This document shows, piece by piece, positions 1 to 64,000 of a stretch of 64,000 nucleotides of DNA. The stretch comes from a virus. The stretch's first letter is position 1. The number at the start of each line of letters is the position of its first letter. The stretch lies in IMG/VR virus record IMGVR_UViG_3300044959_000237, positions 32,001 through 96,000 of that record. One strand, given 5' to 3'. The notes below the pieces were generated by a model. That model did not search any database, was not told the DNA's origin, and saw only the letters and a program-made list of their open reading frames with translations. The position numbers were made by a program, and so were the translations under genes.

Positions 1-2
1 AG

Positions 3-188
3 TTGAAAGATTTGGATACGGTTGTTCAAATCAAAATCATAGAAACTTTGGGAAATTCCGTTATTCCTCCCATTATGCCAGAATTTTTGCATATTGCTTT
101 TGCTGCAGTTCTTGGCGTGGCTGCATATAGTCGAGGTATGGAAAAAAATTTCATACAAGGTTCGATAATAAAAAACAATTCACAATAA
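3..188 (+). CDS. C-terminal end of a probable 3TM holin-like membrane protein (5' end outside window)
   Basis: Hydrophobic helix FLHIAFAAVLGVAAY followed by SRGMEK, resembling the C-terminal motif of 3TM (GTA-type) holins; ORF open at the window edge. Confidence 0.5.
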   Translation: MKDLDTVVQIKIIETLGNSVIPPIMPEFLHIAFAAVLGVAAYSRGMEKNFIQGSIIKNNSQ

Positions 189-552
189 TTAAGTAAAGAA
201 ATTTTTCAATTTATTTGTAATTAATTTATGAAAACAAAATCGATAATAAAAAATCATGAAAGACAATTATACAATTACATTTGAATTGAACTGAAAATTT
301 ATATTAAAGTTTTGTAAAAAAAAGCATTACAAATTTTTGAAATTCAAAAACTTCAAAAATCATGATAAAAAATTCATTTTTGCAAATTTTATGTTCGAAT
401 ATCTTCATGAAATCGATTTTTGTATCTTTGATGGAACAATTTCGAATCACTTCGAAAAATCATGAAATTTTTTTATTTTTTTTTTTTAGTTTCCTTTCAA
501 CTTGTTAAATATTATTGTAATAGTAATACATTCAAAACAAAAAGGTAACAAA

Positions 553-2508
553 ATGAAAAAAACCATTTTAAGAAACAATTACAGAAAAGCAGTAGAAATA
601 ATGGATTTTTCAGAATATATGGAAAAACTTAAAAAAGACAGAAGCTTTTACGCATCACCAGCAGAAAGATTACTCAAGGCGATAGGAGAACCGGAACTGA
701 TCAATACGAAAGAAGATACAAGATTATCCAAAATATTCGGAAACGAAACAATAAAGTTGTATCCTGCTTTCAAAGATTTTTATGGAATGGAAAAAACAAT
801 AGAAAATATCGTCAATTATTTCAAATTCGTAGCACAAGGTTTGGAAGAAAAAAAGCAGATTCTTTATTTGTTGGGACCAGTCGGAGGCGGTAAATCATCT
901 CTCGTAGAAAGAATAAAATATTTGATGGAAAAAGAACCGATATATGTTTTGGCTTTCGAAGTAAAAGACAAAGAAGGCAACAAAATAATTCAACATAGTC
1001 CGGTTTTCGAAAGTCCTCTGGGACTTTTTTCGAAAGAAAACGATGCAGAAATGTTACTGAGAGAATATGGTGTCGAATCGAGATATATTCCATCGGTGGC
1101 TTCCCCTTGGGCAATAAAAAGACTCGATGAAATTGATGGTGATGAATCGAAAATAAAAGTCGTAAAAATGTATCCATGCAGATTGAGGCAAATTGCCATA
1201 GCAAAAACGGAACCCGGTGATGAAAACAATACCGACGTCGGCTCTCTGGTCGGAAAACTCGATTTGAGAAAATTGAATATATATTCGCAAAACGATCCGG
1301 ATGCTTACAATTACTCCGGTGCTCTTTGCAGAGGAAATCAAGGCGTTGTAGATATAGTAGAAATATTCAAATCTCCGAAAGATACATTGCATCCTCTATT
1401 GACAGCCACTCAGGAAGGAAACTTTACCGGAACCGAAGAAATTGGCCCGATTCCGTTCTCGGGAATCATTCTTGCCCATTCGAATGAAACTGAATGGAAA
1501 AAATTTCGGAACAATCCGGCCAACGAAGCTTTCATAGATAGAATCTATAAAATAACCGTTCCTTATTGCCTGAGATATAGTGATGAAGTTAAAATATACA
1601 AAAAAATGCTTTCAGAAAGCAATTTGAAAGATGCTCAAACAGCACCACAAACATTGGAAACATTGGCACAATGGTCGGTTTTGACCAGATTGAAAGATCC
1701 TTCTACAGGATCCATTTATACAAAAATGAAAATTTACAATGGAGATTATATACAAAATACTGATCCGGCTGCAAAAACTTACAAGGATTATGTCGAGGAA
1801 GCCGGTTTGAATGAAGGAATGTTCGGCTCTTCGACAAGAACAGCTTTCAAACTTCTGAGTAAAACATACAATGCAGACAATGAAGAAATTGCAGCCGATC
1901 CAATAACATTGCTTTATATAATAGAAGAGCATATCGACAATGAACAATTGTCCGATGACATAAAAGAAAAATACAAATCTTTCATCAAACGTTATCTTGT
2001 TCCAAATTATTTCGAATTCATTTCGAATGAATTGAGAAAAGCATATCTTGAAAGTTACCATGATTATGGTCAGAACATTTTTGAAACATATTTTACATAC
2101 GCTGACAAGTGGTGTGACAACGAAGAATATGTGGATCCGGAAACAAAACAAACTTTTGATCGTGAATATTTGAACAAGGAACTGGAAAAAATTGAAAAAG
2201 CCGCAAATATTGCAAATCCGAAAGATTTCAGATTCGAAACGGTGAAATGGATTTACAGAAGAAAAGCCGATAATGACGGCAGAATGCCAGATTGGACAGA
2301 ATATGAAAAATTGAAAGATGTAATCGAGAAAAAAATGTTCGAAACAATCGATGATTTGCTGCCAGTAATTTCATTCAGTAAGAAATCGAGCAAGGAAATC
2401 GAAAAGAAACATGAGGAATTTGTAGATAGAATGATAAAAAAGGGTTATACCAAAAAACAAATCAAAAGATTGGTAGAATGGTTCATAAGAGTCAAGACGA
2501 ACAGGTAA
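553..2508 (+). CDS. prkA: PrkA/YeaG family AAA+ serine protein kinase/ATPase
   Basis: Walker A LLGPVGGGKSS, KTEPGDENN, YSGALCRGNQG, AHSNETEW; ATG at 553 preceded by AAGGT. Confidence 0.95.
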   Translation: MKKTILRNNYRKAVEIMDFSEYMEKLKKDRSFYASPAERLLKAIGEPELINTKEDTRLSKIFGNETIKLYPAFKDFYGMEKTIENIVNYFKFVAQGLEEKKQILYLLGPVGGGKSSLVERIKYLMEKEPIYVLAFEVKDKEGNKIIQHSPVFESPLGLFSKENDAEMLLREYGVESRYIPSVASPWAIKRLDEIDGDESKIKVVKMYPCRLRQIAIAKTEPGDENNTDVGSLVGKLDLRKLNIYSQNDPDAYNYSGALCRGNQGVVDIVEIFKSPKDTLHPLLTATQEGNFTGTEEIGPIPFSGIILAHSNETEWKKFRNNPANEAFIDRIYKITVPYCLRYSDEVKIYKKMLSESNLKDAQTAPQTLETLAQWSVLTRLKDPSTGSIYTKMKIYNGDYIQNTDPAAKTYKDYVEEAGLNEGMFGSSTRTAFKLLSKTYNADNEEIAADPITLLYIIEEHIDNEQLSDDIKEKYKSFIKRYLVPNYFEFISNELRKAYLESYHDYGQNIFETYFTYADKWCDNEEYVDPETKQTFDREYLNKELEKIEKAANIANPKDFRFETVKWIYRRKADNDGRMPDWTEYEKLKDVIEKKMFETIDDLLPVISFSKKSSKEIEKKHEEFVDRMIKKGYTKKQIKRLVEWFIRVKTNR

Positions 2509-2525
2509 CAACAAAAGTAATACAA

Positions 2526-3821
2526 ATGAAACATTACATAATAGATAGAAGAAAAAATCCAAAAGGTAAAAGTGTAACAAATCGACAGAAATTCATTGAA
2601 AAATACAAAAAACAAATAAAGGAAGTTGTCAAGAAATCAATAAAAGAAGGAAAAATTCAGGATATTGGAAATGATGGTGCAATTGTTACAATTCCGAAAG
2701 ATAATTTATCGGAACCGAATATCGATTATGACAGAAAAACCGGAAAAAAAGATCTGGTTGTTCCTCATAATCCCGGATACAATGAAGGAGATACTATTGA
2801 AAAACCCAAAGGAGGAGGCGGAAACGGTACAGGAAAGGGAAACGCTTCCGGTTCCGGAGAAGGCGAAGATCAGTTTCAATTCAAGATCAGTCGTGACGAA
2901 TTTTTCGACTTGCTTTTCGAAGATCTGGAATTACCAAATCTTGTAAAAAAGAAGTTCGAAGAACTTGAACAATTCAAGTTGAAAAGAGCCGGGTTCAAAA
3001 ATCGTGGTGATCCCGTAAATCTCGACATAAAACAAACTTTCAGAAAAAGTTACATGAGGCGAATAAGTCTCAATCGTCCAGATGAAAGTGAAATCGAAGA
3101 TTTGGAAGTAAAAATCAAAAACGAAAAAGACGAGAACAAGAAAAAGGAATTGATTCGACAACTCGAAGAAATGAAAAGAAAAATTTTAGAAATTCCTTTT
3201 CTCGACAATCTGGATTTGAAATTGAGAAATTTCGAACCCAGACCCTTGCCTTCGAATAGAGCCGTCATGTTTGCCATCATGGATGTTTCAGCATCCATGG
3301 ACGAAGAAAAAAAGACCATTTCCAAAATATTCTTTCTTCTTCTTTATACTTTTTTGAGAAAAAAATACGACAAGGTGGAAATAGTTTTCATAAGACATCA
3401 TTCTGTTGCAGAAGAAACAAACGAAGAAGACTTTTTTCACAAGAAAGAAACAGGTGGTACGGTTGTCAGTTCTGCTCTCGAACTGTCTTTGAAAATAATA
3501 GAAGAAAGATATTCGCCAGAAGAATGGAACATATATTTTTCTCAAAGTTCCGATGGTGACAATTACGAGACAGACAATTCCAAAGTTATTGCTTTGACAA
3601 ATAAAATTTTGGACATATGTCAGTATTTTGCTTATATAGAAATTGATACAAGATATTCCAATTACGATATCTGGAACATGAATACGATACGGGGAGAAAC
3701 AAGTTTGTGGAAAACTTACAAAAAGATCAATAATCCAATTCTTCAAATGTCTGTTATAAGAAACAGAAAAGAAATCTGGAACGTATTCAGAAGTTTGTTT
3801 TCGAAAAACGAAAAACAGTAA
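2526..3821 (+). CDS. yeaH: YeaH/YhbH (DUF444) vWA-domain protein
   Basis: N-terminal IIDRRKNPKGKS..NRQKF, Gly-rich linker, LFEDLELPNL, MIDAS-like MDVSASM, ETGGTVVSSA, SDGDN; directly downstream of yeaG. Confidence 0.93.
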   Translation: MKHYIIDRRKNPKGKSVTNRQKFIEKYKKQIKEVVKKSIKEGKIQDIGNDGAIVTIPKDNLSEPNIDYDRKTGKKDLVVPHNPGYNEGDTIEKPKGGGGNGTGKGNASGSGEGEDQFQFKISRDEFFDLLFEDLELPNLVKKKFEELEQFKLKRAGFKNRGDPVNLDIKQTFRKSYMRRISLNRPDESEIEDLEVKIKNEKDENKKKELIRQLEEMKRKILEIPFLDNLDLKLRNFEPRPLPSNRAVMFAIMDVSASMDEEKKTISKIFFLLLYTFLRKKYDKVEIVFIRHHSVAEETNEEDFFHKKETGGTVVSSALELSLKIIEERYSPEEWNIYFSQSSDGDNYETDNSKVIALTNKILDICQYFAYIEIDTRYSNYDIWNMNTIRGETSLWKTYKKINNPILQMSVIRNRKEIWNVFRSLFSKNEKQ

Positions 3822-3890
3822 ATTGCTCACAATTTCAGTTGCAGATTATCTGTAAAAATATCATGAAAAGTCGAAAAGAAAATTTTCGGA

Positions 3891-4289
3891 CTATTCGATA
3901 GATACGGGTTTTGAAATCAACTTGAAATAAGCTTTTTCTCTGTCTTCGAAGGTTTTGAACAAAATAACAATTTCCAGAGTATCGTCATTTTTTTCATCGT
4001 AAACAATCGTTTTATATAAAGTCAAGATTGGCAAAATTACATTTTCATAATTGAATTCGTATATTTCTTTTTTCAAAATAAAAGTTATACCATACTCGTA
4101 TGATTTTTTTTCCATTGAAAATGTTTCGAAAAATTTTTTCATGTTTCCATAATTTTCAGATTCATCATCAATGTCATCTTCATTTTCGATAAAAGTTATT
4201 TTTATCGACCAGAATTTCGATGAAATATCGGAAAGTTTTTCGAGCAAATTCGACATTTTATCGAATCTAACTTCGATTTTCAATTTCAA
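3891..4289 (-). CDS. hypothetical protein
   Basis: 132-aa ORF, 4-bp overlap with the upstream gene. Confidence 0.6.
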   Translation of the reverse strand: MKLKIEVRFDKMSNLLEKLSDISSKFWSIKITFIENEDDIDDESENYGNMKKFFETFSMEKKSYEYGITFILKKEIYEFNYENVILPILTLYKTIVYDEKNDDTLEIVILFKTFEDREKAYFKLISKPVSIE

Positions 4290-4546
4290 TCCATAATAGA
4301 TTCGACGATATCGATAATGTTTTTTTCTTCTTCGAGTAGCAACATGTTGTTTTTGTTTTTGACAGTAAACATGACACGAATTGTTTTTCTGAGAATTTTT
4401 TTACTCAATCCGGTTTCCTCTTCGATTTTTTTAATCTCTTCGCTGAGATTTTCTCTCAATTCCTTGATTTGTTCCAAAGTATCAATTCCATATTTTACAA
4501 GTGAACGAACTTTCTCGATCTGAGTATTGTTGAGAACTTCATTCAT
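4286..4546 (-). CDS. T4 DsbA-like small dsDNA-binding protein
   Basis: 86-aa helical protein with pattern EEIKKIEEETGLSKKILRKTIR; strong SD GGGAG; own sigma70 promoter. Confidence 0.55.
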   Translation of the reverse strand: MNEVLNNTQIEKVRSLVKYGIDTLEQIKELRENLSEEIKKIEEETGLSKKILRKTIRVMFTVKNKNNMLLLEEEKNIIDIVESIMD

Positions 4547-4572
4547 TTTTTTTCTCCCTTTTCGACAAAAGA

Positions 4573-4601
4573 AGAATACAGTAATAAAATAAAAATGTCA
4601 A
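4573..4601 (-). promoter_or_regulatory. sigma70-type promoter
   Basis: TTGACA-17 nt-TATTCT on the minus strand, 27 nt upstream of the 4546 ATG. Confidence 0.7.
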
Positions 4602-4889
4602 TTACTCGTTTCGAGTATATTTGAAAGCAAAACATTTGTCCATGATTGGTTCGTGGGTTTTTTTCGAAATTGCATTCCATTCACTTTCTTGATTGAAGTG
4701 TTTTTTTGTTTTGTTTCTAATTTCAGTTCGAACAGAATGATTTCAGTTACTTGCGATTTAATGTAAAAAAAAAACTGGAATGAAAATCATTTTCTGTAAA
4801 GAAAAAACCTGCTTGACAGATTTTCTTTTCTTGTGTAGAAATTTACAAGAATACGAGTTTTCTTCGTTTTTGAGAACGGGAAATATTAC

Positions 4890-5564
4890 GTGAAAAGCAT
4901 TGTAAAAAGAAAATGTGATTTGAAAGAATTCTTTTTGAAACAATTTTTCTTCTATATGGACGAGAAAAAATCGAAAAGTTGTTGTATTGTTCGTTTTTTT
5001 CTGAAAAGATTTTATCTTGCATCGAAAGAGGAAAACAATAAAGACAGATTTCAAATATTGTTCGACATTTTGAAAAAATTTCTGATCGTAACGAAATTGA
5101 TGAATTTGATTCATTTCTATGTTTTTTATTTCTTGTTCATTTCATTGAAATACAACGATTTTACAATTATTTTCGATTATTTTTTGAACTTTTTGAATCA
5201 CAAAAACATTTACGAAATTTTGAAAGAAGAAAAGAAATATCATCTTGTTTTTGTTTTCGAAGAAATTGATCGATTCGACGATGTAAATAGAAATGTAAAG
5301 AATTTCTTCTTCTCCAAAAAAGAACTTGTTCCTTTTTTGAATGAAAACAAGTACGATATTGTTTTCATGAATAAGGAATTCTTTTTTCTTCGAAGATCGT
5401 TCTTTTCCGAAAATAGTAAACATTTCAATTTCAAGAAAATGTTTTTTCAGGATTTTCTCGAAAAAGCGAAACAGAATGAAAAAAGATTCTGGTATCTACA
5501 TTTGTATGTAATTGAATTGAAAGAACATGAAAACAGAATTTTGTTGGATTTGATGAATTTTTGA
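4890..5564 (+). CDS. hypothetical membrane-associated protein, paralogue A
   Basis: Hydrophobic segment plus a C-terminal domain shared with 5651..6586 (EKKYHxVFVFxEI, DIVF, FQDF..AK..EK.FWY.H.YVI). Confidence 0.65.
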   Translation: MKSIVKRKCDLKEFFLKQFFFYMDEKKSKSCCIVRFFLKRFYLASKEENNKDRFQILFDILKKFLIVTKLMNLIHFYVFYFLFISLKYNDFTIIFDYFLNFLNHKNIYEILKEEKKYHLVFVFEEIDRFDDVNRNVKNFFFSKKELVPFLNENKYDIVFMNKEFFFLRRSFFSENSKHFNFKKMFFQDFLEKAKQNEKRFWYLHLYVIELKEHENRILLDLMNF

Positions 5565-5566
5565 TA

Positions 5567-5595
5567 TTGACTTCTTGTTTTTTCTTCTTTATTCT
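5567..5595 (+). promoter_or_regulatory. sigma70-type promoter
   Basis: TTGACT-17 nt-TATTCT upstream of the 5651 ORF. Confidence 0.6.
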
Positions 5596-5650
5596 GACAA
5601 TGCAACGGGAAATTTTTTTCGATTGCAAATTTTTCTCGAATTTGTGAAAA

Positions 5651-6586
5651 TTGAAAAAAGTACCAAGTTTTCAGACAATGAATCACGTTTATGATTTCGA
5701 AGTCGAAAACAACATGAAGAAATTTTATTGTTTGAACGATTTTCTGTTCGAACAATTCGAACATTATCTCAATAAAAATAAAATCGAAAATTCAATTATA
5801 TACTGTTTTCTGAAAAATCATGGTTATACATGGAAAGATGAAAACAATAGGGAAATATGTAAAAACAAAATCAAAATTTCAATTTTGAGTACAATTTTGA
5901 AAATTTCCAATTTCGATTTTTCGAAATTTTTTTCGTTCTTTTTGTTTTTCATGGCCATTACTTTTATTTTTTCCATGTATTTCTTCCAGAAAAATTCGAA
6001 TATCGTACTTTTGTTATATTTGTCAATTTTCATTGTTTTTTCATGTTATTTTACAATGATCAAAATTTCACATTTTGTCAAAGAAAATCTTATTCGTCAT
6101 CATTTTTTCGAATCGTTGAAATACAATCGAATTTTCAATCTCTTGAATTCTTATCTTTATTATAGAACCATTGATGAAATCTTTTCTTTCGAAAAAAAAT
6201 ATCATGTCGTTTTCGTTTTTCAGGAAATAAACGAATTTTTTGTCGACAAATTTCATTATGAAAAAGTTCATGGTAATTATTACGATTTTCTTCACAAATT
6301 CGAAGACGAGCAATGTTTTATTGTAAATTCTGAAATTGTCAGAGAATTCTACTTTCCAAAAAATGAACTCATCAAAGTTTCAGACGAAAAATGTTTCGAT
6401 ATTGTCTTCAGTAAAAAAAAATTTACAAACATCGAACTTGAAGAGGAAAAACTGAAAAAAAGTTATTTTCAGGATTTTTACAAAGAAGCAAAAGAAAAAG
6501 AAAAAAAATTTTGGTACATTCATGTTTATGTAATAAAGTTCAAAAAAAACGAAGATGAAATTTTTTTGCAGATTCTTTTATCATGA
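5651..6586 (+). CDS. hypothetical two-TM membrane protein, paralogue B
   Basis: Two hydrophobic helices, then the domain shared with 4890..5564. Confidence 0.7.
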   Translation: MKKVPSFQTMNHVYDFEVENNMKKFYCLNDFLFEQFEHYLNKNKIENSIIYCFLKNHGYTWKDENNREICKNKIKISILSTILKISNFDFSKFFSFFLFFMAITFIFSMYFFQKNSNIVLLLYLSIFIVFSCYFTMIKISHFVKENLIRHHFFESLKYNRIFNLLNSYLYYRTIDEIFSFEKKYHVVFVFQEINEFFVDKFHYEKVHGNYYDFLHKFEDEQCFIVNSEIVREFYFPKNELIKVSDEKCFDIVFSKKKFTNIELEEEKLKKSYFQDFYKEAKEKEKKFWYIHVYVIKFKKNEDEIFLQILLS

Positions 6587-6621
6587 ACATTTTTTGAAAA
6601 AAATTTTCGGACTTTCGAAAC

Positions 6622-7029
6622 ATGAGGGTTTTGCACAAAAATTACAATAAGGAGAAAAACAAAATGATGGATATACTATATTCTGGTTCCCTGTTTTTCG
6701 AAAAAATTTCAATTGATTTCGATTTTGACACGAACAAAAACCTGTATCTGTATCCGGTTTTCATGAATTTCAATGACAGAAAAATTTATGTTGGCGATGC
6801 TTATGATCTGAAAACGGCAAATCATATAAGAGAAAATCTGGAACATCTTGTAAAAAATACTTCGGTCGATTTTGGAATAATAAAATTGAAGACGAATTAC
6901 GATCATTTCAATTTTATTGAAAATTTTTTCGAATCGAGAAATATGAATTGCTTGGAAATAGAGAAAAATGAAAATGGAACTTTTGTTGTTTTTATAAAAT
7001 GTTTTTTAATAGTTGAAAAAAATGATTGA
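6622..7029 (+). CDS. hypothetical protein
   Basis: ORF with SD AAGGAG before an internal ATG (~6664). Confidence 0.65.
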   Translation: MRVLHKNYNKEKNKMMDILYSGSLFFEKISIDFDFDTNKNLYLYPVFMNFNDRKIYVGDAYDLKTANHIRENLEHLVKNTSVDFGIIKLKTNYDHFNFIENFFESRNMNCLEIEKNENGTFVVFIKCFLIVEKND

Positions 7030-7033
7030 AAAA

Positions 7034-7513
7034 TCAAAACAAAAGTTCATCAGGGTGATAATAGGTTATTGCATACTTTATGCAACCATTTATGACATAT
7101 TCACTCAAATCGTCAATTAGAATTCTGCAATTTTTTCGAAAAGCAATCTTTCCTTTCCATTCCTTCAATTGATTTACAATTTCAATATTGTTTTTTTGTT
7201 TGTCGAGAATGTAATTGTTATTTACAATTTTTTCATATTCTTCTATGTATTTTTTCGGCAAACCTGTTATACTTTTGAAATATGATTCGTCGAGTCCGGA
7301 TTCGTTTTTTATATCGTTGAAAGCATTTTCAAAATATTCATTGTATCTGAAAGTTATCAAATGAATGTCATGTTTATCTTTGTTGTTTTTCAAATACTCC
7401 CATATGAATTCCTTGACTTTACTGCAACCAATAAGAGTATGATCGATATCCAAAGCAATATTCTCGTGTTTCGAAAAAATCACAGGAATTTTGGTAATTT
7501 CATAGTTTTTCAT
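7034..7513 (-). CDS. HAD-superfamily phosphatase
   Basis: Motif I ALDIDHTL, motif II LITFR, motif IV LIDD. Confidence 0.75.
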   Translation of the reverse strand: MKNYEITKIPVIFSKHENIALDIDHTLIGCSKVKEFIWEYLKNNKDKHDIHLITFRYNEYFENAFNDIKNESGLDESYFKSITGLPKKYIEEYEKIVNNNYILDKQKNNIEIVNQLKEWKGKIAFRKNCRILIDDLSEYVINGCIKYAITYYHPDELLF

Positions 7514-7562
7514 GAATTTTCAACCTCGAAAATTTGCAATTTTCATCAAAAAACGATCAATT

Positions 7563-8120
7563 TCATGAAGTTTTTGTATTGAATTTTATTTTTCTTTTTA
7601 CCTTTCTTTCCTTTTTCGAATTTTCGGTATTTTCTTTTTTTGTCGTTTTTCTGGTTTTTCTGATTTTTTCAATTGCTTCGATTTTATTATTTTCGTTTTT
7701 TTCGATGATATTGTTCAAATCAAAAAACACTCGATCATTTTCGACAGAATTTTCACAGTGAATTATTACCAATTCAAAATCATTCGATTTGAAAAATTTT
7801 ATTTTCTTTTGTTGAATTTTCTGTTTTTCCAGAAATGTCGAAATTTCATTTTTCATATTTTCCAAATTTTCTCCTGAAATGACAATCTTGTTTTTGTTTA
7901 TGTTTTTATTTTTCAAAAACATTTTTTGTATATATTGCAGTCTGAAAAATTCATTTTGTAAATTTTCCGGAATGGACAACAAAATAAAATCATCTTTATT
8001 TTCATATTTTACCGAATTTTTTTCCAAAAGATTTTTCAATTGAAACCATTCGAAAAGAAAATCATCGTTTATCGATCTTTCTATCATGAAATGAGGATTT
8101 CTTATCAATACATCGATCAT
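7563..8120 (-). CDS. hypothetical protein
   Basis: 185-aa ORF, SD AAGGA, ATAAATA motif at 8142-8148. Confidence 0.65.
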   Translation of the reverse strand: MIDVLIRNPHFMIERSINDDFLFEWFQLKNLLEKNSVKYENKDDFILLSIPENLQNEFFRLQYIQKMFLKNKNINKNKIVISGENLENMKNEISTFLEKQKIQQKKIKFFKSNDFELVIIHCENSVENDRVFFDLNNIIEKNENNKIEAIEKIRKTRKTTKKENTENSKKERKVKRKIKFNTKTS

Positions 8121-8189
8121 CTGTAATTTTCCTTTTTCGAATATTTATGAAACAAAAGGTAAAAATGATTGAATTTTCGAAAAGACAAA

Positions 8190-10580
8190 TCAATAAAGTT
8201 TGTGTGAATAAATTATTGTCTTGTAAATTCTATACAATCTTTTTCCATCAGGACGTACGAATACGGAATCTCCACCATAAGCATTGACGTATTTCAATTT
8301 TGCCGAAGACAAATCCCAGAAATTTTTCAATTCGTAACGCCGTATCAAATCTGGTTGTATGACATAGATAACATTGCCTGAATCATTGAAATAGATATCT
8401 GCTAATCCATAATCATGTATTCCGAGAAAGACATTATCATAAGTTGCAGTAGAAATATTCCAATCAGAACTCAATGTATACGAATGTATTTTTCGACTCG
8501 TTCTTCCCACTATATAAAATTTTTTTCCATCAGGTCTGAAAAACATGCCAGTTGGTTGTAATTCTTCCGTATCTACAGAAAAACTTACATTATCATACGT
8601 TATTGTAGAAATATTCCATGGTATACTCAAAGTGTAAGAATATATACTACGATTATTATATCCAAGAATATACATTTTTGTTCCGTCGGGTTTGAAACGT
8701 ATACTTGTGGGCAAGAAATCTTGTGTAATAGAATAACTCGTACCATCATCAATTGCAGTGGAAATATTCCATGGAGAAGATAATGTATAAGAACGTATGG
8801 TTTTATTGAAAGCAGTTATGATATAAAATTTGGTACCATCAGGTTTGAAAAATAAATCTATAGGATAATCACCCAAAAATGGTAACAAATCCAAACTGTT
8901 TTCGATAATGAAAGGAAAATTCAATTCAAATGGTTTTATTGTACTCGAATGAAGAATTGAACCATTGGCAGAATCGGTTATATAAATTTTTTCTCCATTG
9001 TTCTTCAAAAAAACTCCGGTAGGAAAAGCATTGTAAGTGTTGATGTAGAAAATGTTGTTATCATATGTTCCACTACCAAGATTCCATGGAGTTCCAAGTG
9101 TGTATGAAGCAACAATATTATTGAAAGCATCGAATACGACCACATATACTTTTTTTCCGTCTGGTTTGAAAAATATCGATCTTGGAGTAGAGTCTTCATT
9201 TTCAATGTACAAAGAATCTCCATAACCATCGAAAGTTGCAGTCGAAATATCCCAAGAACTGGAAAGAGAATAAGAATATATTCCTTCAGAATCACCAGTT
9301 ATGTACATTTTTGTACCATCGAATTTGAAAAATAATCCAAAAGGTAATGATTCTTCACTTCCGACATCAAAATCCAAACCATCATATGTTGCCGAGGATA
9401 TATCCCATGCATTACTCAAGGTATAGGAGTATACCCTGGTATTTGTAGAACCAAGAATATACATTTTAGTACCATCTGTTTTGAAAAACAATGAAGTAGG
9501 ATTCGAATCTTCGCTTCCAACATAGAATTCCAAACCATCATATGTTGCAGTATCCACTTCCCATGGAGTGCTCAAAGTATACGAATATACTTTTGCAGTC
9601 GTAGAACCCAAAATATACATCTTGAGACCATCCGATCTGAAAAATATTTCTTCTGGTGTTTTATCTTCGTTTCCAACATAAAAGTTTTCAATGTTGTAAC
9701 TTGCAGTAGAAATTTCCCAAGAATTTTTCAAACTATAAGAAAAAATTTGTGCTTGATTCGAACCCAAAACATATACTCGACTTCCATCATTACGAAAGAA
9801 AAATGAAAAACTTGCCCAATCTTGTCCACCAACGAAAAAACTTTCATCATCGTAACTTGCCGAAGAAATATTCCATGGAGTACTCAATGTATATGAGTAA
9901 ATTCTATCATTGTCATCCCCGATTACATACATCTTTGTACCATCTGGTTTGAAAAATATTTCTTCCGGAAACAAATCTTCCGAAATTACTGAAAAACCAA
10001 AACCATCATAAGAAGCGGTAGAAATATCCCATGGAATACTTAATGTATAGGAGTAAATATTCGAATTGTCTTGTCCAGCAATATAAATTTTTGTTCCATC
10101 GGGTTTGAAATACAATGAATAAACCAAAGTATCTTCATCACCAAAATAGAAATTTACTCCATCATAACTTGCTGAAGATATTTCCCAAGGAATACTCAAT
10201 GTATAAGAATAAATTTGTTTGTTGTCATTTCCGAGTGTATATAATTTTGTGCCATCATTCTTGAAAAACATTGCGGTAAAATACGAATCTTCTGGTCCTA
10301 AAGTAAAACTCGAATTGTCGTAATTTGCCGTGGTAATATCCCACGGAATACTCAAAGTATAAGAATAAATTGTATTGGTATCATAATCGAGCACATACAA
10401 TTTTGTACCATCGTCTCTGAAATACAAATCCATTGGATACGTACTTTGATTTCCTAAAGAAAAAAAGATGTCATTTACAGGAACGGAAATATTGAAAAAA
10501 TTCAATCTTTCCATCAAAAAAAGACCGAAGGAAGAATTGTTTATTTTTATTTTTGCGTTTTCTATTTTCAAATGTACCAT
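8190..10580 (-). CDS. beta-propeller repeat protein (probable virion/adsorption protein)
   Basis: About 15 copies of a ~52-aa repeat FFKPDGTKMYILG...IYSYTLSxPWDISTAxYD. Confidence 0.8.
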   Translation of the reverse strand: MVHLKIENAKIKINNSSFGLFLMERLNFFNISVPVNDIFFSLGNQSTYPMDLYFRDDGTKLYVLDYDTNTIYSYTLSIPWDITTANYDNSSFTLGPEDSYFTAMFFKNDGTKLYTLGNDNKQIYSYTLSIPWEISSASYDGVNFYFGDEDTLVYSLYFKPDGTKIYIAGQDNSNIYSYTLSIPWDISTASYDGFGFSVISEDLFPEEIFFKPDGTKMYVIGDDNDRIYSYTLSTPWNISSASYDDESFFVGGQDWASFSFFFRNDGSRVYVLGSNQAQIFSYSLKNSWEISTASYNIENFYVGNEDKTPEEIFFRSDGLKMYILGSTTAKVYSYTLSTPWEVDTATYDGLEFYVGSEDSNPTSLFFKTDGTKMYILGSTNTRVYSYTLSNAWDISSATYDGLDFDVGSEESLPFGLFFKFDGTKMYITGDSEGIYSYSLSSSWDISTATFDGYGDSLYIENEDSTPRSIFFKPDGKKVYVVVFDAFNNIVASYTLGTPWNLGSGTYDNNIFYINTYNAFPTGVFLKNNGEKIYITDSANGSILHSSTIKPFELNFPFIIENSLDLLPFLGDYPIDLFFKPDGTKFYIITAFNKTIRSYTLSSPWNISTAIDDGTSYSITQDFLPTSIRFKPDGTKMYILGYNNRSIYSYTLSIPWNISTITYDNVSFSVDTEELQPTGMFFRPDGKKFYIVGRTSRKIHSYTLSSDWNISTATYDNVFLGIHDYGLADIYFNDSGNVIYVIQPDLIRRYELKNFWDLSSAKLKYVNAYGGDSVFVRPDGKRLYRIYKTIIYSHKLY

Positions 10581-10622
10581 TTCGACTTTCCCGATATTTT
10601 AATTTCAAATATTTATTTTATG

Positions 10623-10661
10623 AAAAAAAAAGGAGGAAGATGTAAATTACATCTTCCTCCT
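10623..10661 (-). terminator. rho-independent terminator
   Basis: Inverted repeat AGGAGGAAGATGTAA/TTACATCTTCCTCCT followed by a U-tract on the minus strand, just after 10687..11094. Confidence 0.8.
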
Positions 10662-10686
10662 CGAAAATTGATTTATTATGATAATT

Positions 10687-11094
10687 TTATATCATAAACT
10701 GAGTCAAAACGACAGAAACGTTGTTGTTGACGGTTGGGGTTGTATAAACAAACCCTGCAATTCCATGAAGTGACTCTTCAAGTGATATATCCGGGCTTGT
10801 CCATGCATCCGGATGTTCGATGGCAAATCTGAAATTATAGACTGGAACAGGTCCAAGACCTGCTGCAGCTGGAAGATCGAGTGGATCTGTTTCTGTTGTT
10901 GTAGTTACACTTCCAATAATGACTGGCTGTGCACGTGTACTGATTATCTCGATCAATTTTTCGAAATTTTTTTGTGAAGTATCTGCAAAATTACCAGTCG
11001 GAGTTATATCGACCAAAGTACGGAGTAAAAAGAAATCCATATCTTTGGTCAAGAATTCTTTTGGTACCGCGGCTCCATGTACTCTTTCTACCAT
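10687..11094 (-). CDS. probable virion structural protein
   Basis: Ala/Thr/Pro-rich 135 aa (RVHG, SQKNFEKLIEIISTRAQPV); SD AGGAG, ATAAATA upstream, own terminator. Confidence 0.6.
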   Translation of the reverse strand: MVERVHGAAVPKEFLTKDMDFFLLRTLVDITPTGNFADTSQKNFEKLIEIISTRAQPVIIGSVTTTTETDPLDLPAAAGLGPVPVYNFRFAIEHPDAWTSPDISLEESLHGIAGFVYTTPTVNNNVSVVLTQFMI

Positions 11095-11140
11095 TTTATT
11101 TCTCCTGAAAAATAGTTTGGTTGTAAATATTTATTATTTT

Positions 11141-11371
11141 TCAAAATCTTTTTATCAATAAACCTTTTATTTTCGAATTTTTTTGTTTGGTTTTTTCATT
11201 TTCTTTTCTTTTATCGTAATTTTCACGATGATTGTATATACTTCTCCAATATTCATTCGAAAATCCAGCAGAACCAAGAGGGAAAGTCAACGTAGCGACA
11301 TTTCCGGAAGATGTACTTCCGGCAGTGGATGTTTCATAAAGAATATCTTCGAATAATTCTACCAACCTCAT
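11141..11371 (-). CDS. small probable internal-head protein
   Basis: MRLVELFE..LYE followed by TSTAGSTSSGNVA; SD AAGGA. Confidence 0.6.
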   Translation of the reverse strand: MRLVELFEDILYETSTAGSTSSGNVATLTFPLGSAGFSNEYWRSIYNHRENYDKRKENEKTKQKNSKIKGLLIKRF

Positions 11372-11387
11372 TTTATTGTTTCCTTTT

Positions 11388-13580
11388 CTACCATGGTATT
11401 TCTTTGTAAAGATTTCTCGATTCCATCGATTCTTTCCATTCTTTCATTACATCATCGACAATATTTTTTCTGTTTTTTCTCAGTAATTCCATTATTCTTT
11501 TGATACTTTTGAGATCTTCGGCTTTTGCATCATTTCCGAGCAAAATTTTGGCTATTTTGTTCTTGTCCTTGATTTCTGGGGAAATTATCGTATCTTTTCT
11601 GTTTTTCAAAGGTTTTCCATCTTTTGTTCTTATTTCGGAAATTATTCTGATCAATCCGTCTTTTGGACTGTATCTCCATCTTTCTATTCGTACGGGAATT
11701 CCATCTATTTTTTCTTCAGAAACCTTTCTGTCCAAGAATTTTGCTATGGAACCTAACAGTGAGTTGAGATGAGCTCCTTTGAATTCTTCTTCGATTGGAC
11801 TTACATAATACGATTTCAACCAATTTACATCACCAAATATCAAATCGATCTGAACATGATCTTTTGTTCCTGCTACAGGATATTTCAGATGTATCATCGA
11901 TGATAATATCTTATGTGCATAATTCGAATTTTTTACTTTTTGTTTAATTTCATCATACATGCTTTCCGGAAGAGCGATATCTATATCACTCGATATCTGT
12001 TTTACAAAAGCACTTCCAAGAAGATTGTTTTTCAGAATTTCGAAAGGTATATCGAGATCTTTGGACAAATTTTCAAGAGTTGGTAATATTTTGCTTTTTT
12101 CTATTTTCACTGTTTCAGGAAAGACGTTTCCTCCTTCTTTCAGCAAGTTTCTCGAATATCTTTTTTCAACCAGTTTTTCTTTTCCCGAAAAAAGTATGAA
12201 AACAACATCTTCGATATTTTTACCTTTATCAAGTTGTTTCAACATTTCTTCCAAATCTGCTCGAAATTCTGCAAAAGTTTCCAACGTTTTTCTGTGTTGA
12301 GCATTGGTATATTCGAACGTTCTGTCTATTTTTTCGAGATATATTTTGATTCTGTTTCTGTTTCTTTTGTAATATTCCAACATTGCATCGAGTGCTTTGA
12401 TTGCTTTGGTCAGAATTTCTTTTATTTTGTTTTTGACTTCATCTACGGGTTTGTTTATTTCTATTCTTTCCCGATTCTTTATTTTATTTCTCAATTCTAT
12501 TGGTTTGTAACCAAGAACATTCGATATTCTGGATACAATTTTGGAGAAATAAGAACCGGTTTTTTTGGATAAATTACTGTCTTTCAGTAATGATCTTACT
12601 TTCCAGTTGAATTTGTTCAATTCTGTAAAAATATCTTTATCTACCAACTTGAAACTTTTTCCTGTAATTCGATCCCGGAATACTACTCCTTCTATCCATC
12701 CACCTTCTTCGAATTTCGGACCAAATTTGCTTTCGAGATTTCTTACGAAATGATTCAACAAATCTTCCTTGATATTGAGTTTCATTTGCATTATCTGATC
12801 TTTTATTCTGTTTTTTTCTTCTTTTATCTTTTCTTTCAGAATTTCCCAATCATTTCTTTCGATGTTGTTTGGTTTTCTATTCAGTGGAATGGAAATGATG
12901 TCTATGTTATTCAGTCCTTTTATGTTGGAAGGATGTGAAAGATAATTTTCGATGTTCCTTATTTTCTTTTCCAAAACATTTCTCAAATGTTCTTTATCGA
13001 TAATATTCGGGTTTATTCTAGGCGTAACATCGAACAACCAGACATGTTTTTCTGCAATTTTTCTGATTGTTTTTCCATCGTCTGTAAAAGGAACGTCCAA
13101 TACGACCTCGACTCTTTTTCCTTTCAGATAATCGACCAGTTTTTCAAATCTGTCTTGTAATTTTTCTTTTTCTTTCTGAGCAGAAAATGGATTCAACAAT
13201 ACTACCTGATTTTCATCGCCTTTGTAAGGAACAGTGTTGGGAAGTTCTCCGAATAGTATTTCAGCCACGAAAGAATCACCGGGATATACTATTTTATTCA
13301 ATATATCGAATAAGACTTTTTCAAGAGCCAGATGAGCACTTCTGAATCCTGTTGTCCAAAATTTCAAAGGATAATCTTTTTCATTGTAAAATCTTTTACC
13401 ACCTTTCATTTCTCTGGAAGTATAAAATTTGCCATTTTCGTCGAAACCAAATATTATATTTGCACCATCTATTTTTTCAGTTATTTCGAATTCGTTGATT
13501 TTTTTTATTGTTTCCAGAAAATCCAAAACGGGCAGATCTTCTATATGTACAAGTCCTTCTGTCAAATGTTTCAAAAACAT
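11388..13580 (-). CDS. two-domain protein: ligase-like KxDG nucleotidyltransferase plus C-terminal pol-beta-family nucleotidyltransferase
   Basis: TEKIDGAN, AEILFG, IEGVVF, FKLVD (ligase/capping-type motifs); then LKE-GGNVF, LLGSA, SSDIDIAL, VQIDLIF. Confidence 0.7.
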   Translation of the reverse strand: MFLKHLTEGLVHIEDLPVLDFLETIKKINEFEITEKIDGANIIFGFDENGKFYTSREMKGGKRFYNEKDYPLKFWTTGFRSAHLALEKVLFDILNKIVYPGDSFVAEILFGELPNTVPYKGDENQVVLLNPFSAQKEKEKLQDRFEKLVDYLKGKRVEVVLDVPFTDDGKTIRKIAEKHVWLFDVTPRINPNIIDKEHLRNVLEKKIRNIENYLSHPSNIKGLNNIDIISIPLNRKPNNIERNDWEILKEKIKEEKNRIKDQIMQMKLNIKEDLLNHFVRNLESKFGPKFEEGGWIEGVVFRDRITGKSFKLVDKDIFTELNKFNWKVRSLLKDSNLSKKTGSYFSKIVSRISNVLGYKPIELRNKIKNRERIEINKPVDEVKNKIKEILTKAIKALDAMLEYYKRNRNRIKIYLEKIDRTFEYTNAQHRKTLETFAEFRADLEEMLKQLDKGKNIEDVVFILFSGKEKLVEKRYSRNLLKEGGNVFPETVKIEKSKILPTLENLSKDLDIPFEILKNNLLGSAFVKQISSDIDIALPESMYDEIKQKVKNSNYAHKILSSMIHLKYPVAGTKDHVQIDLIFGDVNWLKSYYVSPIEEEFKGAHLNSLLGSIAKFLDRKVSEEKIDGIPVRIERWRYSPKDGLIRIISEIRTKDGKPLKNRKDTIISPEIKDKNKIAKILLGNDAKAEDLKSIKRIMELLRKNRKNIVDDVMKEWKESMESRNLYKEIPW

Positions 13581-13614
13581 ATCAATATATCCCCCTTGTT
13601 GTTTTTGTAATTTT

Positions 13615-14802
13615 TCATTCTTGTATACATTTTTTCAAGGAATACAAACATTTGTAAAATTTGTCGTCATTGAATTTCTTGTTGTTTAGTTCTTCTTGTA
13701 TTACTTTTCCCAAACATTTGAAAACTTCTGCCATAAATTCGAGATTGAATGGAGTGAAACATTTTGGATTTCCCAGTATATTATCGAAAATCTCTTTTCT
13801 TATTTCCTTTCTTCTTTTTATCAAAATGAATATTTGAACAGGTTCGTATTTTTTGATTTCGTTTACACTGATATATTTTTTTATATCTTCTCTCAAGGAG
13901 TCAAGTAAATCTTCTTTCGATTTTGCACTTGATGATGATTTTTCAGTTTGTCGAGTTTGTTGAGTTTGTCGAGTTACCGATTTCATATCAGCTGCCAATT
14001 TGTCATCAATATTTTTATCGTATGTTCCTTTCAAAACTTTTTTCCATCCTCTACGAACAGCAATTTCTTTTGCAATATAAAAAATGAAATCTCGAATCAA
14101 AGGTAAACTTTGTGGTAATGGAGCAGTCAACTCGTCTTTTAATACTTTGTTGTCTTTTGTAAATTTGTCATAATAGAAATTTACGAAAAACGGATCCAGA
14201 TTTTTCTCATTGATAAGATATTCTTTGAAAATTTCCAAATTCATACTTTCACTGTCTTTGGAGCCAGGTAATCTGAATTTTATGTTTGCAGTGTTTATCG
14301 ATCTTACCAATTTTTGAAAATACGACCACAAATCTTCGGCAATTCTTCTCGATTCTATTTCTATTGCTTTTTGTTCCCATACATTTGGATCCAAAAGTTT
14401 CTTGATTTTCTCGATAGTGCTTCCTTGCTCACAAACTTTTTCTTTTCTTTCCGTTTTTTCTATGCCAGCATGTCTTTTTATATCCGAATAAACACTGTCG
14501 TCGTTCTCGTCACAAGTATATCTCAAACCCAATTCCCATGCTCTACGATCCAATGCATCTCTGGCAAATGCAAAAGTATCATATGAATGATCGAAAAAAC
14601 TGGAATATTGTCTTGCAAGATCATTGATAACATCTATAGGATATTCTCCATTTTCAATTCTTTTTTTCATAATTTCCGTACATGCATCCAGCCATTCCTT
14701 GACTTTTGGAATGGAACAAAATTTTTTCATGTCTATTTCATTTACATATAATTCAGAGTTACGAATCGATTCGAGTTTGTCCAGAATATCTCTCATTTTC
14801 AT
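13615..14802 (-). CDS. hypothetical protein, probable internal-head protein
   Basis: N-terminus MRDILDKLE; internal IKRHAGI motif. Confidence 0.6.
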   Translation of the reverse strand: MKMRDILDKLESIRNSELYVNEIDMKKFCSIPKVKEWLDACTEIMKKRIENGEYPIDVINDLARQYSSFFDHSYDTFAFARDALDRRAWELGLRYTCDENDDSVYSDIKRHAGIEKTERKEKVCEQGSTIEKIKKLLDPNVWEQKAIEIESRRIAEDLWSYFQKLVRSINTANIKFRLPGSKDSESMNLEIFKEYLINEKNLDPFFVNFYYDKFTKDNKVLKDELTAPLPQSLPLIRDFIFYIAKEIAVRRGWKKVLKGTYDKNIDDKLAADMKSVTRQTQQTRQTEKSSSSAKSKEDLLDSLREDIKKYISVNEIKKYEPVQIFILIKRRKEIRKEIFDNILGNPKCFTPFNLEFMAEVFKCLGKVIQEELNNKKFNDDKFYKCLYSLKKCIQE

Positions 14803-15089
14803 ACCTTTTTGTTTTTCGAATATTCTTTTATGATTTTGTCCAGTTTTTTGATAAATTTTTCAGAATCGCCTTTTTTGACCGATAAAATAAACTTCGAAAG
14901 AAGAATATCACAATTTTCATCTCCAAATTCTTCACGAATGGAGTCGAAAAGATTTATGGTAGATTCTACTATATTTTTTGCTTTCGAACTTATAAGCAGA
15001 TCTTTTCTTGGTATTTTTATATCTGCCAGTTCTTCTAATAATGATCTCATTTTTTTCTTTTTTGTTTTTTTTTCCTTACAAGAAATCAA
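14799..15089 (-). CDS. hypothetical phage protein
   Basis: RSLLEEL...KF motif; overlaps both neighbours. Confidence 0.6.
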   Translation of the reverse strand: MISCKEKKTKKKKMRSLLEELADIKIPRKDLLISSKAKNIVESTINLFDSIREEFGDENCDILLSKFILSVKKGDSEKFIKKLDKIIKEYSKNKKV

Positions 15090-16680
15090 TTTTTTTCAGA
15101 ATATTCTTCAAACTTGTGTCGTTTTCTTCTAAACTATTTATATTACTAATATTTTTCGAATATAATGTATTTTTTTTATCAATTGTTTTTTTGTCACTTT
15201 TCTGTTTTATTCTTTTGTTTTCTATCATGTTTTCTATTTCTTTTTCAAAATCTTTTGCATTTACAACATTTCGAACTTCTTCTTCGATACCGTTTTCATC
15301 ATCTGAATTTGTGTTTTTTTCCATAATTGTATTATCTGTTTTTTCTGAATTTCGATTGTGTGTTTCTTTCAAAACAAACTTTTTTATCAAGAGTGAATTT
15401 CTTTCTTCATGTTCTTCTTCATCATAGTCTGGAGAATCATCGATTCTCATACAAAGAGGATCATAATTCATTACAATTTCTTTTCCTACACCAGAACTGC
15501 TACGAGTTTTGATGAACTTGATTTTGTATTTTTCGTCTTTGGTAAGTCTTTTGATGGTTATGACATTATCTGCTGTATTTATTTTACTGATACCACCGGC
15601 AATATGACTCATTTCATGTTCATCTGCATCTATGGCAGAACGATTCAACTGACTTGCAGTGACGCATAAAATGTTTTTTTCTACAGCCAATCCTCTTACT
15701 TCTTCGGAAACAAATTTGTCTTTTATGAACAAATCGCTCGGATCGACTTTTTTGTTCGATGGATACATCAAATCCAGATAATCGACAATTATTGCATCAG
15801 GTAAATATCCACGTTGTATTTCATACTCTTTCAAATGAGACCTGAGATCATTTATGTTTGCTCCGGCTGGCAGAACTTTTATATCCAAATTGCCAACGTT
15901 GGGATCTTTTTTCAGATGTTTCAGAAACATATCAACGGCTTCAGCATTTCGAAAGTTTTCTTTTGTAGATTTTTTCAAAATCATTGCATCGATTCTCGAT
16001 GCAACCAACAGATCGGACAATTCCAATGTGTAATATACAACGTTCAGTCCTTTTGAAATTTTTTTGTTTATTTTCGGTCCCAATATCCAATTTACTGCAA
16101 TATTTTGTAAAAACAAACTTTTTCCTTCACCGGAATTGCCAGCAAATATTGTTATTTCGCCTCTGTTCAAACCACCATAGAGAACTTTGTCTATTGTATT
16201 CCAACCCGTAGATATGGTGTTGTTGTTATTGAGTAATTTTTCGATTCTTTCTTTCGGGGATTCGAAATAGTTCAAACCAATATCGAAATCGAATTTGACA
16301 GATAAAGCATCTTTGATACTTTGCTCGATACCCTCGAATATTCCTTTTTCTATTTTTTCCGAAGATTCCAGAATGGAATGCATCAAAGCTTTGGTTTTAC
16401 AGAATTTTTCCAGTTCTTCGAGAAAATATTCTCTTTGTTTTACAATTTTTTCTTTTGATAAATCTACTTTTTCCAGATTTGAAAATTCGGAATAAAGCAC
16501 TTCATCTGTTGGAAGTGAATTGTATTTCGAGGAAAAATCCATGATGAAACTGACAACGTTTTTGTATATTCCATCGAAATACTTCGGTTTTACGATTTTC
16601 AGACACTTTATGAAAGAATCTTGGTCTTTCAACAGAAATTCTATCAATAATCTTTGTTTTTCTTTACTTGTTTCCATCAA
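15076..16680 (-). CDS. DnaB-like replicative helicase (T4 gp41-like)
   Basis: STGW, GGLNRGE, Walker A GNSGEGKS, IIVDYLDLM, TASQLNRSA, KTRSSSG. Confidence 0.93.
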   Translation of the reverse strand: MMETSKEKQRLLIEFLLKDQDSFIKCLKIVKPKYFDGIYKNVVSFIMDFSSKYNSLPTDEVLYSEFSNLEKVDLSKEKIVKQREYFLEELEKFCKTKALMHSILESSEKIEKGIFEGIEQSIKDALSVKFDFDIGLNYFESPKERIEKLLNNNNTISTGWNTIDKVLYGGLNRGEITIFAGNSGEGKSLFLQNIAVNWILGPKINKKISKGLNVVYYTLELSDLLVASRIDAMILKKSTKENFRNAEAVDMFLKHLKKDPNVGNLDIKVLPAGANINDLRSHLKEYEIQRGYLPDAIIVDYLDLMYPSNKKVDPSDLFIKDKFVSEEVRGLAVEKNILCVTASQLNRSAIDADEHEMSHIAGGISKINTADNVITIKRLTKDEKYKIKFIKTRSSSGVGKEIVMNYDPLCMRIDDSPDYDEEEHEERNSLLIKKFVLKETHNRNSEKTDNTIMEKNTNSDDENGIEEEVRNVVNAKDFEKEIENMIENKRIKQKSDKKTIDKKNTLYSKNISNINSLEENDTSLKNILKKIDFL

Positions 16681-17717
16681 TTTTCTCTCAATGAATTATA
16701 AATGATCTTGCTTTTTATGTAATTTTTACTTTTGTTTTCCAAGAGAGAATATATTGTATACAATTTTCCATATTTTTTTACGGCATCGGCACAATCCTTG
16801 ATATCTGGTTCCCATATTGGATTATTATTGTAATGAATATAAGGAACAACACTTATCCACCAATTGTTTTCTTCTGCAACTTCGATAAAATTCGTAACAG
16901 TTTTCAATCTGTCAGGAACTACGATATATTCTTTGTCGAATTTTTTCAATAATTCGATTTGTTCTTTATTTATCTTGCTTCCACAAACAGCTATGCCATT
17001 TACGGAAATTGCATCGAAAGGACCTTCGACAATAAAAACATATTCCTGATCGGAAAAAAGAATATCATAATTGAAAAACAAGTTTTTTGGTCTTTTCATG
17101 AAATATTTCTGTTTTTTTGTCGAATCGATGTATCTTGCAGTAAAACCGACAATTTCTCCATTCTTGAAAAAGGGTAAAATCAAGGATCGAGTAAATTTCA
17201 CATAAGGTGTCCAATAATATTCGTAAGAATTCAATAAATGTTCTCCTCTTTCAATCAGATATTTGCACGTATCGATGAAATTTCTGTTTTCACAATTCAA
17301 ATTCAACCATTTTTCAATGGTCTTGGATTCCTTTGGCAGTTCGAATTTCTCTTCTTTCAAAGTCAAGGAAAATTCAATTTTGGAATTATTTCTTGTTTCA
17401 CTGTTATTTTCCGTAATCGAATATCTTAGTATTTCAAAGGATATTCTTTTGATATCATCGACATTCAAACCTAATAATACGAGAAATTCTTCGTGTTTCG
17501 AATTGAGGGGCGAATAAGGTTTCCAATAGAATGTTATTTTACAACGAAAACAATGATATTTTATTTCTCCATTGTAATTTACGATGTAAGATGCACTTTT
17601 CTTTTTATCCGGTTTTGTTTCTCCTCGATAAACACAAAAAGGACAATTGATTCTTTTCCAATTGTCCGTGTACATCAAATTTGGTATGTTTTTCAACAGA
17701 ACATCATGTAGTATCAT
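16677..17717 (-). CDS. DNA primase (T4 gp61-like)
   Basis: Zn finger CPFC...HCFRC; TOPRIM VEGPFDA, PD, KDCAD; adjacent to the helicase. Confidence 0.88.
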   Translation of the reverse strand: MILHDVLLKNIPNLMYTDNWKRINCPFCVYRGETKPDKKKSASYIVNYNGEIKYHCFRCKITFYWKPYSPLNSKHEEFLVLLGLNVDDIKRISFEILRYSITENNSETRNNSKIEFSLTLKEEKFELPKESKTIEKWLNLNCENRNFIDTCKYLIERGEHLLNSYEYYWTPYVKFTRSLILPFFKNGEIVGFTARYIDSTKKQKYFMKRPKNLFFNYDILFSDQEYVFIVEGPFDAISVNGIAVCGSKINKEQIELLKKFDKEYIVVPDRLKTVTNFIEVAEENNWWISVVPYIHYNNNPIWEPDIKDCADAVKKYGKLYTIYSLLENKSKNYIKSKIIYNSLREN

Positions 17718-17906
17718 ATCATTTTCGAATTTTTGATTTTCGGAATGGAATGAAACAGGTCGAAGCAGAATTCTTTATCACAAAATCATTTTACTGTTTT
17801 TCGGAAAAAAATTCAAATATTATGAAATTTACGCATGATAGGTAAAAAAGTTGTCGAACAATCGAAAATTGAAATTTTACAAGAAAAATTTTTTCGAACG
17901 AAAAAA

Positions 17907-18734
17907 TCAAACAACTATAATTTTCTTAATTTTACCGGAATTGTTCACGTCCGGTTTGAAAATCAAACGGAACCAATTGAAATTTCCATAGAAATTGAAA
18001 GCATCGATTCCAGTGAAAGAGTTGTATATTTTCTCTGTATTTGTTCCTGATATCAAAAGTTCGTCCCATAGAGACGGGACGTTCATGTTCGAAGGAACTT
18101 CGACCTCCAAAGTAGATTCTGCTTTGAAAATTCCACTGAAATTATCGAAATAAATTGCTACTGTTGTCAAATTTTTCGATGCGGATCTCTGAATGGTGCC
18201 TCTTATTGCTCCTGTAGTTAACCATGTTTCCGGAATATGGGAACTGTTCATTCTGGTAAACGGAGTCAACTCGTCTATGACAATCGAATTTATCGGTTTC
18301 AAATCTATATTGTCATTGATTTGTAAATAACCCCATGAAATTCCGGAATAATCATTTGCCAATGGTATCTCTTCGCCTGTAACATCATCGATCATTGTAA
18401 CCGCATATTTCAAGGTAGAAGCATTGATATTGAACAAATCACGAGGATCGATTTTGAGTTTATATCTTCCTCTCGAAGAATCGACAACTTCAAGAGGTTT
18501 CGAAAACAGAAATTCTCCGGTTATCAGATCGAAAAATTTGGCTTCCAAAAATTTGTTCGTTTCAATTTTGACGGGTCTTCTGTCAATATCTTTTATACTG
18601 AATTCGATTATGTTATCATAACCTTTGTAAATTATGGTGTCAGAATCACCCCAATTGAAATTCATTTTATCTCTCCCGATTTTTCCAAGAGTAAGCTTTA
18701 TTATTTGTCTGTTTAAATATAGAAATTTTTTCAT
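17907..18734 (-). CDS. probable baseplate/structural protein (BppU-like N-terminus)
   Basis: IYKGYDNIIEFSIKDIDRRPV, beta-rich; ATAAATA motif at 18778-18784. Confidence 0.5.
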   Translation of the reverse strand: MKKFLYLNRQIIKLTLGKIGRDKMNFNWGDSDTIIYKGYDNIIEFSIKDIDRRPVKIETNKFLEAKFFDLITGEFLFSKPLEVVDSSRGRYKLKIDPRDLFNINASTLKYAVTMIDDVTGEEIPLANDYSGISWGYLQINDNIDLKPINSIVIDELTPFTRMNSSHIPETWLTTGAIRGTIQRSASKNLTTVAIYFDNFSGIFKAESTLEVEVPSNMNVPSLWDELLISGTNTEKIYNSFTGIDAFNFYGNFNWFRLIFKPDVNNSGKIKKIIVV

Positions 18735-18816
18735 ATTTTTTCAACTTTGTCATTAAATAATTGTAAATAGTTTCAAGTATTTATTTCTGCCAATAAGGAA
18801 AAAGGGCCGGAATGCA

Positions 18817-19221
18817 ATGATCGAGGAGGAAAAATATAAAAAGTTCAGAGAAATTTTGTGTGAAGATGATTATAATAAATTTTTGATGTTGAGAAAAAAA
18901 TTTTCATATCTTTCGTTTTTGATCTACAATGATGATTTGTACTATGGTATTATTCAAAAATCCACAAAAGAGTTTTTGAGTATTTATCTGTACACAGAAA
19001 TCAAAGATCATAAAGCAAGAATTTTATTCTTGAAAATAGGAGAGAATTGGTGGTGGGAAAGTAACAGAAAATTTCCCATAAATTTTTTTTACACAAAATG
19101 GGATCTACTTTTTCGAAAAACACTGAAAAATTTTTCATGGAATGGAATAGTTTGTTACGATGGACCTCTTTTCTACATCGAGCAAATCAAAACAAAATCC
19201 AAAATAATATCCTTGTATTAA
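18817..19221 (+). CDS. hypothetical phage protein (WWWESNR motif)
   Basis: 134-aa ORF with GENWWWESNRKFPINFF; convergent with the DnaE-like gene. Confidence 0.7.
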   Translation: MIEEEKYKKFREILCEDDYNKFLMLRKKFSYLSFLIYNDDLYYGIIQKSTKEFLSIYLYTEIKDHKARILFLKIGENWWWESNRKFPINFFYTKWDLLFRKTLKNFSWNGIVCYDGPLFYIEQIKTKSKIISLY

Positions 19222-19790
19222 TTTTTTTCTTTCAGTGAAAGAAGATTCATTTTAACGACAATCATCAATGCATAGGCATATGCGTGACTTTTCTTGAAGA
19301 AATAAGCATTTTCATTTTTTGATTTTTTCCATACCTCTTTCATTGCCATGTCTTTTGGTTTTTTTCTGAGATAGCTTTTTCCGGGACGAATTATGGCCAA
19401 AAATGCTGCCAATTCGTGAATATTACCGACCTGAAATTTTTGAAGATCGTCATAATAATTGTGAATATGTGGTAATTGTTGCACAATATCTTTTCTTTTC
19501 AAAAGATTCCAATCAGGAGTCATATTCAGCAAATAATCGAGTTCTTCTGGAGTTTCAATGTCAAAATAAGAATAATTGTTCAGAATATCTATTTTGTAAA
19601 AACCAAATTTTTCAGCTTTTTCATAGGAAATAGATGACAAATCTGTTTCTGGATCGACTGGAATATCTTGCAAATAAATTCCGGAAGGATGTTTCGATAC
19701 ATTGTTTTTCTTGATTACAGAAGCGTTTATGTAATTGTTCAATTTTTCGAGAAGATCGTTACGATCTTTGATATCGATATCGATATCCAT
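19218..19790 (-). CDS. minimal DNA polymerase III alpha (DnaE)-like catalytic core
   Basis: DIDID, KHPSGIYL, GFYKIDIL, IIRPG and FKKSHAYAY match DnaE palm/fingers motifs within ~190 aa. Confidence 0.85.
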   Translation of the reverse strand: MDIDIDIKDRNDLLEKLNNYINASVIKKNNVSKHPSGIYLQDIPVDPETDLSSISYEKAEKFGFYKIDILNNYSYFDIETPEELDYLLNMTPDWNLLKRKDIVQQLPHIHNYYDDLQKFQVGNIHELAAFLAIIRPGKSYLRKKPKDMAMKEVWKKSKNENAYFFKKSHAYAYALMIVVKMNLLSLKEKN

Positions 19791-19791
19791 T

Positions 19792-20193
19792 TCAGTTATC
19801 CACAAAAGTACAATGTGATGAAATACTGCATGAAAAGTAGTTATCGTATTTGTTTATTACTACTGATAAAGGATGAATTCCTGTTGTCATTTCATAGGAG
19901 ACCGCAAACAAGGCACAGAAAAATACAAAAGTTTTTGTAATTTCATTATCGAAATTCCGTCTTTTTTCATTACTATCCAGTTGCATATACATGTTGGCGT
20001 AAGATACCACAAATTGCAAGATCTTTTTTGGATCTTTTTCATCGAAAACTCTTTTTTTGATTTCAGAATCCATATGAGCAAATTTGTTTTTCATTTCTTC
20101 CATGAAATTCAAGATCGATTTTTTTTCTTCACTGTTCAAACTTATTACATATTCCGAATTACTATCGAGATCGTTGAGGTAATATGATATCAT
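19792..20193 (-). CDS. hypothetical protein
   Basis: 133-aa ORF with SD GGGAG. Confidence 0.65.
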   Translation of the reverse strand: MISYYLNDLDSNSEYVISLNSEEKKSILNFMEEMKNKFAHMDSEIKKRVFDEKDPKKILQFVVSYANMYMQLDSNEKRRNFDNEITKTFVFFCALFAVSYEMTTGIHPLSVVINKYDNYFSCSISSHCTFVDN

Positions 20194-20220
20194 TTTATTT
20201 TTTCTCCCTTTCGAAAGTTT

Positions 20221-20478
20221 TTATTGAATCCATTTTGTTTTCTCTTCCAAATTCTGAATTTTTCTCTGCATTTCTCTTTCCTTTCTTTTCATGACAAAAA
20301 TTTCCGAATCCATTCTTTTTATTTTTCTATCTTGCATGTCCAAAATTCTTTTCATTTCATTCAATTGTTTTTTCAGATTTTCAATTTCATGATTGTCGTT
20401 TTTGACGAAATTATGTTTCTGTTTTTCTCTGTCTTTTATTTCTTGAATTTTCGTTTTATATTGATTTTTGTCACTCAT
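20221..20478 (-). CDS. coiled-coil hypothetical protein
   Basis: Heptad-rich 85 aa; SD AGGAG. Confidence 0.65.
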   Translation of the reverse strand: MSDKNQYKTKIQEIKDREKQKHNFVKNDNHEIENLKKQLNEMKRILDMQDRKIKRMDSEIFVMKRKEREMQRKIQNLEEKTKWIQ

Positions 20479-21253
20479 CGATTTCTCCTAAAAATTTCGA
20501 AACATGATCTTCGATGATTTTCTTGTTGAAATTGGCTTTCAATTTGATTTTCTCGAACATGAATTTTCCTATTTGTTTCTTGAACAAATTCAATGTTTCT
20601 TCATTTTGTTCCTGTAGAAACTTTTTTCCTTCCAACGTACCGAACATGACAACAGGACTGATTTTTTTGGATATTATATGTTGCAGTATTACATAATATG
20701 GAGAGTCGAAGTATATTTCGATAATATTTTTGTCAATTTTTCCTTTTTTGAAATTACTGGTTTTTTCGACAAAGGTCTTGATGAATTTCAACGAATAATT
20801 CAACTCTTCTTCCAAATTGTTTTTATAATAATGAATTTTCATGAATTTTTCAATATTGTTTCTTTTTTTCCAAAAACGAAAATTGATCTTTTTATCGAGA
20901 CAATAGATAACATATTTTTTCTTTACGTTTTTTATATTGTCATTTTCTGGTAAAATTTCATTCAACCATTTGTTCAAATCTTCGAAAAAATGAAAGAGTT
21001 GACTTTTGGCATATTTGTCTATGGTGATTTTATTTTTTGTCAATTGATTTTTATATTCTTTTACCGTAACGAACAAATCGTAACCTGTACCATTTTTTTC
21101 ATTGTAATGTATATTTTCTATGACTTTTCTGACTTTGCATTTTTCATTGACATGATTTATCAATGATTTTTCGTAGAAGAATTCCTTTTTGCACATGAAA
21201 CAAACAAATTTTTTTCTTTTTCGACTTTCGACCTGTTTCACATCTTTTTTCAT
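20471..21253 (-). CDS. zinc-finger protein
   Basis: FVCFMCKKEF..EKSLINH...C; SD GGAGG before ATG 21253. Confidence 0.7.
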   Translation of the reverse strand: MKKDVKQVESRKRKKFVCFMCKKEFFYEKSLINHVNEKCKVRKVIENIHYNEKNGTGYDLFVTVKEYKNQLTKNKITIDKYAKSQLFHFFEDLNKWLNEILPENDNIKNVKKKYVIYCLDKKINFRFWKKRNNIEKFMKIHYYKNNLEEELNYSLKFIKTFVEKTSNFKKGKIDKNIIEIYFDSPYYVILQHIISKKISPVVMFGTLEGKKFLQEQNEETLNLFKKQIGKFMFEKIKLKANFNKKIIEDHVSKFLGEIDE

Positions 21254-21285
21254 GAATCCTCCCACAAGAAAATCTTCGATTTCAG

Positions 21286-21486
21286 TTACGGGAGAAATTG
21301 TAAACAGAAGCCGGTTGAATTTGGTCTCGTCGTCTTGTATATGCCAGAAATCTGCAATTGAATGTATAACTTCTGTCCATTCGACAATTTATGGAGGCTG
21401 ATTTTCTTTTTGAGAAAACCTGCCATATGACAGATTCTCCATTTCGAACGTTCGATTGAATTGCCTCTTTCGAAATTCAGATTCAT
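21286..21486 (-). CDS. possible small protein
   Basis: 66-aa ORF with SD AAGGA; no recognisable motif. Confidence 0.3.
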   Translation of the reverse strand: MNLNFERGNSIERSKWRICHMAGFLKKKISLHKLSNGQKLYIQLQISGIYKTTRPNSTGFCLQFLP

Positions 21487-21640
21487 CGTTTTTCCTTATG
21501 ATTGGCTGACATCGTTATCGGGCCGCGTTGTTCGTTCACTCAAGTCTTTTCATTCTTTTCAGAATGCTTGAAATTTCTATTTGGCAAGATTGTACTTCTT
21601 GCAATCTCTCGATTTCTGGAGAAGGTAATTGGCTTCCGTA

Positions 21641-22333
21641 TCAAGCATTTTCTTGTTCTATGTATTCTTCTATCATTTTTCTCAATTCTACGCTGTTTTT
21701 CAAAATTTTTTCAAGAATGCTTTTTTCTTCCTTTTTCAACTCTGGAAATTTGTTTTCAATGAAATAATTTATTTTGTCTTCCTTGTTCATTTTTCTTTTT
21801 GTTTTTTTGGAGAAAATTGGCAAAAATTTTTCTTCTCCAGTCATATATTCATTGAATTTCAATGCTATTGTATACGACACAATACAAAAAAGTTTGTACT
21901 GTATTTTTGGAAAATTCACCAGTGCCCAAAAATTTCTATTTACTATATCATTGACAACATACACATAAGCTGAAGTAACTTTTTCTATATTGTCAATCGT
22001 TGTGGGCCATTTACCTTTGCCATCACCTTTTTTTCTTCCTTGTTTTTTTGCTTCCTCGAAATTTATTGTTTCTTTGATACACGAGGAGATGTTTTTCAAA
22101 ATCAAAAATGAATTTTTCTTCCAAAACTCAGCTAATTCCTGTTCTCCAATTTCTTTTTCCAGTTCTTCATAAAAGTTCGTTTGAAAAAGTCGAATGTTTT
22201 CGAGAATATCATTGAACAATTTCCAATGATTTTTTTTCTCGTTCTTTGTATTTATTTCTGTATTTATTTCTTCTTCAGCAAATTCTTGCCAGTTTTCGAA
22301 CAGTTGATTCATGTTTTTTTCCTTTATCCACAT
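21641..22333 (-). CDS. hypothetical protein, possibly clamp-loader small subunit (gp62-like)
   Basis: Helical 230 aa in the replication cluster; weak resemblance only. Confidence 0.35.
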   Translation of the reverse strand: MWIKEKNMNQLFENWQEFAEEEINTEINTKNEKKNHWKLFNDILENIRLFQTNFYEELEKEIGEQELAEFWKKNSFLILKNISSCIKETINFEEAKKQGRKKGDGKGKWPTTIDNIEKVTSAYVYVVNDIVNRNFWALVNFPKIQYKLFCIVSYTIALKFNEYMTGEEKFLPIFSKKTKRKMNKEDKINYFIENKFPELKKEEKSILEKILKNSVELRKMIEEYIEQENA

Positions 22334-22406
22334 TATAGAAAAAAATTTTTATCAATCAAATAAATAAATATGAATGGTAATTCAACAATCAAAGGGAATT
22401 CAAATA

Positions 22407-22754
22407 ATGGGAAGACCACTGAATAAAAGATTTTTTGGAAATCCTACGACAAAACCTGGTTTGCAAATAAAAGTATCTGCAGATTTGGGATCAGGAAAAG
22501 TTCCCGCTTGGATCGTAGAACAGGTCGGAACGAGACAATTTATTGTCACTGATGGCACCACGACAACAAGATGTTTTCTTGTTCAAAACGTTACTCAGCC
22601 CGGCGAAGCCGTGGTAAGAGTATATTTGAGTGGTGGTGTTGTGGAAACTGCAAGAACGATACAGGCACGTAGAGTCAAAACTTTCGAAGGTTCCGATGTG
22701 GTTTGGTCGTTCGATCCTCCTGCCAACGATAAAGCTCAAATACTCGGAGCCTGA
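22407..22754 (+). CDS. probable virion structural protein
   Basis: MGRPLNKRFFG N-terminus, beta-rich; tandem ATAAATA at 22360-22370. Confidence 0.6.
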   Translation: MGRPLNKRFFGNPTTKPGLQIKVSADLGSGKVPAWIVEQVGTRQFIVTDGTTTTRCFLVQNVTQPGEAVVRVYLSGGVVETARTIQARRVKTFEGSDVVWSFDPPANDKAQILGA

Positions 22755-22765
22755 AATATCATTTT

Positions 22766-23284
22766 TCATAACAAATTGCTTACACATATTTCTACATTCG
22801 TTTTATTCTGTTCTGTTGATACTATTATACATTCCGGATTATCCTCTTTCGAAAGAGGATATATCAGGTAATGATTGTTTTTTACTTTTGGATTGAGCCA
22901 TTCTATGTTTGGATATATATTGGATACTCTCAAGGAATGCCATTTTGGAATATAGCTGGTTATTGGATTTATTGAAATACAGGTATGATCACTTGACATG
23001 AGATCTTGTATACTTATAAATTCCAAATTTTCGTAATGAATCTTGTCACCGCACAAAATATGCCAACTTATTGGTAGTTTGATCACATATTTTTCTTTTA
23101 TTATTAATTCGGCAAGAGTGGTTGTTTTTTTCTCTATGAATTTCAATGGAAAACATTTGAAATCGACATTTTCTTCTTCAAAATCGAGAACAAAAAACAT
23201 CAATTTTTGATTCGGATCGAAATTGTACAAAAATGTCAAATCCGATAAATTTATGGATTTATTGTATTCGTTCAATATGAACAT
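22766..23284 (-). CDS. hypothetical protein downstream of uvsW
   Basis: 172-aa ORF with SD AGGAG. Confidence 0.65.
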   Translation of the reverse strand: MFILNEYNKSINLSDLTFLYNFDPNQKLMFFVLDFEEENVDFKCFPLKFIEKKTTTLAELIIKEKYVIKLPISWHILCGDKIHYENLEFISIQDLMSSDHTCISINPITSYIPKWHSLRVSNIYPNIEWLNPKVKNNHYLIYPLSKEDNPECIIVSTEQNKTNVEICVSNLL

Positions 23285-23295
23285 TTTTATTACTC

Positions 23296-24816
23296 CTATA
23301 TTTTATTGTATGTAAAAGGATAATTTGCTTTTTTGTAAATTGCTTTTCTCATCGAGACATGTCTTTTGCTTCTTTTGGTAGAACCACAAATATCATATAT
23401 TATGACATGATTTTTTTCCTGTGTTTTTCTCAAACCTCTTCCTATGCTCTGTAATACTCTTATTATGCTTTTTCCTGCTTCGATCAGAACAATATTGTAT
23501 ATTTTTGGAATATTGATTCCTACCGATGCAACTCCATAAGTTGCAATCAGTACAACATTGTCTTTTTCTTTTATCATGTTGAATTTTTCAATTTTTTCTT
23601 TCATTTTTACCGAACCTGTAACAACATGGCTGTTTTTTGTCATTTCGCCAAGTTTTCTTGCTGTTTTTACAAAATCGACCAAAACCAGAGTATTACCATC
23701 ATTCGATATTTCATTTATCAGATTCGAAATAATTTCAAGTCTTCTCGAATCGTTCAAAAGATAATTCTTTTCTTCCTGATAAGTTTCGAAATTTTTCTTG
23801 TCATCGGATATTTCTATAATGTGAACATCACAACTACTCAGAATACCTTTGTTTTGCAAATCATTTGCGGACATGAAATTTATCGGAGGACCGATCAACG
23901 ATTTTATTGCATAGAAAAGATAATTTTCTTCTGGAAGTGTAGCGGTGAGTCCCCAACGAATTGGAACATTTTTGTACATGTTTCCCAATATTTTTTTGAG
24001 AGAAGGTGCTTTTGCAATGTGACATTCGTCAACTATCACTGCAACCATGTTCTTTGTAATTTTTTCATATATATCTTCTTCTTCTTTTTTACTTTTTCGA
24101 ATTTTTTCAAGTGATTGCCATGTTGCTATTATATGTTTGTTTTCAGTATCCTTTTGATCACCGAAAAATACACCAACATCCAGACCAATATTTTTGTAAT
24201 CTTCGTAAGTTTGTTTGACCAAGGTTTTGCTCGGAACTATCGTGATCGTTCTTCCTTCTTTTTCTACTATTTTTGCCAAAACTGCAGTAATGATGGTTTT
24301 GCCTGCTCCGGTAGCTACTTCCTGAACAGCGTGTCTTCTTTGCAAGAAATAGTTTACAACTTCGACTTGGTAATCTCTCAAGATAATATCTTTTCCTGCC
24401 AAATGATGTGTTTCTGGCCATTTTATATTCTGATTTTTCAAATAATTTTCATCTATCGCATCGAAAGTATAAATTTGTTTGTTTTGTCTTCTGTCTTCTT
24501 TTTGTATTTTGTATTTGAATTCATCCAGAACTTCCAGTATTTCTTTCAACAAATGAAAATAACTTTTTCCGTTCAAATCGAAGTAGGAAATTTTTCCGTT
24601 CCATCGTCCTATTTTATAGGAAGGAAGATATTTTGCAGAAGGATCATAGAAACTCATTTTTTTGTTCAGACTCGAAAGAATATGGGTCTCGACGTTTTCA
24701 AGTTTTATGTTGACTTCATCGAGTATTATCAATTTGCAAATCTTTTCATCTTTTCTAAGTTTTCTGATATCCGGTTTGTTTTTTGTTTCGACTTTTTTCA
24801 TATTGAATTTTTCCAT
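23296..24816 (-). CDS. uvsW: SF2 DNA helicase, UvsW-like
   Basis: LRDYQ, ATGAGKT, VDECH, GLTAT, SVGINIP, QSIGRGLR. Confidence 0.92.
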   Translation of the reverse strand: MEKFNMKKVETKNKPDIRKLRKDEKICKLIILDEVNIKLENVETHILSSLNKKMSFYDPSAKYLPSYKIGRWNGKISYFDLNGKSYFHLLKEILEVLDEFKYKIQKEDRRQNKQIYTFDAIDENYLKNQNIKWPETHHLAGKDIILRDYQVEVVNYFLQRRHAVQEVATGAGKTIITAVLAKIVEKEGRTITIVPSKTLVKQTYEDYKNIGLDVGVFFGDQKDTENKHIIATWQSLEKIRKSKKEEEDIYEKITKNMVAVIVDECHIAKAPSLKKILGNMYKNVPIRWGLTATLPEENYLFYAIKSLIGPPINFMSANDLQNKGILSSCDVHIIEISDDKKNFETYQEEKNYLLNDSRRLEIISNLINEISNDGNTLVLVDFVKTARKLGEMTKNSHVVTGSVKMKEKIEKFNMIKEKDNVVLIATYGVASVGINIPKIYNIVLIEAGKSIIRVLQSIGRGLRKTQEKNHVIIYDICGSTKRSKRHVSMRKAIYKKANYPFTYNKI

Positions 24817-24831
24817 TTCACATTTTTTCGA

Positions 24832-26157
24832 TCAAGATCGAGCCGATCGATTTACGATAATTCCATTGAATTCCAATATATTTTCTGCCAAATCATCATA
24901 TAAATTACAATTTTCTTTTTCAACATGCAATTTATCTACAAAATAGATGAATTTGTAAAATGGAAGATAACTGTAATTTCTTTTTTTCATATTGAAATTC
25001 ACGATATATTTTATGATACCATCGAAATCGAGATTGTTATCATTATCGAAAACAAAAGAATTGTATTTACAAGGAAACAATTTGTCATAAATGCTATATT
25101 GATGAGTTATGAAAGATAGCAAAATGTTGCTTCTGTCTTTATTGATGAAATCTTCGAAATTGTAATCCTGAAGACGATGCATCAAATTTACCAGATTGAA
25201 AACCGAATCATTGGAATAAAAAGAAGGATAATATAGATCGTAATTCAAATTTGTAAAATTTTTACTTTTTTCAATAGAAATTTCTTTGTCTATGAAATAA
25301 AGAACCTGTTTTATGATTTTTCTCAAATCGAGAAAGTCGATATTCATGTCGTATTCATTTTCGAAAAAAAGTCGGTTTTTACTTTCACAAACAAAATCGA
25401 AAGCATGTTTGTGAAAACATCTTCCCCGAATAAATTTTATTTTCATATTGTTCACTATCGAATATAGAAACAAGGACAAAAGATAATTGAAAAAATCGAA
25501 TCCAACAGAAACAATTCTACCGTCGTGTATCTCCATGAAAGTCAGTAATTTTGATACACTTTCGTCAATTTTTTCCAATTTGAAAAATTTTTCGTATTTT
25601 TTAAAAACAAAATTTCTGTAATTGATGAATTTTTCCTTGTGTTTTTCTTTTTTCAGAATATTGTTGATATATTCTATGTAAACATCGTTTTTTTCATTGA
25701 AACAGATTGTAAAATCGTGATTGTCGTATTCATTTATTTTGTTGCTTTCGTACAGTTGAATATTATTGAAAAAATATTTCAACTGAAAAATATTTGTATG
25801 TATTCTGATTATATTGTTTTTTCTGTCGTAATCAACCATGAATTCTTCGTTTCTGTATTTTCGATCCAAGAAGTCGATCAATTCGTTTTTGTTCTCGAAA
25901 TCATTTTTAAGCAAAAATTTTCTGATATATGAATAATTTTCATTACATATTTTCACACACAATATCTTGTCGTCATGACTTTTGTATCCCATGTTTACAA
26001 ATTTGAGATTATAAGGAGTCAAAAATTTCATATATTTGAAACTTTTTACAATATTCGAATCTTTTTTCTTCAATTCCAAGAAAAGATATCCGTTTTTGTA
26101 ATCGATAAAATCTATAATGGATTCTTCTTCATGATTTGATTTACGAATGAACTCCAT
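24832..26157 (-). CDS. hypothetical protein
   Basis: 441-aa ORF between uvsY and uvsW. Confidence 0.65.
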   Translation of the reverse strand: MEFIRKSNHEEESIIDFIDYKNGYLFLELKKKDSNIVKSFKYMKFLTPYNLKFVNMGYKSHDDKILCVKICNENYSYIRKFLLKNDFENKNELIDFLDRKYRNEEFMVDYDRKNNIIRIHTNIFQLKYFFNNIQLYESNKINEYDNHDFTICFNEKNDVYIEYINNILKKEKHKEKFINYRNFVFKKYEKFFKLEKIDESVSKLLTFMEIHDGRIVSVGFDFFNYLLSLFLYSIVNNMKIKFIRGRCFHKHAFDFVCESKNRLFFENEYDMNIDFLDLRKIIKQVLYFIDKEISIEKSKNFTNLNYDLYYPSFYSNDSVFNLVNLMHRLQDYNFEDFINKDRSNILLSFITHQYSIYDKLFPCKYNSFVFDNDNNLDFDGIIKYIVNFNMKKRNYSYLPFYKFIYFVDKLHVEKENCNLYDDLAENILEFNGIIVNRSARS

Positions 26158-26214
26158 GAATTTTCTTCCACGGAAGTTTCGGAACTTTCAGGAAATATTG
26201 TAACAAGAAATCCG

Positions 26215-26673
26215 TCAAATGTCAAAGTTCATGCTTTTGAGTTTTACCAGATTTGTTATTTGATAGGCTTTTATGTCCAAAGCTTTGATTATTGCCGTAT
26301 ATCTTCCTTTTATATAATTGAACGTGTTGAGTAAATCATAAAGAGCCAAAACATCATCTTCACCTTCTGCATATTTTTCTGCTTCTCTTATTGTCAAACT
26401 TCTATTGTAATTTTCCAGATAATATTTGAGTTTTTCTGTTTTCAGTTTGTTGAGTCTTCTTTCTATGAATTCTACAATAGAACATATATCCTGAAGTTGT
26501 GAAAATCTATACTCGATGGAACCGGGAAGTTCTATGGCATTTTTTTCGAGACTGTTTGTTATCTTTACATCTTTTTTGGCTTTCTCGATTTCTTCTTCGT
26601 AGAATTCCAGAGCTTTCGCCAATATGTCGAAGTCCAATTCACTTTTTTCTATTAATTTTTTGAAAAAGAACAT
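26215..26673 (-). CDS. uvsY: recombination mediator, UvsY-like
   Basis: YYLENYNRSLT.REAEKYAEGE, IIKALDIKAYQITNLVKL; context with uvsX and uvsW. Confidence 0.8.
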   Translation of the reverse strand: MFFFKKLIEKSELDFDILAKALEFYEEEIEKAKKDVKITNSLEKNAIELPGSIEYRFSQLQDICSIVEFIERRLNKLKTEKLKYYLENYNRSLTIREAEKYAEGEDDVLALYDLLNTFNYIKGRYTAIIKALDIKAYQITNLVKLKSMNFDI

Positions 26674-26745
26674 TCGAAATTACTCCCTTGAAATATCACA
26701 AGAAAAACTGACAATTCGAAATCATGAACAATCATCGAATCGATC

Positions 26746-26775
26746 CAAGAGAGGAAAAAAATTTTTCCTCTCTTG
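26746..26775. terminator. intergenic hairpin, terminator-like
   Basis: CAAGAGAGGAAAAA/TTTTTCCTCTCTTG inverted repeat. Confidence 0.55.
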
Positions 26776-26916
26776 AATTTTTATCATGATTTTTTCATTT
26801 TGAAAAGTATGAATTCATTTTTTTTCGTAATAAATCATATTGTGCACGAAATTGCAAATTTATTTGTAAATCTGTAAAAGCATTATTGAAATTTTACAAA
26901 TCTTTTCAAATTTTTT

Positions 26917-27189
26917 TCATTCTTCCGAAAACTTTTCATCGAAAATCGAATCTTCTTCCGGAAATATGTTTTCAACAGCCAAATTCATATGTTTATCAAT
27001 TCCGAACAATGATTCTTTGGTCAGATGATCCAGAAGATTGTGATCGAAAAAAGTTTTCAACATCAAATAACAAACTTCCGTTCTTTGTTTCGATGGTATC
27101 AAATCCTTGAAATTGTTCCATAGATCTTCAAGAAATTCCGGAGTTATTTCCATTATTTTATTTCTCCTTTCGAAGCTTTCGAATATCAA
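26917..27189 (-). CDS. hypothetical protein
   Basis: Likely start MEITPEF after SD AAGGAG. Confidence 0.6.
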   Translation of the reverse strand: MIFESFERRNKIMEITPEFLEDLWNNFKDLIPSKQRTEVCYLMLKTFFDHNLLDHLTKESLFGIDKHMNLAVENIFPEEDSIFDEKFSEE

Positions 27190-27199
27190 TTTTATATAT

Positions 27200-28237
27200 T
27201 CATTTTGAAAATTTTTCTCGAATTATAAGATCGATAATTCCATTTTCGTTCCTGTTGTATTCTTTTTCGTAATACTTGTGTTCATTTCCTTGCAAATCGA
27301 CGTACAGGTATTTGTTTCCATTTTTCGTTACAATATTTTCTTTCAACAGAATGTCGAAAAATCCGGAATATGGATCCATTCCGGTATTGAAGGGAATTTT
27401 GATTTCAACTTCTCTGAAAGGTTTGGTAAATCTTGTTTTCATGACTTTACATTTTGTTCTTACACCAAATACTTCGGATGTTTTATTACCGTCTTCGTCT
27501 TCTTTCAGCTTCCATTTTTTCATTGCCACCACAATAGAAGAAGCATAAATGAATCCCTGTCCGCCAGATATTTTATCTTCTGGATCGAAAATATCCTGCG
27601 AAGCATAAGTATGATTTGTTGCCACGAGACCTATATCGAGATTACCAAATTTATTCACACAATTTCTTACCAAAGAAGTCAAAGCTTTAGCTTTTCTTCC
27701 CATATCACCTTTCATGTCTCCTTTTTCGAATTGCTCCACCTCCGATTTTGTAAGTAACATTCCGAGAGAATCGATGACAAACAGAAGCTTTGGTTTTTGT
27801 TCTTCACTCTTGTCATGATATTTTTCAGTGTAATCATGAACGATTCCATATATTATTTTCGATACATCATCGACAAGAGAAACATTTACCTTGAACAGTT
27901 TGGATTCATCGACAGATACACCCAATTTGATCAACCATTTTTCATCCAAAGCATTTTCCGAATCCAGAATGATGCAGAAAGCTCCCTGTTTTTGTGCTTC
28001 TCTTACAATATTTCCTGCTGCGATGTAACTTTTTCCAGACCCGCTTTCACCAGCAAAGACCACTACTTTGCCCAAAGGAACTCCTTTCATTGGATCTCCG
28101 GAAATTATGTAATTCAATGCATAATTGCCAGTGCTTATCCAATGTTTCGGATCATTGAAACCCAAAGATGCAGATTCTGTTTTGTTTATTATCTTTTCTA
28201 TTTTCGACAAATCGAAAGGCATATTTGTTGGCGACAT
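27200..28237 (-). CDS. uvsX: RecA-like recombinase UvsX
   Basis: ISTGNYALN, Walker A GESGSGKS, DSENA, IDSLG, TNHTY, SGGQG; ATG 28237 after SD GGGAG. Confidence 0.93.
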   Translation of the reverse strand: MSPTNMPFDLSKIEKIINKTESASLGFNDPKHWISTGNYALNYIISGDPMKGVPLGKVVVFAGESGSGKSYIAAGNIVREAQKQGAFCIILDSENALDEKWLIKLGVSVDESKLFKVNVSLVDDVSKIIYGIVHDYTEKYHDKSEEQKPKLLFVIDSLGMLLTKSEVEQFEKGDMKGDMGRKAKALTSLVRNCVNKFGNLDIGLVATNHTYASQDIFDPEDKISGGQGFIYASSIVVAMKKWKLKEDEDGNKTSEVFGVRTKCKVMKTRFTKPFREVEIKIPFNTGMDPYSGFFDILLKENIVTKNGNKYLYVDLQGNEHKYYEKEYNRNENGIIDLIIREKFSK

Positions 28238-28283
28238 TTCGGTCTCCCTTTTCTGCTGATTGAAAAACATGGGAAAAACATGG

Positions 28284-28317
28284 AAAAGGTTGCACTGCAA
28301 TCAATTGCAGTGCAACC
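28284..28317 (-). terminator. rho-independent terminator after ssb
   Basis: Perfect 14-bp stem GGTTGCACTGCAAT/ATTGCAGTGCAACC followed by UUUU on the minus strand. Confidence 0.75.
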
Positions 28318-28322
28318 GAGTT

Positions 28323-29390
28323 TCACTGAGAGTTGATTCTTTTCTTCAATCTTGCCAAGATATCATCGGGATTTGTTTTTGTTTTGTTTTCCGAGACCAC
28401 AATCTTTCTGGATGAATTTTTGTTTTCCAAAAGTTTTTCTTCAATATCATCCTCGAATTCATCGATGTCGTCGACATCGACAAAACCTGTTTCAGTCAAT
28501 TCATCATTGTTTTCTTCTTCTGCAAATTTTTCTTTTTCAATTTTCTTCTGATCGGTTTTCACAGAAGTCTCGTTCTTGGCCTTTATGATTGGAATGCTAT
28601 CAGTTTCATCGTCCTGCTTTCTTTTCTGCTTCAACCATCTTCCCCATTTTTGAATATCGAACAGCTCACCATTGACACTGGCAACGAACATTTCGTAAAT
28701 TTCTTTCAAATCATCAGAATCCGGTTTTGCTGGAATGAAATCTGACAAATTGAACAATCCATAGGTTTCGATGGCTTCGAGTTCTTCTTCACTCAGGTTG
28801 CGAGATTTGATCGACCAAGTACTTGTAGAATAATCGGCATACTTGCCACCTTTCTTTGTTTTTGTAATACGAAAATCTCTACCGTCCTTGTAATCTACTG
28901 GTATGATTTCCATTTCAGGATTCATCAAACTTGATTTTATGATGTTGAAAAGACTTGTATTCAATACAAATCTTCTGATCGGATTTTTTGGTGGATTATC
29001 TTCTTTGAATGGTGAGGAAACAACAAAACCCTGAAAAATATAAGATTTCTTTTTCCAGTATTTTTTAGCTGATTCTTCCAACTCCGGGTCCTTGAACCAG
29101 GTTCTGACTTCTTTCAATATCGGACATGGAAGACCATACATTTCCACACAAGGAACCCTGACTGTCAACGGAGTGTTTTCATTATCTGTCGATCCGGAAA
29201 AATACAGATTTATCGTAAGTTTTTCAACCCAGAAAAATGGATTCGATTCATTGCCATCTGGAAGAAATCTTACTATTGCGGTTTTATCATCAGGAATGTT
29301 CCAAAACTGATAAATGGCATTGTCAGCAAAATTGTTCTTTTTTTCATCATCTTTTGCAAGTTTACGACGTATTTCTTCTAATGAAAGCAT
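28323..29390 (-). CDS. single-stranded DNA-binding protein (gp32-like)
   Basis: VRFLPD, FFWVE, PCVEMYG.PCPI, YWKKKSY, ADYSTSTW, acidic linker. Confidence 0.88.
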   Translation of the reverse strand: MLSLEEIRRKLAKDDEKKNNFADNAIYQFWNIPDDKTAIVRFLPDGNESNPFFWVEKLTINLYFSGSTDNENTPLTVRVPCVEMYGLPCPILKEVRTWFKDPELEESAKKYWKKKSYIFQGFVVSSPFKEDNPPKNPIRRFVLNTSLFNIIKSSLMNPEMEIIPVDYKDGRDFRITKTKKGGKYADYSTSTWSIKSRNLSEEELEAIETYGLFNLSDFIPAKPDSDDLKEIYEMFVASVNGELFDIQKWGRWLKQKRKQDDETDSIPIIKAKNETSVKTDQKKIEKEKFAEEENNDELTETGFVDVDDIDEFEDDIEEKLLENKNSSRKIVVSENKTKTNPDDILARLKKRINSQ

Positions 29391-29471
29391 TTTTTTCTCC
29401 TTTCTTCAGCCTTGTTGAGTTTCATGTTAGCCAGCATGAGTTGTAATTCAACCTGCGTAACTAACAAAAGA

Positions 29472-29500
29472 ATTATATGTTTCACTTGTTCTGAATTCAA
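29472..29500 (-). promoter_or_regulatory. sigma70-type promoter for ssb
   Basis: TTGAAT-17 nt-TATAAT. Confidence 0.65.
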
Positions 29501-29621
29501 TATAAAAGTCGAACGAAAAAAAATTTTTCGTGAAACTTTTCAATTTGTTCGAAAAACAAAGCAAAATTCTTCCAAGTTTTCTAAAATGAATTTTCGAAAA
29601 AAAAAACTTGCAAGATACATT

Positions 29622-30482
29622 TCAGAACAACCATTTTTTCAATTTGTTTTTTATTTCCACTTTTTCTGTTCTGGATAATTTGTCACTGTTTTCTATTTCT
29701 CGAAGAACAAAAGATTTGTTTTGTACATATTTGAATATCATATCGAGAACATCATGTGTCAAATCCACTGAATTCAATATATAATTTTCCCATGCTTCTA
29801 TCGTCATGGGAACATATGGTCTTACAAGTTCGAGAATTGAATTTGCCAAAACTCTTATTTCGAACTGAGCATGTTCATCGATTCTCAATGAAAGAAATTT
29901 CAAAAGATTGTTCAAATCGATTTTCCAATACATTTCTGTGTAATTGGACACTGGTAGAACAATTCTCGACAATTCTCTTGCCAAATCTTCTTCCAACAGA
30001 TTTCGATAAATCTCGTATGCCTTGTCGTTGAAATCTTTTATTGTATTTCGAATTCTTTTTGCCGTATTTTCGTCGAAATTTTCGCTTCTTCCCTGTTTGT
30101 TGTTTTTCGACTGTTTTCCCAAACAGGTCATGTCCGGAACATAAAATTCGTCTGTCATTACAGAATATCGACCAGAATATTCATTGACGTTTGCAGTTCT
30201 GTGTCTTATCAATTGACGAGCCACAAAAATTGGTATTTTCAGATGAAATTTGAATTCTACCATTTCAAAAGGAGAAGTATGTCTGTTTCTCAACAAATAT
30301 CTTATCAATGCTCTATCTTCGGATACTTTTCTGGTACCTTTGCCATATGATACTCTTGCTGCTTCTACAATAGCTCGATCACCATCACCATCCGAAGGCA
30401 TTCTGTCGACAAGACCAACAAATCCATGGTCGAGAATTCTTATATACGAAGAATTGTTTTCTACATCTTTTGCATTTGTCAT
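29622..30482 (-). CDS. thyX: FAD-dependent thymidylate synthase
   Basis: AARVSY, HTSPFE, RHRTANVNEYSGRY (RHRx7SxR), HAQFEIR. Confidence 0.96.
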   Translation of the reverse strand: MTNAKDVENNSSYIRILDHGFVGLVDRMPSDGDGDRAIVEAARVSYGKGTRKVSEDRALIRYLLRNRHTSPFEMVEFKFHLKIPIFVARQLIRHRTANVNEYSGRYSVMTDEFYVPDMTCLGKQSKNNKQGRSENFDENTAKRIRNTIKDFNDKAYEIYRNLLEEDLARELSRIVLPVSNYTEMYWKIDLNNLLKFLSLRIDEHAQFEIRVLANSILELVRPYVPMTIEAWENYILNSVDLTHDVLDMIFKYVQNKSFVLREIENSDKLSRTEKVEIKNKLKKWLF

Positions 30483-30551
30483 GGAAATTCCTTCTGATTA
30501 ATTTTCACACAAAAATAATAATGACAAAGAAAGTTTATTTCAATATGAATT

Positions 30552-30815
30552 TCAATGTTGAAAATTTTGAATGCCGAGAATTTTTTTCAAATATTGTTTT
30601 GCAAAATCTTTTCCTTTTATTCTTTCGATAAGTTGCCAACCTTTGTTGAAGGTTATCAATTTGTCATAAATGCAATTCAAATCACCATCACATTTCAAAT
30701 AATAAGATTGTATTTCATTTTTGTTTGGAACTGTTTTCAGCAGAATGTAAATTGCATCCATATCTTCATCATAATTCAAGGTTTGATCGAACAATTCGTA
30801 TAATTTCATTTTCAC
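30552..30815 (-). CDS. small probable internal-head protein
   Basis: MKLYELFD N-terminus. Confidence 0.55.
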   Translation of the reverse strand: MKMKLYELFDQTLNYDEDMDAIYILLKTVPNKNEIQSYYLKCDGDLNCIYDKLITFNKGWQLIERIKGKDFAKQYLKKILGIQNFQH

Positions 30816-32989
30816 AATCCTATTGCTTTTCTCAAAAAGTTCGAAAAATCGACTTCTTTCCTGTCAAGAGCAACATCATATATGAGTTCGAGTGCCTTTC
30901 TGTTTTGTTCATTCGATGGAAAACCGTTCATCAATTCCAGACATTGTTCTGCAATATAAATTCCATAACGATTTTTCACTTCGGAAATAATATCTATCGG
31001 ATTGTCGATTGTTCCTTCGAAAGTCAAATTTCCAGCATAATTGTATTCATTGTTTCGATCCACGGCATTTATGTAATCTTCCAATTCGTTTGCCATATCT
31101 TTATAACCATACATGTTTGCAAAATTTGCAATCATTTTGAGACTTTTGATATCACATGTACTGAGAGGATTGTTTGCAAACAATCTTTCTGCTTGTGATG
31201 CTACAGCTGCTCCCTTGTTGAATTCGAGTTGTGTCAGAAATTGTTTTTGTTCCAGAACATTCTTTGGATAATTTTTCAATGTTACGAACTTGATAGGATC
31301 CATTTTGAGATCATCGACATATTCATCACGACTATTGGAAGAAGAACAAAAATCGCAATTGCATTTACAAGAAGGATCATTGGGACATTTACATCCACAA
31401 GAACACTCTTTCAACAAGTTTCTGTTGTTTTTTATCAGGTTCTTCATGATAGAAGAACAGATCATATTCGCTGTTTCTTTTCTTATATCATTTTTTATGA
31501 CATTCATCAATCTCAATATCTGTTTTTCACTCAAGAAAGAAGTAATTCTTCCGAGTCGCAAGGGATTGTTTTTCTCTCTTATCATTTCTGTAACAATTTG
31601 AGAGAAAAATTCTCTGTCTCCCCTGAGAATTTCTTCTGAAAGTCTTTTTTCGGCAGGAATCGATTTCAGTGGACCTACGACTTTTTCCGAAACGTAAATA
31701 TGAAAAGGATAATCGATGACAAACGTAAGATATTCATGTTTCATTACAGGCAAATCACCGATTTCCTTGGGAGGAAATCCTATTTTTTCCAATATTTTTC
31801 TTGCTTCGTCTCGCAAATAATTTTTCAGAACCATGTCGTCTTTTATTTTGTCATAATGAAAATTCATGAAATGTAACTGTCCGCCAACAAATTTCTTGGA
31901 ATTTTTTTCTTCTTCCGTCATTTCTTTTACAACAACATCGTATTTTTTTCCACCAACTTCGACATGATATTCTTCTGTCTTGGAATTTACGTCGTTTCTT
32001 ACATCTGCAGAATCCTCGATTATTTTATCTATGCTGAAATTTTCCAGCCATTTTTTATATTCATTGAGCAAATCGTTTGCATTTCTTTCAGGAAACTTGA
32101 TACCAATCATATTCGCTACTGATTGAACAAGTTTTTCCAGATTTGAAAGATATTTTTCATCCAAATCCGTTTTTCTTCCGCCGGACAGAGCTTCGTAGTA
32201 ATCCGATAATCTCGAAGCCATATTTGCAACAATTATATCGTTCATGTTCGTCAAAGCCTCGGCAACTGTAGAATAGAAAAGAGCTTTTTGAGAATGAGGA
32301 TTTTCACTGTATGGTACTGGAATTTTTCTTCCGGAAATCGATTTGTTCAGAATTCTTCTTGCCTGAACAAGATATTCTACGGGTTTTGCATCTTCTTTTC
32401 TTTCTGGATATCCACCTGAAGCCAAATCGAGAAGTCGAAGTATTTTTGCCAATTTTCTTTCCGAATCAGAATAATTTTCCAGATCGAATTTCATGTCATC
32501 TTTTTCCGAAACAACATCTACTATCAATTTCTTTCCGTTCTTCGATTGAAAAGCATTGTTCATTCTTCTCAATACTTCGATAAGTTTATCTATTGTCGTC
32601 AATTGAAGAATTTTGTACAAATATTTTGCCAACAATTTTTTTTCTTTTTCGTATTTTTCTTTCTGTATAAGAAAATCTTCTCTCATTTCTTTTAACTTCC
32701 TTTCTTTTTTCCATAATACTTTTATGTTGTAATTGTAATTGAACGACAATATGAGATTTTTCGTTATTTTCAACCATTTCAGAAATCTGGAATCGATTTT
32801 CGGTACATATATATTGAATTTCAAATTGATTTCATCGAAAGAGACAATCCAATTATTTGGCATTATCAACAGTCTTCTTATTTTTTCGAGTTCTTTTGTT
32901 TCATCTCCTTTGATATCGAAAAGCTTGACTGCGCCGAAAGCTTCCGAATATTTTATCAATTCATTGAATATTTTTTCATAAGCTTTCAT
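30812..32989 (-). CDS. large probable virion protein with Cys cluster
   Basis: 725 aa; late motif at 33011-33017; internal LxE sites; CSCGCKCPNDPSCKCNCDFC. Confidence 0.6.
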   Translation of the reverse strand: MKAYEKIFNELIKYSEAFGAVKLFDIKGDETKELEKIRRLLIMPNNWIVSFDEINLKFNIYVPKIDSRFLKWLKITKNLILSFNYNYNIKVLWKKERKLKEMREDFLIQKEKYEKEKKLLAKYLYKILQLTTIDKLIEVLRRMNNAFQSKNGKKLIVDVVSEKDDMKFDLENYSDSERKLAKILRLLDLASGGYPERKEDAKPVEYLVQARRILNKSISGRKIPVPYSENPHSQKALFYSTVAEALTNMNDIIVANMASRLSDYYEALSGGRKTDLDEKYLSNLEKLVQSVANMIGIKFPERNANDLLNEYKKWLENFSIDKIIEDSADVRNDVNSKTEEYHVEVGGKKYDVVVKEMTEEEKNSKKFVGGQLHFMNFHYDKIKDDMVLKNYLRDEARKILEKIGFPPKEIGDLPVMKHEYLTFVIDYPFHIYVSEKVVGPLKSIPAEKRLSEEILRGDREFFSQIVTEMIREKNNPLRLGRITSFLSEKQILRLMNVIKNDIRKETANMICSSIMKNLIKNNRNLLKECSCGCKCPNDPSCKCNCDFCSSSNSRDEYVDDLKMDPIKFVTLKNYPKNVLEQKQFLTQLEFNKGAAVASQAERLFANNPLSTCDIKSLKMIANFANMYGYKDMANELEDYINAVDRNNEYNYAGNLTFEGTIDNPIDIISEVKNRYGIYIAEQCLELMNGFPSNEQNRKALELIYDVALDRKEVDFSNFLRKAIGL

Positions 32990-33058
32990 GACAAAAAACC
33001 TTTTTCTTTCTATTTATTATTCAAACCAATAAATATTTCAAACAAGATCGACAAAACG

Positions 33059-34180
33059 ATGAACAACGAAGAAAATTTCGAAATTGATTGCAACAGAAAA
33101 ATAAATTCGAAACTTTTGAAACGTTTGAGAAAATATACCAAAGAAAATGTTTTCGAATTGATGAAAAAGATGAAAACTACCAATCTTGCACAAATTATTT
33201 ATCATGCAAAAAATCAGGACATGGAAAGAAAAAAGTTCGGATTCTGTCAGGCAGAAGGATGTAACAACAAAACGGTTTTTCTTTCTTTGAAAAAAGGATA
33301 CAGAAAATATTGCAGTCGCGAATGTTTTTTCAAACAACCTCGAAAAATATCGGAAAGAGCAAAGAAAAGAATGTTGGCGAGAAAAAAACGCAGAGAATAT
33401 ATGAGAGAATATTTCAGAAAAAGAACTTTCAAAAGATATGGTCTCGAATATTTGCCTGAAAATAAAAAGATTCTCAAGAAAAAAATAATAGAATACAAAG
33501 AAAAAAGAAGAAAAGAAGAAATGTTGAAAAAATATGGTGTTCTTTATCCATATCAAATCGAAGAAGTTTTCAAAAAAGCAGATGAAAAGAGAAAAAGAAC
33601 ATTGAGAATGAAATATGGATATAGTTATACTTTTTCAGTTCCCAGTATAAAAGAAAAAGCAAAAAAGACATTTCAAAGAAAATACGGTGCTCCAAATTTT
33701 CTGGCATCGGAAAAGAACAAAAAACGTCTCGAAAAATTGAAAAAACAAAATAAAGAAAAAAACAACAAGATACAAAACAGCAAAGCGGCAAATGACAAAA
33801 ATACGACAAATGTCGAAAATGTGAACAAAAACAAAAAAATGAAAACAAGTTTCGAAACAATGATAAAGAGAAAAAAACTTCCACCTCTTATCGAAAAACA
33901 TATTTTCAACAATGAATGGACAAAATATCTGGTAGACAAGGAATCCAACGTAAAAAGAACCCGACCTTCAGTGGCTTCGAAATTACAAGATAAAGAATAT
34001 GTGGATTACTTGATATATCAGGAACTTCTGACACCGGAGGAAATGTGTGAAAAACTTGGAATTGACAAGATATATTTGAGAAGATGTCTGAAAATGCACG
34101 GTTATTCTTTGAAAAAGATAAAATTCATAGTACAGAAAGAAAAAGAAAAATTGGAAGATGAATTTTCGACTCAGATTTGA
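33059..34180 (+). CDS. basic Zn-finger/KYG-repeat DNA-binding protein
   Basis: CQAEGC...YCSREC plus repeated K.T...KYG units and a C-terminal HTH-like segment. Confidence 0.6.
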   Translation: MNNEENFEIDCNRKINSKLLKRLRKYTKENVFELMKKMKTTNLAQIIYHAKNQDMERKKFGFCQAEGCNNKTVFLSLKKGYRKYCSRECFFKQPRKISERAKKRMLARKKRREYMREYFRKRTFKRYGLEYLPENKKILKKKIIEYKEKRRKEEMLKKYGVLYPYQIEEVFKKADEKRKRTLRMKYGYSYTFSVPSIKEKAKKTFQRKYGAPNFLASEKNKKRLEKLKKQNKEKNNKIQNSKAANDKNTTNVENVNKNKKMKTSFETMIKRKKLPPLIEKHIFNNEWTKYLVDKESNVKRTRPSVASKLQDKEYVDYLIYQELLTPEEMCEKLGIDKIYLRRCLKMHGYSLKKIKFIVQKEKEKLEDEFSTQI

Positions 34181-34237
34181 AAATGAAAAATTCTACAAGT
34201 ACATTCTATGACAAAATTGACATACAATTCGAATTGT

Positions 34238-34627
34238 TTACAATCTTTTGATTCTGTAAGCATTCTTGAAATTTTCCATGTTTTGCACATTCAGATGAAC
34301 AAAATACTGATCGACAAGAAAAACAAAATATTTTTTTGGATAGACATTTCTCAAATGTGACAAGTTTGTCACTACTATATGATAAGGTTCCTTGATCAAG
34401 CTTATCCAAAAAGGAGATTTGTCGGACCAATAATATGGAAGTCCTCTTTCTTCCCGTGTAACTGTTACACGGGGACTGAAAGATTGTCTTTTTACTATGT
34501 GAGTCATTTCCAAAATGTAAACATCATTCATTTCCAAAAGAAATGAATGTGTTTCATTGGCTTCCAATATTATGTCTCCTTCCAAAAGTTGAGAAAAATA
34601 TCTTCTTGGTTGTTCAATTGTAGACAT
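34238..34627 (-). CDS. hypothetical protein
   Basis: 129-aa ORF co-oriented with neighbours. Confidence 0.55.
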   Translation of the reverse strand: MSTIEQPRRYFSQLLEGDIILEANETHSFLLEMNDVYILEMTHIVKRQSFSPRVTVTREERGLPYYWSDKSPFWISLIKEPYHIVVTNLSHLRNVYPKKYFVFLVDQYFVHLNVQNMENFKNAYRIKRL

Positions 34628-34646
34628 TTTTGTTCGACAAGATCAA

Positions 34647-34910
34647 TCAAAACAGAAGAAACAACACGAAAATCAGAAAAATCAAGTTTTCGAAGAAAAA
34701 CAAATGTCCAGCATAGTATGGACATGCTCTGCAAAATTCCACAAAAAGATTTACAAAAGCATGAAGAAAAAGAATATCATTCCACCCTTTTCTCATTTTA
34801 CCTTGATCTGTTTTGCTATAAGGATTGTCTGAAAAAGGATGAGTAATACTATACCAGATTCTCTGAAAATGAACGTTCATATTTTTCAGACATTCGATTT
34901 TATCTGCCAT
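34647..34910 (-). CDS. hypothetical small membrane protein
   Basis: 87 aa, hydrophobic C-terminus, SD GGAG. Confidence 0.5.
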   Translation of the reverse strand: MADKIECLKNMNVHFQRIWYSITHPFSDNPYSKTDQGKMRKGWNDILFLHAFVNLFVEFCRACPYYAGHLFFFENLIFLIFVLFLLF

Positions 34911-34928
34911 TTCGAATCTCCTTCGATT

Positions 34929-37214
34929 TTATTGATTTTTTGAAATTTCTTCATATACCTTTTTGATATCGAGCTTGTACAATTTCAATGCATTTTTTAC
35001 GACCATGAGCAATTTCAGAGCAAATTTCTTGTCTTTTTTCATTTCTTTGTACAATACGAAAAATCTTTCAATTTCACTTCTGGAAAGTTTGTCGCCAAAA
35101 ATTTCTTCTTTTATTTTTTCGTCCAAATCTTCAATTACAATATGATAATTTTCAGTCATTTTTTTTATCAAAACACGAGCAAATTCTTTTTCATCATTGG
35201 CTTTGATCAAATTTTCCTTGAAAGAGAACATTGTCATGAATATGAATTTCTTGATTTCATTCTGATGTTTTTCGAATTTTTTGGAAATTTTTCTTATGAA
35301 ATTCAATATTTCATCCGCTTTCTTGTTAATCAAATCATAATCTGCTATTCTTGTACTGAATTCTCGCTTTACTGATTTTTCGGTTTCAATTCTTTTCACA
35401 ACTGCTTTGACCATTTTTTTGATGGCTTCGTCGAATTTTGTATATTCTTTTATCGACGACTCCCATACAAGAAATGAAAATTTCAATATATTTCTTATTA
35501 TTTCTTCTTCTTTTTCCTCGTATTTTCTTCCTCCAAGAACTCGAAATTCTGCATAATTTTCGTTCTTTTTGACTCTTATGATTTTGTATTTTTCATCCCA
35601 GAAATCTTTCATTCGATCTTTGACATTATTCGAAAAATTCTCCCGATCTGTCAGAAATTTTTTCAAGAAAGAGTAAATTTCCTTACCCAATTCATTCAAA
35701 TTTTGAGTTTTGTAATAATTCTTCATTTCAAATGACAAAAATTTCATGAATTGTGGTTCCAATTCTTTGGTGAAAAAGATTCTTTGATCTTTTTCGTCGA
35801 AAATATCCAGAAGATAATCCAATGTTCCAAGAGTAAAAAGATAATTCGCATTCAAGCTTTTGAAATATGGCGAGGATGGATCTACAGATATGTTGACATG
35901 CAAGCCCGAAGTAGAAGTTGTTTCAAAATCGATTGACATATCATTTATGGAAATATTACCCTTCCTTATTGTTTCCAACACTTTTTTCAGAACTTCAACT
36001 GCTTGTGAAAAAGGTAAAGGCGGAGTTATAAGTTCAAGAGGCAGAGGAAATTTTTCTCTGTGAAATTCATATTCCAATAATTCCAGATTTTCGTTATTAT
36101 CAGTATCCAATACCGACGCATCATATTTGATTTGCAGATTGTCGACTTTTGTCGAATTAGTGAAGTATTTCAAAATATCTTTGGAAACACCTTGTGAAGA
36201 ATTATTTGCATAATTTCGTTCATACACGAATATCATTTGTTCCAACATGGAATTTTCGTCGAATGTATATTCTTCGAATTGGGAAAAACCTTCATGATCA
36301 TTGTCTTCATCATATTCTTCTTCATTGTTTCCATCGTAATTTTTCTGGTTTCCTTCATTATCCTGTTTGTATTTCCAAGGAAAAGATTCTATCATTTCTT
36401 CTTTCGACAATATTTTTTCCATTGGAACAATTGCCAGAAATTCAAATTCGAAACCAATCATAATCGAATTCAAATCCATATTTCGAATATCTTTTTTCTG
36501 AATATCGATTCTTTCATTCAAATCAATTCTATGATCGATGTTTTCCAAAGAAAGTTGTCTGCTTATTCTTTTATTCAGAAGATCGATCAATTTTTCCATG
36601 ATTCCTGTATTTCTGAGTAATTTGAATATGATATTTTCGGAAGAAAATTCGCCTCCTTTTTCAAGTCCGCTTTTTCTGAATTTTCTTATTTTTTCCAACA
36701 CTTTCTTTATAAATCTGTAATCTTCGTTTTGTTCGACTACCCGGTTTATCAAAAACAATATCTTTTGAAATTTTTTTCGAATTTCATCGACATTTATGTT
36801 TGGTTTTATATTTTTTGGTTCGATTATCCATTTGTTTTTCAATACCGAAAAAACACCAGAAGAAAAATGAGATTCGTCCATCAATTGAAAATATACTTCT
36901 ACTTCCAGTCCTTTGATTTTTATATCGTAGAGATTGTTCAATATTTTCTTTTCACAAGCCAGATATTTTTTATATAAATTTTTATTGTTTTCATCGATAT
37001 TCAAAATAATATGCAAATCGATATCACTGTAATCAGTGTAATTGAAATTTGCATTACTACCCGTAATGACAATATCTTTGACGTATTTTCTTGGTATTTC
37101 AGCTGATTTTATAAAAAAATCGGCAATTTTCAGAAGAGATTTCCTGATTTTCGGCTTCAATTCAAAATCATTCCAAAGAACGGGATTCAATTTTTTGTGA
37201 TATTCTATTTTCAT
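34929..37214 (-). CDS. fusion: pol-beta nucleotidyltransferase plus putative amidoligase (COOH-NH2 ligase)
   Basis: ITGSNANFNY..YSDIDLH, GGEFSSEN..FKLLR; then GFEFEF, YDASV, ELITPP, TSGLHVNIS, EFR. Confidence 0.78.
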   Translation of the reverse strand: MKIEYHKKLNPVLWNDFELKPKIRKSLLKIADFFIKSAEIPRKYVKDIVITGSNANFNYTDYSDIDLHIILNIDENNKNLYKKYLACEKKILNNLYDIKIKGLEVEVYFQLMDESHFSSGVFSVLKNKWIIEPKNIKPNINVDEIRKKFQKILFLINRVVEQNEDYRFIKKVLEKIRKFRKSGLEKGGEFSSENIIFKLLRNTGIMEKLIDLLNKRISRQLSLENIDHRIDLNERIDIQKKDIRNMDLNSIMIGFEFEFLAIVPMEKILSKEEMIESFPWKYKQDNEGNQKNYDGNNEEEYDEDNDHEGFSQFEEYTFDENSMLEQMIFVYERNYANNSSQGVSKDILKYFTNSTKVDNLQIKYDASVLDTDNNENLELLEYEFHREKFPLPLELITPPLPFSQAVEVLKKVLETIRKGNISINDMSIDFETTSTSGLHVNISVDPSSPYFKSLNANYLFTLGTLDYLLDIFDEKDQRIFFTKELEPQFMKFLSFEMKNYYKTQNLNELGKEIYSFLKKFLTDRENFSNNVKDRMKDFWDEKYKIIRVKKNENYAEFRVLGGRKYEEKEEEIIRNILKFSFLVWESSIKEYTKFDEAIKKMVKAVVKRIETEKSVKREFSTRIADYDLINKKADEILNFIRKISKKFEKHQNEIKKFIFMTMFSFKENLIKANDEKEFARVLIKKMTENYHIVIEDLDEKIKEEIFGDKLSRSEIERFFVLYKEMKKDKKFALKLLMVVKNALKLYKLDIKKVYEEISKNQ
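35451..35704. repeat. 254-bp direct repeat, copy 1
   Basis: Identical by eye to 37809..38062 (offset 2358). Confidence 0.85.
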
Positions 37215-37277
37215 TGTGAAAAACCTTCGATTTTTTATTTCTATTTATTTTCCGGTGACAATTTTCATAATATGATG

Positions 37278-38678
37278 TTATGAAAATTGAAAGTGTTTCG
37301 AAACTTCTTCGTATATTTTCCTGATATCGAGATTGTACAAATTCAATGCATTTCTTGCAATCAAAAACATTTTCAGAGCAAATTTTCTGTCTTTTTTCAT
37401 TTCATTGTACAAATTGATGAAATTTCCAATTTTGTTTTTAGGTTGATCAATACCAAAAATTTCTTTTCTTATTTTTTCGTTCAATTCTTTCAATGAAATG
37501 ATAAACGGACTGGTTATTTCTTTGATCAAAGAAGAGACAAATTGACTTTCATTTTTACTTTTGATCAAATTGTGTTTGAATACAAACATTACCATGAATA
37601 TGAATTGTTCGATTTCATTTCGATTTTTTTCGAATTTTCTGGAAATGTTATCGATAAAATTCAAAATTTCATTTGCTTTTTTATTGATTGATTCGTCTTC
37701 CAAGATTTCCAAATTCAACTTCTGTTTTTCTACTTTATCGACTTCAATGTATTTTGTAATTTCTTTCATCATTTTTCTGATGATATCGTCCATTTTTGTA
37801 TATCTGTCTATCGACGACTCCCATACAAGAAATGAAAATTTCAATATATTTCTTATTATTTCTTCTTCTTTTTCCTCGTATTTTCTTCCTCCAAGAACTC
37901 GAAATTCTGCATAATTTTCGTTCTTTTTGACTCTTATGATTTTGTATTTTTCATCCCAGAAATCTTTCATTCGATCTTTGACATTATTCGAAAAATTCTC
38001 CCGATCTGTCAGAAATTTTTTCAAGAAAGAGTAAATTTCCTTACCCAATTCATTCAAATTTTCGTTTTTGTAATAATCTTTTATTTCAGAGGCCAAAAAC
38101 TTCATGAACTCGGGGTTCAATTCCTTCGTGAAAATTCTTCTTCGATTTTCTTCGTCGAAAATATCCAGAAGATAATCCAATGTTCCAAGAGTAAAAAGAT
38201 AATTTGCATTCAAGCTTTTGAAATATGATGAGGATGAATCTACCGATATGTTGATATGCAAGCCCGAAGTAGGAGTTGTTTCCAAATTGATTGACATGTC
38301 ATCTGTTGTAATGCTACCTTTTCTTATTGTTTCCAACACTTTTTTCATAACTTCAATGGCTTGTGAAAAAGGCAAAGGCGAAGTTACAAGTTCCAATGGA
38401 AGAAGAATTTGTTTATCATCGATTTTTTGTTCCGATAGACCTATATATTCGAGAATATCAGAAGTGATACTCAGAACTGATTGATCGAATTTGAGTTCAA
38501 TATGTTCAACTTTTGTCAAATTAATCAAATACTTCAAAATTGTCTTTATTGCTTTTGATTTGGTTGATATTTTTTCTTTCATTACAACAGTTGCCAAAAA
38601 TTCGAATTCGAAACCAATTGAAACTGAATTAAAATTCATATTTCGAATATCTTTTTTTCCGAATATCGATTCTTTCAT
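37278..38678 (-). CDS. stand-alone putative amidoligase, paralogue of the C-terminal part of 34929..37214
   Basis: GFEFEF, FDQSV, ELVTSP, TSGLHINIS, YAEFRVLGG. Confidence 0.78.
   Translation of the reverse strand: MKESIFGKKDIRNMNFNSVSIGFEFEFLATVVMKEKISTKSKAIKTILKYLINLTKVEHIELKFDQSVLSITSDILEYIGLSEQKIDDKQILLPLELVTSPLPFSQAIEVMKKVLETIRKGSITTDDMSINLETTPTSGLHINISVDSSSSYFKSLNANYLFTLGTLDYLLDIFDEENRRRIFTKELNPEFMKFLASEIKDYYKNENLNELGKEIYSFLKKFLTDRENFSNNVKDRMKDFWDEKYKIIRVKKNENYAEFRVLGGRKYEEKEEEIIRNILKFSFLVWESSIDRYTKMDDIIRKMMKEITKYIEVDKVEKQKLNLEILEDESINKKANEILNFIDNISRKFEKNRNEIEQFIFMVMFVFKHNLIKSKNESQFVSSLIKEITSPFIISLKELNEKIRKEIFGIDQPKNKIGNFINLYNEMKKDRKFALKMFLIARNALNLYNLDIRKIYEEVSKHFQFS
37809..38062. repeat. 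254-bp direct repeat, copy 2
   Basis: Identical by eye to 35451..35704. Confidence 0.85.
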
Positions 38679-38882
38679 TCAAAAAATCGAATGATTTTTT
38701 CAATTGCAATGATTTTTTTCGGTTTTTGTTTTCGATTCAGAATCAGAAAAAACGGAACTCGATTCTTCATTGTATTGTAATTTTCCCATGAAATGAAATC
38801 CTTTTACTTTTTATTTATTGACAGTAAATTTCATATTCGTTTGCAAATTTGCAAAAATATGACAAGTCGAAAAAAAAAGAAT

Positions 38883-39707
38883 TCAAGATTTCGGTATCGT
38901 AATGTATTTTACACCATTCATGGCAACTCGATTTTTGCCGGAAATTTTCGTAATAATCAAATTATCATCCAGAAATGGCTCTAAACAAACAAAAATTATG
39001 AATTCTTCGGTGAATCTCAAAAGTTCGTAATTCAATAGTGGTAAATCGTTGATCAACGATGTTGGTGTTTCGTTGTTTCTACACCATCTTGGATGAGTTA
39101 CTTTGAATTTTTCATTCTTTTCTTCTATGAAAGGTTGAAAAATTTTCAGAATTCCACTTTTTCCATTAGGATGTTCGGAAGCATTTCTTCTCATTATTAT
39201 TTCTGAAAATGTATCTTCATGTTTTTGTATCAAATCATAACGAAAATCACTTTTACCAAATTTTTTGTACATCCATTTTCTTATTGGAGATATACCATCT
39301 TTTGCTTTGGAAAAAGCACTTCCATCAGTAAAATTTTCATTCCAGACAGAATTGAAACAATACAATAAAAGATCACGTAAAATATTTTTGAAAGTATACA
39401 AATAAAGATTGACATCTTTACGAAGACCCAGAATGCTGGGAAAATAATTGCTCTTGTTGTTCATCCAGATATTCAGGGAAGAAAAATATTCATCATTGAT
39501 TTTTTCTTGTATATCCCAGAGAACTTCGAAATTCATCAATCCTTCGAGAAAACAGAAAGTCAGAATACTGTTCTTGCTTTCCTTGTCGATTTTGTTGCAA
39601 TTATTCAGAATGTTCAAATTCTGAACGGCAATTCTCGAAAATACAGGATGATTGACAGTCAATTTTGTGTATTTTTGATCAAGATTGATTGTTTCGAACA
39701 AATTCAT
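38883..39707 (-). CDS. hypothetical protein
   Basis: 274-aa ORF overlapping the tilS 3' end. Confidence 0.65.
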   Translation of the reverse strand: MNLFETINLDQKYTKLTVNHPVFSRIAVQNLNILNNCNKIDKESKNSILTFCFLEGLMNFEVLWDIQEKINDEYFSSLNIWMNNKSNYFPSILGLRKDVNLYLYTFKNILRDLLLYCFNSVWNENFTDGSAFSKAKDGISPIRKWMYKKFGKSDFRYDLIQKHEDTFSEIIMRRNASEHPNGKSGILKIFQPFIEEKNEKFKVTHPRWCRNNETPTSLINDLPLLNYELLRFTEEFIIFVCLEPFLDDNLIITKISGKNRVAMNGVKYITIPKS

Positions 39708-40587
39708 CGAAACTGAACTTTCCTCTTCTATTGTAAATTCTGTCGATAAAAATCATATCTTTTTTCGCGATTCTGTAATTTCTTTTTTTACACAGAAAAA
39801 CAACCATGTTTTTGAATCGAATCGAACTGATACCATTGTCAATCAATTCTTTTGTTTCGATAATATTGTCTTCTTTGAAATATTTAATCAAATCCTCCTT
39901 TGCAAGTTCTTCGGCCAGCTCATTGAGTTCATCGATACTTTTCAAAGCATGAACAATTTTCTTGTTGAAACAAGGAAATCTGGTGTTTGCCTTTTTGATG
40001 AAAAATCTGAACCAATTTCTATCATATTTTTCAATGTCGTAATTGCTCGGATCTTCAATATAAGACAAATTGTTTTCCTTACAATAGGAAAGAATCTGTT
40101 CTTTCGTTGCTTTCAGAACAGGATGATAAATTTCGAGAATTTTTCCATTATCGGTTTCGATCACACTTTTGTTTTTGATTTTGTAATTTTCTGGTTTTCT
40201 GGATCTCAACAAAGAAATGAAAAAGTTCTCTACATTGTCATTCATATGATGAGCAAGAACAATATGATCGGAAATCGATGCAAAAAAGTTCATTCGAAAT
40301 TTTCTTGCCTCGAATTCCAAATTTTTGGAAATTTTTCTGTCAATTCGACATGAAATGAAATTCACTTGAAAAGATTCCGCATATTTTTTACAAATTTGTT
40401 CCCATTCATTGGATCGGGAATTGATTCCATGATTTACATGAACTGCAACCAAATTATTCAAATGAAGTTTGAATTTCATGAAATGAAGCAGACAGACACT
40501 ATCGCTTCCTCCAGAAAAACCAACATGAATTTTTTCTTTCTTTTTCAATTCTCTCAAAACTTCGGTGTCGAACAATTTCCTACGCAT
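39679..40587 (-). CDS. tilS: tRNA(Ile)-lysidine synthetase (compact form)
   Basis: PP-loop SGGSDS, VHVNHG, EFEARKFR, AHHMNDNVE, DPSN, RNWFR. Confidence 0.88.
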   Translation of the reverse strand: MRRKLFDTEVLRELKKKEKIHVGFSGGSDSVCLLHFMKFKLHLNNLVAVHVNHGINSRSNEWEQICKKYAESFQVNFISCRIDRKISKNLEFEARKFRMNFFASISDHIVLAHHMNDNVENFFISLLRSRKPENYKIKNKSVIETDNGKILEIYHPVLKATKEQILSYCKENNLSYIEDPSNYDIEKYDRNWFRFFIKKANTRFPCFNKKIVHALKSIDELNELAEELAKEDLIKYFKEDNIIETKELIDNGISSIRFKNMVVFLCKKRNYRIAKKDMIFIDRIYNRRGKFSFDEFVRNNQS

Positions 40588-40642
40588 ACTATCTATCCTT
40601 CTCCCGGAAAAAGATAGTATGCGTAGTATGAAAATTTGTCAA
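40580..40642 (-). promoter_or_regulatory. sigma70 promoter overlapping a 15-bp inverted repeat that includes the tilS start codon
   Basis: TTGACA(40642-40637)-17-TACTAT(40619-40614); arms 40580-40594 and 40612-40626. Confidence 0.75.
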
Positions 40643-40680
40643 GCGTTGTCACAATGTTTTTCTACTTTTCGAATTTTTTT

Positions 40681-41547
40681 TCAGATTCGAAGATTTATTG
40701 GCATTCGAAAATTCACTTCTTCGCTGTTTTTTCCTTCTTTTTCGAACCATTCGTTCGCTATTTCGACAAATTTGTTCAGGCACAAACAATCCCACAAATA
40801 TGGATATTGTTCCCTGTTTCTGTATTTTTCATCGATCATGGAAAATATAGGTCCAAGTCCCAAAGTATAATGATATGCAATTGGATGTATTCTGTTTTCA
40901 TCATGTTCGTCGACAACTACCGGAGCATTTGTTTCCTTGTGATATCGAACCAGATCATCGTAATCATAACCATTTTCCTTGTCCAACCAATTGAATGTAA
41001 GTGGCAATTCACCAATTTCACTATCATCCAACCACGAAAATCGATGGAACCACGCTCCATTTCTATCAGGATTGTTCATGGTTGTCGGATTCAAGATTCT
41101 CAAAGATGGATGAGAATTGTTGTAAAGTATGCACGAAGACCAGTTTTTTCTGGGATAGATATGTTGTTTCTGACCATCCATTTTCATTTCCAATGGTCGG
41201 GGTGTATAATCATGTTTGCAGACCATGACTGCTTTTGTCGAATCGGCATAATCCATGATTTTGGTTACATCATCCATGAAAAGAAAATCGCAATCTACAA
41301 AAAGAGACCATCCTTCGTAATTCGACAAATAAGGAACCCAAAATCTGGTAAAAGTGAATTCGGTAGAACCCTGAGTATCTATCGGTCTTCGATAAATTCC
41401 CAATTCTCGCATTTCCTTTTGTTTCAACGGATAAACTTCGACGTTGTCGAATTTGTTTTTTCTCAAAATGGAATATTTTGCTACTTCATAAGCTAAAGAT
41501 TCTCTTCGATCATACCCTATGTATACTGTGAGTTTTTTGTTTTTCAT
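40681..41547 (-). CDS. GT-A fold glycosyltransferase (GT8-related)
   Basis: YIGYD.RE, STEFTFTRF, DCD (DxD), YPRKNWSS, HYT.G; SD AAGGAG before ATG 41547. Confidence 0.85.
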   Translation of the reverse strand: MKNKKLTVYIGYDRRESLAYEVAKYSILRKNKFDNVEVYPLKQKEMRELGIYRRPIDTQGSTEFTFTRFWVPYLSNYEGWSLFVDCDFLFMDDVTKIMDYADSTKAVMVCKHDYTPRPLEMKMDGQKQHIYPRKNWSSCILYNNSHPSLRILNPTTMNNPDRNGAWFHRFSWLDDSEIGELPLTFNWLDKENGYDYDDLVRYHKETNAPVVVDEHDENRIHPIAYHYTLGLGPIFSMIDEKYRNREQYPYLWDCLCLNKFVEIANEWFEKEGKNSEEVNFRMPINLRI

Positions 41548-41609
41548 TTTTTTCTCCTTTGTAAACACTTTGTAAACACTTCGCATTTTAAATTCTGTTT
41601 TTCTTTTTA

Positions 41610-42326
41610 TCAAGAAAATTTGAATGGATTACTCAAAAATATTTTATCGTTCATGGAATATTTTATCGAACAGTGAATATGTCCGTTTATGAATTTTCTG
41701 GCAGAGGAATATTTCAAAATATGCGAATTGTCACTTGTTGAAAAAGCATTTTGTGGATTGTTGAAATCGATAATTTTCAAATAAGGTTCTTTTATCAAGG
41801 GAAAATGTGTAGCTACAACATGACACTCTTCATTTACAATTTTTTCTATGCACTTTTCATGATAATTTTTCATCCATGAAGGTGTAATCAATTTTCCATT
41901 ATCATAAACTCTCTTGAATTCTCTTCTTGTTTTCTTCAAATAATCGAAATTGGTGAATTTTGTTGCTGTCCAGTTCAGAAAAGCAATTGAACCGTAAATT
42001 TTACAATTTTTGATTTTTACAATTTCATTTTCCAAAAAAAGAACTTTGTCGTTGAATTCTTTTTCGAGAGTTTTTGTCAAAATATTGAAATCCTTGTTCA
42101 ATATATCATGATTTCCCAAAATGAATATGACTTGTCTTTTTGCAATTTTTTTTATCGTATCGAAAAAGTTCATCAAATCGTCCGTTGTTCCGACAAAATA
42201 ATCTCCACAAAATATCGTGATATCGGCATCTTTCAGAAGAATTTCTTTCAAGATTTCTTTGAACAACAAAATTTCTCTTTTTGTCGATTTATCGAGATGA
42301 ATATCACTTATGAATCTTATTATCAT
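41610..42326 (-). CDS. calcineurin-like metallophosphoesterase
   Basis: SDIH, CGD, GNHD, THF, GHIH. Confidence 0.88.
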   Translation of the reverse strand: MIIRFISDIHLDKSTKREILLFKEILKEILLKDADITIFCGDYFVGTTDDLMNFFDTIKKIAKRQVIFILGNHDILNKDFNILTKTLEKEFNDKVLFLENEIVKIKNCKIYGSIAFLNWTATKFTNFDYLKKTRREFKRVYDNGKLITPSWMKNYHEKCIEKIVNEECHVVATHFPLIKEPYLKIIDFNNPQNAFSTSDNSHILKYSSARKFINGHIHCSIKYSMNDKIFLSNPFKFS

Positions 42327-42424
42327 GATATTTTACCATCGGAAAAATTCGAAAAAAAGAATCGACATTCTTTTTCGAAAGATTGTCGTAAAAATCGAAT
42401 TGCATGTTTTTCTTCACTTTTTCT

Positions 42425-45043
42425 TCACGAGATATTCGACAAAATTTTCGAATCGTTGTTCTTTCTGTATTTAGCTTGTAATTTCGAAGAATTTTGTAAA
42501 TGTGTGCGTATTATTTCATAAATATGAAATCTTTTATCGAAAATTCCAATATTGTAGATTTGATGTTTCGGGTTGTCATGTCTCAACAAGACATTGATAG
42601 TATCGTAAATTTTTATCGTCGATGGCAAAAATTCCATTAAAATTTCATCGATTTCCTTTTTTATTTCTTCAGTAATTCGATTGTACGACAATTTACTTTC
42701 TTTCAAAAATTTTTTGTAAAAATTATCATTGATTTTGCATATTTCGAAAGTGTAACCTCTATTGTAGAAAATGGAAGGAAACAATGTTGTTGTTACAATA
42801 TTGAAAAGCTTGTAATATGGTACATCGATATAAGAATTCAATGCATACAGAACTGTCAGTGTTTTTTCCAGACACAATCTGAAATTTTCGGTTTTGTAAG
42901 GAACATGTTTTCCGTTCAAAATAGAATAAAGCAATTCATTTTCCAATAAAATCAAAAGACAGAGAACATCCAGGGGAAAAGAAAATATTGTGTTCACACA
43001 AAACAGTTTCCCTTCGATTTCTATAATTTTACTGTAAAAAAGTTTTTCTTCGTTCAAATCGAAAAAACATGAAATATCGTCGATTTTTTTCTTGTAATTT
43101 TTGTATTTCTCATATAGTTTCCAATGTTTTTTCAAAATTTCATTTTTATCGAAATTGAATTCTCTCGACAATAAAGATACAATCGTAACGGAATCATGAA
43201 ATTTGAAAAATGAATAACGTTCTTTATCGAAATTTTTCACGATGATTTTTTCCAATCCATTTTTCTCTAAATCATCTTTTACAAAACTTTCATTTTTATC
43301 GAGAAAATATTTTTGAATCGATTTTCTGTATTTTTCCATCTTTTCTTTCAAGTTTGCATCGATATCGATTTTTGTTTTTGAAACAAAAGATATCAAATTG
43401 TGAAAACTTTCTTCTACCTTTTTTTTCAATTCTTCGAATTTTTCATTGGTTTTCGAAAAATTACAAAAATTTTCATCATGAAAAATTTCGTTCATATAGA
43501 GTTTTTTATTTGTCAGATTTTTCAAAAATTCATTTCTTCCTATTTTATCCAATCCGTATAAACCATCGTTTACAAAATTGAAACGAAAGACATGACTCGT
43601 TCTTCTCATTGTGGAAATGAAAATTGTATGAATATCTTCGTACTTGGAAAAATTCAGATTGTTGCTCGTATCGATGCTGTAACCATCGTATGCAAATTTG
43701 ATAAATCTTGTAATTTTATTGAAATCTTCGGGAACATCACTTGTTTTGATTCTTTCCAGAAACTCTTTTTCCTCTTCCGTAACATTTTCGAAAATTCCGG
43801 TATTTTTTACAATTTTCAAACGATTGCTTTCTTCACAATTTTTGTGAAGAAAAAAAACATCGAAATCATATCCTATTTTGGATATATCGTCTGAAAATTT
43901 TTCCATTGTCAAACAATTGTATATTCGATTGTCGATTTCGAAAGATGGAAAATAAATGTCTTTACTGATCGAACAGGCATTTTTGTCGTAAATATCCGAA
44001 ATAAAGCAGCTTTCCAACAACTTCAGAATTACGAAATCCAATAACAAGATCACATTGATGGATTTGATATTTCTGTCATTGAAATTGAACTTGAACGAAA
44101 ACAAACTCGAATGATAGTTGTAATTTTCTTTGTAAATATCGAAAGGAAGATCGTCGATTTTTTCCAACAAAGAATACAAAACAAGAAGTTTTTTTATTCT
44201 ATCTTCTTCATATCTGTTTTTTGTATTGATATTATTGATTTTTTCGATAATTTTTTGCAATTTTTCATTGTCGACCATGGCAGATTCGAGATCGAAGTTT
44301 CTGAAAATATTGAACAAATAATTCATTTTTCTGATGAATTTTTCTTTTTCCTCTTTTTTTCCTTTTTCTTTTTTCTCTTCGAAATCCGGTTTGTCGATTG
44401 TTTTTTCGCTTTTCGACGAAATTGAAATTTCACTGTAACTTATCTTTTCTTCAAGAAGTTTATTGTAATTTTCAATGAATTTTTCGGTCAAGGAACAACT
44501 GTTCTCGTTTTCTTCAATTTTCTTTGCAATTTTTTTCAATGAATTTATTACGAAAAATTCGAAAGGCAACGTCATCTCGACAATATAAGCATCATCGATA
44601 AGGTCGAAAGTTTCGATGATTTCGAAAATTTCGACCAAATTGATGTTTTCATTTGTGTTATTTTCAATGAAATATTCTTTCAAAATTTTATTTGTTTCCT
44701 TGTAACAATGAATTGTCTTCGACAATCTTTTTTTCATGTAATCCATGAATTTTTTGTTTCTGTCGCTCGCAAACAGCAAAAAAATCAAAAAATCGAAAAA
44801 GTTCATTTCGAGATTGTTGTAAACGAGATTTTCGACATTGAAAAATATATCTACATCAGTAGTATCGAGAAAATCACAATTCAAAATATTTCTCAAAAAT
44901 CCTCCGGCTAATAATGAATTTTTTTTCAATTCGAAAACATCGATGACAGTTTTGATATTTTTCAGATCTTCAATATAACTTTTTTCGATATGATATTTTT
45001 TCAAAAAATCTTCTTTGGTCAAAACCTCGTATTTTCGAAACAT
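42425..45043 (-). CDS. large protein with N-terminal CCA-adding/poly(A)-polymerase-like nucleotidyltransferase motif
   Basis: LLAGGFLRNIL...DVDIFF; later RFIKFAYDGY. Confidence 0.6.
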   Translation of the reverse strand: MFRKYEVLTKEDFLKKYHIEKSYIEDLKNIKTVIDVFELKKNSLLAGGFLRNILNCDFLDTTDVDIFFNVENLVYNNLEMNFFDFLIFLLFASDRNKKFMDYMKKRLSKTIHCYKETNKILKEYFIENNTNENINLVEIFEIIETFDLIDDAYIVEMTLPFEFFVINSLKKIAKKIEENENSCSLTEKFIENYNKLLEEKISYSEISISSKSEKTIDKPDFEEKKEKGKKEEKEKFIRKMNYLFNIFRNFDLESAMVDNEKLQKIIEKINNINTKNRYEEDRIKKLLVLYSLLEKIDDLPFDIYKENYNYHSSLFSFKFNFNDRNIKSINVILLLDFVILKLLESCFISDIYDKNACSISKDIYFPSFEIDNRIYNCLTMEKFSDDISKIGYDFDVFFLHKNCEESNRLKIVKNTGIFENVTEEEKEFLERIKTSDVPEDFNKITRFIKFAYDGYSIDTSNNLNFSKYEDIHTIFISTMRRTSHVFRFNFVNDGLYGLDKIGRNEFLKNLTNKKLYMNEIFHDENFCNFSKTNEKFEELKKKVEESFHNLISFVSKTKIDIDANLKEKMEKYRKSIQKYFLDKNESFVKDDLEKNGLEKIIVKNFDKERYSFFKFHDSVTIVSLLSREFNFDKNEILKKHWKLYEKYKNYKKKIDDISCFFDLNEEKLFYSKIIEIEGKLFCVNTIFSFPLDVLCLLILLENELLYSILNGKHVPYKTENFRLCLEKTLTVLYALNSYIDVPYYKLFNIVTTTLFPSIFYNRGYTFEICKINDNFYKKFLKESKLSYNRITEEIKKEIDEILMEFLPSTIKIYDTINVLLRHDNPKHQIYNIGIFDKRFHIYEIIRTHLQNSSKLQAKYRKNNDSKILSNIS

Positions 45044-45119
45044 AATTTCAATTCCTCGAACGTTCCTGTTTTTTCGGATAAATAATAACGCAACAAGAGA
45101 GGAAGTTCAATACAAAAAA

Positions 45120-45935
45120 ATGGAAATACACCTGAGCGATTTGAAAAATTTCCACGAAGTAAAAAAATTCGATGCTTGTATTGTAAAAAGTTTGGGTATT
45201 GGAAAATTCTTCTTCTATGATTTGAAAAATCCGTCATTCTATCATGAAATAACTTCGAACGAAAAATCTTTGGAAAGTGAAAACAATCTGATTCCGGTAA
45301 ATGTTCAGAATCCTGATTCTCCGGTTTATTTTTTCTTCATGAAAAGAAATGAAAATTTCACTTATGGATATTACGAGGGAAATGAACACTCCCAGAACAT
45401 AATTCACAATCTTGGAAAAGATCCTTCTTTTATCATGATAAAACCTGTAACATACAGAAGTGATGTTATTACATGGTTCAATGGATTATGGTACGACAAT
45501 TATATGATTTTGAATGGTTTCGATACCATGAGACAATCGAATTCCATATGGAGAGAAAGTTTTCCAAACAAAATTTCTTTTCTTATTGGAAGAAACGATC
45601 TTGTGAACAAAAATAATGAAAAATATTTGTATCTTGTATTTGCCGATGGAAAACATTTTTCTTGCAAAAAATATGTCGGTAATGGCAAAAACACGATTTT
45701 GGAGAAGGAGAACTGGAAACTTGCATTGATTCGCAATATTTCTTCTGTTGCAAACTGGATATTGATAGTCAATGATGACAATCGAAACAATCTTTTTCGT
45801 TTCAATTTACCAAATCCATACAGTGGAATAAAAAATTCCACATTTGAAAAAAGCCGGGATACATTGATAATAAAAAGTGACGCTCATTCTCTCAACAAAG
45901 AAAATCATCAATATTATTGCTTCATGTTTTCGTAA
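45120..45935 (+). CDS. probable virion-associated beta-rich protein
   Basis: Repeated Y.GN.. units, IHNLGKDPSFIMIK, C-terminal LN.ENHQYYCFMF; ATAAATA at 45078-45084. Confidence 0.5.
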   Translation: MEIHLSDLKNFHEVKKFDACIVKSLGIGKFFFYDLKNPSFYHEITSNEKSLESENNLIPVNVQNPDSPVYFFFMKRNENFTYGYYEGNEHSQNIIHNLGKDPSFIMIKPVTYRSDVITWFNGLWYDNYMILNGFDTMRQSNSIWRESFPNKISFLIGRNDLVNKNNEKYLYLVFADGKHFSCKKYVGNGKNTILEKENWKLALIRNISSVANWILIVNDDNRNNLFRFNLPNPYSGIKNSTFEKSRDTLIIKSDAHSLNKENHQYYCFMFS

Positions 45936-45950
45936 AATCAACTTGGATAT

Positions 45951-48900
45951 CTATGCAAACAATTCAGGAAAATAATTTTCGATGTTTTTCTGTCTGACAA
46001 TTCCATAACCCCTTACTTTCTCGATTCTGTCCATGTCTTTGTTCAACTCTTCCAAATTCAACTTTCCTATCAGATTCTTGTCCAAAATATCAAGAGCATA
46101 ATTTCGATATCTTTTATCGAGATCGTGTGTCGAATCCATGAATTCTGCAATTCCTGTCATGAAGTCGAAACCGGAAATCATTTTGAACAAAGGATAAACT
46201 ATCAGTCCATTGATGAATGTCTTGAGTTCCTTTTTTCTGTTCCAAGGAAGCATTATGCCTATTTTCACATTCGAAAGCACTCGAATTTTGTCCATCAGAT
46301 TCATGTTTTTCTCGAAAAGTGTGTTTTCTATGTAATTTATCCACAATTTGGATACTTCTTTCTCGTTCTTGACATAGAGAAGATCGAAATAAGACTTCAA
46401 AATTCTTCTTTTTATTTTATTTTCATGATTTTCATTTTCGAATTTCATTTTTTCGAGTATATTGTAAATTTCCTGCAATTTTTTTCTTTCTTTCGAATTC
46501 AATTTATCGATGTAAAGCTCGTAAAGATCTGAAATGGTCATTTCTTTTTCTTCGAAATCGAATGAATTTTTTCTCAAAAATTTGCCAAGTTTCAGTATTT
46601 CGATGTTTTTTTCAGCTTCGTTTCGGGAAAAATTGACTTTTATGCTTTTTATTACACTTTCCTCACTGAGAGGAAGATCTTCCAATGAAGAACCAAGCAA
46701 CAGAATGTTCAAAAAAGATTTTATTTCGTATTTTTTGGCAAATTTCATGAAATCGAAAGAAAATCCATTTTTCTTTCGTTTTATGTACTGTCTCATTTCA
46801 TCGATCATCTGTTCGACATTTTTTCCATGAACAATTTCTGGCATATTGTAGTAACCAAGATTTACCACAAATTTCTTTATGTCATTTTCGAAAAATTTAC
46901 CATAAGAACAGTAAAGATCACATCCAATGACAAGATCGTAAACCGAATCGGAAACACAGGAATTTGTTTCTTTGTTGAAAATCGAGATTCTGCCGGTAAC
47001 TTCTCCGAATCTTTGTGCCAACCCGGTTTGATCCATGGCTTTCACTTTGAATCCATCGAAAACGGCTGCATCACAGATGATTTTCGTCAGAGTACTGATA
47101 CCAGTTCCGCCAATACCAACTGTCAATATGTCGAAAGGTTTATCGATGTCATTTTTGTTTTTGATTGACAAATTATCTTCAATTTTTGGAAGCTCGATTC
47201 GTGATTTTCGATTGTTGTTTTCAATTATGGCAAAACTCGGGCAATGTCCTTCCAGACAACTGGTGTCCAAGTTACAGGAACTTTCATCGATTTTTCTTTT
47301 ATTTCCAAAAGGAGTATTTTCGACTTCTATGGCCAGACAATTGGATTTTCTGGAACAATCACCACAAGCATCACATATTTCGGAATTTATCATCACGGAA
47401 AAGTTTTCTTTTTTCAAAAGACCTCTTTTTTGTTTTCTTCTTTTTTCCGTAGCACACATCTGATCATATATTATTACCGAAACACCATCGATTTCTTTGG
47501 CTTTTTTCATTGCTTCATTCATTTTTTCCTTTGGAAGAATTTCAACTTCCGACGGAAAATTTGCCCAATTGTTTTCTCGAAAATAGTGACTTACCAAATA
47601 TATTTTTTCGACTTTTTCTGCCAGAAGCTGTTTTGTCAAATTCAACAAAGACAATTCACCATCCAATGGTTGTCCTCCCGTCATTGCAACGGCTTGATTG
47701 TACAATATTTTGTAAGTGATTTTTGTTCTGGCTGCTACGGCGGCTCTTATGGCAAGTATTCCGCTATGAAAATAGGTACCATCTCCCAAATTTACAAAAA
47801 TATGATCTCTTTTTGAAAATTTGGACGCAGATATCCAATTTACTCCTTCTGCTCCCATCGGACATACGGTTATTGTCGGCCTGTCCGGCATGAAATTGGC
47901 AAGATAATGACAACCTATTCCCAAAACAGCCATATCACCATTCAAAAGTTTTGTTCCGGTATTATGAGGACAACCGCCACAATAATAAGGGGTTCTTTTG
48001 ATCTGTTTCGAAATTTCCGATATTTGTTCGACATTTTCGATAATGTTCGAATTTTTTTCGAATGATGAATCTCTCAGATATTTTTTTATATCTCTGGTTT
48101 TCATATCCATCAAGGGAGAAACCAGATTCTTTCCGAAAATTCGAATTCTGATGAAATTTTCATTCAGAAATTTGTGTAAAAACAGCTCGAAAACTCCGCT
48201 TTTTTCTTCCAAAATCAATATTTCTTCTTTGTTTTTCAGAAATTCTTCCAATTTTTTCTTTTCCAACGGCCAAATACAACCAATTTTCAGCAGATCGAAA
48301 TTCATTTTACTCGAATCGTAATTGTAAATTTTCATCAAATTGTGAAAAACTTTTCCTACGACAATAACTCCTTTTCTGTTGTTTTCATTTTTTATTATTG
48401 TGTTTATTTCATTGCATTCCAAATATTTTTGCATTGCATGAATTTTCTGCTCGTGAATTCTTTTTTCTTGCTCCGGACCACTGTCTGGCCAACGTATCGA
48501 AACATCGAAGATTTCTCTTGGAACAAAGGGACGAAAAGATTTCAATTTTTCGAAATTTACCGTTTCATAAGCATCTGCCAGATCACTCACGATTTTCAAT
48601 GCGATCCAAGATCCTGAATAACGACTCAATTCGACTGCGTGAATTAGAAATTCTGATATTTCCTCTACACATGAAGGTGCCAGAACAGGAACATACCAAG
48701 ATACCAGCGTCAAAGTAGTTTCATGTGGCATTGTACTGCTTTTACAATTATGATCGTCACCACATAAAAGAACAACACCACCTTTAGGTGAACTTCCGGC
48801 AAAATTGAAATGATGAATATGATCGCCGGATCTGTCGACACCCGGACCTTTTCCATACCATATTCCTACAACTCCATCAGCATATTCTTCTTTTGCAGGA

Positions 48901-49178
48901 CCGAACAATTTGTAATTTTGTGTGCCGGCGATTACGGCGCAAGCCAGTTCTTCATTCAATCCGGCATGAAAATATATCTTGTTTTCATTGAGAATTTTTT
49001 CTTTGAATTTTATTTCCTTGTCAAGTGAACTCAAAGGACTGCCTCGATATCCACAAAACAATGTGGCGGTTTTGTAATTTTTCTCTTCATCCAATTTTCT
49101 TTGTAACAAAGAACCGAGTATGATCGATTGCAGTCCTGTCAAATTTTTTTCTTTATCATCGAACCAAAAAAAATTCAT
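45951..49178 (-). CDS. indolepyruvate:ferredoxin oxidoreductase, fused alpha/beta form
   Basis: GYRGSPL, NEELA, WYGKGPGVDRSGD, GDDH.CKSST, YCGGCPHN, GIGCH, TPP motif GDGTYFHSG..NQAVAMTGGQ, ferredoxin CDACGDC...C, GIGGTG, GLAQ, VRGYG; ATG 49178 after SD AAGGA. Confidence 0.93.
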   Translation of the reverse strand: MNFFWFDDKEKNLTGLQSIILGSLLQRKLDEEKNYKTATLFCGYRGSPLSSLDKEIKFKEKILNENKIYFHAGLNEELACAVIAGTQNYKLFGPAKEEYADGVVGIWYGKGPGVDRSGDHIHHFNFAGSSPKGGVVLLCGDDHNCKSSTMPHETTLTLVSWYVPVLAPSCVEEISEFLIHAVELSRYSGSWIALKIVSDLADAYETVNFEKLKSFRPFVPREIFDVSIRWPDSGPEQEKRIHEQKIHAMQKYLECNEINTIIKNENNRKGVIVVGKVFHNLMKIYNYDSSKMNFDLLKIGCIWPLEKKKLEEFLKNKEEILILEEKSGVFELFLHKFLNENFIRIRIFGKNLVSPLMDMKTRDIKKYLRDSSFEKNSNIIENVEQISEISKQIKRTPYYCGGCPHNTGTKLLNGDMAVLGIGCHYLANFMPDRPTITVCPMGAEGVNWISASKFSKRDHIFVNLGDGTYFHSGILAIRAAVAARTKITYKILYNQAVAMTGGQPLDGELSLLNLTKQLLAEKVEKIYLVSHYFRENNWANFPSEVEILPKEKMNEAMKKAKEIDGVSVIIYDQMCATEKRRKQKRGLLKKENFSVMINSEICDACGDCSRKSNCLAIEVENTPFGNKRKIDESSCNLDTSCLEGHCPSFAIIENNNRKSRIELPKIEDNLSIKNKNDIDKPFDILTVGIGGTGISTLTKIICDAAVFDGFKVKAMDQTGLAQRFGEVTGRISIFNKETNSCVSDSVYDLVIGCDLYCSYGKFFENDIKKFVVNLGYYNMPEIVHGKNVEQMIDEMRQYIKRKKNGFSFDFMKFAKKYEIKSFLNILLLGSSLEDLPLSEESVIKSIKVNFSRNEAEKNIEILKLGKFLRKNSFDFEEKEMTISDLYELYIDKLNSKERKKLQEIYNILEKMKFENENHENKIKRRILKSYFDLLYVKNEKEVSKLWINYIENTLFEKNMNLMDKIRVLSNVKIGIMLPWNRKKELKTFINGLIVYPLFKMISGFDFMTGIAEFMDSTHDLDKRYRNYALDILDKNLIGKLNLEELNKDMDRIEKVRGYGIVRQKNIENYFPELFA

Positions 49179-49206
49179 CGTCGAGTTTCCTTGCTTTATT
49201 GAAAAC

Positions 49207-49968
49207 TCAAGATTTTTTCGCTGGTAATATGAAACTCCAATTCGTGGTTTCACTCTCGTGATATATTTCCATTGCACCGATTTGTACGATCTTGATAATT
49301 ACTTTTTTATTCTTGTTTTTGTTTCCTGAAAAACAAAGTTTCATCGTGCTCAAAAATTCTACCAAAGGCCAGTACAACGGTTCATCGAACTCTACATTTA
49401 CGGTAGCAAAAGAATATTCGACACCATGCAAAAGATTGGTGTTTTTTCCTCCTATGGAAAAAATCAAATCATTTTCTTTCGTAAATGCAGAAAATCTTTT
49501 TTCGACAGAAGGAAAAATTGCTGCAAAACTCGAAAAATCATCGAATTTGTTTTCATCGACTTCGAGAATTATATCCCAATTCGGTTCTTTGAATTTCGGT
49601 TGATTTGTTATTATATCAGGATGCATGAAACGATATACTGCATTGACTTTTCCATTTTCCGAATGAAAATGCAATTCCGTAGGAATTTTATTTTTCTTGC
49701 CTTTTTCGTTTTCACTGATCAATTCGATTTCCGTGTTCAGAAAAACAGGGTGTCTTATCAGACCTTTCAACAAATTCAGATTTTTCAATCCAATTGCCGA
49801 AGAAAATTCCGGTATCGATTCTTTCGATTTTGCTTTGAGTACTATGGTTCTCGTATCGTTCATACATTCGATTTTGATGCCATTCTCTTCTGGAGTCAAA
49901 AGAACTTCGTCGGTTACGGGACTTACATAAGTAACAATATCTTCTAGAAATTTTCTTAATTGCATCAT
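49207..49968 (-). CDS. DNA polymerase sliding clamp (gp45-like)
   Basis: 253 aa immediately downstream of the polymerase; YRFM motif, C-terminal FILPA. Confidence 0.7.
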   Translation of the reverse strand: MMQLRKFLEDIVTYVSPVTDEVLLTPEENGIKIECMNDTRTIVLKAKSKESIPEFSSAIGLKNLNLLKGLIRHPVFLNTEIELISENEKGKKNKIPTELHFHSENGKVNAVYRFMHPDIITNQPKFKEPNWDIILEVDENKFDDFSSFAAIFPSVEKRFSAFTKENDLIFSIGGKNTNLLHGVEYSFATVNVEFDEPLYWPLVEFLSTMKLCFSGNKNKNKKVIIKIVQIGAMEIYHESETTNWSFILPAKKS

Positions 49969-50029
49969 GATCTCCCTTGTTCTTCTAAATCGATTTCATA
50001 TTCTATTTTCATATGGAAAAAAAATCAAA

Positions 50030-51844
50030 TTAAAATTCGAACAATTCCGACAATTCCGTATTGTCCAATATCGGATCGATGTTCCAATCTTCCAGAGCAG
50101 AGAAAAGATTTTTCAGCTTTTTGTTTACAATCGTGTTTTCCATTTCATCGGTATCCACTTGAAAATTTTTCAACCATTCCGGTAAATGTTCGATATCGAA
50201 TGGCAAAGCCAGACTTTTGATGTCATGAACATTCTTTTTAAGAAAGAAAACCAGCACTTTTGCTCCATCGACAATCTGTGAGGAAACATAGTCCCTGTAA
50301 TATTTTTTCATTTCGTTCCAATTTATGGATGCCATGACATGTCCCGGTATTCTCGGTGATTTCAATTGATCTATGTATTTTTTCAATTTGATTTTTTCTT
50401 TTTTGTCAATTGTGTTTTTCAGAAGTTTTTCATATTCGTGGATCACTTTTTCATCTTTGGATTCTTCGTACAGTTTCGTGTAAAATTCGAGTTTGTTGAC
50501 TTTTTTTGGATATCCTTTCTGCCAATCCGGCATTTTTCTGAAATCTTTTTTGAATTTTTTGATTTTCGAAAAAATATGATTCTTGTCTTTATTGGACAAA
50601 ATATCATAGAGAAGTTCTTCCAGAAACTTTTGTACAAAAATTGGTGTATCGGAACGTTTCAGTTCCAAACCCATGGCCTTGATTTCACCCAATTTACCAT
50701 TTTTGTCCAATCTTTTTCCTTCTTTGTCGAAACATAACAGGGCATATCTCTTTTTTGTAATAAAATAACCTTTGGATGCCACAATTTCTCTTGCTGCCCT
50801 TATGTTTGCAAATTCTTCCCTGACATTGAACTCGTTTTTCATGAATTCGTTGAAAGATTCGTTTACAAGTTGAGCAACTTCATCGTAAAGTTTTATCGAA
50901 TTTTCTTTGGTCCATTCGATATCCGAAAATTCTTTCAAATGATAAGCACTGAAATAAGAAGAATTGTGAACCAGAATTCTGTTTGCAAAAAACCACGGCA
51001 TCTTTTTACTGATACCAATATCGTACACATGATTGTATTCTTTTCCCAACATTACAACACTTTCGAGATACGTTTCCTGAATATCACCGGAATAATCTAC
51101 TATCAAAATGGGTTTTTCTGACATTTTTTTGAATTTTTTTTCGTCGAGAAGAATTTTCGGACTGAATTTAATCAGTCTGTTGTTTTTTTTATTCCAATAT
51201 AAAAGACTGTGATCTTCCGTAACTTTTACGGTATTTCCGCTGAGTAATTTTATTTGATAGATTTCCTTGTCTACATAATGTCGATATATATAATCGAATC
51301 CTGTTTCTGTCATGAAACAATTCTTTTTATCGAAACTGGCTACTTTCAGAAAATCGGAGCAGGCATATTCCTTGTTTTTCGAAAAATATTTTTTCTCACA
51401 AAGATCGAAAAGATCTTTTATATCTATTTCACCGACATTGGTTATGATTTTGGTATCTTCCGTAACACTGTCCGTATCTCCATACAATATTGCTTTTCCT
51501 TCGTGATCGTACTCTCCGGTCAGAATTTCGTTTATTTTTGCATTCATGTGTTTGGTAATACATCTTCCGGTCATTGTCACACTTTGTCCGATTCTGTTAT
51601 CGGCAAATTTCATATGTTGATTCAACAATGATCCATAAACGGAATTGAGTAGAATTTTCGTAGCATATTGACGAAAATCGAAGTTTTCTGCCAGAATTCT
51701 GGTTTGATTTCTGTTTTTGCTCAAAAGTTTGCCATCTTTTATTTCAAGATTGTACTTTTTCATGATTTCGCTCAGTTTTTTCAAATCTTTTTCTTTTATG
51801 ATTTCTTCGATATTCAATATATCTTCGTAACTTTCGAGATTCAT
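50030..51844 (-). CDS. family B DNA polymerase, C-terminal subunit (gp43B-like), intein-containing
   Basis: Motif B KILLNSVYG, motif C YGDTD|S, KKRYA, MGLELKRSDTP; ATG at 51844 overlaps the upstream TGA (ATGA), SD GGAG. Confidence 0.92.
   Translation of the reverse strand: MNLESYEDILNIEEIIKEKDLKKLSEIMKKYNLEIKDGKLLSKNRNQTRILAENFDFRQYATKILLNSVYGSLLNQHMKFADNRIGQSVTMTGRCITKHMNAKINEILTGEYDHEGKAILYGDTDSVTEDTKIITNVGEIDIKDLFDLCEKKYFSKNKEYACSDFLKVASFDKKNCFMTETGFDYIYRHYVDKEIYQIKLLSGNTVKVTEDHSLLYWNKKNNRLIKFSPKILLDEKKFKKMSEKPILIVDYSGDIQETYLESVVMLGKEYNHVYDIGISKKMPWFFANRILVHNSSYFSAYHLKEFSDIEWTKENSIKLYDEVAQLVNESFNEFMKNEFNVREEFANIRAAREIVASKGYFITKKRYALLCFDKEGKRLDKNGKLGEIKAMGLELKRSDTPIFVQKFLEELLYDILSNKDKNHIFSKIKKFKKDFRKMPDWQKGYPKKVNKLEFYTKLYEESKDEKVIHEYEKLLKNTIDKKEKIKLKKYIDQLKSPRIPGHVMASINWNEMKKYYRDYVSSQIVDGAKVLVFFLKKNVHDIKSLALPFDIEHLPEWLKNFQVDTDEMENTIVNKKLKNLFSALEDWNIDPILDNTELSELFEF
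50963..51469 (-). mobile_element. 169-aa mini-intein at the pol-c site
   Basis: Starts SVTEDT after YGDTD; block B VTEDHSL; block F VYDI; ends FFAN.ILVHN followed by Ser; no LAGLIDADG domain. Confidence 0.92.
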
Positions 51845-53562
51845 TGTTTCATCTTCTCCAAAATTTCTTCCGGTAACTCGAAACCGTCTTCGGACAGTTT
51901 GAAAAATATTTTTGCCAATCTCTGTAACTTTTTTCGATTTGTGAACCATTCTTCGAGAAGTATCGGAACAAGTCCTTTTTTATCCATGATGAATATGGTT
52001 CCATTTGCACTCAAACTCAGATCTTTTCCACCAAAGATCATTTCGTATATTTCTTTTGCTTTCAATTCGTAAATTTCTTTTGTATCGTTCATTTCAAGTT
52101 GCAGAATATCATCTGTCTGTAACATGATCATGTTATATTCCAGTATTCCGAACAGATCGTGCATTGCTTCCGATGCGGTTTTGCATCCTTCTTTTATTTT
52201 GTTGAGAATGAAATTATTTGTATATGTAGGCAAAACCTGAGCAAATATCTTTTCCGGACTCATATTCAAGCTTCTGATGATCGAAGGATAAAGAGAGTTT
52301 ATATCCACGCTTCCGACAAAATCATGCAGACCTTTTTTCGGATATATGACAAAAGCGCCGGCAACACTTTCATCTTTATCTTCGTTTTCACTTTCATTTT
52401 CGTCTTCGTTTTCTTCACTATCATTCGAAACAATTCGATTTGTAAAATTGACTTTTTCCCAATGATGAATGAAATCTTTGTCCGGACATACCATTTTCAA
52501 ATCGTGAGATTTTAACGTCAAAGCTTGTTCGATCAAAGAGATGCTGCCAAGAGTAGTGGGAAGTGTCACACAGTTGAGATGAGAAACGATGTTACTCAAT
52601 TCGAGATATTTTTTCTTCTGATCTATTTTGTAAAGAATCATGACGTCCTGTTTGGAATATTCGATGAATTTTCTGAAATCGTTCCTGTACAAATCATCCA
52701 ATGTTCCTTTGTATGCTACCTTCTTTTCACCAATTTCCTTTTCTCCTATGAAATCCAGTTTGTAACTTGGAACTTCTGACAATGAATGTTTCATGTACAA
52801 TTCGAGATAATCCATATGATGTCTTCCAGACAACTCATAGGTAAGAAAATCTTTGTTGAATTGTGTAAATATTCTTCTTTTCGGAGGAGGAAAATTTTCC
52901 AGACAAAGTCTTTTTATTTCATTTTCTCCTAATATTATTTTCGTTCTCTCCACAATATAAGGAATATCGTATTTTTTCGAATTCCAACCGGTCAAAACAT
53001 CAACATCTTGTATATATTTCAAAAATTCGTCGAGTAAGTTTTCTTCATTGTCGAATATGAAAACATCTTCCAATCCTTCAAGTTCCTTTTCTGCCTGTTT
53101 CCTGTTCATTGTTTTTGGATACAAAGTAAATGTCATATTATGTTTTTCATATGTTGTATATATTGAAATTGTACATATTCGGTTCGTAGGTTTTTCCGGA
53201 ACGGCAAAACCTCCATTTTCCAAATCGAATTCGACTTCGATATCGAAAAATCCTATATTCAATTCAGGAAGCTCGGAATTTCTGTAATATTTCTCCAAAA
53301 TTTTGTTTTCAATTGAAATATCACTTTCAAATGTTCGTATTCCATTCTGTCTTGTTTTTTTCAATTCGAAATAGAACTTTTTGAGATCCTTGAACTCCTT
53401 TTTTTTGGCTTTTGTTCCAAAAAGAGTATTGTACATTCCATTGTCGTCTTCATAGTAGAATTCCAAAACAGGATCGTATGTTTTTACAATTCGTTTTCTG
53501 TTTTTTCTTTCAGAAACGAAAACCTTGTTTTTTTCTTTGTCATAATGAACATCTACATACAT
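51841..53562 (-). CDS. family B DNA polymerase, N-terminal subunit (3'-5' exonuclease plus motif A; gp43A-like)
   Basis: Exo I FDIE, Exo II GWNS..YDIPY, Exo III YSKQDV, motif A DINSLYPSII. Confidence 0.92.
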   Translation of the reverse strand: MYVDVHYDKEKNKVFVSERKNRKRIVKTYDPVLEFYYEDDNGMYNTLFGTKAKKKEFKDLKKFYFELKKTRQNGIRTFESDISIENKILEKYYRNSELPELNIGFFDIEVEFDLENGGFAVPEKPTNRICTISIYTTYEKHNMTFTLYPKTMNRKQAEKELEGLEDVFIFDNEENLLDEFLKYIQDVDVLTGWNSKKYDIPYIVERTKIILGENEIKRLCLENFPPPKRRIFTQFNKDFLTYELSGRHHMDYLELYMKHSLSEVPSYKLDFIGEKEIGEKKVAYKGTLDDLYRNDFRKFIEYSKQDVMILYKIDQKKKYLELSNIVSHLNCVTLPTTLGSISLIEQALTLKSHDLKMVCPDKDFIHHWEKVNFTNRIVSNDSEENEDENESENEDKDESVAGAFVIYPKKGLHDFVGSVDINSLYPSIIRSLNMSPEKIFAQVLPTYTNNFILNKIKEGCKTASEAMHDLFGILEYNMIMLQTDDILQLEMNDTKEIYELKAKEIYEMIFGGKDLSLSANGTIFIMDKKGLVPILLEEWFTNRKKLQRLAKIFFKLSEDGFELPEEILEKMKQ

Positions 53563-53614
53563 GATTTTTTACCGATATTTCTTTAAACCGAGAATCGATT
53601 TTTTCTACTTGTGT

Positions 53615-53643
53615 ATTATATTTTTCACAAAACGGAAAATCAA
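53615..53643 (-). promoter_or_regulatory. sigma70-type promoter for the polymerase operon
   Basis: TTGATT-17 nt-TATAAT. Confidence 0.65.
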
Positions 53644-53652
53644 TAAAGGAAC

Positions 53653-53712
53653 AATTGAACTTCATTGAAATTGAAGTTCAATTTTCGAAATTTTTCGAAA
53701 ATTTTTTCGAAA
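53653..53712. repeat. 12-bp inverted repeat followed by three TTTTCGAAA units
   Basis: AATTGAACTTCA/TGAAGTTCAATT; TTTTCGAAA at 53682, 53692 and 53704. Confidence 0.6.
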
Positions 53713-53760
53713 ATTCAATAATTGAAAAATTGATTTTTTTTTTTGAAAATCTTGAAATTT

Positions 53761-55266
53761 CTAGGAAATTTTCTTTCTTTTTTTCACAACATCGTTTTCA
53801 TCTACGAAAATTATTTCGATAGGAAATCCCCACAAATCTTTCAAATTGGATAATGCCATGTAACTTTCTTTGCTCAAATCCATATTATTGTACATATTGT
53901 ATTGTAAGGTCATCACTCTGTCACCGACCAATTTGATATTTTTTACGAAAATATCGGGAAAAAACATGATTGGTGAATAATTGTTTGCAAGAGTTTTTCT
54001 TATTTCTCTGTAACCTCTTTCATTGTGTATTTTTTCCACCAGATAACTGTTTTTGGAAGAATCATCATGTATTTTTATCAATTTGTTGTCCCGAATGAAC
54101 TTTGGTGTCAGAAACTGTTGAATAAAGCTATCATCGCGATAATTTTTTACTGTATTCAAAATGACATCTTTCCAATTTTTTCCAGTCAGATAAGGAAAAT
54201 ACTCCGAATCTTCTTCTGTAGGATTTTCACAAATTCTTTTTATTTCCATGAACATATGAAAACCAAGATAGTAAGGATTGAAATTTGGATTCAAAACACC
54301 GAGATCTGGTTGATTTACAACCGCTGTATGCAAATCTATGAATTCCAACATCGAACCATCTGTAATGAGACCTTTTTCCCATAAACGATACATTATGTAA
54401 TAATGAACGAAACAAGCGAAACCTTCATTCATTACTTTGGTAAGTATTTGAGGATAGAAATATTCTGCAATTTTTCTTACAATTCTTACAATTTCTTTCT
54501 GCCAATCTTTCAGAACAAGACTGTTTTTCTCTATAACATAAAGAATATTTTCTTCATCCAAATGTTTTGTAAACTTTTCTTCCAAATTTTCATTTTTGTT
54601 TTTTTCTTTTTCCTTTTTTATCATCCAATCGGTGGTTTTTTCCATGAAATGATCATAGTTTTCTTCCAAAAGTTTTATTTTTTGTTGTAAAATATAATGT
54701 TCTTTCTGAACATTTGTTTTTTTCTTTTTTATTTTGTTGATTCCCATGAACATGAGAGAATGGCATTTGTCCAACAATTCTTCTACTTCATCACCATATT
54801 TTTCTTCACACTTTCTAATGTAATCTTTTGCAAAAGTCAAATATTGCAAAATGAAATCCGCATGAGTCTGTTCTCTGAACAAATAATTGTTCTTGAAAAA
54901 ATGATTGTGACCAAAAGCAGCATGAGCAATTACCAATAGTTGTGTCGTGGCGGTGTTGTTTTCCATCAGATAATTTATACAAGGATTGGAATTTATTACC
55001 ATTTCGTATGCCAACGGCATACCTTTTCTGAATTCTTTCTGATGTACAAGAAACTTTTTACCAAATGACCAGTGATTGTAAAATATTGGCATTCCATTGC
55101 TTGCATAAGCATCCAGCATTTGTTCACTGGTAACAATTTCTATTACGTTCGGATATGTATCCAGATTCAACTCTTCTTTAGCTATTTCTTCACATAGCTC
55201 CAATGATTTTTCTATAAACTCGAAATTCCACTCCGAACCGGTATAAAATGGTTTGTTTTTCGACAT
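53761..55266 (-). CDS. ycgB: SpoVR/YcgB family protein
   Basis: EQMLDAYAS.GMP..Y.HWSFGK, LAYEMVINSNPC, AHAAFGHNHFFKNN, TKVMNEGFA, NPYYLGF, DDSFIQQFL. Confidence 0.95.
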   Translation of the reverse strand: MSKNKPFYTGSEWNFEFIEKSLELCEEIAKEELNLDTYPNVIEIVTSEQMLDAYASNGMPIFYNHWSFGKKFLVHQKEFRKGMPLAYEMVINSNPCINYLMENNTATTQLLVIAHAAFGHNHFFKNNYLFREQTHADFILQYLTFAKDYIRKCEEKYGDEVEELLDKCHSLMFMGINKIKKKKTNVQKEHYILQQKIKLLEENYDHFMEKTTDWMIKKEKEKNKNENLEEKFTKHLDEENILYVIEKNSLVLKDWQKEIVRIVRKIAEYFYPQILTKVMNEGFACFVHYYIMYRLWEKGLITDGSMLEFIDLHTAVVNQPDLGVLNPNFNPYYLGFHMFMEIKRICENPTEEDSEYFPYLTGKNWKDVILNTVKNYRDDSFIQQFLTPKFIRDNKLIKIHDDSSKNSYLVEKIHNERGYREIRKTLANNYSPIMFFPDIFVKNIKLVGDRVMTLQYNMYNNMDLSKESYMALSNLKDLWGFPIEIIFVDENDVVKKRKKIS

Positions 55267-55290
55267 TTTACCTTACTTTTGCACATGAAA

Positions 55291-55313
55291 TATTTATCTA
55301 TCTCATATAAATA
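55291..55313. promoter_or_regulatory. back-to-back T4-late-like promoters
   Basis: ATAAATA on minus (55291-55297, toward spoVR) and TATAAATA on plus (55306-55313, toward lysozyme). Confidence 0.6.
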
Positions 55314-55346
55314 ATTGTAGATAATTTTCAATGAAAGGTCAAAAAA

Positions 55347-55784
55347 ATGAAAACAAGTAAAAAAGGATTGGAACTCATCGCCGAATTCGAAGGATTTTCA
55401 CCGACAATTTACAAGGATGTTGCAGGATATCCCACAATAGGTTTCGGTCATTTGTTGAAAGAAAACGAAGAAAAATTGTTTCAAAACGGAATTACAAAAG
55501 AACAGGCATATGAACTTTTAGCCAAAGATGTAAAAGAAGCAGAAAATGCAATAATCAAATATGTTCGTGTTCCTCTTACACAAAATCAATTCGATGCTCT
55601 TGTCTCGTTTGTTTACAATGTCGGCAGTGGAAACTTTCAGAAAAGTACTTTATTGAAAGAATTGAATGCAAAAAATTATGCAAAAGCAGCAGACGAATTT
55701 CTCAAATGGACAAAAGCAGGTGGAAAAGAATATAAGGGGTTGGTAAGAAGAAGACAGAAAGAAAGAGAACTTTTTTTGTCGTGA
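55347..55784 (+). CDS. phage lysozyme (GH24)
   Basis: FEG....YKD.AG.PTIGFGH (E-D-T triad), QNQFDALVSFVYNVG, GLVRRR..E. Confidence 0.95.
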   Translation: MKTSKKGLELIAEFEGFSPTIYKDVAGYPTIGFGHLLKENEEKLFQNGITKEQAYELLAKDVKEAENAIIKYVRVPLTQNQFDALVSFVYNVGSGNFQKSTLLKELNAKNYAKAADEFLKWTKAGGKEYKGLVRRRQKERELFLS

Positions 55785-55790
55785 TTGTTT

Positions 55791-56135
55791 TTACTTTCTG
55801 AATACAATTTGATATTCGACACCATCGACAGTAAAGTTGTACAGCTGTCCATCAGCAGATAGAGTATTTTCCAAAATTGGATTCCCTGGTGCAAAAACCA
55901 ATGCAGTTGTCGGTGTTGTAATCAAATTGACCGGGAAAGTACTTCCTTGAATCAAAAAGTTTGCACTTGCAACTTCCATTATGACTTTATTGACAACATC
56001 TGAACTTACAATAGTATACGTAGTTTCACTTGTAACGAATATTTCTACATATGGAGCGTTATTGTACAACCAAGATCCTCTTGAAGGAAAAATTTCCAAA
56101 CTTGAAAATTTTTTGAAATGACCTTTCAATATCAT
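55791..56135 (-). CDS. probable virion structural protein
   Basis: Thr/Val-rich 114 aa; SD GGGAG; TATAAATA upstream. Confidence 0.55.
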   Translation of the reverse strand: MILKGHFKKFSSLEIFPSRGSWLYNNAPYVEIFVTSETTYTIVSSDVVNKVIMEVASANFLIQGSTFPVNLITTPTTALVFAPGNPILENTLSADGQLYNFTVDGVEYQIVFRK

Positions 56136-56178
56136 GATTGTTATTCTCCCTGTTCTTTATATTTTAATTGATCATTTT

Positions 56179-56186
56179 TATTTATA
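56179..56186 (-). promoter_or_regulatory. T4-late-type promoter TATAAATA
   Basis: Exact consensus 44 nt upstream of the 56135 ATG. Confidence 0.6.
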
Positions 56187-56357
56187 TTCAATTAAAATAA
56201 AAAAATTCTCTAACAAGATTGAAATCTTCTATTATCACAAAAAAAATATTCTATTGGAACACGAAGCAAAGTTGAAATTTGTGAACTTTTCAATAGAAAT
56301 ATACAAATATTTATGTATTTTTGCATATCATTTGTCGAAATACCATGACTTGTTTCG

Positions 56358-56729
56358 TCATGTTTTTCCTCTTTTCAGAATACTCAATTTCATTTCCAGT
56401 TTTTTACAATGTTTTTCCAAAGTTTTTTCAATATGTCGTAATCCGTCGAGAGGATTACATTTACCACATGTGTATATGTCGATTGCCATGAAATTGTGTT
56501 CTGGCCAAGTATGTATCGAAATGTGACTTTCAGCCAAACCCACTATACATGTATAACCATTGTTTTCGAAACAGTGATCGTTCACAAACAAAACAGTTGC
56601 CTCCATTTTCTTCGCAGCATCGACAAGCAAATTTCTGATATATGAAAAATCATTGAAAATATTTTCACTGATTTCATGCATCCATATATCAGAAATTACA
56701 TGAGTTCCGTAATCAATGACTCGATTCAT
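56358..56729 (-). CDS. speD: S-adenosylmethionine decarboxylase proenzyme
   Basis: G.H, LAESHISIHTWPE (pyruvoyl cleavage site), DIYTCG. Confidence 0.92.
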   Translation of the reverse strand: MNRVIDYGTHVISDIWMHEISENIFNDFSYIRNLLVDAAKKMEATVLFVNDHCFENNGYTCIVGLAESHISIHTWPEHNFMAIDIYTCGKCNPLDGLRHIEKTLEKHCKKLEMKLSILKRGKT

Positions 56730-56754
56730 TCTTTTTTACCCTCGATTTCTCTTC

Positions 56755-57108
56755 TTATTTGACATTCTTTACAACACTATATATGTATTTTTTCCAGACT
56801 TGATATATGTTCTTGACCTCGATTTTCTCTTCCATGACAAATTTGCTTTCATTTTCATCGAGTATTTTGATGTAGAAATTTTTGTGCCATGGAAATTTTC
56901 TGTTGAATTCAACTATGTCTTCCAAGATCAATTTTTTGTTATTGATTGTCATTTCGATTATGGCATGACATTCCGTTCCGAGATCATGACCATTGCAAAG
57001 AAGCTCGATACTTTTTATACAATACAGTTCTTTTACATTGATTTTGAAATGTTTTACAATCGAGTCGAAAATATCGAAAATAGACTTTTTCGTTATCTGA
57101 TATTTCAT
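56755..57108 (-). CDS. hypothetical protein
   Basis: 117-aa ORF. Confidence 0.55.
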   Translation of the reverse strand: MKYQITKKSIFDIFDSIVKHFKINVKELYCIKSIELLCNGHDLGTECHAIIEMTINNKKLILEDIVEFNRKFPWHKNFYIKILDENESKFVMEEKIEVKNIYQVWKKYIYSVVKNVK

Positions 57109-57241
57109 GTTTTTCCGTTCCGAAATTTTTCTGGAAAATTATACGAGTTCGAAATCGTTTGTCAACGGAAAAAAAAACATTGACAAATTCGATGCGAAAG
57201 CTTACAAATGAAAATAACAGGAGTAACTTGAAAGTAAAATC

Positions 57242-57532
57242 ATGCCACTTGTTCGAGACTATTCGAAATTTGAAAAAAATCTGATCGAAGCCAGAAATAT
57301 CATCGTTGAACAACAGAATCTTATTGTGAAAATTTACAACAGCAAAAAAGAAAAACGTGGCATTTTGAAAAAGTTCGACAATCTCAACAGAAAAATCGAA
57401 GAACTCAGAAAAATTTACAATGAAATAATCATTTTCATCAAAACCAAGAAAAGTGAAGATCTGATTGAAAACAAACTCGAAGAATTCAACAGAATTCGTG
57501 AGCAGATCGAGTTCGACATTCTCACTCTTTGA
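57242..57532 (+). CDS. coiled-coil hypothetical protein
   Basis: 96-aa ORF. Confidence 0.5.
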   Translation: MPLVRDYSKFEKNLIEARNIIVEQQNLIVKIYNSKKEKRGILKKFDNLNRKIEELRKIYNEIIIFIKTKKSEDLIENKLEEFNRIREQIEFDILTL

Positions 57533-57555
57533 ATATAAAATCGAAAAAAAAACAA

Positions 57556-59124
57556 TCAAAGAACTATTACAGGCATTGGTTCTTTCGAATTTTCTTTTTC
57601 GAGATCATCGAAATCTTCTTCGCGGCCTTTTAAATTTTTCTCCGGACCATAATATCTTCCAATGATCATGTAAAGACGAATCACTACCAAAATTGCAGAA
57701 ACAAGATCATCTTCACAACCTCTTTTTGCAGAAAAATTGCTACCGGTTCTCACGTAATTTTTCAATTCTGAAATCAGAAGTCTGCTATTCAAACTTATTT
57801 CATTTGTTTCGACAAGTCTCTTGAATCTCGCACAGGCTGCCATTTTATTTTTTGTTGTTGTGATAAGTCCTTTTCTTCTTTTTCTTTTTATCTGTCCCGG
57901 TACTTTGGGTTCATTTATCAATATTCCATCGATTTTTTCTTCGCCAATCTCCTTCAAAAGAGAAACTATGGCTTCACCGATACCATTGTTTTCGAAACTC
58001 CAATATATTTCGTTGTTCTTGAGCTGTTTCAGACAACTACAAATGTATTTTATTACCGATAACTGATTTTTTACATCCGATTTGTTGTCAGACCATTCGG
58101 CAATCTGACACATATCATCCAAACGAAATACCTGAATTGCCGAATGATCTCCTCCAGTACCCGTTGCCGGATCCAGACCTATCAGATAAACACTCGAAGG
58201 AGACAAAGGTTCGTACCATCTCAGTTTTCCGTTCATTTCCGTTCTGATTGGATTTTTTCCTTTCAGATTGTACAAAACAATCTGATCGATCAAGGTTTCG
58301 TCACTTTGAATGAACGAACAATTACATTCTCTTTCGAAGATTTCTCTTCCGAGAATCGATATCTGATCGGCAGCCCATTTTTCGTCTCTTTCCGGATGTG
58401 CATTCCATTTGAATGTTATGGCCTTGTATCCGTTTTCTCCAATTCCTCCCGGTCTTTCCATACCATTTTCGTCACATGTTTTCGTAGCAGCAAAATATAT
58501 TTTTGCAAACAAATCTTCATCGGAATTTGGCGTACTTGTTATTATACACTGTCCACCCGTGGACAATGTTGGTTGAACAGCACTCCAGAATTCTTCTGCT
58601 ATTTTTGGTGGTACGAATGCGAACTCGTCCAGATACAACAAACTCAAACTCAAACCTCTGGCTGCATTTGGACTCGTAGCTCTACTCAGAATTCTGCTGC
58701 CATTGTCGAATTCGATCGAACCTTTGTTGTATGTTATAACTCCCGGTTTGATCCACTCGGGCAATTCTTCATACGCGTATCTTACTCTGTGCATGATTTC
58801 AAGAGCCTGTCTTTCGAGTTGTGCAAGTATGAGTATTGTTTGATTGTCCTGAAATATGGATTTCCATAAAATATAACATGCTGCACAAGTGGTTTTTCCC
58901 ATTTGTCTTGCTGTCAATGCAATGACATTTTTGTAATCGTGAAATGTTTTTATGATTTCTTTTTGAAAATCGTAGGGACGAAATTTGTCAGCACCACGAA
59001 ATGTCTGTATGGTAAAGAAATTTTCGGCAAAATAAAGGGGATCTTTTATACATAACGAAAGATGTTTTATTTTTTCCTTGTCGAAAGCCGATTTTTGTCC
59101 AGCTTTCTTTAACAGTGATTCCAT
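57556..59124 (-). CDS. terminase large subunit (gp17-like)
   Basis: ARQMGKT, ARG, LDEFAF, TSTPN, GLDPATG.GGD, FENN, DDLV. Confidence 0.95.
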   Translation of the reverse strand: MESLLKKAGQKSAFDKEKIKHLSLCIKDPLYFAENFFTIQTFRGADKFRPYDFQKEIIKTFHDYKNVIALTARQMGKTTCAACYILWKSIFQDNQTILILAQLERQALEIMHRVRYAYEELPEWIKPGVITYNKGSIEFDNGSRILSRATSPNAARGLSLSLLYLDEFAFVPPKIAEEFWSAVQPTLSTGGQCIITSTPNSDEDLFAKIYFAATKTCDENGMERPGGIGENGYKAITFKWNAHPERDEKWAADQISILGREIFERECNCSFIQSDETLIDQIVLYNLKGKNPIRTEMNGKLRWYEPLSPSSVYLIGLDPATGTGGDHSAIQVFRLDDMCQIAEWSDNKSDVKNQLSVIKYICSCLKQLKNNEIYWSFENNGIGEAIVSLLKEIGEEKIDGILINEPKVPGQIKRKRRKGLITTTKNKMAACARFKRLVETNEISLNSRLLISELKNYVRTGSNFSAKRGCEDDLVSAILVVIRLYMIIGRYYGPEKNLKGREEDFDDLEKENSKEPMPVIVL

Positions 59125-59204
59125 TTTTTTCGAATCAGTTTGTTTTTTTATTTACATATTTCAAAGTTGAAAAAAATTTTCTTCGATTCAATTGCAGATT
59201 TTTT

Positions 59205-60134
59205 TCATTCCTGATTGTTTTCTTTGTATTCTTTTTTCAGATATTCGTAATATCGAGAAAGAAGTTTTCCTTCGAGACTTCCTTTTTCCAACGGATTGTC
59301 TGCAGACCAAGCTTTTGTATATCTGTTTTCGAGATCATCTTCGTAACGACGATTTATGTCACCAATATAATGATATTCTCTTGGTTCATCTCTACAGCAA
59401 TCATAATCTACACATTCATTCAGTTCCATCAAATCCATGACTTCTTTTTCTGCTTCTGGACGTGAAAATCCCAAACTTACAAGTTCTGTGACAAAATCGT
59501 CTATCAGAGTTGGCCATTGTTCGTTTGGCACAGATGCCAAAATATTACTTTTTTCAATTTTCCATTTTCTAAGATCTATATTTTCCGGTTCATAATCGTA
59601 TGGAGTGTCTGGAAATTCGAGTTTTTTGTCGAATTTTTTCGAAGCATTTTTCACATTTGCAACACAATTGCAGGAACTTTCATCGCATGAACAATCGCCA
59701 TTACATGAACAATTTTCGCCACATGAACATTTCTTCGATTCTTCTTCATCGCTCGGTGGTTTCAAAATTCCCGACAAAATCAAAATTTCCCTGATTTCAT
59801 CTATGTCCTTTTCATCTTTTACATTGGCAGCATGTATACTCAGAATTTCTTCCTTGTGAACGTTGATGTTATTCGATCTGTTTTCATCATTGGAAATCAA
59901 AGCCTTTACTTCCAGATGAACTTTTTCTTCACCAGAAGACTGGGAATCGGAAACAACGCCGGCCAATTTCAACAAACGATTCAATTCTTCTTCATTTTCT
60001 GTTTCATAATCACAAGTAAAACTTGGTTCTTCGCTATTTGTGTCATATCTGCTGACTTTCATTGTATACTTTTTGTAGAAATTCTTGAAAGAATTGTTAT
60101 TTTCTTCCATTATCTTCAGCTCCATCGTTTTCAT
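59205..60134 (-). CDS. acidic probable internal-head/scaffold protein with Cys cluster
   Basis: LLKLAGV and ILILSGI motifs, CSCGENCSCNGDCSCDESSCNC, C-terminal ADNPL. Confidence 0.55.
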   Translation of the reverse strand: MKTMELKIMEENNNSFKNFYKKYTMKVSRYDTNSEEPSFTCDYETENEEELNRLLKLAGVVSDSQSSGEEKVHLEVKALISNDENRSNNINVHKEEILSIHAANVKDEKDIDEIREILILSGILKPPSDEEESKKCSCGENCSCNGDCSCDESSCNCVANVKNASKKFDKKLEFPDTPYDYEPENIDLRKWKIEKSNILASVPNEQWPTLIDDFVTELVSLGFSRPEAEKEVMDLMELNECVDYDCCRDEPREYHYIGDINRRYEDDLENRYTKAWSADNPLEKGSLEGKLLSRYYEYLKKEYKENNQE

Positions 60135-60978
60135 TCGAATTTTTGATTGTTCTCAAACTTTTTGGCATGGAAACAAATTCTATTTTCTTTCCTTCGATAC
60201 CTCTGTAGGGTTTACTTATTACCTTGTTGTTGTAGAACGTACCGTATTTCAGTTGCATTTCATCGGCAACCGTTTTGACTCTTGTCAATTCTTCATCATC
60301 TTCTTTTACAGAATTTACAGGATATACTTTGGGAGAATCCTTGATATGATAATTGAAATCATTTTCTCCATATTTTGGTTCCGGTTTTCTATCCCATAAC
60401 CAACCGAACAATGCCCGATTCGATTCATCTTTGTAAACTCTGTTCGGTCTTTTGTTTTCCATGGTCGAAAGAAACTTTTTGAAAGCTTCGTTGTATCTTT
60501 GCCCGGCAATGGTATCTCCGGGTATTACCGTTTCGTTTTCCATATAATGTGAATCTGTCGAAAGTCTCGAAGCTTTTTCCAACCCTTCTTCTCTGGCTTT
60601 CTGTTCCATGTCGATAATGGTGGAAACATACTCGTTGGTCTGTTCACGAGGATCGAACATGGTTATGACTACAAGATTTTCATCGGGAATTTTGAGAACA
60701 ATACGAAGTTCTTCAGATAAAATATAACTTGAAACCGGTATTGTAAGAAGTGCATCTATATACCAGATTTCCGATCCTTCGATATGACCAAAATGAAGTG
60801 GATTTTTCTGAAAAATGGTCTTTTTGACCTCCGACATTTCGATCATGCGATATTTGTACAAATGAGACTGTATCAATTGATACATTGTTTCGGTAATAGG
60901 AATACAAGTTTTTATTCTTACCGGATAAACATATTTACTCATACATTCGTATAGTACTTTTTTGAAACTCATTTTCAT
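60097..60978 (-). CDS. probable virion protein
   Basis: MSFKKVLYE N-terminus; ATAAATA at 60999-61005; located in the head/terminase cluster. Confidence 0.55.
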   Translation of the reverse strand: MKMSFKKVLYECMSKYVYPVRIKTCIPITETMYQLIQSHLYKYRMIEMSEVKKTIFQKNPLHFGHIEGSEIWYIDALLTIPVSSYILSEELRIVLKIPDENLVVITMFDPREQTNEYVSTIIDMEQKAREEGLEKASRLSTDSHYMENETVIPGDTIAGQRYNEAFKKFLSTMENKRPNRVYKDESNRALFGWLWDRKPEPKYGENDFNYHIKDSPKVYPVNSVKEDDEELTRVKTVADEMQLKYGTFYNNKVISKPYRGIEGKKIEFVSMPKSLRTIKNSNENDGAEDNGRK

Positions 60979-61001
60979 TTTCCCAAATCATTCCATTATA
61001 T

Positions 61002-61541
61002 TTATTCTTTTGCTTCTTCTTCGTTGTTTTTTGTTTTCATGGTATCATTTTCTCGATGATTTTCCTGATGATTTTCATTGTTTTCCAATTCCATGAGCAA
61101 TTTCAGAATTTTGTTTCTGTCTTCTACGAAAACATTCGAATTTTCTTCATTTTCCAACAATCCACCTCGAAGTTCATACAATCTTATTTTTCTTTCTTCG
61201 AGTAACAATCTTTTTTTCGAAATTTTCAATCTTTCGAGTTCCAAAAGTTTGTTTATTTTGTTGTTTTCCGAATTCATGGCTATACTCAATGCATCTATGG
61301 CTGGTTTCAAATATTGTTCGGCAACTTTCGGTTCCGCTTCCATTCCGGCTTCCAGAAGTTTCTCGTATGCATCCAAAGCTTTTTCTTTTATCATGTCAAT
61401 TTCTGACAAAAAAATTTCATCTTTTGAAAACACTACAGAATTTTTGTCGAAATAGTCCGAATTCGATTCGGTTTCGTCGTTTTTTTCTTCTTCATCGCAA
61501 ATATCGAAAAGTTCTTCCAGTTTCTTGTTTATGTTACTCAT
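61002..61541 (-). CDS. possible terminase small subunit
   Basis: Helical/coiled-coil 179 aa (KKLEELF...DRNKILK) upstream of terL. Confidence 0.45.
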   Translation of the reverse strand: MSNINKKLEELFDICDEEEKNDETESNSDYFDKNSVVFSKDEIFLSEIDMIKEKALDAYEKLLEAGMEAEPKVAEQYLKPAIDALSIAMNSENNKINKLLELERLKISKKRLLLEERKIRLYELRGGLLENEENSNVFVEDRNKILKLLMELENNENHQENHRENDTMKTKNNEEEAKE

Positions 61542-61999
61542 TTTCTTCTCTTTCTGTTTTTTGGATTGTAGAATAATTCTTCTTCTGTCAGAACACGAAA
61601 ATTCATTCCTCTTTTTTTACAGAAAATCTGAGCATTTTTCCATTTTTCTGCGTTTATATACAATGCTATTTGATCTTTTTTGCTTCTGGCTTCTGATAAC
61701 AAAGTTTCACTTTTGGGTTTTATTTCTATAATTTCAGCCTTGATTTTTCCTTTCCTGTCTATATATTTCACGAAAAAATCAGGAACATAATTTTTGATTT
61801 TTCCATCTATCGGACTTTTGTACGGTATGATAATGGATTCACTCGACCAATTTATGATGGAGGGTGAGTTATCCAGAAATTTCATGAATTCCCTTTCCCA
61901 ACTGCTACGATATATTATGGGATATTTTCCAATGTATTTTTTGGTATTTCTTGGAATGAACTGACCTTGTATGTATTTGCCATTCGAACGAATATTCAT
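61538..61999 (-). CDS. head completion nuclease (T4 gp4-like, TnsA-type PD-(D/E)xK)
   Basis: KY.G...I.YRSSWE, WSSE..IPY, YVPDF, EIKP, N.EKW..A, LTE. Confidence 0.88.
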   Translation of the reverse strand: MNIRSNGKYIQGQFIPRNTKKYIGKYPIIYRSSWEREFMKFLDNSPSIINWSSESIIIPYKSPIDGKIKNYVPDFFVKYIDRKGKIKAEIIEIKPKSETLLSEARSKKDQIALYINAEKWKNAQIFCKKRGMNFRVLTEEELFYNPKNRKRRK

Positions 62000-62012
62000 T
62001 TTTCTTTTCTGC

Positions 62013-63173
62013 TCAGTAAAGTATCAGTTTCTTTCTGAGAATATCGGAAGAAAAATCGCTTTCTTTCTTTTTTCCCACGCTTGCTGTTCTGCTTTCGAGA
62101 ATTCGATTGAAATTTTCAATATCACTACTATTTATGGATACATTGCCGAAATTTACGTTCTTCTTTTCCGATCCGCTGAAAAATTCATATTCATTTTTAC
62201 CAAAAGGATTGAATGAAGATGTTCTGGAAGGTTTTTCCAATATTGGAGCTTTTGTTATTGGTTTCGAAGAATTTACGAATACATTCTTTCTTCCTTGCAA
62301 TCCGCTTTTCATGAAAGCATCTCTGTTGTCTTTGAACAGAGTTTCCAAATTCGATGTATTCGAAAAACTTTCGACTTCCAGAAATTCTCCAATATCCTTA
62401 CGTCTGCCTGTCTGTTCGAGAATTTCTTCGGTAATTTCCTGATTTACGGCTTCCCAAACCACGCCTTCGTAAGAAAAAGTCAAGGTTATATATTGTGGCG
62501 AGCCCATATCCCGATAACTGTTCGTATCATATGAAAAAGATGTTATTTTCGGATGTATCAACGAGTATTTGTTGAATTTCTTATGATTGAATTCGTAAAC
62601 TTCCAATTTTTCGAAAAAATAATTCGATGAAAAGGAAAAAACATTATCGGTAGCTATTTCCATAGATGGTGGATTGAAACCGAAATCTTTGTCTTTACTT
62701 GCAGGAATATATTCTGCCGTGGTAACGTCGTAATTCCAGCTTTGAAGACTGGCATGACCGTCGCCATAGTAATATTGAAAATAATCGTGAAACATCGAAA
62801 AAACTTTCTGATCCACAGTATCGAACAAAGTGACGGTTACAGGACTGTAATCGACTCGACTTTGAACAATTCTTTTTTTGTTGTATTGATTCAATGTAGA
62901 AGTATTGAAATTGAGTGAAGGTCTTGTTATACTTTCCACAAGAAGACTTATGCCATCTTGCCAATTGGAGTAATTTTTGTTGAAAGTCAGATCGTTTCTT
63001 ACAAAATTTACCCAGAAAAGAAATCGATATCTTGGTACTCGATTGAGTTTGGTATTGAATAAACTGAATACCTTTGGAGCAATTTTGTTCGATTTCGTGT
63101 ACAGATTCGGTTCAGGAGAAGTTTTTCCTACGGCAAAATTTATGTTTTTTTCCTGTTCTTTCGATGTTGGCAT
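62013..63173 (-). CDS. tail-tube-fold protein (gp19/gp54-like)
   Basis: PRYRFLF.V.F, NQYNKKR, Y.PVTVTLFD, P.ITSFSYD, LTFSYE; TATAAATA upstream. Confidence 0.7.
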   Translation of the reverse strand: MPTSKEQEKNINFAVGKTSPEPNLYTKSNKIAPKVFSLFNTKLNRVPRYRFLFWVNFVRNDLTFNKNYSNWQDGISLLVESITRPSLNFNTSTLNQYNKKRIVQSRVDYSPVTVTLFDTVDQKVFSMFHDYFQYYYGDGHASLQSWNYDVTTAEYIPASKDKDFGFNPPSMEIATDNVFSFSSNYFFEKLEVYEFNHKKFNKYSLIHPKITSFSYDTNSYRDMGSPQYITLTFSYEGVVWEAVNQEITEEILEQTGRRKDIGEFLEVESFSNTSNLETLFKDNRDAFMKSGLQGRKNVFVNSSKPITKAPILEKPSRTSSFNPFGKNEYEFFSGSEKKNVNFGNVSINSSDIENFNRILESRTASVGKKKESDFSSDILRKKLILY

Positions 63174-63187
63174 TTTTTCTTCCAAAA

Positions 63188-63219
63188 ATAAATAATTGAA
63201 AATTTCACAATTATTTATA
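63188..63219. promoter_or_regulatory. face-to-face T4-late-like promoters
   Basis: ATAAATA on plus (63188-63194, toward dps) and TATAAATA on minus (63212-63219, toward the tail-tube-like gene). Confidence 0.55.
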
Positions 63220-63234
63220 CAAGGAGAAATTCGT

Positions 63235-63717
63235 ATGGAAAATACCAGAAAATTGGTCAATTCATTACATCTGTTGATAGCTACGGAAATGGAAATAGTA
63301 TTCTGTACTCAAATTGCTCACTGGAACGTAAATGGAACGGAATTTTACAGTCTTCATAAAATGCTCGGCGATCAATACGAAGAATTTTTCGAAGAAATCG
63401 ACAAAATTGCAGAAATAATAAGAACATTGAATTATGAAGTATCGAAACAGAAGATATTGAAATGTAAGATCATGCATCATGAAAAAATGAAAAAAATGTT
63501 CCACAATTGGAATGAAAGTCGTGAAACAAATGAAAACAGAGAAATGTTGAAAAATCTCGTCGAATGTCACAAATGTGCATTGGATTGCATAAATTATTCA
63601 TTGATGCTTTGTAATTTCGACAGTTCGAATTTCGAAAGTGAAAAGAATTATCTTGGTGAACTTCAGGGAAGACACAAAAAAGCGATATGGTTTTTGAAAT
63701 CTTCATTGACTTCGTAA
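63235..63717 (+). CDS. dps: Dps/ferritin-like DNA protection during starvation protein
   Basis: HWNVNG..F..LH.ML..QYEE...IDKIAE, HKK..W.L; SD AAGGAG. Confidence 0.88.
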   Translation: MENTRKLVNSLHLLIATEMEIVFCTQIAHWNVNGTEFYSLHKMLGDQYEEFFEEIDKIAEIIRTLNYEVSKQKILKCKIMHHEKMKKMFHNWNESRETNENREMLKNLVECHKCALDCINYSLMLCNFDSSNFESEKNYLGELQGRHKKAIWFLKSSLTS

Positions 63718-64000
63718 AAAAATCGAATATCATGAATTGTGCAATTCGATTCGATCGATTTTCGACGAATTCGGTCGTTCGACATGAGCGGTTGTAAAAA
63801 ATCGAAAAAATTCGATATGGAGATGAATTATGAAAGAAATCGAGTGCAACTCTTCGAAATTTTTCGAATTCTGGTTCGAAAATATTCTGAAAAATTCCAA
63901 TCTGTCATCGAGTGAATACTCGAATTCGATTCGAAAAAATTTCGAAGAAAACAACTCGAAACGCATGATCTTTCTAATGGAAAATTTTTCGGAAATTCTG

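Follow-up and report, generated by a model that had tools for sequence, protein, structure and literature searches.

A split prkA-yeaH-spoVR gene trio in a metagenomic phage and its possible role in protein turnover

Genes of the trio and their surroundings

The window analysed here, a stretch of 64,000 nt covering positions 32,001-96,000 of IMGVR_UViG_3300044959_000237, comes from a 111-kb IMG/VR phage fragment which is 35% complete (CheckV) and has a GC content of 31%. An earlier note on this DNA had described intact yeaG and yeaH together with spoVR and dps, and Pfam matches were obtained for all four of them:

553-2508, plus strand: prkA/yeaG, 651 aa, AAA+ ATPase with a PrkA C-terminal domain
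2526-3821, plus strand: yeaH, 431 aa, DUF444, full length
53761-55266, minus strand: spoVR/ycgB, 501 aa, SpoVR and SpoVR_C domains
63235-63717, plus strand: Dps-like mini-ferritin, 160 aa, divergent (Ferritin PF00210, 44 bits; cut-off 24.5)

PrkA matches the Pfam families AAA_PrkA (PF08298; 515 bits, residues 18-384) and PrkA_C (PF06798; 194 bits, residues 389-643) and lies above the NCBIfam equivalog NF011999 (973 bits versus a cut-off of 576). It is 58% identical to E. coli YeaG and carries the same Walker A motif, GPVGGGKS, at residue 108; the Walker A lysine (K108 of B. subtilis PrkA) is needed for both ATPase and protease activity. YeaH matches DUF444 (PF04285) with 486 bits, is above NCBIfam NF003707 (513 bits versus 396) and contains a vWA-type MIDAS motif (DxSxS...T...D) composed of D253-x-S255-x-S257, T312 and S342-D343-G344. 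Since its start lies 17 nt past the prkA stop, prkA and yeaH form a bicistronic unit. SpoVR exceeds the Pfam cut-offs of both PF04293 (450 bits) and SpoVR_C PF24755 (41 bits) and falls just below the NCBIfam equivalog NF008737 (617 bits versus a cut-off of 679). Judged by these profiles it is a divergent member, assigned to its family at the Pfam level with the equivalog level missed.

While prkA and yeaH adjoin, spoVR is located 50 kb away on the opposite strand, so that there is no co-directional operon of three genes. The minus-strand orientation of spoVR was absent from the earlier note. The placement of the genes among core phage genes is borne out by the presence of T4-type replication, packaging, tail and lysis genes in the window, namely those for a gp41-like helicase, primase, UvsW-like helicase, UvsX, gp32 and a split PolB as well as lysozyme, large terminase and tail tube.

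Conservation and origin of the trio

Most of the near-invariant columns of the three families (conserved in at least 95% of members) are kept in the phage proteins: 114 of 118 in PrkA, 43 of 44 in YeaH and 53 of 57 in SpoVR (93-98%). The earlier note had proposed congruent trees as a check. In separate trees, built with FastTree only, PrkA, YeaH and SpoVR are each placed in one and the same small clade of metagenome contigs (support 96-100), the contig links between the relatives' proteins being deduced from equal length and source of the contigs. The top matches in all three protein searches came from contigs alike in length and source. The SpoVR/PrkA distance ratio is 1.49 as compared to a typical 1.82 (5-95%: 1.48-2.24) and the YeaH/PrkA ratio is 1.48 as compared to 2.36 (5-95%: 1.80-2.91). 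These ratios give no sign of relaxed constraint, the detached spoVR included.

Such genes could also be an artefact of a host-phage chimera or recent captures devoid of function. Cases of this kind are on record: the Enterobacter phage LAU1, a cultured-phage record with yeaGH, consists of a prophage plus host flank, and one IMG/VR carrier of the trio is classed as a provirus. However, both halves of the trio are flanked by phage core genes in the window, residues and synteny are conserved over many phages, and identity to any named bacterium does not exceed 60%. The chimera, which the earlier note had named as fatal to its own proposal, is further opposed by composition and codon usage, which are indistinguishable from the remaining phage (GC3 z-scores of about 0; RSCU correlation of 0.87-0.89, where the other long genes have a median of 0.90). 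An artefact or passenger origin is thus extremely improbable and already largely refuted. As the genes are intact, conserved, of common origin and fully phage-adapted, the suggestion that selection has maintained a working three-part system after its separation is upheld. The explanation preferred overall, at about even odds when taken as a whole, is that the phage carries the trio as an old, selected auxiliary system orthologous to the cellular YeaG(PrkA/SpdA)-YeaH-YcgB(SpoVR).

Occurrence of the trio in other phages

At least 113 IMG/VR contigs carry spoVR, and prkA-yeaH-spoVR is contiguous in nearly all of the 80 that were examined, in some cases directly upstream of DNA polymerase. The carriers include Gp23-encoding records of 322-578 kb which are 90-100% complete, and the window itself is best explained as part of a large T4-like jumbo phage of this Gp23 lineage. 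The trio is also present in Ralstonia phage RsoM2USA and in three huge-phage assemblies, and Thermus phages have a divergent version of it, all of which lowers the novelty assumed in the earlier note. The phage trio has been listed in annotation tables (PMC8504454) and counted as a "sporulation AMG" (PMC8940887). Phage trios are common in uncultured big phages and have never been studied there.

Contiguous trios, as found in RsoM2USA (ORF30-29-28), LR745206, LR756504 and more than 100 IMG/VR contigs, occur like the present one in T4-like or huge phages, often near DNA polymerase or terminase. In the window, by contrast, the operon is broken and spoVR lies 50 kb off on the other strand with a motif and a hairpin of its own. 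Among the records compared, a split layout recurs only in LR756502, where the parts are 243 kb apart, and perhaps in L075. What is particular to this phage is the split of the trio and a spoVR with its own ATAAATA motif and hairpin. Thermus phages of the phiYS40/TMA type resemble it in carrying genes for PrkA ("serine kinase") and for vWA/DUF444-like proteins, which accession dates place on record as early as 2006. Their PrkA is of a different subtype, being only 25-29% identical to that of the window, and SpoVR was detected in phiLo only, and there in part.

Separation of spoVR from its partners

Two further features bear on the layout of the trio:

3891-55266, no strand: putative inverted segment with putative breakpoints, a replication module that ends in spoVR
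53653-53683, minus strand: hairpin of 12 pairs and then a T-rich tail, in the gap that separates the spoVR stop from the PolB start

The segment holds gp41, primase, UvsW, UvsX, gp32, an indolepyruvate:ferredoxin oxidoreductase (IOR), the clamp and the split PolB. In the comparison phages L062-L064 and L068, prkA-yeaH-spoVR-PolB-UvsX-gp41 are packed on one strand, and the window becomes collinear with them after flipping 3.9-55.3 kb. The ancestral layout may therefore have been a tight prkA-yeaH-spoVR operon directly upstream of DNA polymerase, like that of related uncultured phages, and a single inversion of ~51 kb with one breakpoint between yeaH and spoVR would have left the halves 50 kb apart on opposite strands. 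Gene order makes this history somewhat probable. Several observations weigh against it: the PolB of the comparison phages is only 25-33% identical to that of the window, other carriers (L011-L013, L016-L017 and L090) have the trio before terminase instead, and the nearest relative seemingly has prkA and spoVR on one 17-kb contig. A search for an inverted repeat at the junctions of the segment found none. The layout that the earlier note called dispersed is real as a separation, but it would amount to one rearrangement of a contiguous operon, and the genes are split likewise in E. coli.

The hairpin could form the terminator-like end of a monocistronic spoVR unit. After such an inversion spoVR would be a unit of its own, with an ATAAATA motif in front and the terminator-like hairpin behind, while prkA-yeaH would have remained bicistronic behind a long, repeat-bearing leader.

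Upstream motifs and expected timing

The motifs reported in the earlier note for spoVR, dps and prkA were recovered at the same positions, along with other upstream features:

189-552, plus strand: leader of prkA, 364 nt, with three copies of AAAATCATGAWA, TTCGAA repeats and TTAAATA
505-511, plus strand: TTAAATA variant, 41 nt before the prkA ATG
55291-55297, minus strand: ATAAATA, 24 nt before the spoVR ATG
55314-55342, minus strand: sigma-70-like TTGACC-17-TACAAT with 10 of 12 positions matched, upstream of the spoVR motif
63188-63194, plus strand: ATAAATA, 40 nt before the dps ATG

ATAAATA is the core of the T4-type late box TATAAATA (~20-50 nt upstream of the start) and is enriched here with the first T free. 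It is present in 24 of 93 upstream segments as compared to a shuffle mean of 5.9 (sd 2.3), a count that none of 1000 shuffles reached, and 27 of its 55 sites are intergenic (7.5% of the contig) and within 100 nt upstream of a same-strand start. Every PHROG-annotated gene behind ATAAATA is a virion or lysis gene, and no replication gene on the contig is preceded by it. The extended motifs are GATAAATA for spoVR, AATAAATA for dps and GTTAAATA for prkA. The spoVR motif resides in an 80-nt divergent region alongside the TATAAATA of the lysozyme gene (55306-55313, plus strand). Similarly, the dps motif shares a 61-nt spacer with the motif of the tail-tube gene on the opposite strand, and both cores are kept in strain L143, which is 94.6% identical. 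Sigma-70-like sites in this region are not above chance (15 versus 10.9, sd 3.3, in shuffles).

In the prkA leader, the AAAATCATGAWA copies at 250, 356 and 456 make up three of the five sites in the window, where 0.77 are expected; its TTCGAA repeats at ~394-458 are like those upstream of the polymerase gene, and it includes a possible 48-codon ORF at 362-508. Exact ATAAATA is absent before prkA-yeaH, where only the one-mismatch variant is found, and prkA-yeaH and spoVR may for that reason not be co-expressed. The meaning of TTAAATA is uncertain because it occurs just 7 times, with 4 of the sites being both intergenic and upstream. In 64 related phage operons, the region upstream of prkA shows no enrichment of T4-type late motifs, the coding strand having 5 and the opposite strand 9. 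Rewiring to late control, as proposed in the earlier note, therefore fits spoVR and dps, which carry the late-type motif, but not readily prkA-yeaH with its variant and TTCGAA-repeat leader.

Late-type control of spoVR would suit a virion-assembly chaperone, in which an AAA+/vWA pair like MoxR-vWA brings a structural complex of the phage to maturity or fits a cofactor into it. The location of prkA right after a block of ATAAATA-driven virion-like genes, among them one for a 968-aa protein with head-decoration and tail-fibre PHROG matches, points the same way. We nevertheless consider such a chaperone very unlikely. The proteins stand at or near the equivalog level of the cellular system and keep nearly all near-invariant columns, which favours the cellular activity over a new structural client. 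Moreover, the trio belongs to the replication module rather than a structural one in many phages, and the products of RsoM2USA ORF28-30 are not among the abundant virion bands, of which ~10 were analysed.

Predicted fold of SpoVR

The conserved His/Glu cluster of SpoVR comprises H65, E88, H115, H120, E162, N280-E281-G282, H288 and D378. Its predicted model (pLDDT 82.7, pTM 0.82) aligns with DUF885 and M1 peptidases at VIA-align Z of 13.4-10, although for a helical model a Z of ~13 is within the range of chance. Of the 49 best structural matches, nearly all are catalytic domains of zincin metallopeptidases or their fold relatives (DUF885, M1, M2, M3, M4, M9, M30, M32, M36, M49 and M61; Z 13.4-6.3 over 170-210 residues), while Foldseek with the same model returned nothing at E<=0.001. 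HExxH is absent from SpoVR; the invariant residues are instead those of H115-AAFG-H120, with an M1-like N280-E281-G282-W motif 160 residues beyond it. SpoVR is predicted to adopt a zincin-peptidase-like fold and is possibly a peptidase. To our knowledge, no biochemical role has been established for YeaH or SpoVR, and the prediction offers a concrete hypothesis for the missing peptidase component.

Possible function in protein turnover

The phage trio consists of the same three families as yeaG(prkA/spdA)-yeaH(yhbH)-ycgB(spoVR) of Pseudomonadota, at or near the equivalog level and with the Walker A motif, the MIDAS and the SpoVR His/Glu cluster kept. The cellular genes show cofitness of r>0.7 in six bacteria and form one operon in most bacteria (bioRxiv 10.1101/072470); in E. 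coli the yeaG-yeaH tandem is separated from ycgB, the same split as in the window. In contrast to the cellular genes, the phage copies reside in a lytic-looking T4-like jumbo phage and have phage motifs in front of them instead of RpoS/NtrC control. Under starvation, cytoplasmic protein is broken down non-specifically to provide amino acids and ATP, a process that requires YeaG, now renamed SpdA; the link between the module and this bulk proteolysis dates only from October 2026 (PMC13684143). PrkA has been described as an ATP-dependent protease (PMC9512850).

By analogy, the phage products may act as they do in cells, as one ATP-driven protein-turnover machine, the most plausible of the functions considered here and one to which we assign somewhat less than an even chance. 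PrkA would be the AAA+ motor or a Lon-like protease, YeaH a vWA/MIDAS adaptor and SpoVR a subunit of zincin-like fold, possibly a peptidase. In the infected cell the machine would break down cytoplasmic protein of the host without specificity, and the amino acids and energy set free would serve the large demand of a jumbo phage for virion protein in poorly fed hosts, as a protein counterpart of the recycling of host DNA by T4-type phages. Two points go against this: YeaG has elsewhere been described as a protein kinase (as cited in PMC9512850), and starvation-induced degradation in E. coli consumes only a few percent of the total protein each hour (PMC13684143), a rate that is perhaps too slow to be of use except with a long latent period.

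An alternative is a signalling role, in which phage PrkA would be a Ser/Thr kinase that, partnered by YeaH and SpoVR, phosphorylates host targets and so drives the cell into dormancy or a starvation-like state, or keeps it there, to the benefit of a long infection. Autophosphorylation of YeaG and its phosphorylation of AceA have been reported (as summarised in PMC9512850), yeaG mutants behave differently under nitrogen starvation (PMC4664914), and the cofitness study took the trio for a signalling pathway (bioRxiv 10.1101/072470); RsoM2USA, which carries the trio, has a latent period of 270 min. However, neither kinase activity nor autophosphorylation was seen with B. subtilis PrkA, which has a degenerate P-loop in its C-terminal part (PMC9512850), the yeaG phenotype has been ascribed to bulk proteolysis in 2026 work (PMC13684143), and a zincin-like SpoVR with a MIDAS-bearing YeaH would better suit a proteolytic or remodelling machine than a kinase cascade. 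A signalling role is therefore unlikely. Neither the dormant state nor the MoxR-type chaperone put forward in the earlier note gains specific support, work on SpdA (PMC13684143) and PrkA (PMC9512850) favouring protein turnover.

Proteolysis could instead be targeted, aimed not at the bulk proteome but at particular host proteins, for example defence factors, regulators such as RpoS or ribosome hibernation factors. In B. subtilis, PrkA acts on the regulation of sporulation, proteases of the Lon type as a rule have defined regulatory substrates, and the vWA/MIDAS of YeaH could be a substrate-selecting adaptor. Yet PADLOC defence models match none of the four proteins (PrkA, YeaH, SpoVR and Dps-like), the neighbouring genes give no hint of defence or counter-defence, and turnover in E. 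coli is largely non-specific (PMC13684143), making this option improbable.

Returning to non-specific turnover, a bolder version, which we hold only tentatively and consider rather doubtful, is that large phages encode a three-part bulk protease of their own, powered by ATP, that would liquidate the host cytoplasmic proteome late in infection as a viral equivalent of starvation-induced protein degradation. In this phage the Dps-like ferritin would then mop up iron from degraded metalloproteins and protect replicating DNA, and the fused IOR would help to turn freed aromatic amino acids into energy. T4-like phages recycle host DNA into nucleotides. We know of no phage-encoded recycling of host protein into amino acids and energy. 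The retention of all three genes by phages is independent evidence for one obligate three-protein unit, since the trio has survived the break of its operon and the detached spoVR is without relaxed constraint. RsoM2USA is culturable and thus offers a compact, testable system for host-proteome liquidation sustaining long infections in starved cells.

Dps-like protein

The earlier note had counted Dps as part of the module. Only 3 of 15 trio-carrying phage records have a dps gene, and Dps is an occasional companion of the trio, outside the module. The protein is below every NCBIfam Dps equivalog model (NF006975, 37.6 bits versus a cut-off of 114). It resembles the Dps family as a four-helix ferritin-like protein of ~160 aa which, aligned to solved Dps/NAP chains (8ff9, 1ji4), keeps the HW..H..D..E ferroxidase pattern, and among solved structures its best matches are without exception Dps or NAP proteins; in contrast to the family, it aligns well over the N-terminal half only. 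The rare phage Dps copies of Synechococcus phages S-SRM01 and S-EIVl are 26-28% identical to it. A dN/dS of 0.12 in comparison to strain L143 indicates that the gene is under purifying selection.

Identity and phage setting of the genes

Profile searches located the three genes of the trio, a Dps-like gene and a divided polymerase gene at the following positions.

Features of the window (coordinates, strand, description)
553-2508, + strand: prkA (Pfam AAA_PrkA 515 bits, PrkA_C 194 bits)
2526-3821, + strand: yeaH, DUF444 (Pfam 486 bits)
50030-53562, - strand: family-B DNA polymerase, two overlapping ORFs of 573 and 639 aa (overlap 51841-51949)
53761-55266, - strand: spoVR (Pfam SpoVR 450 bits, together with SpoVR_C)
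63235-63717, + strand: ferritin-like (Dps-like) gene (Pfam 44 bits)

PrkA (973 vs 576) and YeaH (513 vs 396) exceed their NCBIfam equivalog cut-offs, and SpoVR lies slightly under its own (617 vs 679). Near-invariant columns, defined by a conservation of 95% or more across some 210 homologues, are kept in 114 of 118 cases in PrkA, 43 of 44 in YeaH and 53 of 57 in SpoVR. The Walker A motif GPVGGGKS of PrkA, the complete MIDAS of YeaH and the invariant His/Glu cluster of SpoVR are all retained. None of these three proteins nor the Dps-like protein matched a PADLOC defence model. In the PDB, the window PrkA matches a 692-aa PrkA-family 'serine protein kinase' at E 1e-48 (30 chains in three entries, 9xip, 9xiq and 9xir); no paper on these entries was found in the literature searched, and the structures may reveal the oligomer of the PrkA family and any protease site.

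The trio is accompanied by genes for a gp41-like helicase, primase, UvsW-like helicase, UvsX, gp32, the split polymerase, lysozyme, large terminase and tail tube, and judged by this gene content the neighbourhood is unmistakably that of a phage. The arrangement described in the earlier note, a prkA-yeaH tandem with a distant spoVR and a dps in a phage setting, is confirmed. The polymerase is encoded by two ORFs, in contrast to the related locus L063, where it is one gene of 829 aa. A fused indolepyruvate:ferredoxin oxidoreductase family protein of 1075 aa (45951-49178, - strand) is encoded directly behind the sliding-clamp gene (NCBIfam NF009589 826 bits, cut-off 816; Pfam POR and TPP_enzyme_C). 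As a companion of the trio it was rejected, since none of five other large trio-carrying phages has one.

The window covers bases 32001-96000 of one IMG/VR virus record, a single linear contig of 111,268 bp, and the record's completeness of 35% (CheckV) implies a genome of probably about 300 kb. Judged by the polymerase, with identities of 36-46%, the closest cultured phages are SCTP-2, the RaK2 group, Atu_ph07 and Phosso. Megablast of each half against 50,697 phage records gave no nucleotide-level relatives, and scanning IMG/VR for PolB_N brought up no close one. The sole find of a TerL scan of IMG/VR was an 8-kb fragment of a close strain (L143, IMGVR_UViG_3300020567_000294), which spans TerL to beyond dps, is 94.6% identical in nucleotides to window 57331-64000 and ends 227 bp short of the spoVR side. 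All seven genes compared between the two strains show dS of about 0.17-0.33 and dN/dS of 0.03-0.13, and the comparison provides material for population-level tests.

Common origin and selection

Incongruent origins of the three genes, which the earlier note had set against its own proposal, were not found. In separate FastTree trees (92-104 rows each), the window PrkA, YeaH and SpoVR each fall inside one and the same small clade, which is made up of metagenome contigs and has a support of 96-100, and the three trees are congruent in this respect. The closest clade members are 81% identical for PrkA, 73% for SpoVR and 69% for YeaH. The two closest relatives are Logan contigs of 17,162 and 10,628 bp (PrkA 81% and 77% identical), and the nearest appears to hold prkA and spoVR on a single 17-kb contig, where equal size and source are the grounds for assigning clade proteins to one contig. 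Scans of metagenomes and genome contigs with window-specific peptide patterns returned only distant PrkA types (27-57%), and not the variants of 90% identity or more, which are held by JGI contigs of 23,075 and 18,729 bp.

A host-phage chimera, another concern of the earlier note, and a recent capture were both largely ruled out. The GC3 of prkA, yeaH and spoVR deviates from the contig mean by no more than 0.1 sd, the correlation of their RSCU with that of the other genes is 0.87-0.89 (median of other genes 0.90), the closest named bacterial PrkA is just 58-60% identical, and the conserved columns are kept; in composition and codon usage the three genes match the rest of the phage. Selection on the trio was gauged by protein-level proxies, namely conserved columns and distance ratios. 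Relative to the nearest relatives, the ratios are 1.49 for SpoVR/PrkA and 1.48 for YeaH/PrkA, at or under the usual range (medians 1.82 and 2.36), and therefore the detached spoVR is not evolving faster than expected.

Distribution in other phages

Among cultured or deposited phage records, the proteobacterial type of the trio is present in Ralstonia phage RsoM2USA and three huge-phage assemblies. It is contiguous in RsoM2USA (ORF30-29-28), unlike in the window where spoVR is detached; it is also contiguous in LR745206, whereas it is interrupted by gaps in LR756504 and has its spoVR 243 kb away in LR756502. Thermus phages and LR756511 carry a divergent type. Enterobacter phage LAU1 was rejected as a carrier, being a prophage whose edge includes the yeaGH of the host. 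A spoVR scan of IMG/VR gave 113 contigs, and nearly all of the 80 fetched contain a contiguous prkA-yeaH-spoVR; among the carriers are three Gp23-encoding records (322, 342 and 578 kb) with a completeness of 90-100%.

The genes have also appeared in print, in a table of the RsoM2USA paper (PMC8504454) and, for spoVR, as a 'sporulation' auxiliary gene tallied in a marine virome study (PMC8940887). The literature searched just lists the genes, and no paper treating the phage trio as a module was found. The phage-borne trio is therefore of a known but unstudied kind and not new per se, which weakens the novelty assumed in the earlier note. What is particular to the window phage is the broken operon and its separately signalled spoVR.

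Cause of the split layout

In four other phage loci (L062-L064 and L068), prkA-yeaH-spoVR-PolB-UvsX-gp41 are closely packed on one strand. In the window, prkA-yeaH occupy the + strand at 0.5-3.8 kb, and the minus strand carries, from 55.3 kb downwards, spoVR, PolB (N and C parts), clamp, gp32, UvsX, primase and gp41. If the segment at 3.9-55.3 kb is turned round, the trio becomes contiguous again and the order of these four loci is recreated, so that a single inversion that broke the operon between yeaH and spoVR would be the most economical account of the split, as read against distant phages whose PolB is 25-33% identical. The proposed breakpoints are free of repeats, inverted or direct, of more than 12 nt. 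Locus L023 shows a similar inversion, but its breakpoint lies after spoVR. In six further loci (L011-L013, L016-L017 and L090) the trio is located before the terminase instead. The E. coli genes yeaGH and ycgB are likewise split, about 630 kb apart, indicating that the system tolerates separation.

Upstream signals

ATAAATA occurs at 55 sites on both strands, 27 of them intergenic and no more than 100 nt ahead of a start on the same strand. It is found in 24 of 93 upstream segments as compared to 5.9 ± 2.3 in shuffles (none of 1000 reaches 24), and is the commonest among the 21 arrangements of its seven letters. The motif is thus a genuine signal in this phage. It precedes the genes for lysozyme and tail tube (both with the full TATAAATA), three virion-type proteins and many ORFans, and none of the replication genes has one. 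The L143 strain has kept both motif cores of the tube-dps spacer amid varying flanking bases; in the tube motif it has another base in place of the first T, which shows that the 7-mer is the core. ATAAATA also lies upstream of the first of two adjoining genes for large Amidoligase_2 proteins (34929-38678, - strand); one of the two proteins has a nucleotidyltransferase domain as well.

ATAAATA is located 24 nt before the ATG of spoVR, whose stop is followed by a 12-pair hairpin, and 40 nt upstream of the Dps-like gene. For prkA there is only TTAAATA, 41 nt upstream, in a leader of 364 nt with TTCGAA repeats resembling those before PolB. Therefore, of the phage late control proposed in the earlier note, the part concerning spoVR and dps is plausible from these motifs, and that concerning prkA-yeaH, with the variant alone, would be no more than a possibility. 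Across 64 related operons, T4 late motifs are not enriched upstream of prkA; clear ones occur only in L073, L085, L087 and LR745206. The detached spoVR of LR756502 has no T4-type late motif upstream.

The prkA leader also contains, at 250-467, three copies of AAAATCATGAWA about 100 nt apart, which are three of the five sites in the window (0.77 expected in the whole window). A hydrophobic ORF of 48 codons at 362-508 ends inside the TTAAATA motif. The TTCGAA palindrome occurs 398 times in the whole contig, against about 38 expected from base composition (for example at 394-458 and 53570-53760), and TTCGAAAAA arrays are found upstream of PolB, primase and other genes. TTCGAA might act as another regulatory signal, or it might be the mark left by a system of modification or restriction.

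The Dps-like gene

The Dps-like protein scores far under every NCBIfam Dps model (38 vs 114). Its PDB matches are Dps and NAP chains only, and the HW..H..D..E ferroxidase pattern is kept. With a dN/dS of 0.12 against the L143 strain (0.03-0.13 in the neighbouring structural genes), the gene is real and constrained. A homologue is detectable in only 3 of 15 trio-carrying phage records, which refutes Dps as a fixed companion and speaks against its place in the starvation module of the earlier note; the gene is best treated as a separate stress-type gene that co-occurs occasionally. The query matched only three cultured-phage records, all Synechococcus phages. The interpretation in the earlier note is thus borne out in part: one origin of the trio and the spoVR and dps motifs hold, late control of prkA-yeaH is not supported, and Dps is no regular partner.

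Possible role of the trio

In six bacteria the three cellular genes show a cofitness of r>0.7 and so behave like a single pathway (10.1101/072470). Kinase signalling by the trio is one reading of its role; PrkA of B. subtilis is an ATP-dependent, PMSF-sensitive protease that requires the Walker A lysine and showed no kinase activity (PMC9512850). Targeted proteolysis is another; YeaG (SpdA) of E. coli is needed in starvation for a largely non-specific degradation of cytoplasmic proteins, which supplies amino acids and ATP (PMC13684143). The trio might also serve as an assembly chaperone. Set beside these rivals, we tentatively favour, at somewhat short of even confidence, a reading in which PrkA, YeaH and SpoVR together would form a tripartite protein-turnover machine, with which the phage would draw building blocks and energy from the protein of its host over a long infection.

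The AlphaFold model of the window SpoVR (pLDDT 82.7, pTM 0.82) aligns over residues ~8-397 almost solely to catalytic domains of zincin metallopeptidases (DUF885, M1 aminopeptidases and LTA4 hydrolase, M2, M3, M4, M9, M30, M32, M36, M49 and M61) at Z 13.4-6.3, values reachable by chance for helical models. SpoVR has an M1-like NEGW motif but is without HExxH. A Foldseek search of the PDB with the model had no hit at E<=0.001, and no paper linking SpoVR/YcgB to zincins was found in the literature searched. Because the Z values lie in the chance range and Foldseek is silent, a zincin fold of SpoVR is a lead and not a result.

Outside the window, about 29 kb before it, the contig encodes on the minus strand a permuted (two-piece) tmRNA (L002:2923-3249, contig 2923-3249) with the tag peptide ANDNVAKMALAA (ARAGORN). 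It provides another connection to the tagging and breakdown of proteins, and its permuted type hints at an alphaproteobacterial-like host. ARAGORN also called a tRNA-Glu(UUC) of unusual length, 99 nt, at 29493-29591 (- strand) with the anticodon at position 39, which may reflect an insertion, an intron or a false call. The contig further carries the catalytic subunit of aspartate carbamoyltransferase (L003:3243-4136, contig 19243-20136, - strand; TIGR00670 303 bits, cut-off 237), an auxiliary gene of pyrimidine synthesis whose product uses up aspartate.

Follow-up and report, generated by a model that had tools for sequence, protein, structure and literature searches.

Genes at the Locus

The locus lies in a window of 64,000 nucleotides, which is the whole stretch of DNA that was analysed (positions 32,001-96,000 of the virus record IMGVR_UViG_3300044959_000237). 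Coordinates are those of the window, except where G000:C1, or C1 for short, denotes the whole contig. The contig is 111,268 bp long with a G+C content of 32%. The features of the locus are listed in Table 1.

The central gene resembles tilS. Its product scores 144.4 bits against the NCBIfam model of the TilS N-domain (TIGR02432, cutoff 93.6) and matches PF01171 at 1.9e-41. Close relatives of the protein are P0001, P0002, and P0003, with 94%, 53%, and 48% identity. In an alignment of the product with these homologues (A1), the SGGxDS motif is invariant, and the start of tilS agrees with theirs. The substrate-binding and C-terminal tRNA-binding domains (PF09179 and PF11734) were not found in the 302-residue protein, which reaches 116 bits with the full-length TilS model NF007942, where the cutoff is 606. 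Short forms of TilS occur in some bacteria, so it is plausible that this N-domain-only protein is an active lysidine synthetase.

In the long ORFs, ATA codons are as common as ATT codons (34.3 versus 36.2 per 1000). No tRNA-Ile(CAU) was found on the contig, which carries tRNAs for Glu, Ala, Gly, Ser (two), and Thr. The ATA frequency and the absence of this tRNA are both consistent with a use for TilS. ARAGORN also reports a candidate permuted tmRNA at C1:2923-3249.

Sequence searches of Pfam, NCBIfam, and PDB gave no match for the ORF upstream of tilS. It matches phrog_28018, for which no function is annotated, and in the ESM Atlas its neighbours are glycosyltransferases, with a score of 0.98 and TM values of 0.73-0.78 over the query. 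As a lead only, it may encode a GT8-like glycosyltransferase, and it is called GT8-like below. Its real start is probably at residue 23 (ATG near 41547), where the ESM Atlas record begins.

The ORF that overlaps the 3' end of tilS has no family match in Pfam, NCBIfam, or PHROG, and no relatives in IMG/VR. It is probably co-expressed with tilS. A late-type ATAAATA word lies downstream of it, at 38818-38812.

Table 1. Coordinates of genes and sequence elements at and around the tilS start (window numbering).
Feature	Position	Strand	Source or remark
Upstream co-oriented ORF, 310 aa, presumed read-through source	40681-41613	minus	stop codon 40683-40681, 54 nt before the 5' arm
-35-like hexamer TTGACA	40642-40637	minus	sequence; consensus scan; begins 39 nt past the stop codon of the upstream gene
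Hairpin 5' arm CTACGCATACTATCT (also given as CUACGCAUACUAUCU)	40626-40612	minus	sequence; repeat search
-10-like hexamer TACTAT, wholly inside the 5' arm	40619-40614	minus	sequence; consensus scan; 17 nt from the -35 hexamer
Hairpin loop, 17 nt, includes GGGAGAAGGA	40611-40595	minus	sequence
GGGAG in the loop	40605-40601	minus	13 nt 5' of the ATG
AAGGA ribosome site in the loop, best spacing	40600-40596	minus	8 nt 5' of the ATG
Hairpin 3' arm AGATAGTATGCGTAG (also given as AGAUAGUAUGCGUAG), ATG inside	40594-40580	minus	sequence; repeat search
tilS ATG, within the 3' arm	40587-40585	minus	sequence
tilS-like gene, 302 aa, PP-loop N-domain only	39679-40587	minus	PF01171, TIGR02432
ORF of 274 aa, 29-nt overlap with the tilS 3' end	38883-39707	minus	ORF list
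ATAAATA examples	37242-37248, 38812-38818, 55291-55313, 33020-33050		word count

Phage Context and Relatives

The phage has a T4-type large terminase, with 43-47% identity to the terminases of PA5oct, Phosso, XaC1, and Atu_ph07, which are jumbo phages. The dominant intergenic word is ATAAATA, with 20 occurrences versus 2.2 expected. In the gaps that were read, it stands roughly 15-45 nt before start codons, often in divergent pairs set back to back, which make inverted repeats. From its sequence and placement, it is probably the late promoter of the phage, similar to that of T4.

On the minus strand, no ATAAATA occurs between 55291 and 38818; the nearest copies are at 55297-55291 upstream and 38818-38812 downstream. 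A block of roughly 14 kb that appears to be non-late, and that includes DNA polymerase, thus has tilS at its end.

Relatives of the locus were sought in several collections. Megablast of the locus against phages (INPHARED) gave no match, and tblastn of TilS against the same collection gave only matches of at most 32% identity. IMG/VR scans with the TilS protein and with alignment A1 gave no match, and JGI metagenome and GTDB scans returned only cellular TilS of about 30% identity. A search of IMG/VR for exact copies of the hairpin arms found 79 single matches, as by chance for 15-mers, and none with both arms.

Homologues with 48% identity to the GT8-like protein are found on five IMG/VR contigs, none of which carries tilS. 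The CheckV completeness of these contigs is 4-24% (the 24% belongs to an 88-kb contig), so they come from very large phages.

A Hairpin over the Start Codon

The tilS start lies within a perfect inverted repeat. The 3' arm spans positions -7 to +8 of the start codon, and thus contains the AUG and the seven nucleotides before it. An independent repeat search recovered the same pair of arms (I15, 15 nt, 100% complementary). The protein P0001 starts with MRK instead of the MRR seen here, so at its locus the outermost pair, C40626-G40580, must have been lost or compensated.

The 47-nt hairpin has a predicted folding energy of -25.4 kcal/mol and a z-score of -6.7, and none of 200 shuffles was as good; its 101-nt context has a z-score of -5.2. 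Among 135 gene starts, tilS has the most stable window from -55 to +18, at -29.1 kcal/mol compared with a mean of -9.2 (sd 5.0). With a 100-nt leader present, the accessibility of its initiation region is the second-lowest of 134 genes. Perfect 15-bp inverted repeats with loops of 3-60 nt number two in the genome, versus 0.13 per dinucleotide shuffle. By its fold z-scores, its rank among gene starts, and the rarity of such repeats, the hairpin at the tilS start is real and exceptional.

Both strands of the element are equally palindromic. Because the repeat is perfect and has no G-U pairs, an RNA helix and a DNA palindrome look the same in the sequence.

The hairpin was also compared with known kinds of element. 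A curated RNA family was rejected, since Rfam 15 gave only matches to generic miRNA-precursor hairpins (23 and 20.5 bits), far below the gathering scores of 99 and 140. Promoter-early stem-loop (PeSL) cassettes of T4-type phages, a subject of Arbiol et al. in 2010, reportedly occur as several near-identical intergenic copies per genome. In the 111-kb contig, beyond the hairpin's own two arms, the nearest copy of an arm differs at 3 positions and all others at 4. The hairpin is therefore single-copy, and the reading as a repeated element or PeSL cassette was rejected. Mimicry of a tRNA anticodon arm for TilS autoregulation was dropped on inspection of the sequence, since the hairpin has no 7-nt CAU loop.

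A Promoter-Like Site within the Hairpin

A promoter-like site, TTGACA-17-TACTAT, overlaps the hairpin. It matches 10 of the 12 positions of the sigma70 consensus TTGACA/TATAAT, which was used for scoring and may not be that of the host. The -35 hexamer is perfect and the spacer optimal, and the -10 hexamer has T-12, A-11, and T-7. Taken alone, the match is statistically weak. Sigma70-like matches of at least 9/12 number 76 in the 14-kb region, where 62 ± 8 are expected, which is barely an enrichment in AT-rich DNA. Intergenic TTGACA occurs 15 times versus 8.7 expected.

At the usual distance of 6-8 nt past the -10 box, transcription is predicted to start at about 40608-40604 (near 40607), within the loop. 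Because the -10 box sits in the 5' arm, RNAs started locally would begin in the loop and lack that arm. The 10/12 consensus match suggests both an active promoter and this start site. A weaker overlapping match, GTGACA-16-CATACT, would place the start inside the 5' arm.

The initial annotation had described a perfect 15-bp hairpin with a 17-nt loop that contains the Shine-Dalgarno sequence, an AUG in the 3' arm, and a TTGACA-17-TACTAT promoter with its -10 box in the 5' arm. The sequence, the repeat search (for the hairpin), and the consensus scan (for the promoter) place each of these elements exactly as it said.

Long and Short Leaders

The two kinds of leader behave differently when modelled with ViennaRNA. 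In three long leaders that include the 5' arm, the AUG is paired with a probability of 1.00 and is unpaired with a probability of 0.00. Leaders started at 40608-40604 fold with only -3 to -6 kcal/mol, and the AUG is unpaired with a probability of 0.71-0.93. In RNAs modelled from the start that GTGACA-16-CATACT would give, the probability of being unpaired is 0.9 for the AUG and 0.00-0.22 for the AAGGA ribosome site.

The genome holds 17 pairs of a sigma70-like promoter and a gene. Among these, tilS is a clear outlier in masking, with a modelled accessibility of 0.14 for the long leader versus 0.63 for the short one.

Other Structured Sites

A weaker site of the same layout is found at 4601-4546 on the minus strand. 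It has the hexamers TTGACA-17-TATTCT and a 10-bp stem, UUCUUCUUUU / AAAAGGGAGAA, with a folding energy of -8.8 kcal/mol and a z-score of -2.7. The stem pairs the -10 hexamer and a pyrimidine tract (5' arm) with the ribosome site AAGGGAGAA (3' arm) of an 86-residue ORF at 4286-4546. The predicted transcription start falls in the loop.

At G000:C1:108347-111268, three consecutive minus-strand genes each stand behind a repeated leader of GATATTTTCCGGAA-like units. The leader measures about 83 nt in front of the first two genes and is longer, 182 nt to the contig end, in front of the third. These leaders are predicted to pair with the start codons at -18 to -25 kcal/mol.

A perfect 14-bp hairpin at 28288-28317, GGTTGCACTGCAAT / ATTGCAGTGCAACC, overlaps the TTG at which ORF 27200-28300 is listed to start. 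The hairpin probably serves as a terminator or for processing, and the ORF probably has its real start further downstream.

At 10631-10661, a perfect 15-bp hairpin rich in G+A is followed by a T-run, which makes a clear intrinsic terminator. ATAAATA comes directly after it, before a gene of 796 residues.

A Proposed Translational Lock

The reading we favour, at a probability of about 0.5, is that the full arrangement is a translation-initiation lock keyed to the promoter within it. The model draws on the layout of the site and on the predicted folds. In this model, RNA coming in from the GT8-like gene upstream would have both arms and form the 15-bp hairpin of about -25 kcal/mol. The hairpin would bury the tilS AUG and the seven nucleotides 5' of it, and a small helix within the loop would also tie up the AAGGA ribosome site. 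With the AUG buried and AAGGA paired, ribosomes should not initiate on read-through RNA. A ribosome that terminates on the upstream gene would be of no help, because its stop codon, 54 nt 5' of the hairpin, is too distant for it to melt the stem.

RNAs from the sigma70-type promoter, on the other hand, would start near 40607. They would have a leader of about 20 nt, with the ribosome site and AUG open, and would be translated. TilS would be made only when the embedded promoter fires, insulated from upstream transcription. The overlapping 274-residue ORF would probably likewise be made only from this promoter.

One requirement of the model is that RNA from the upstream gene runs into tilS. The context is compatible with this: the genes are co-oriented and separated by a 93-nt gap, and two scans found no terminator-like site between them.

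The initial annotation had already proposed a switch between long and short leaders. The geometry and the modelled accessibility agree with it, whereas promoter activity, start site, and read-through are inferred, as are the size of the translational effect and its temporal (early) meaning. The annotation had further proposed that the lock restricts tilS to early expression, which does not follow from the layout. Since the late-type ATAAATA is absent for 14 kb upstream on the tilS strand, read-through RNAs would themselves be mostly early or middle.

A true temporal gate is a tentative extension, and a rather doubtful one. In this scenario, TilS and the 274-residue ORF would be made solely from a promoter read by host sigma70, within minutes of the onset of infection. 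This would raise the capacity for lysidine-tRNA-Ile before ATA-rich genes are translated, and transcripts that sweep through later would be silent for tilS. On this view, the weaker site with the same layout at 4601-4546 would suggest that insulating early promoters is a general strategy of this uncultured, probably jumbo, phage of the T4 superfamily.

If the lock is confirmed, tilS would form its own unit of expression, autonomous and insulated, within a long block of co-oriented genes. This would bear on the prediction of operons and timing classes when only a phage sequence is at hand. The element is also small (about 65 bp) and clean, and may serve as a compact part for "translate only from this promoter" designs.

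Alternative Explanations

The alternative that survives best, though it is unlikely, is a leader hairpin that is always present. Here, all tilS mRNAs would start 5' of the 5' arm, and TTGACA-17-TACTAT would be a chance match or one not read by the host. TilS would either be kept low or depend on an opener acting in trans, such as RNase III-type cleavage, a helicase, an RNA-binding protein, or temperature. The stability of the hairpin and the burial of the AUG are robust, and they suit this explanation; so does the lack of a significant enrichment of promoter-like matches in the region. In addition, the loop shows a single-stranded GGGAG, a type of site cut by some T4-type nucleases. RegB, for instance, cuts GGAG (PMC3014915). 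The difficulty is that a message with a -25 kcal/mol hairpin and a fully paired AUG would hardly be translated at all. Such silence would be odd, given that the gene is intact and is conserved in P0001-P0003. A perfect -35 hexamer, an optimal spacing, and a start that falls exactly in the loop would also be an unlikely coincidence. Moreover, no alternative promoter stands out when the 54 nt between the upstream stop codon and the hairpin are read.

The element could instead act as DNA. A dimeric or tetrameric repressor, of the phage or the host, might bind the 15-17-15 palindrome over the -10 box and start site, and so keep the tilS promoter off. A perfect inverted repeat that overlaps both the -10 box and +1, with equally palindromic strands, is what such an operator might look like, and an arm look-alike (12/15) overlaps the -10 box of another match, TTGACA-16-TAGTAT, at 56009-56023. 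This candidate half-site, CAATAGTATACGTAG on the plus strand, was nevertheless judged to be chance: it lies inside ORF 55791-56135, has no partner arm, and is within the 0.38 matches expected per shuffle. Apart from it, there are no half-sites with at most 3 mismatches in 111 kb. Arms of 15 bp set 17 bp apart are unlike typical operators, and the 3' arm falls exactly on -7 to +8 of the start codon, which is expected of an RNA-level role but not needed for a DNA site. Overall, an operator is improbable.

There is a similarly small chance that the hairpin serves the upstream message. It might be a 3'-end stabiliser, a processing site, or a U-less terminator for the mRNA of the GT8-like gene, with its overlap of tilS being secondary. 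Stable hairpins shield the 3' ends of RNA from exonucleases, and this one lies 54 nt past the upstream stop codon. It has no U-run, though, and was not called terminator-like, and the clear terminators of the genome, such as the one with a T-run at 10631-10661, look different. Even if the hairpin had such a 3'-end role, it would still bury the tilS AUG, so the translational effect would not be removed. An ordinary intrinsic (rho-independent) terminator was rejected, since the stem is followed by GAAAUUGUUCGAC, with no U-run, and neither scan listed it.

Comparison with Known Systems

The promoter-keyed lock proposed for tilS has close counterparts in T4. The genes e (lysozyme), soc, 49, and I-TevI have an inhibitory hairpin over the initiation region, and a late promoter lies in the DNA of its 5' strand (PMC3014915). 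The embedded promoter, TATAAATA, is read by gp55 and delays translation until late in infection, which has been proven experimentally (PMC3014915). The initial annotation had named e, soc, and I-TevI as precedents; the literature bears this out and adds gene 49.

As in these genes, the ribosome site and AUG of tilS would be sequestered on upstream RNAs, and the putative promoter lies in the DNA of the 5' strand. The phage of the window also belongs to the T4 terminase lineage. Unlike the T4 cases, the embedded site of tilS is of the sigma70 type, and its role is a predicted one. The late-promoter feature of the T4 type is absent, as neither ATAAATA nor TATAAATA occurs in 40580-40680.

The initial annotation had set a sigma70 version of this mechanism apart from the late promoters of T4. 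Hairpin masking with a promoter that is not late already has precedents, however, in IS10 and sigG. In IS10, the RNA from the sigma70 promoter pIN starts inside an inverted repeat, whereas RNAs initiated outside carry both repeats, which hide the start of translation. IS50 is comparable to IS10 in this fold-back inhibition. For IS10/Tn10, the inhibition of externally initiated transcripts is attributed to Davis, Simons & Kleckner (1985, Cell 43:379) in PMC13181058. By analogy with IS10, the lock at tilS would combine a start inside an inverted repeat, a sigma70-type promoter, and insulation from external transcription. The difference lies in what is guarded. In IS10 and IS50 it is a transposase gene at an insertion-sequence end, whereas tilS is a TilS N-domain gene among phage genes with no sign of an IS.

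In Bacillus subtilis sigG, a large hairpin blocks only the transcript that reads through from spoIIG (PMC5942855). The architecture proposed for tilS would be analogous, in that only promoter-proximal transcripts could be translated. Unlike tilS, sigG is a developmental gene of a cell; its promoter is of the sigma-F/G type and its helix, which is longer, has at least 20 pairs. The two genes share no homology.

Most documented cases of this kind of masking come from IS elements, sigG, and a handful of T4 late genes. If confirmed, tilS would add an example from the T4 superfamily in which the embedded promoter is not a late one.
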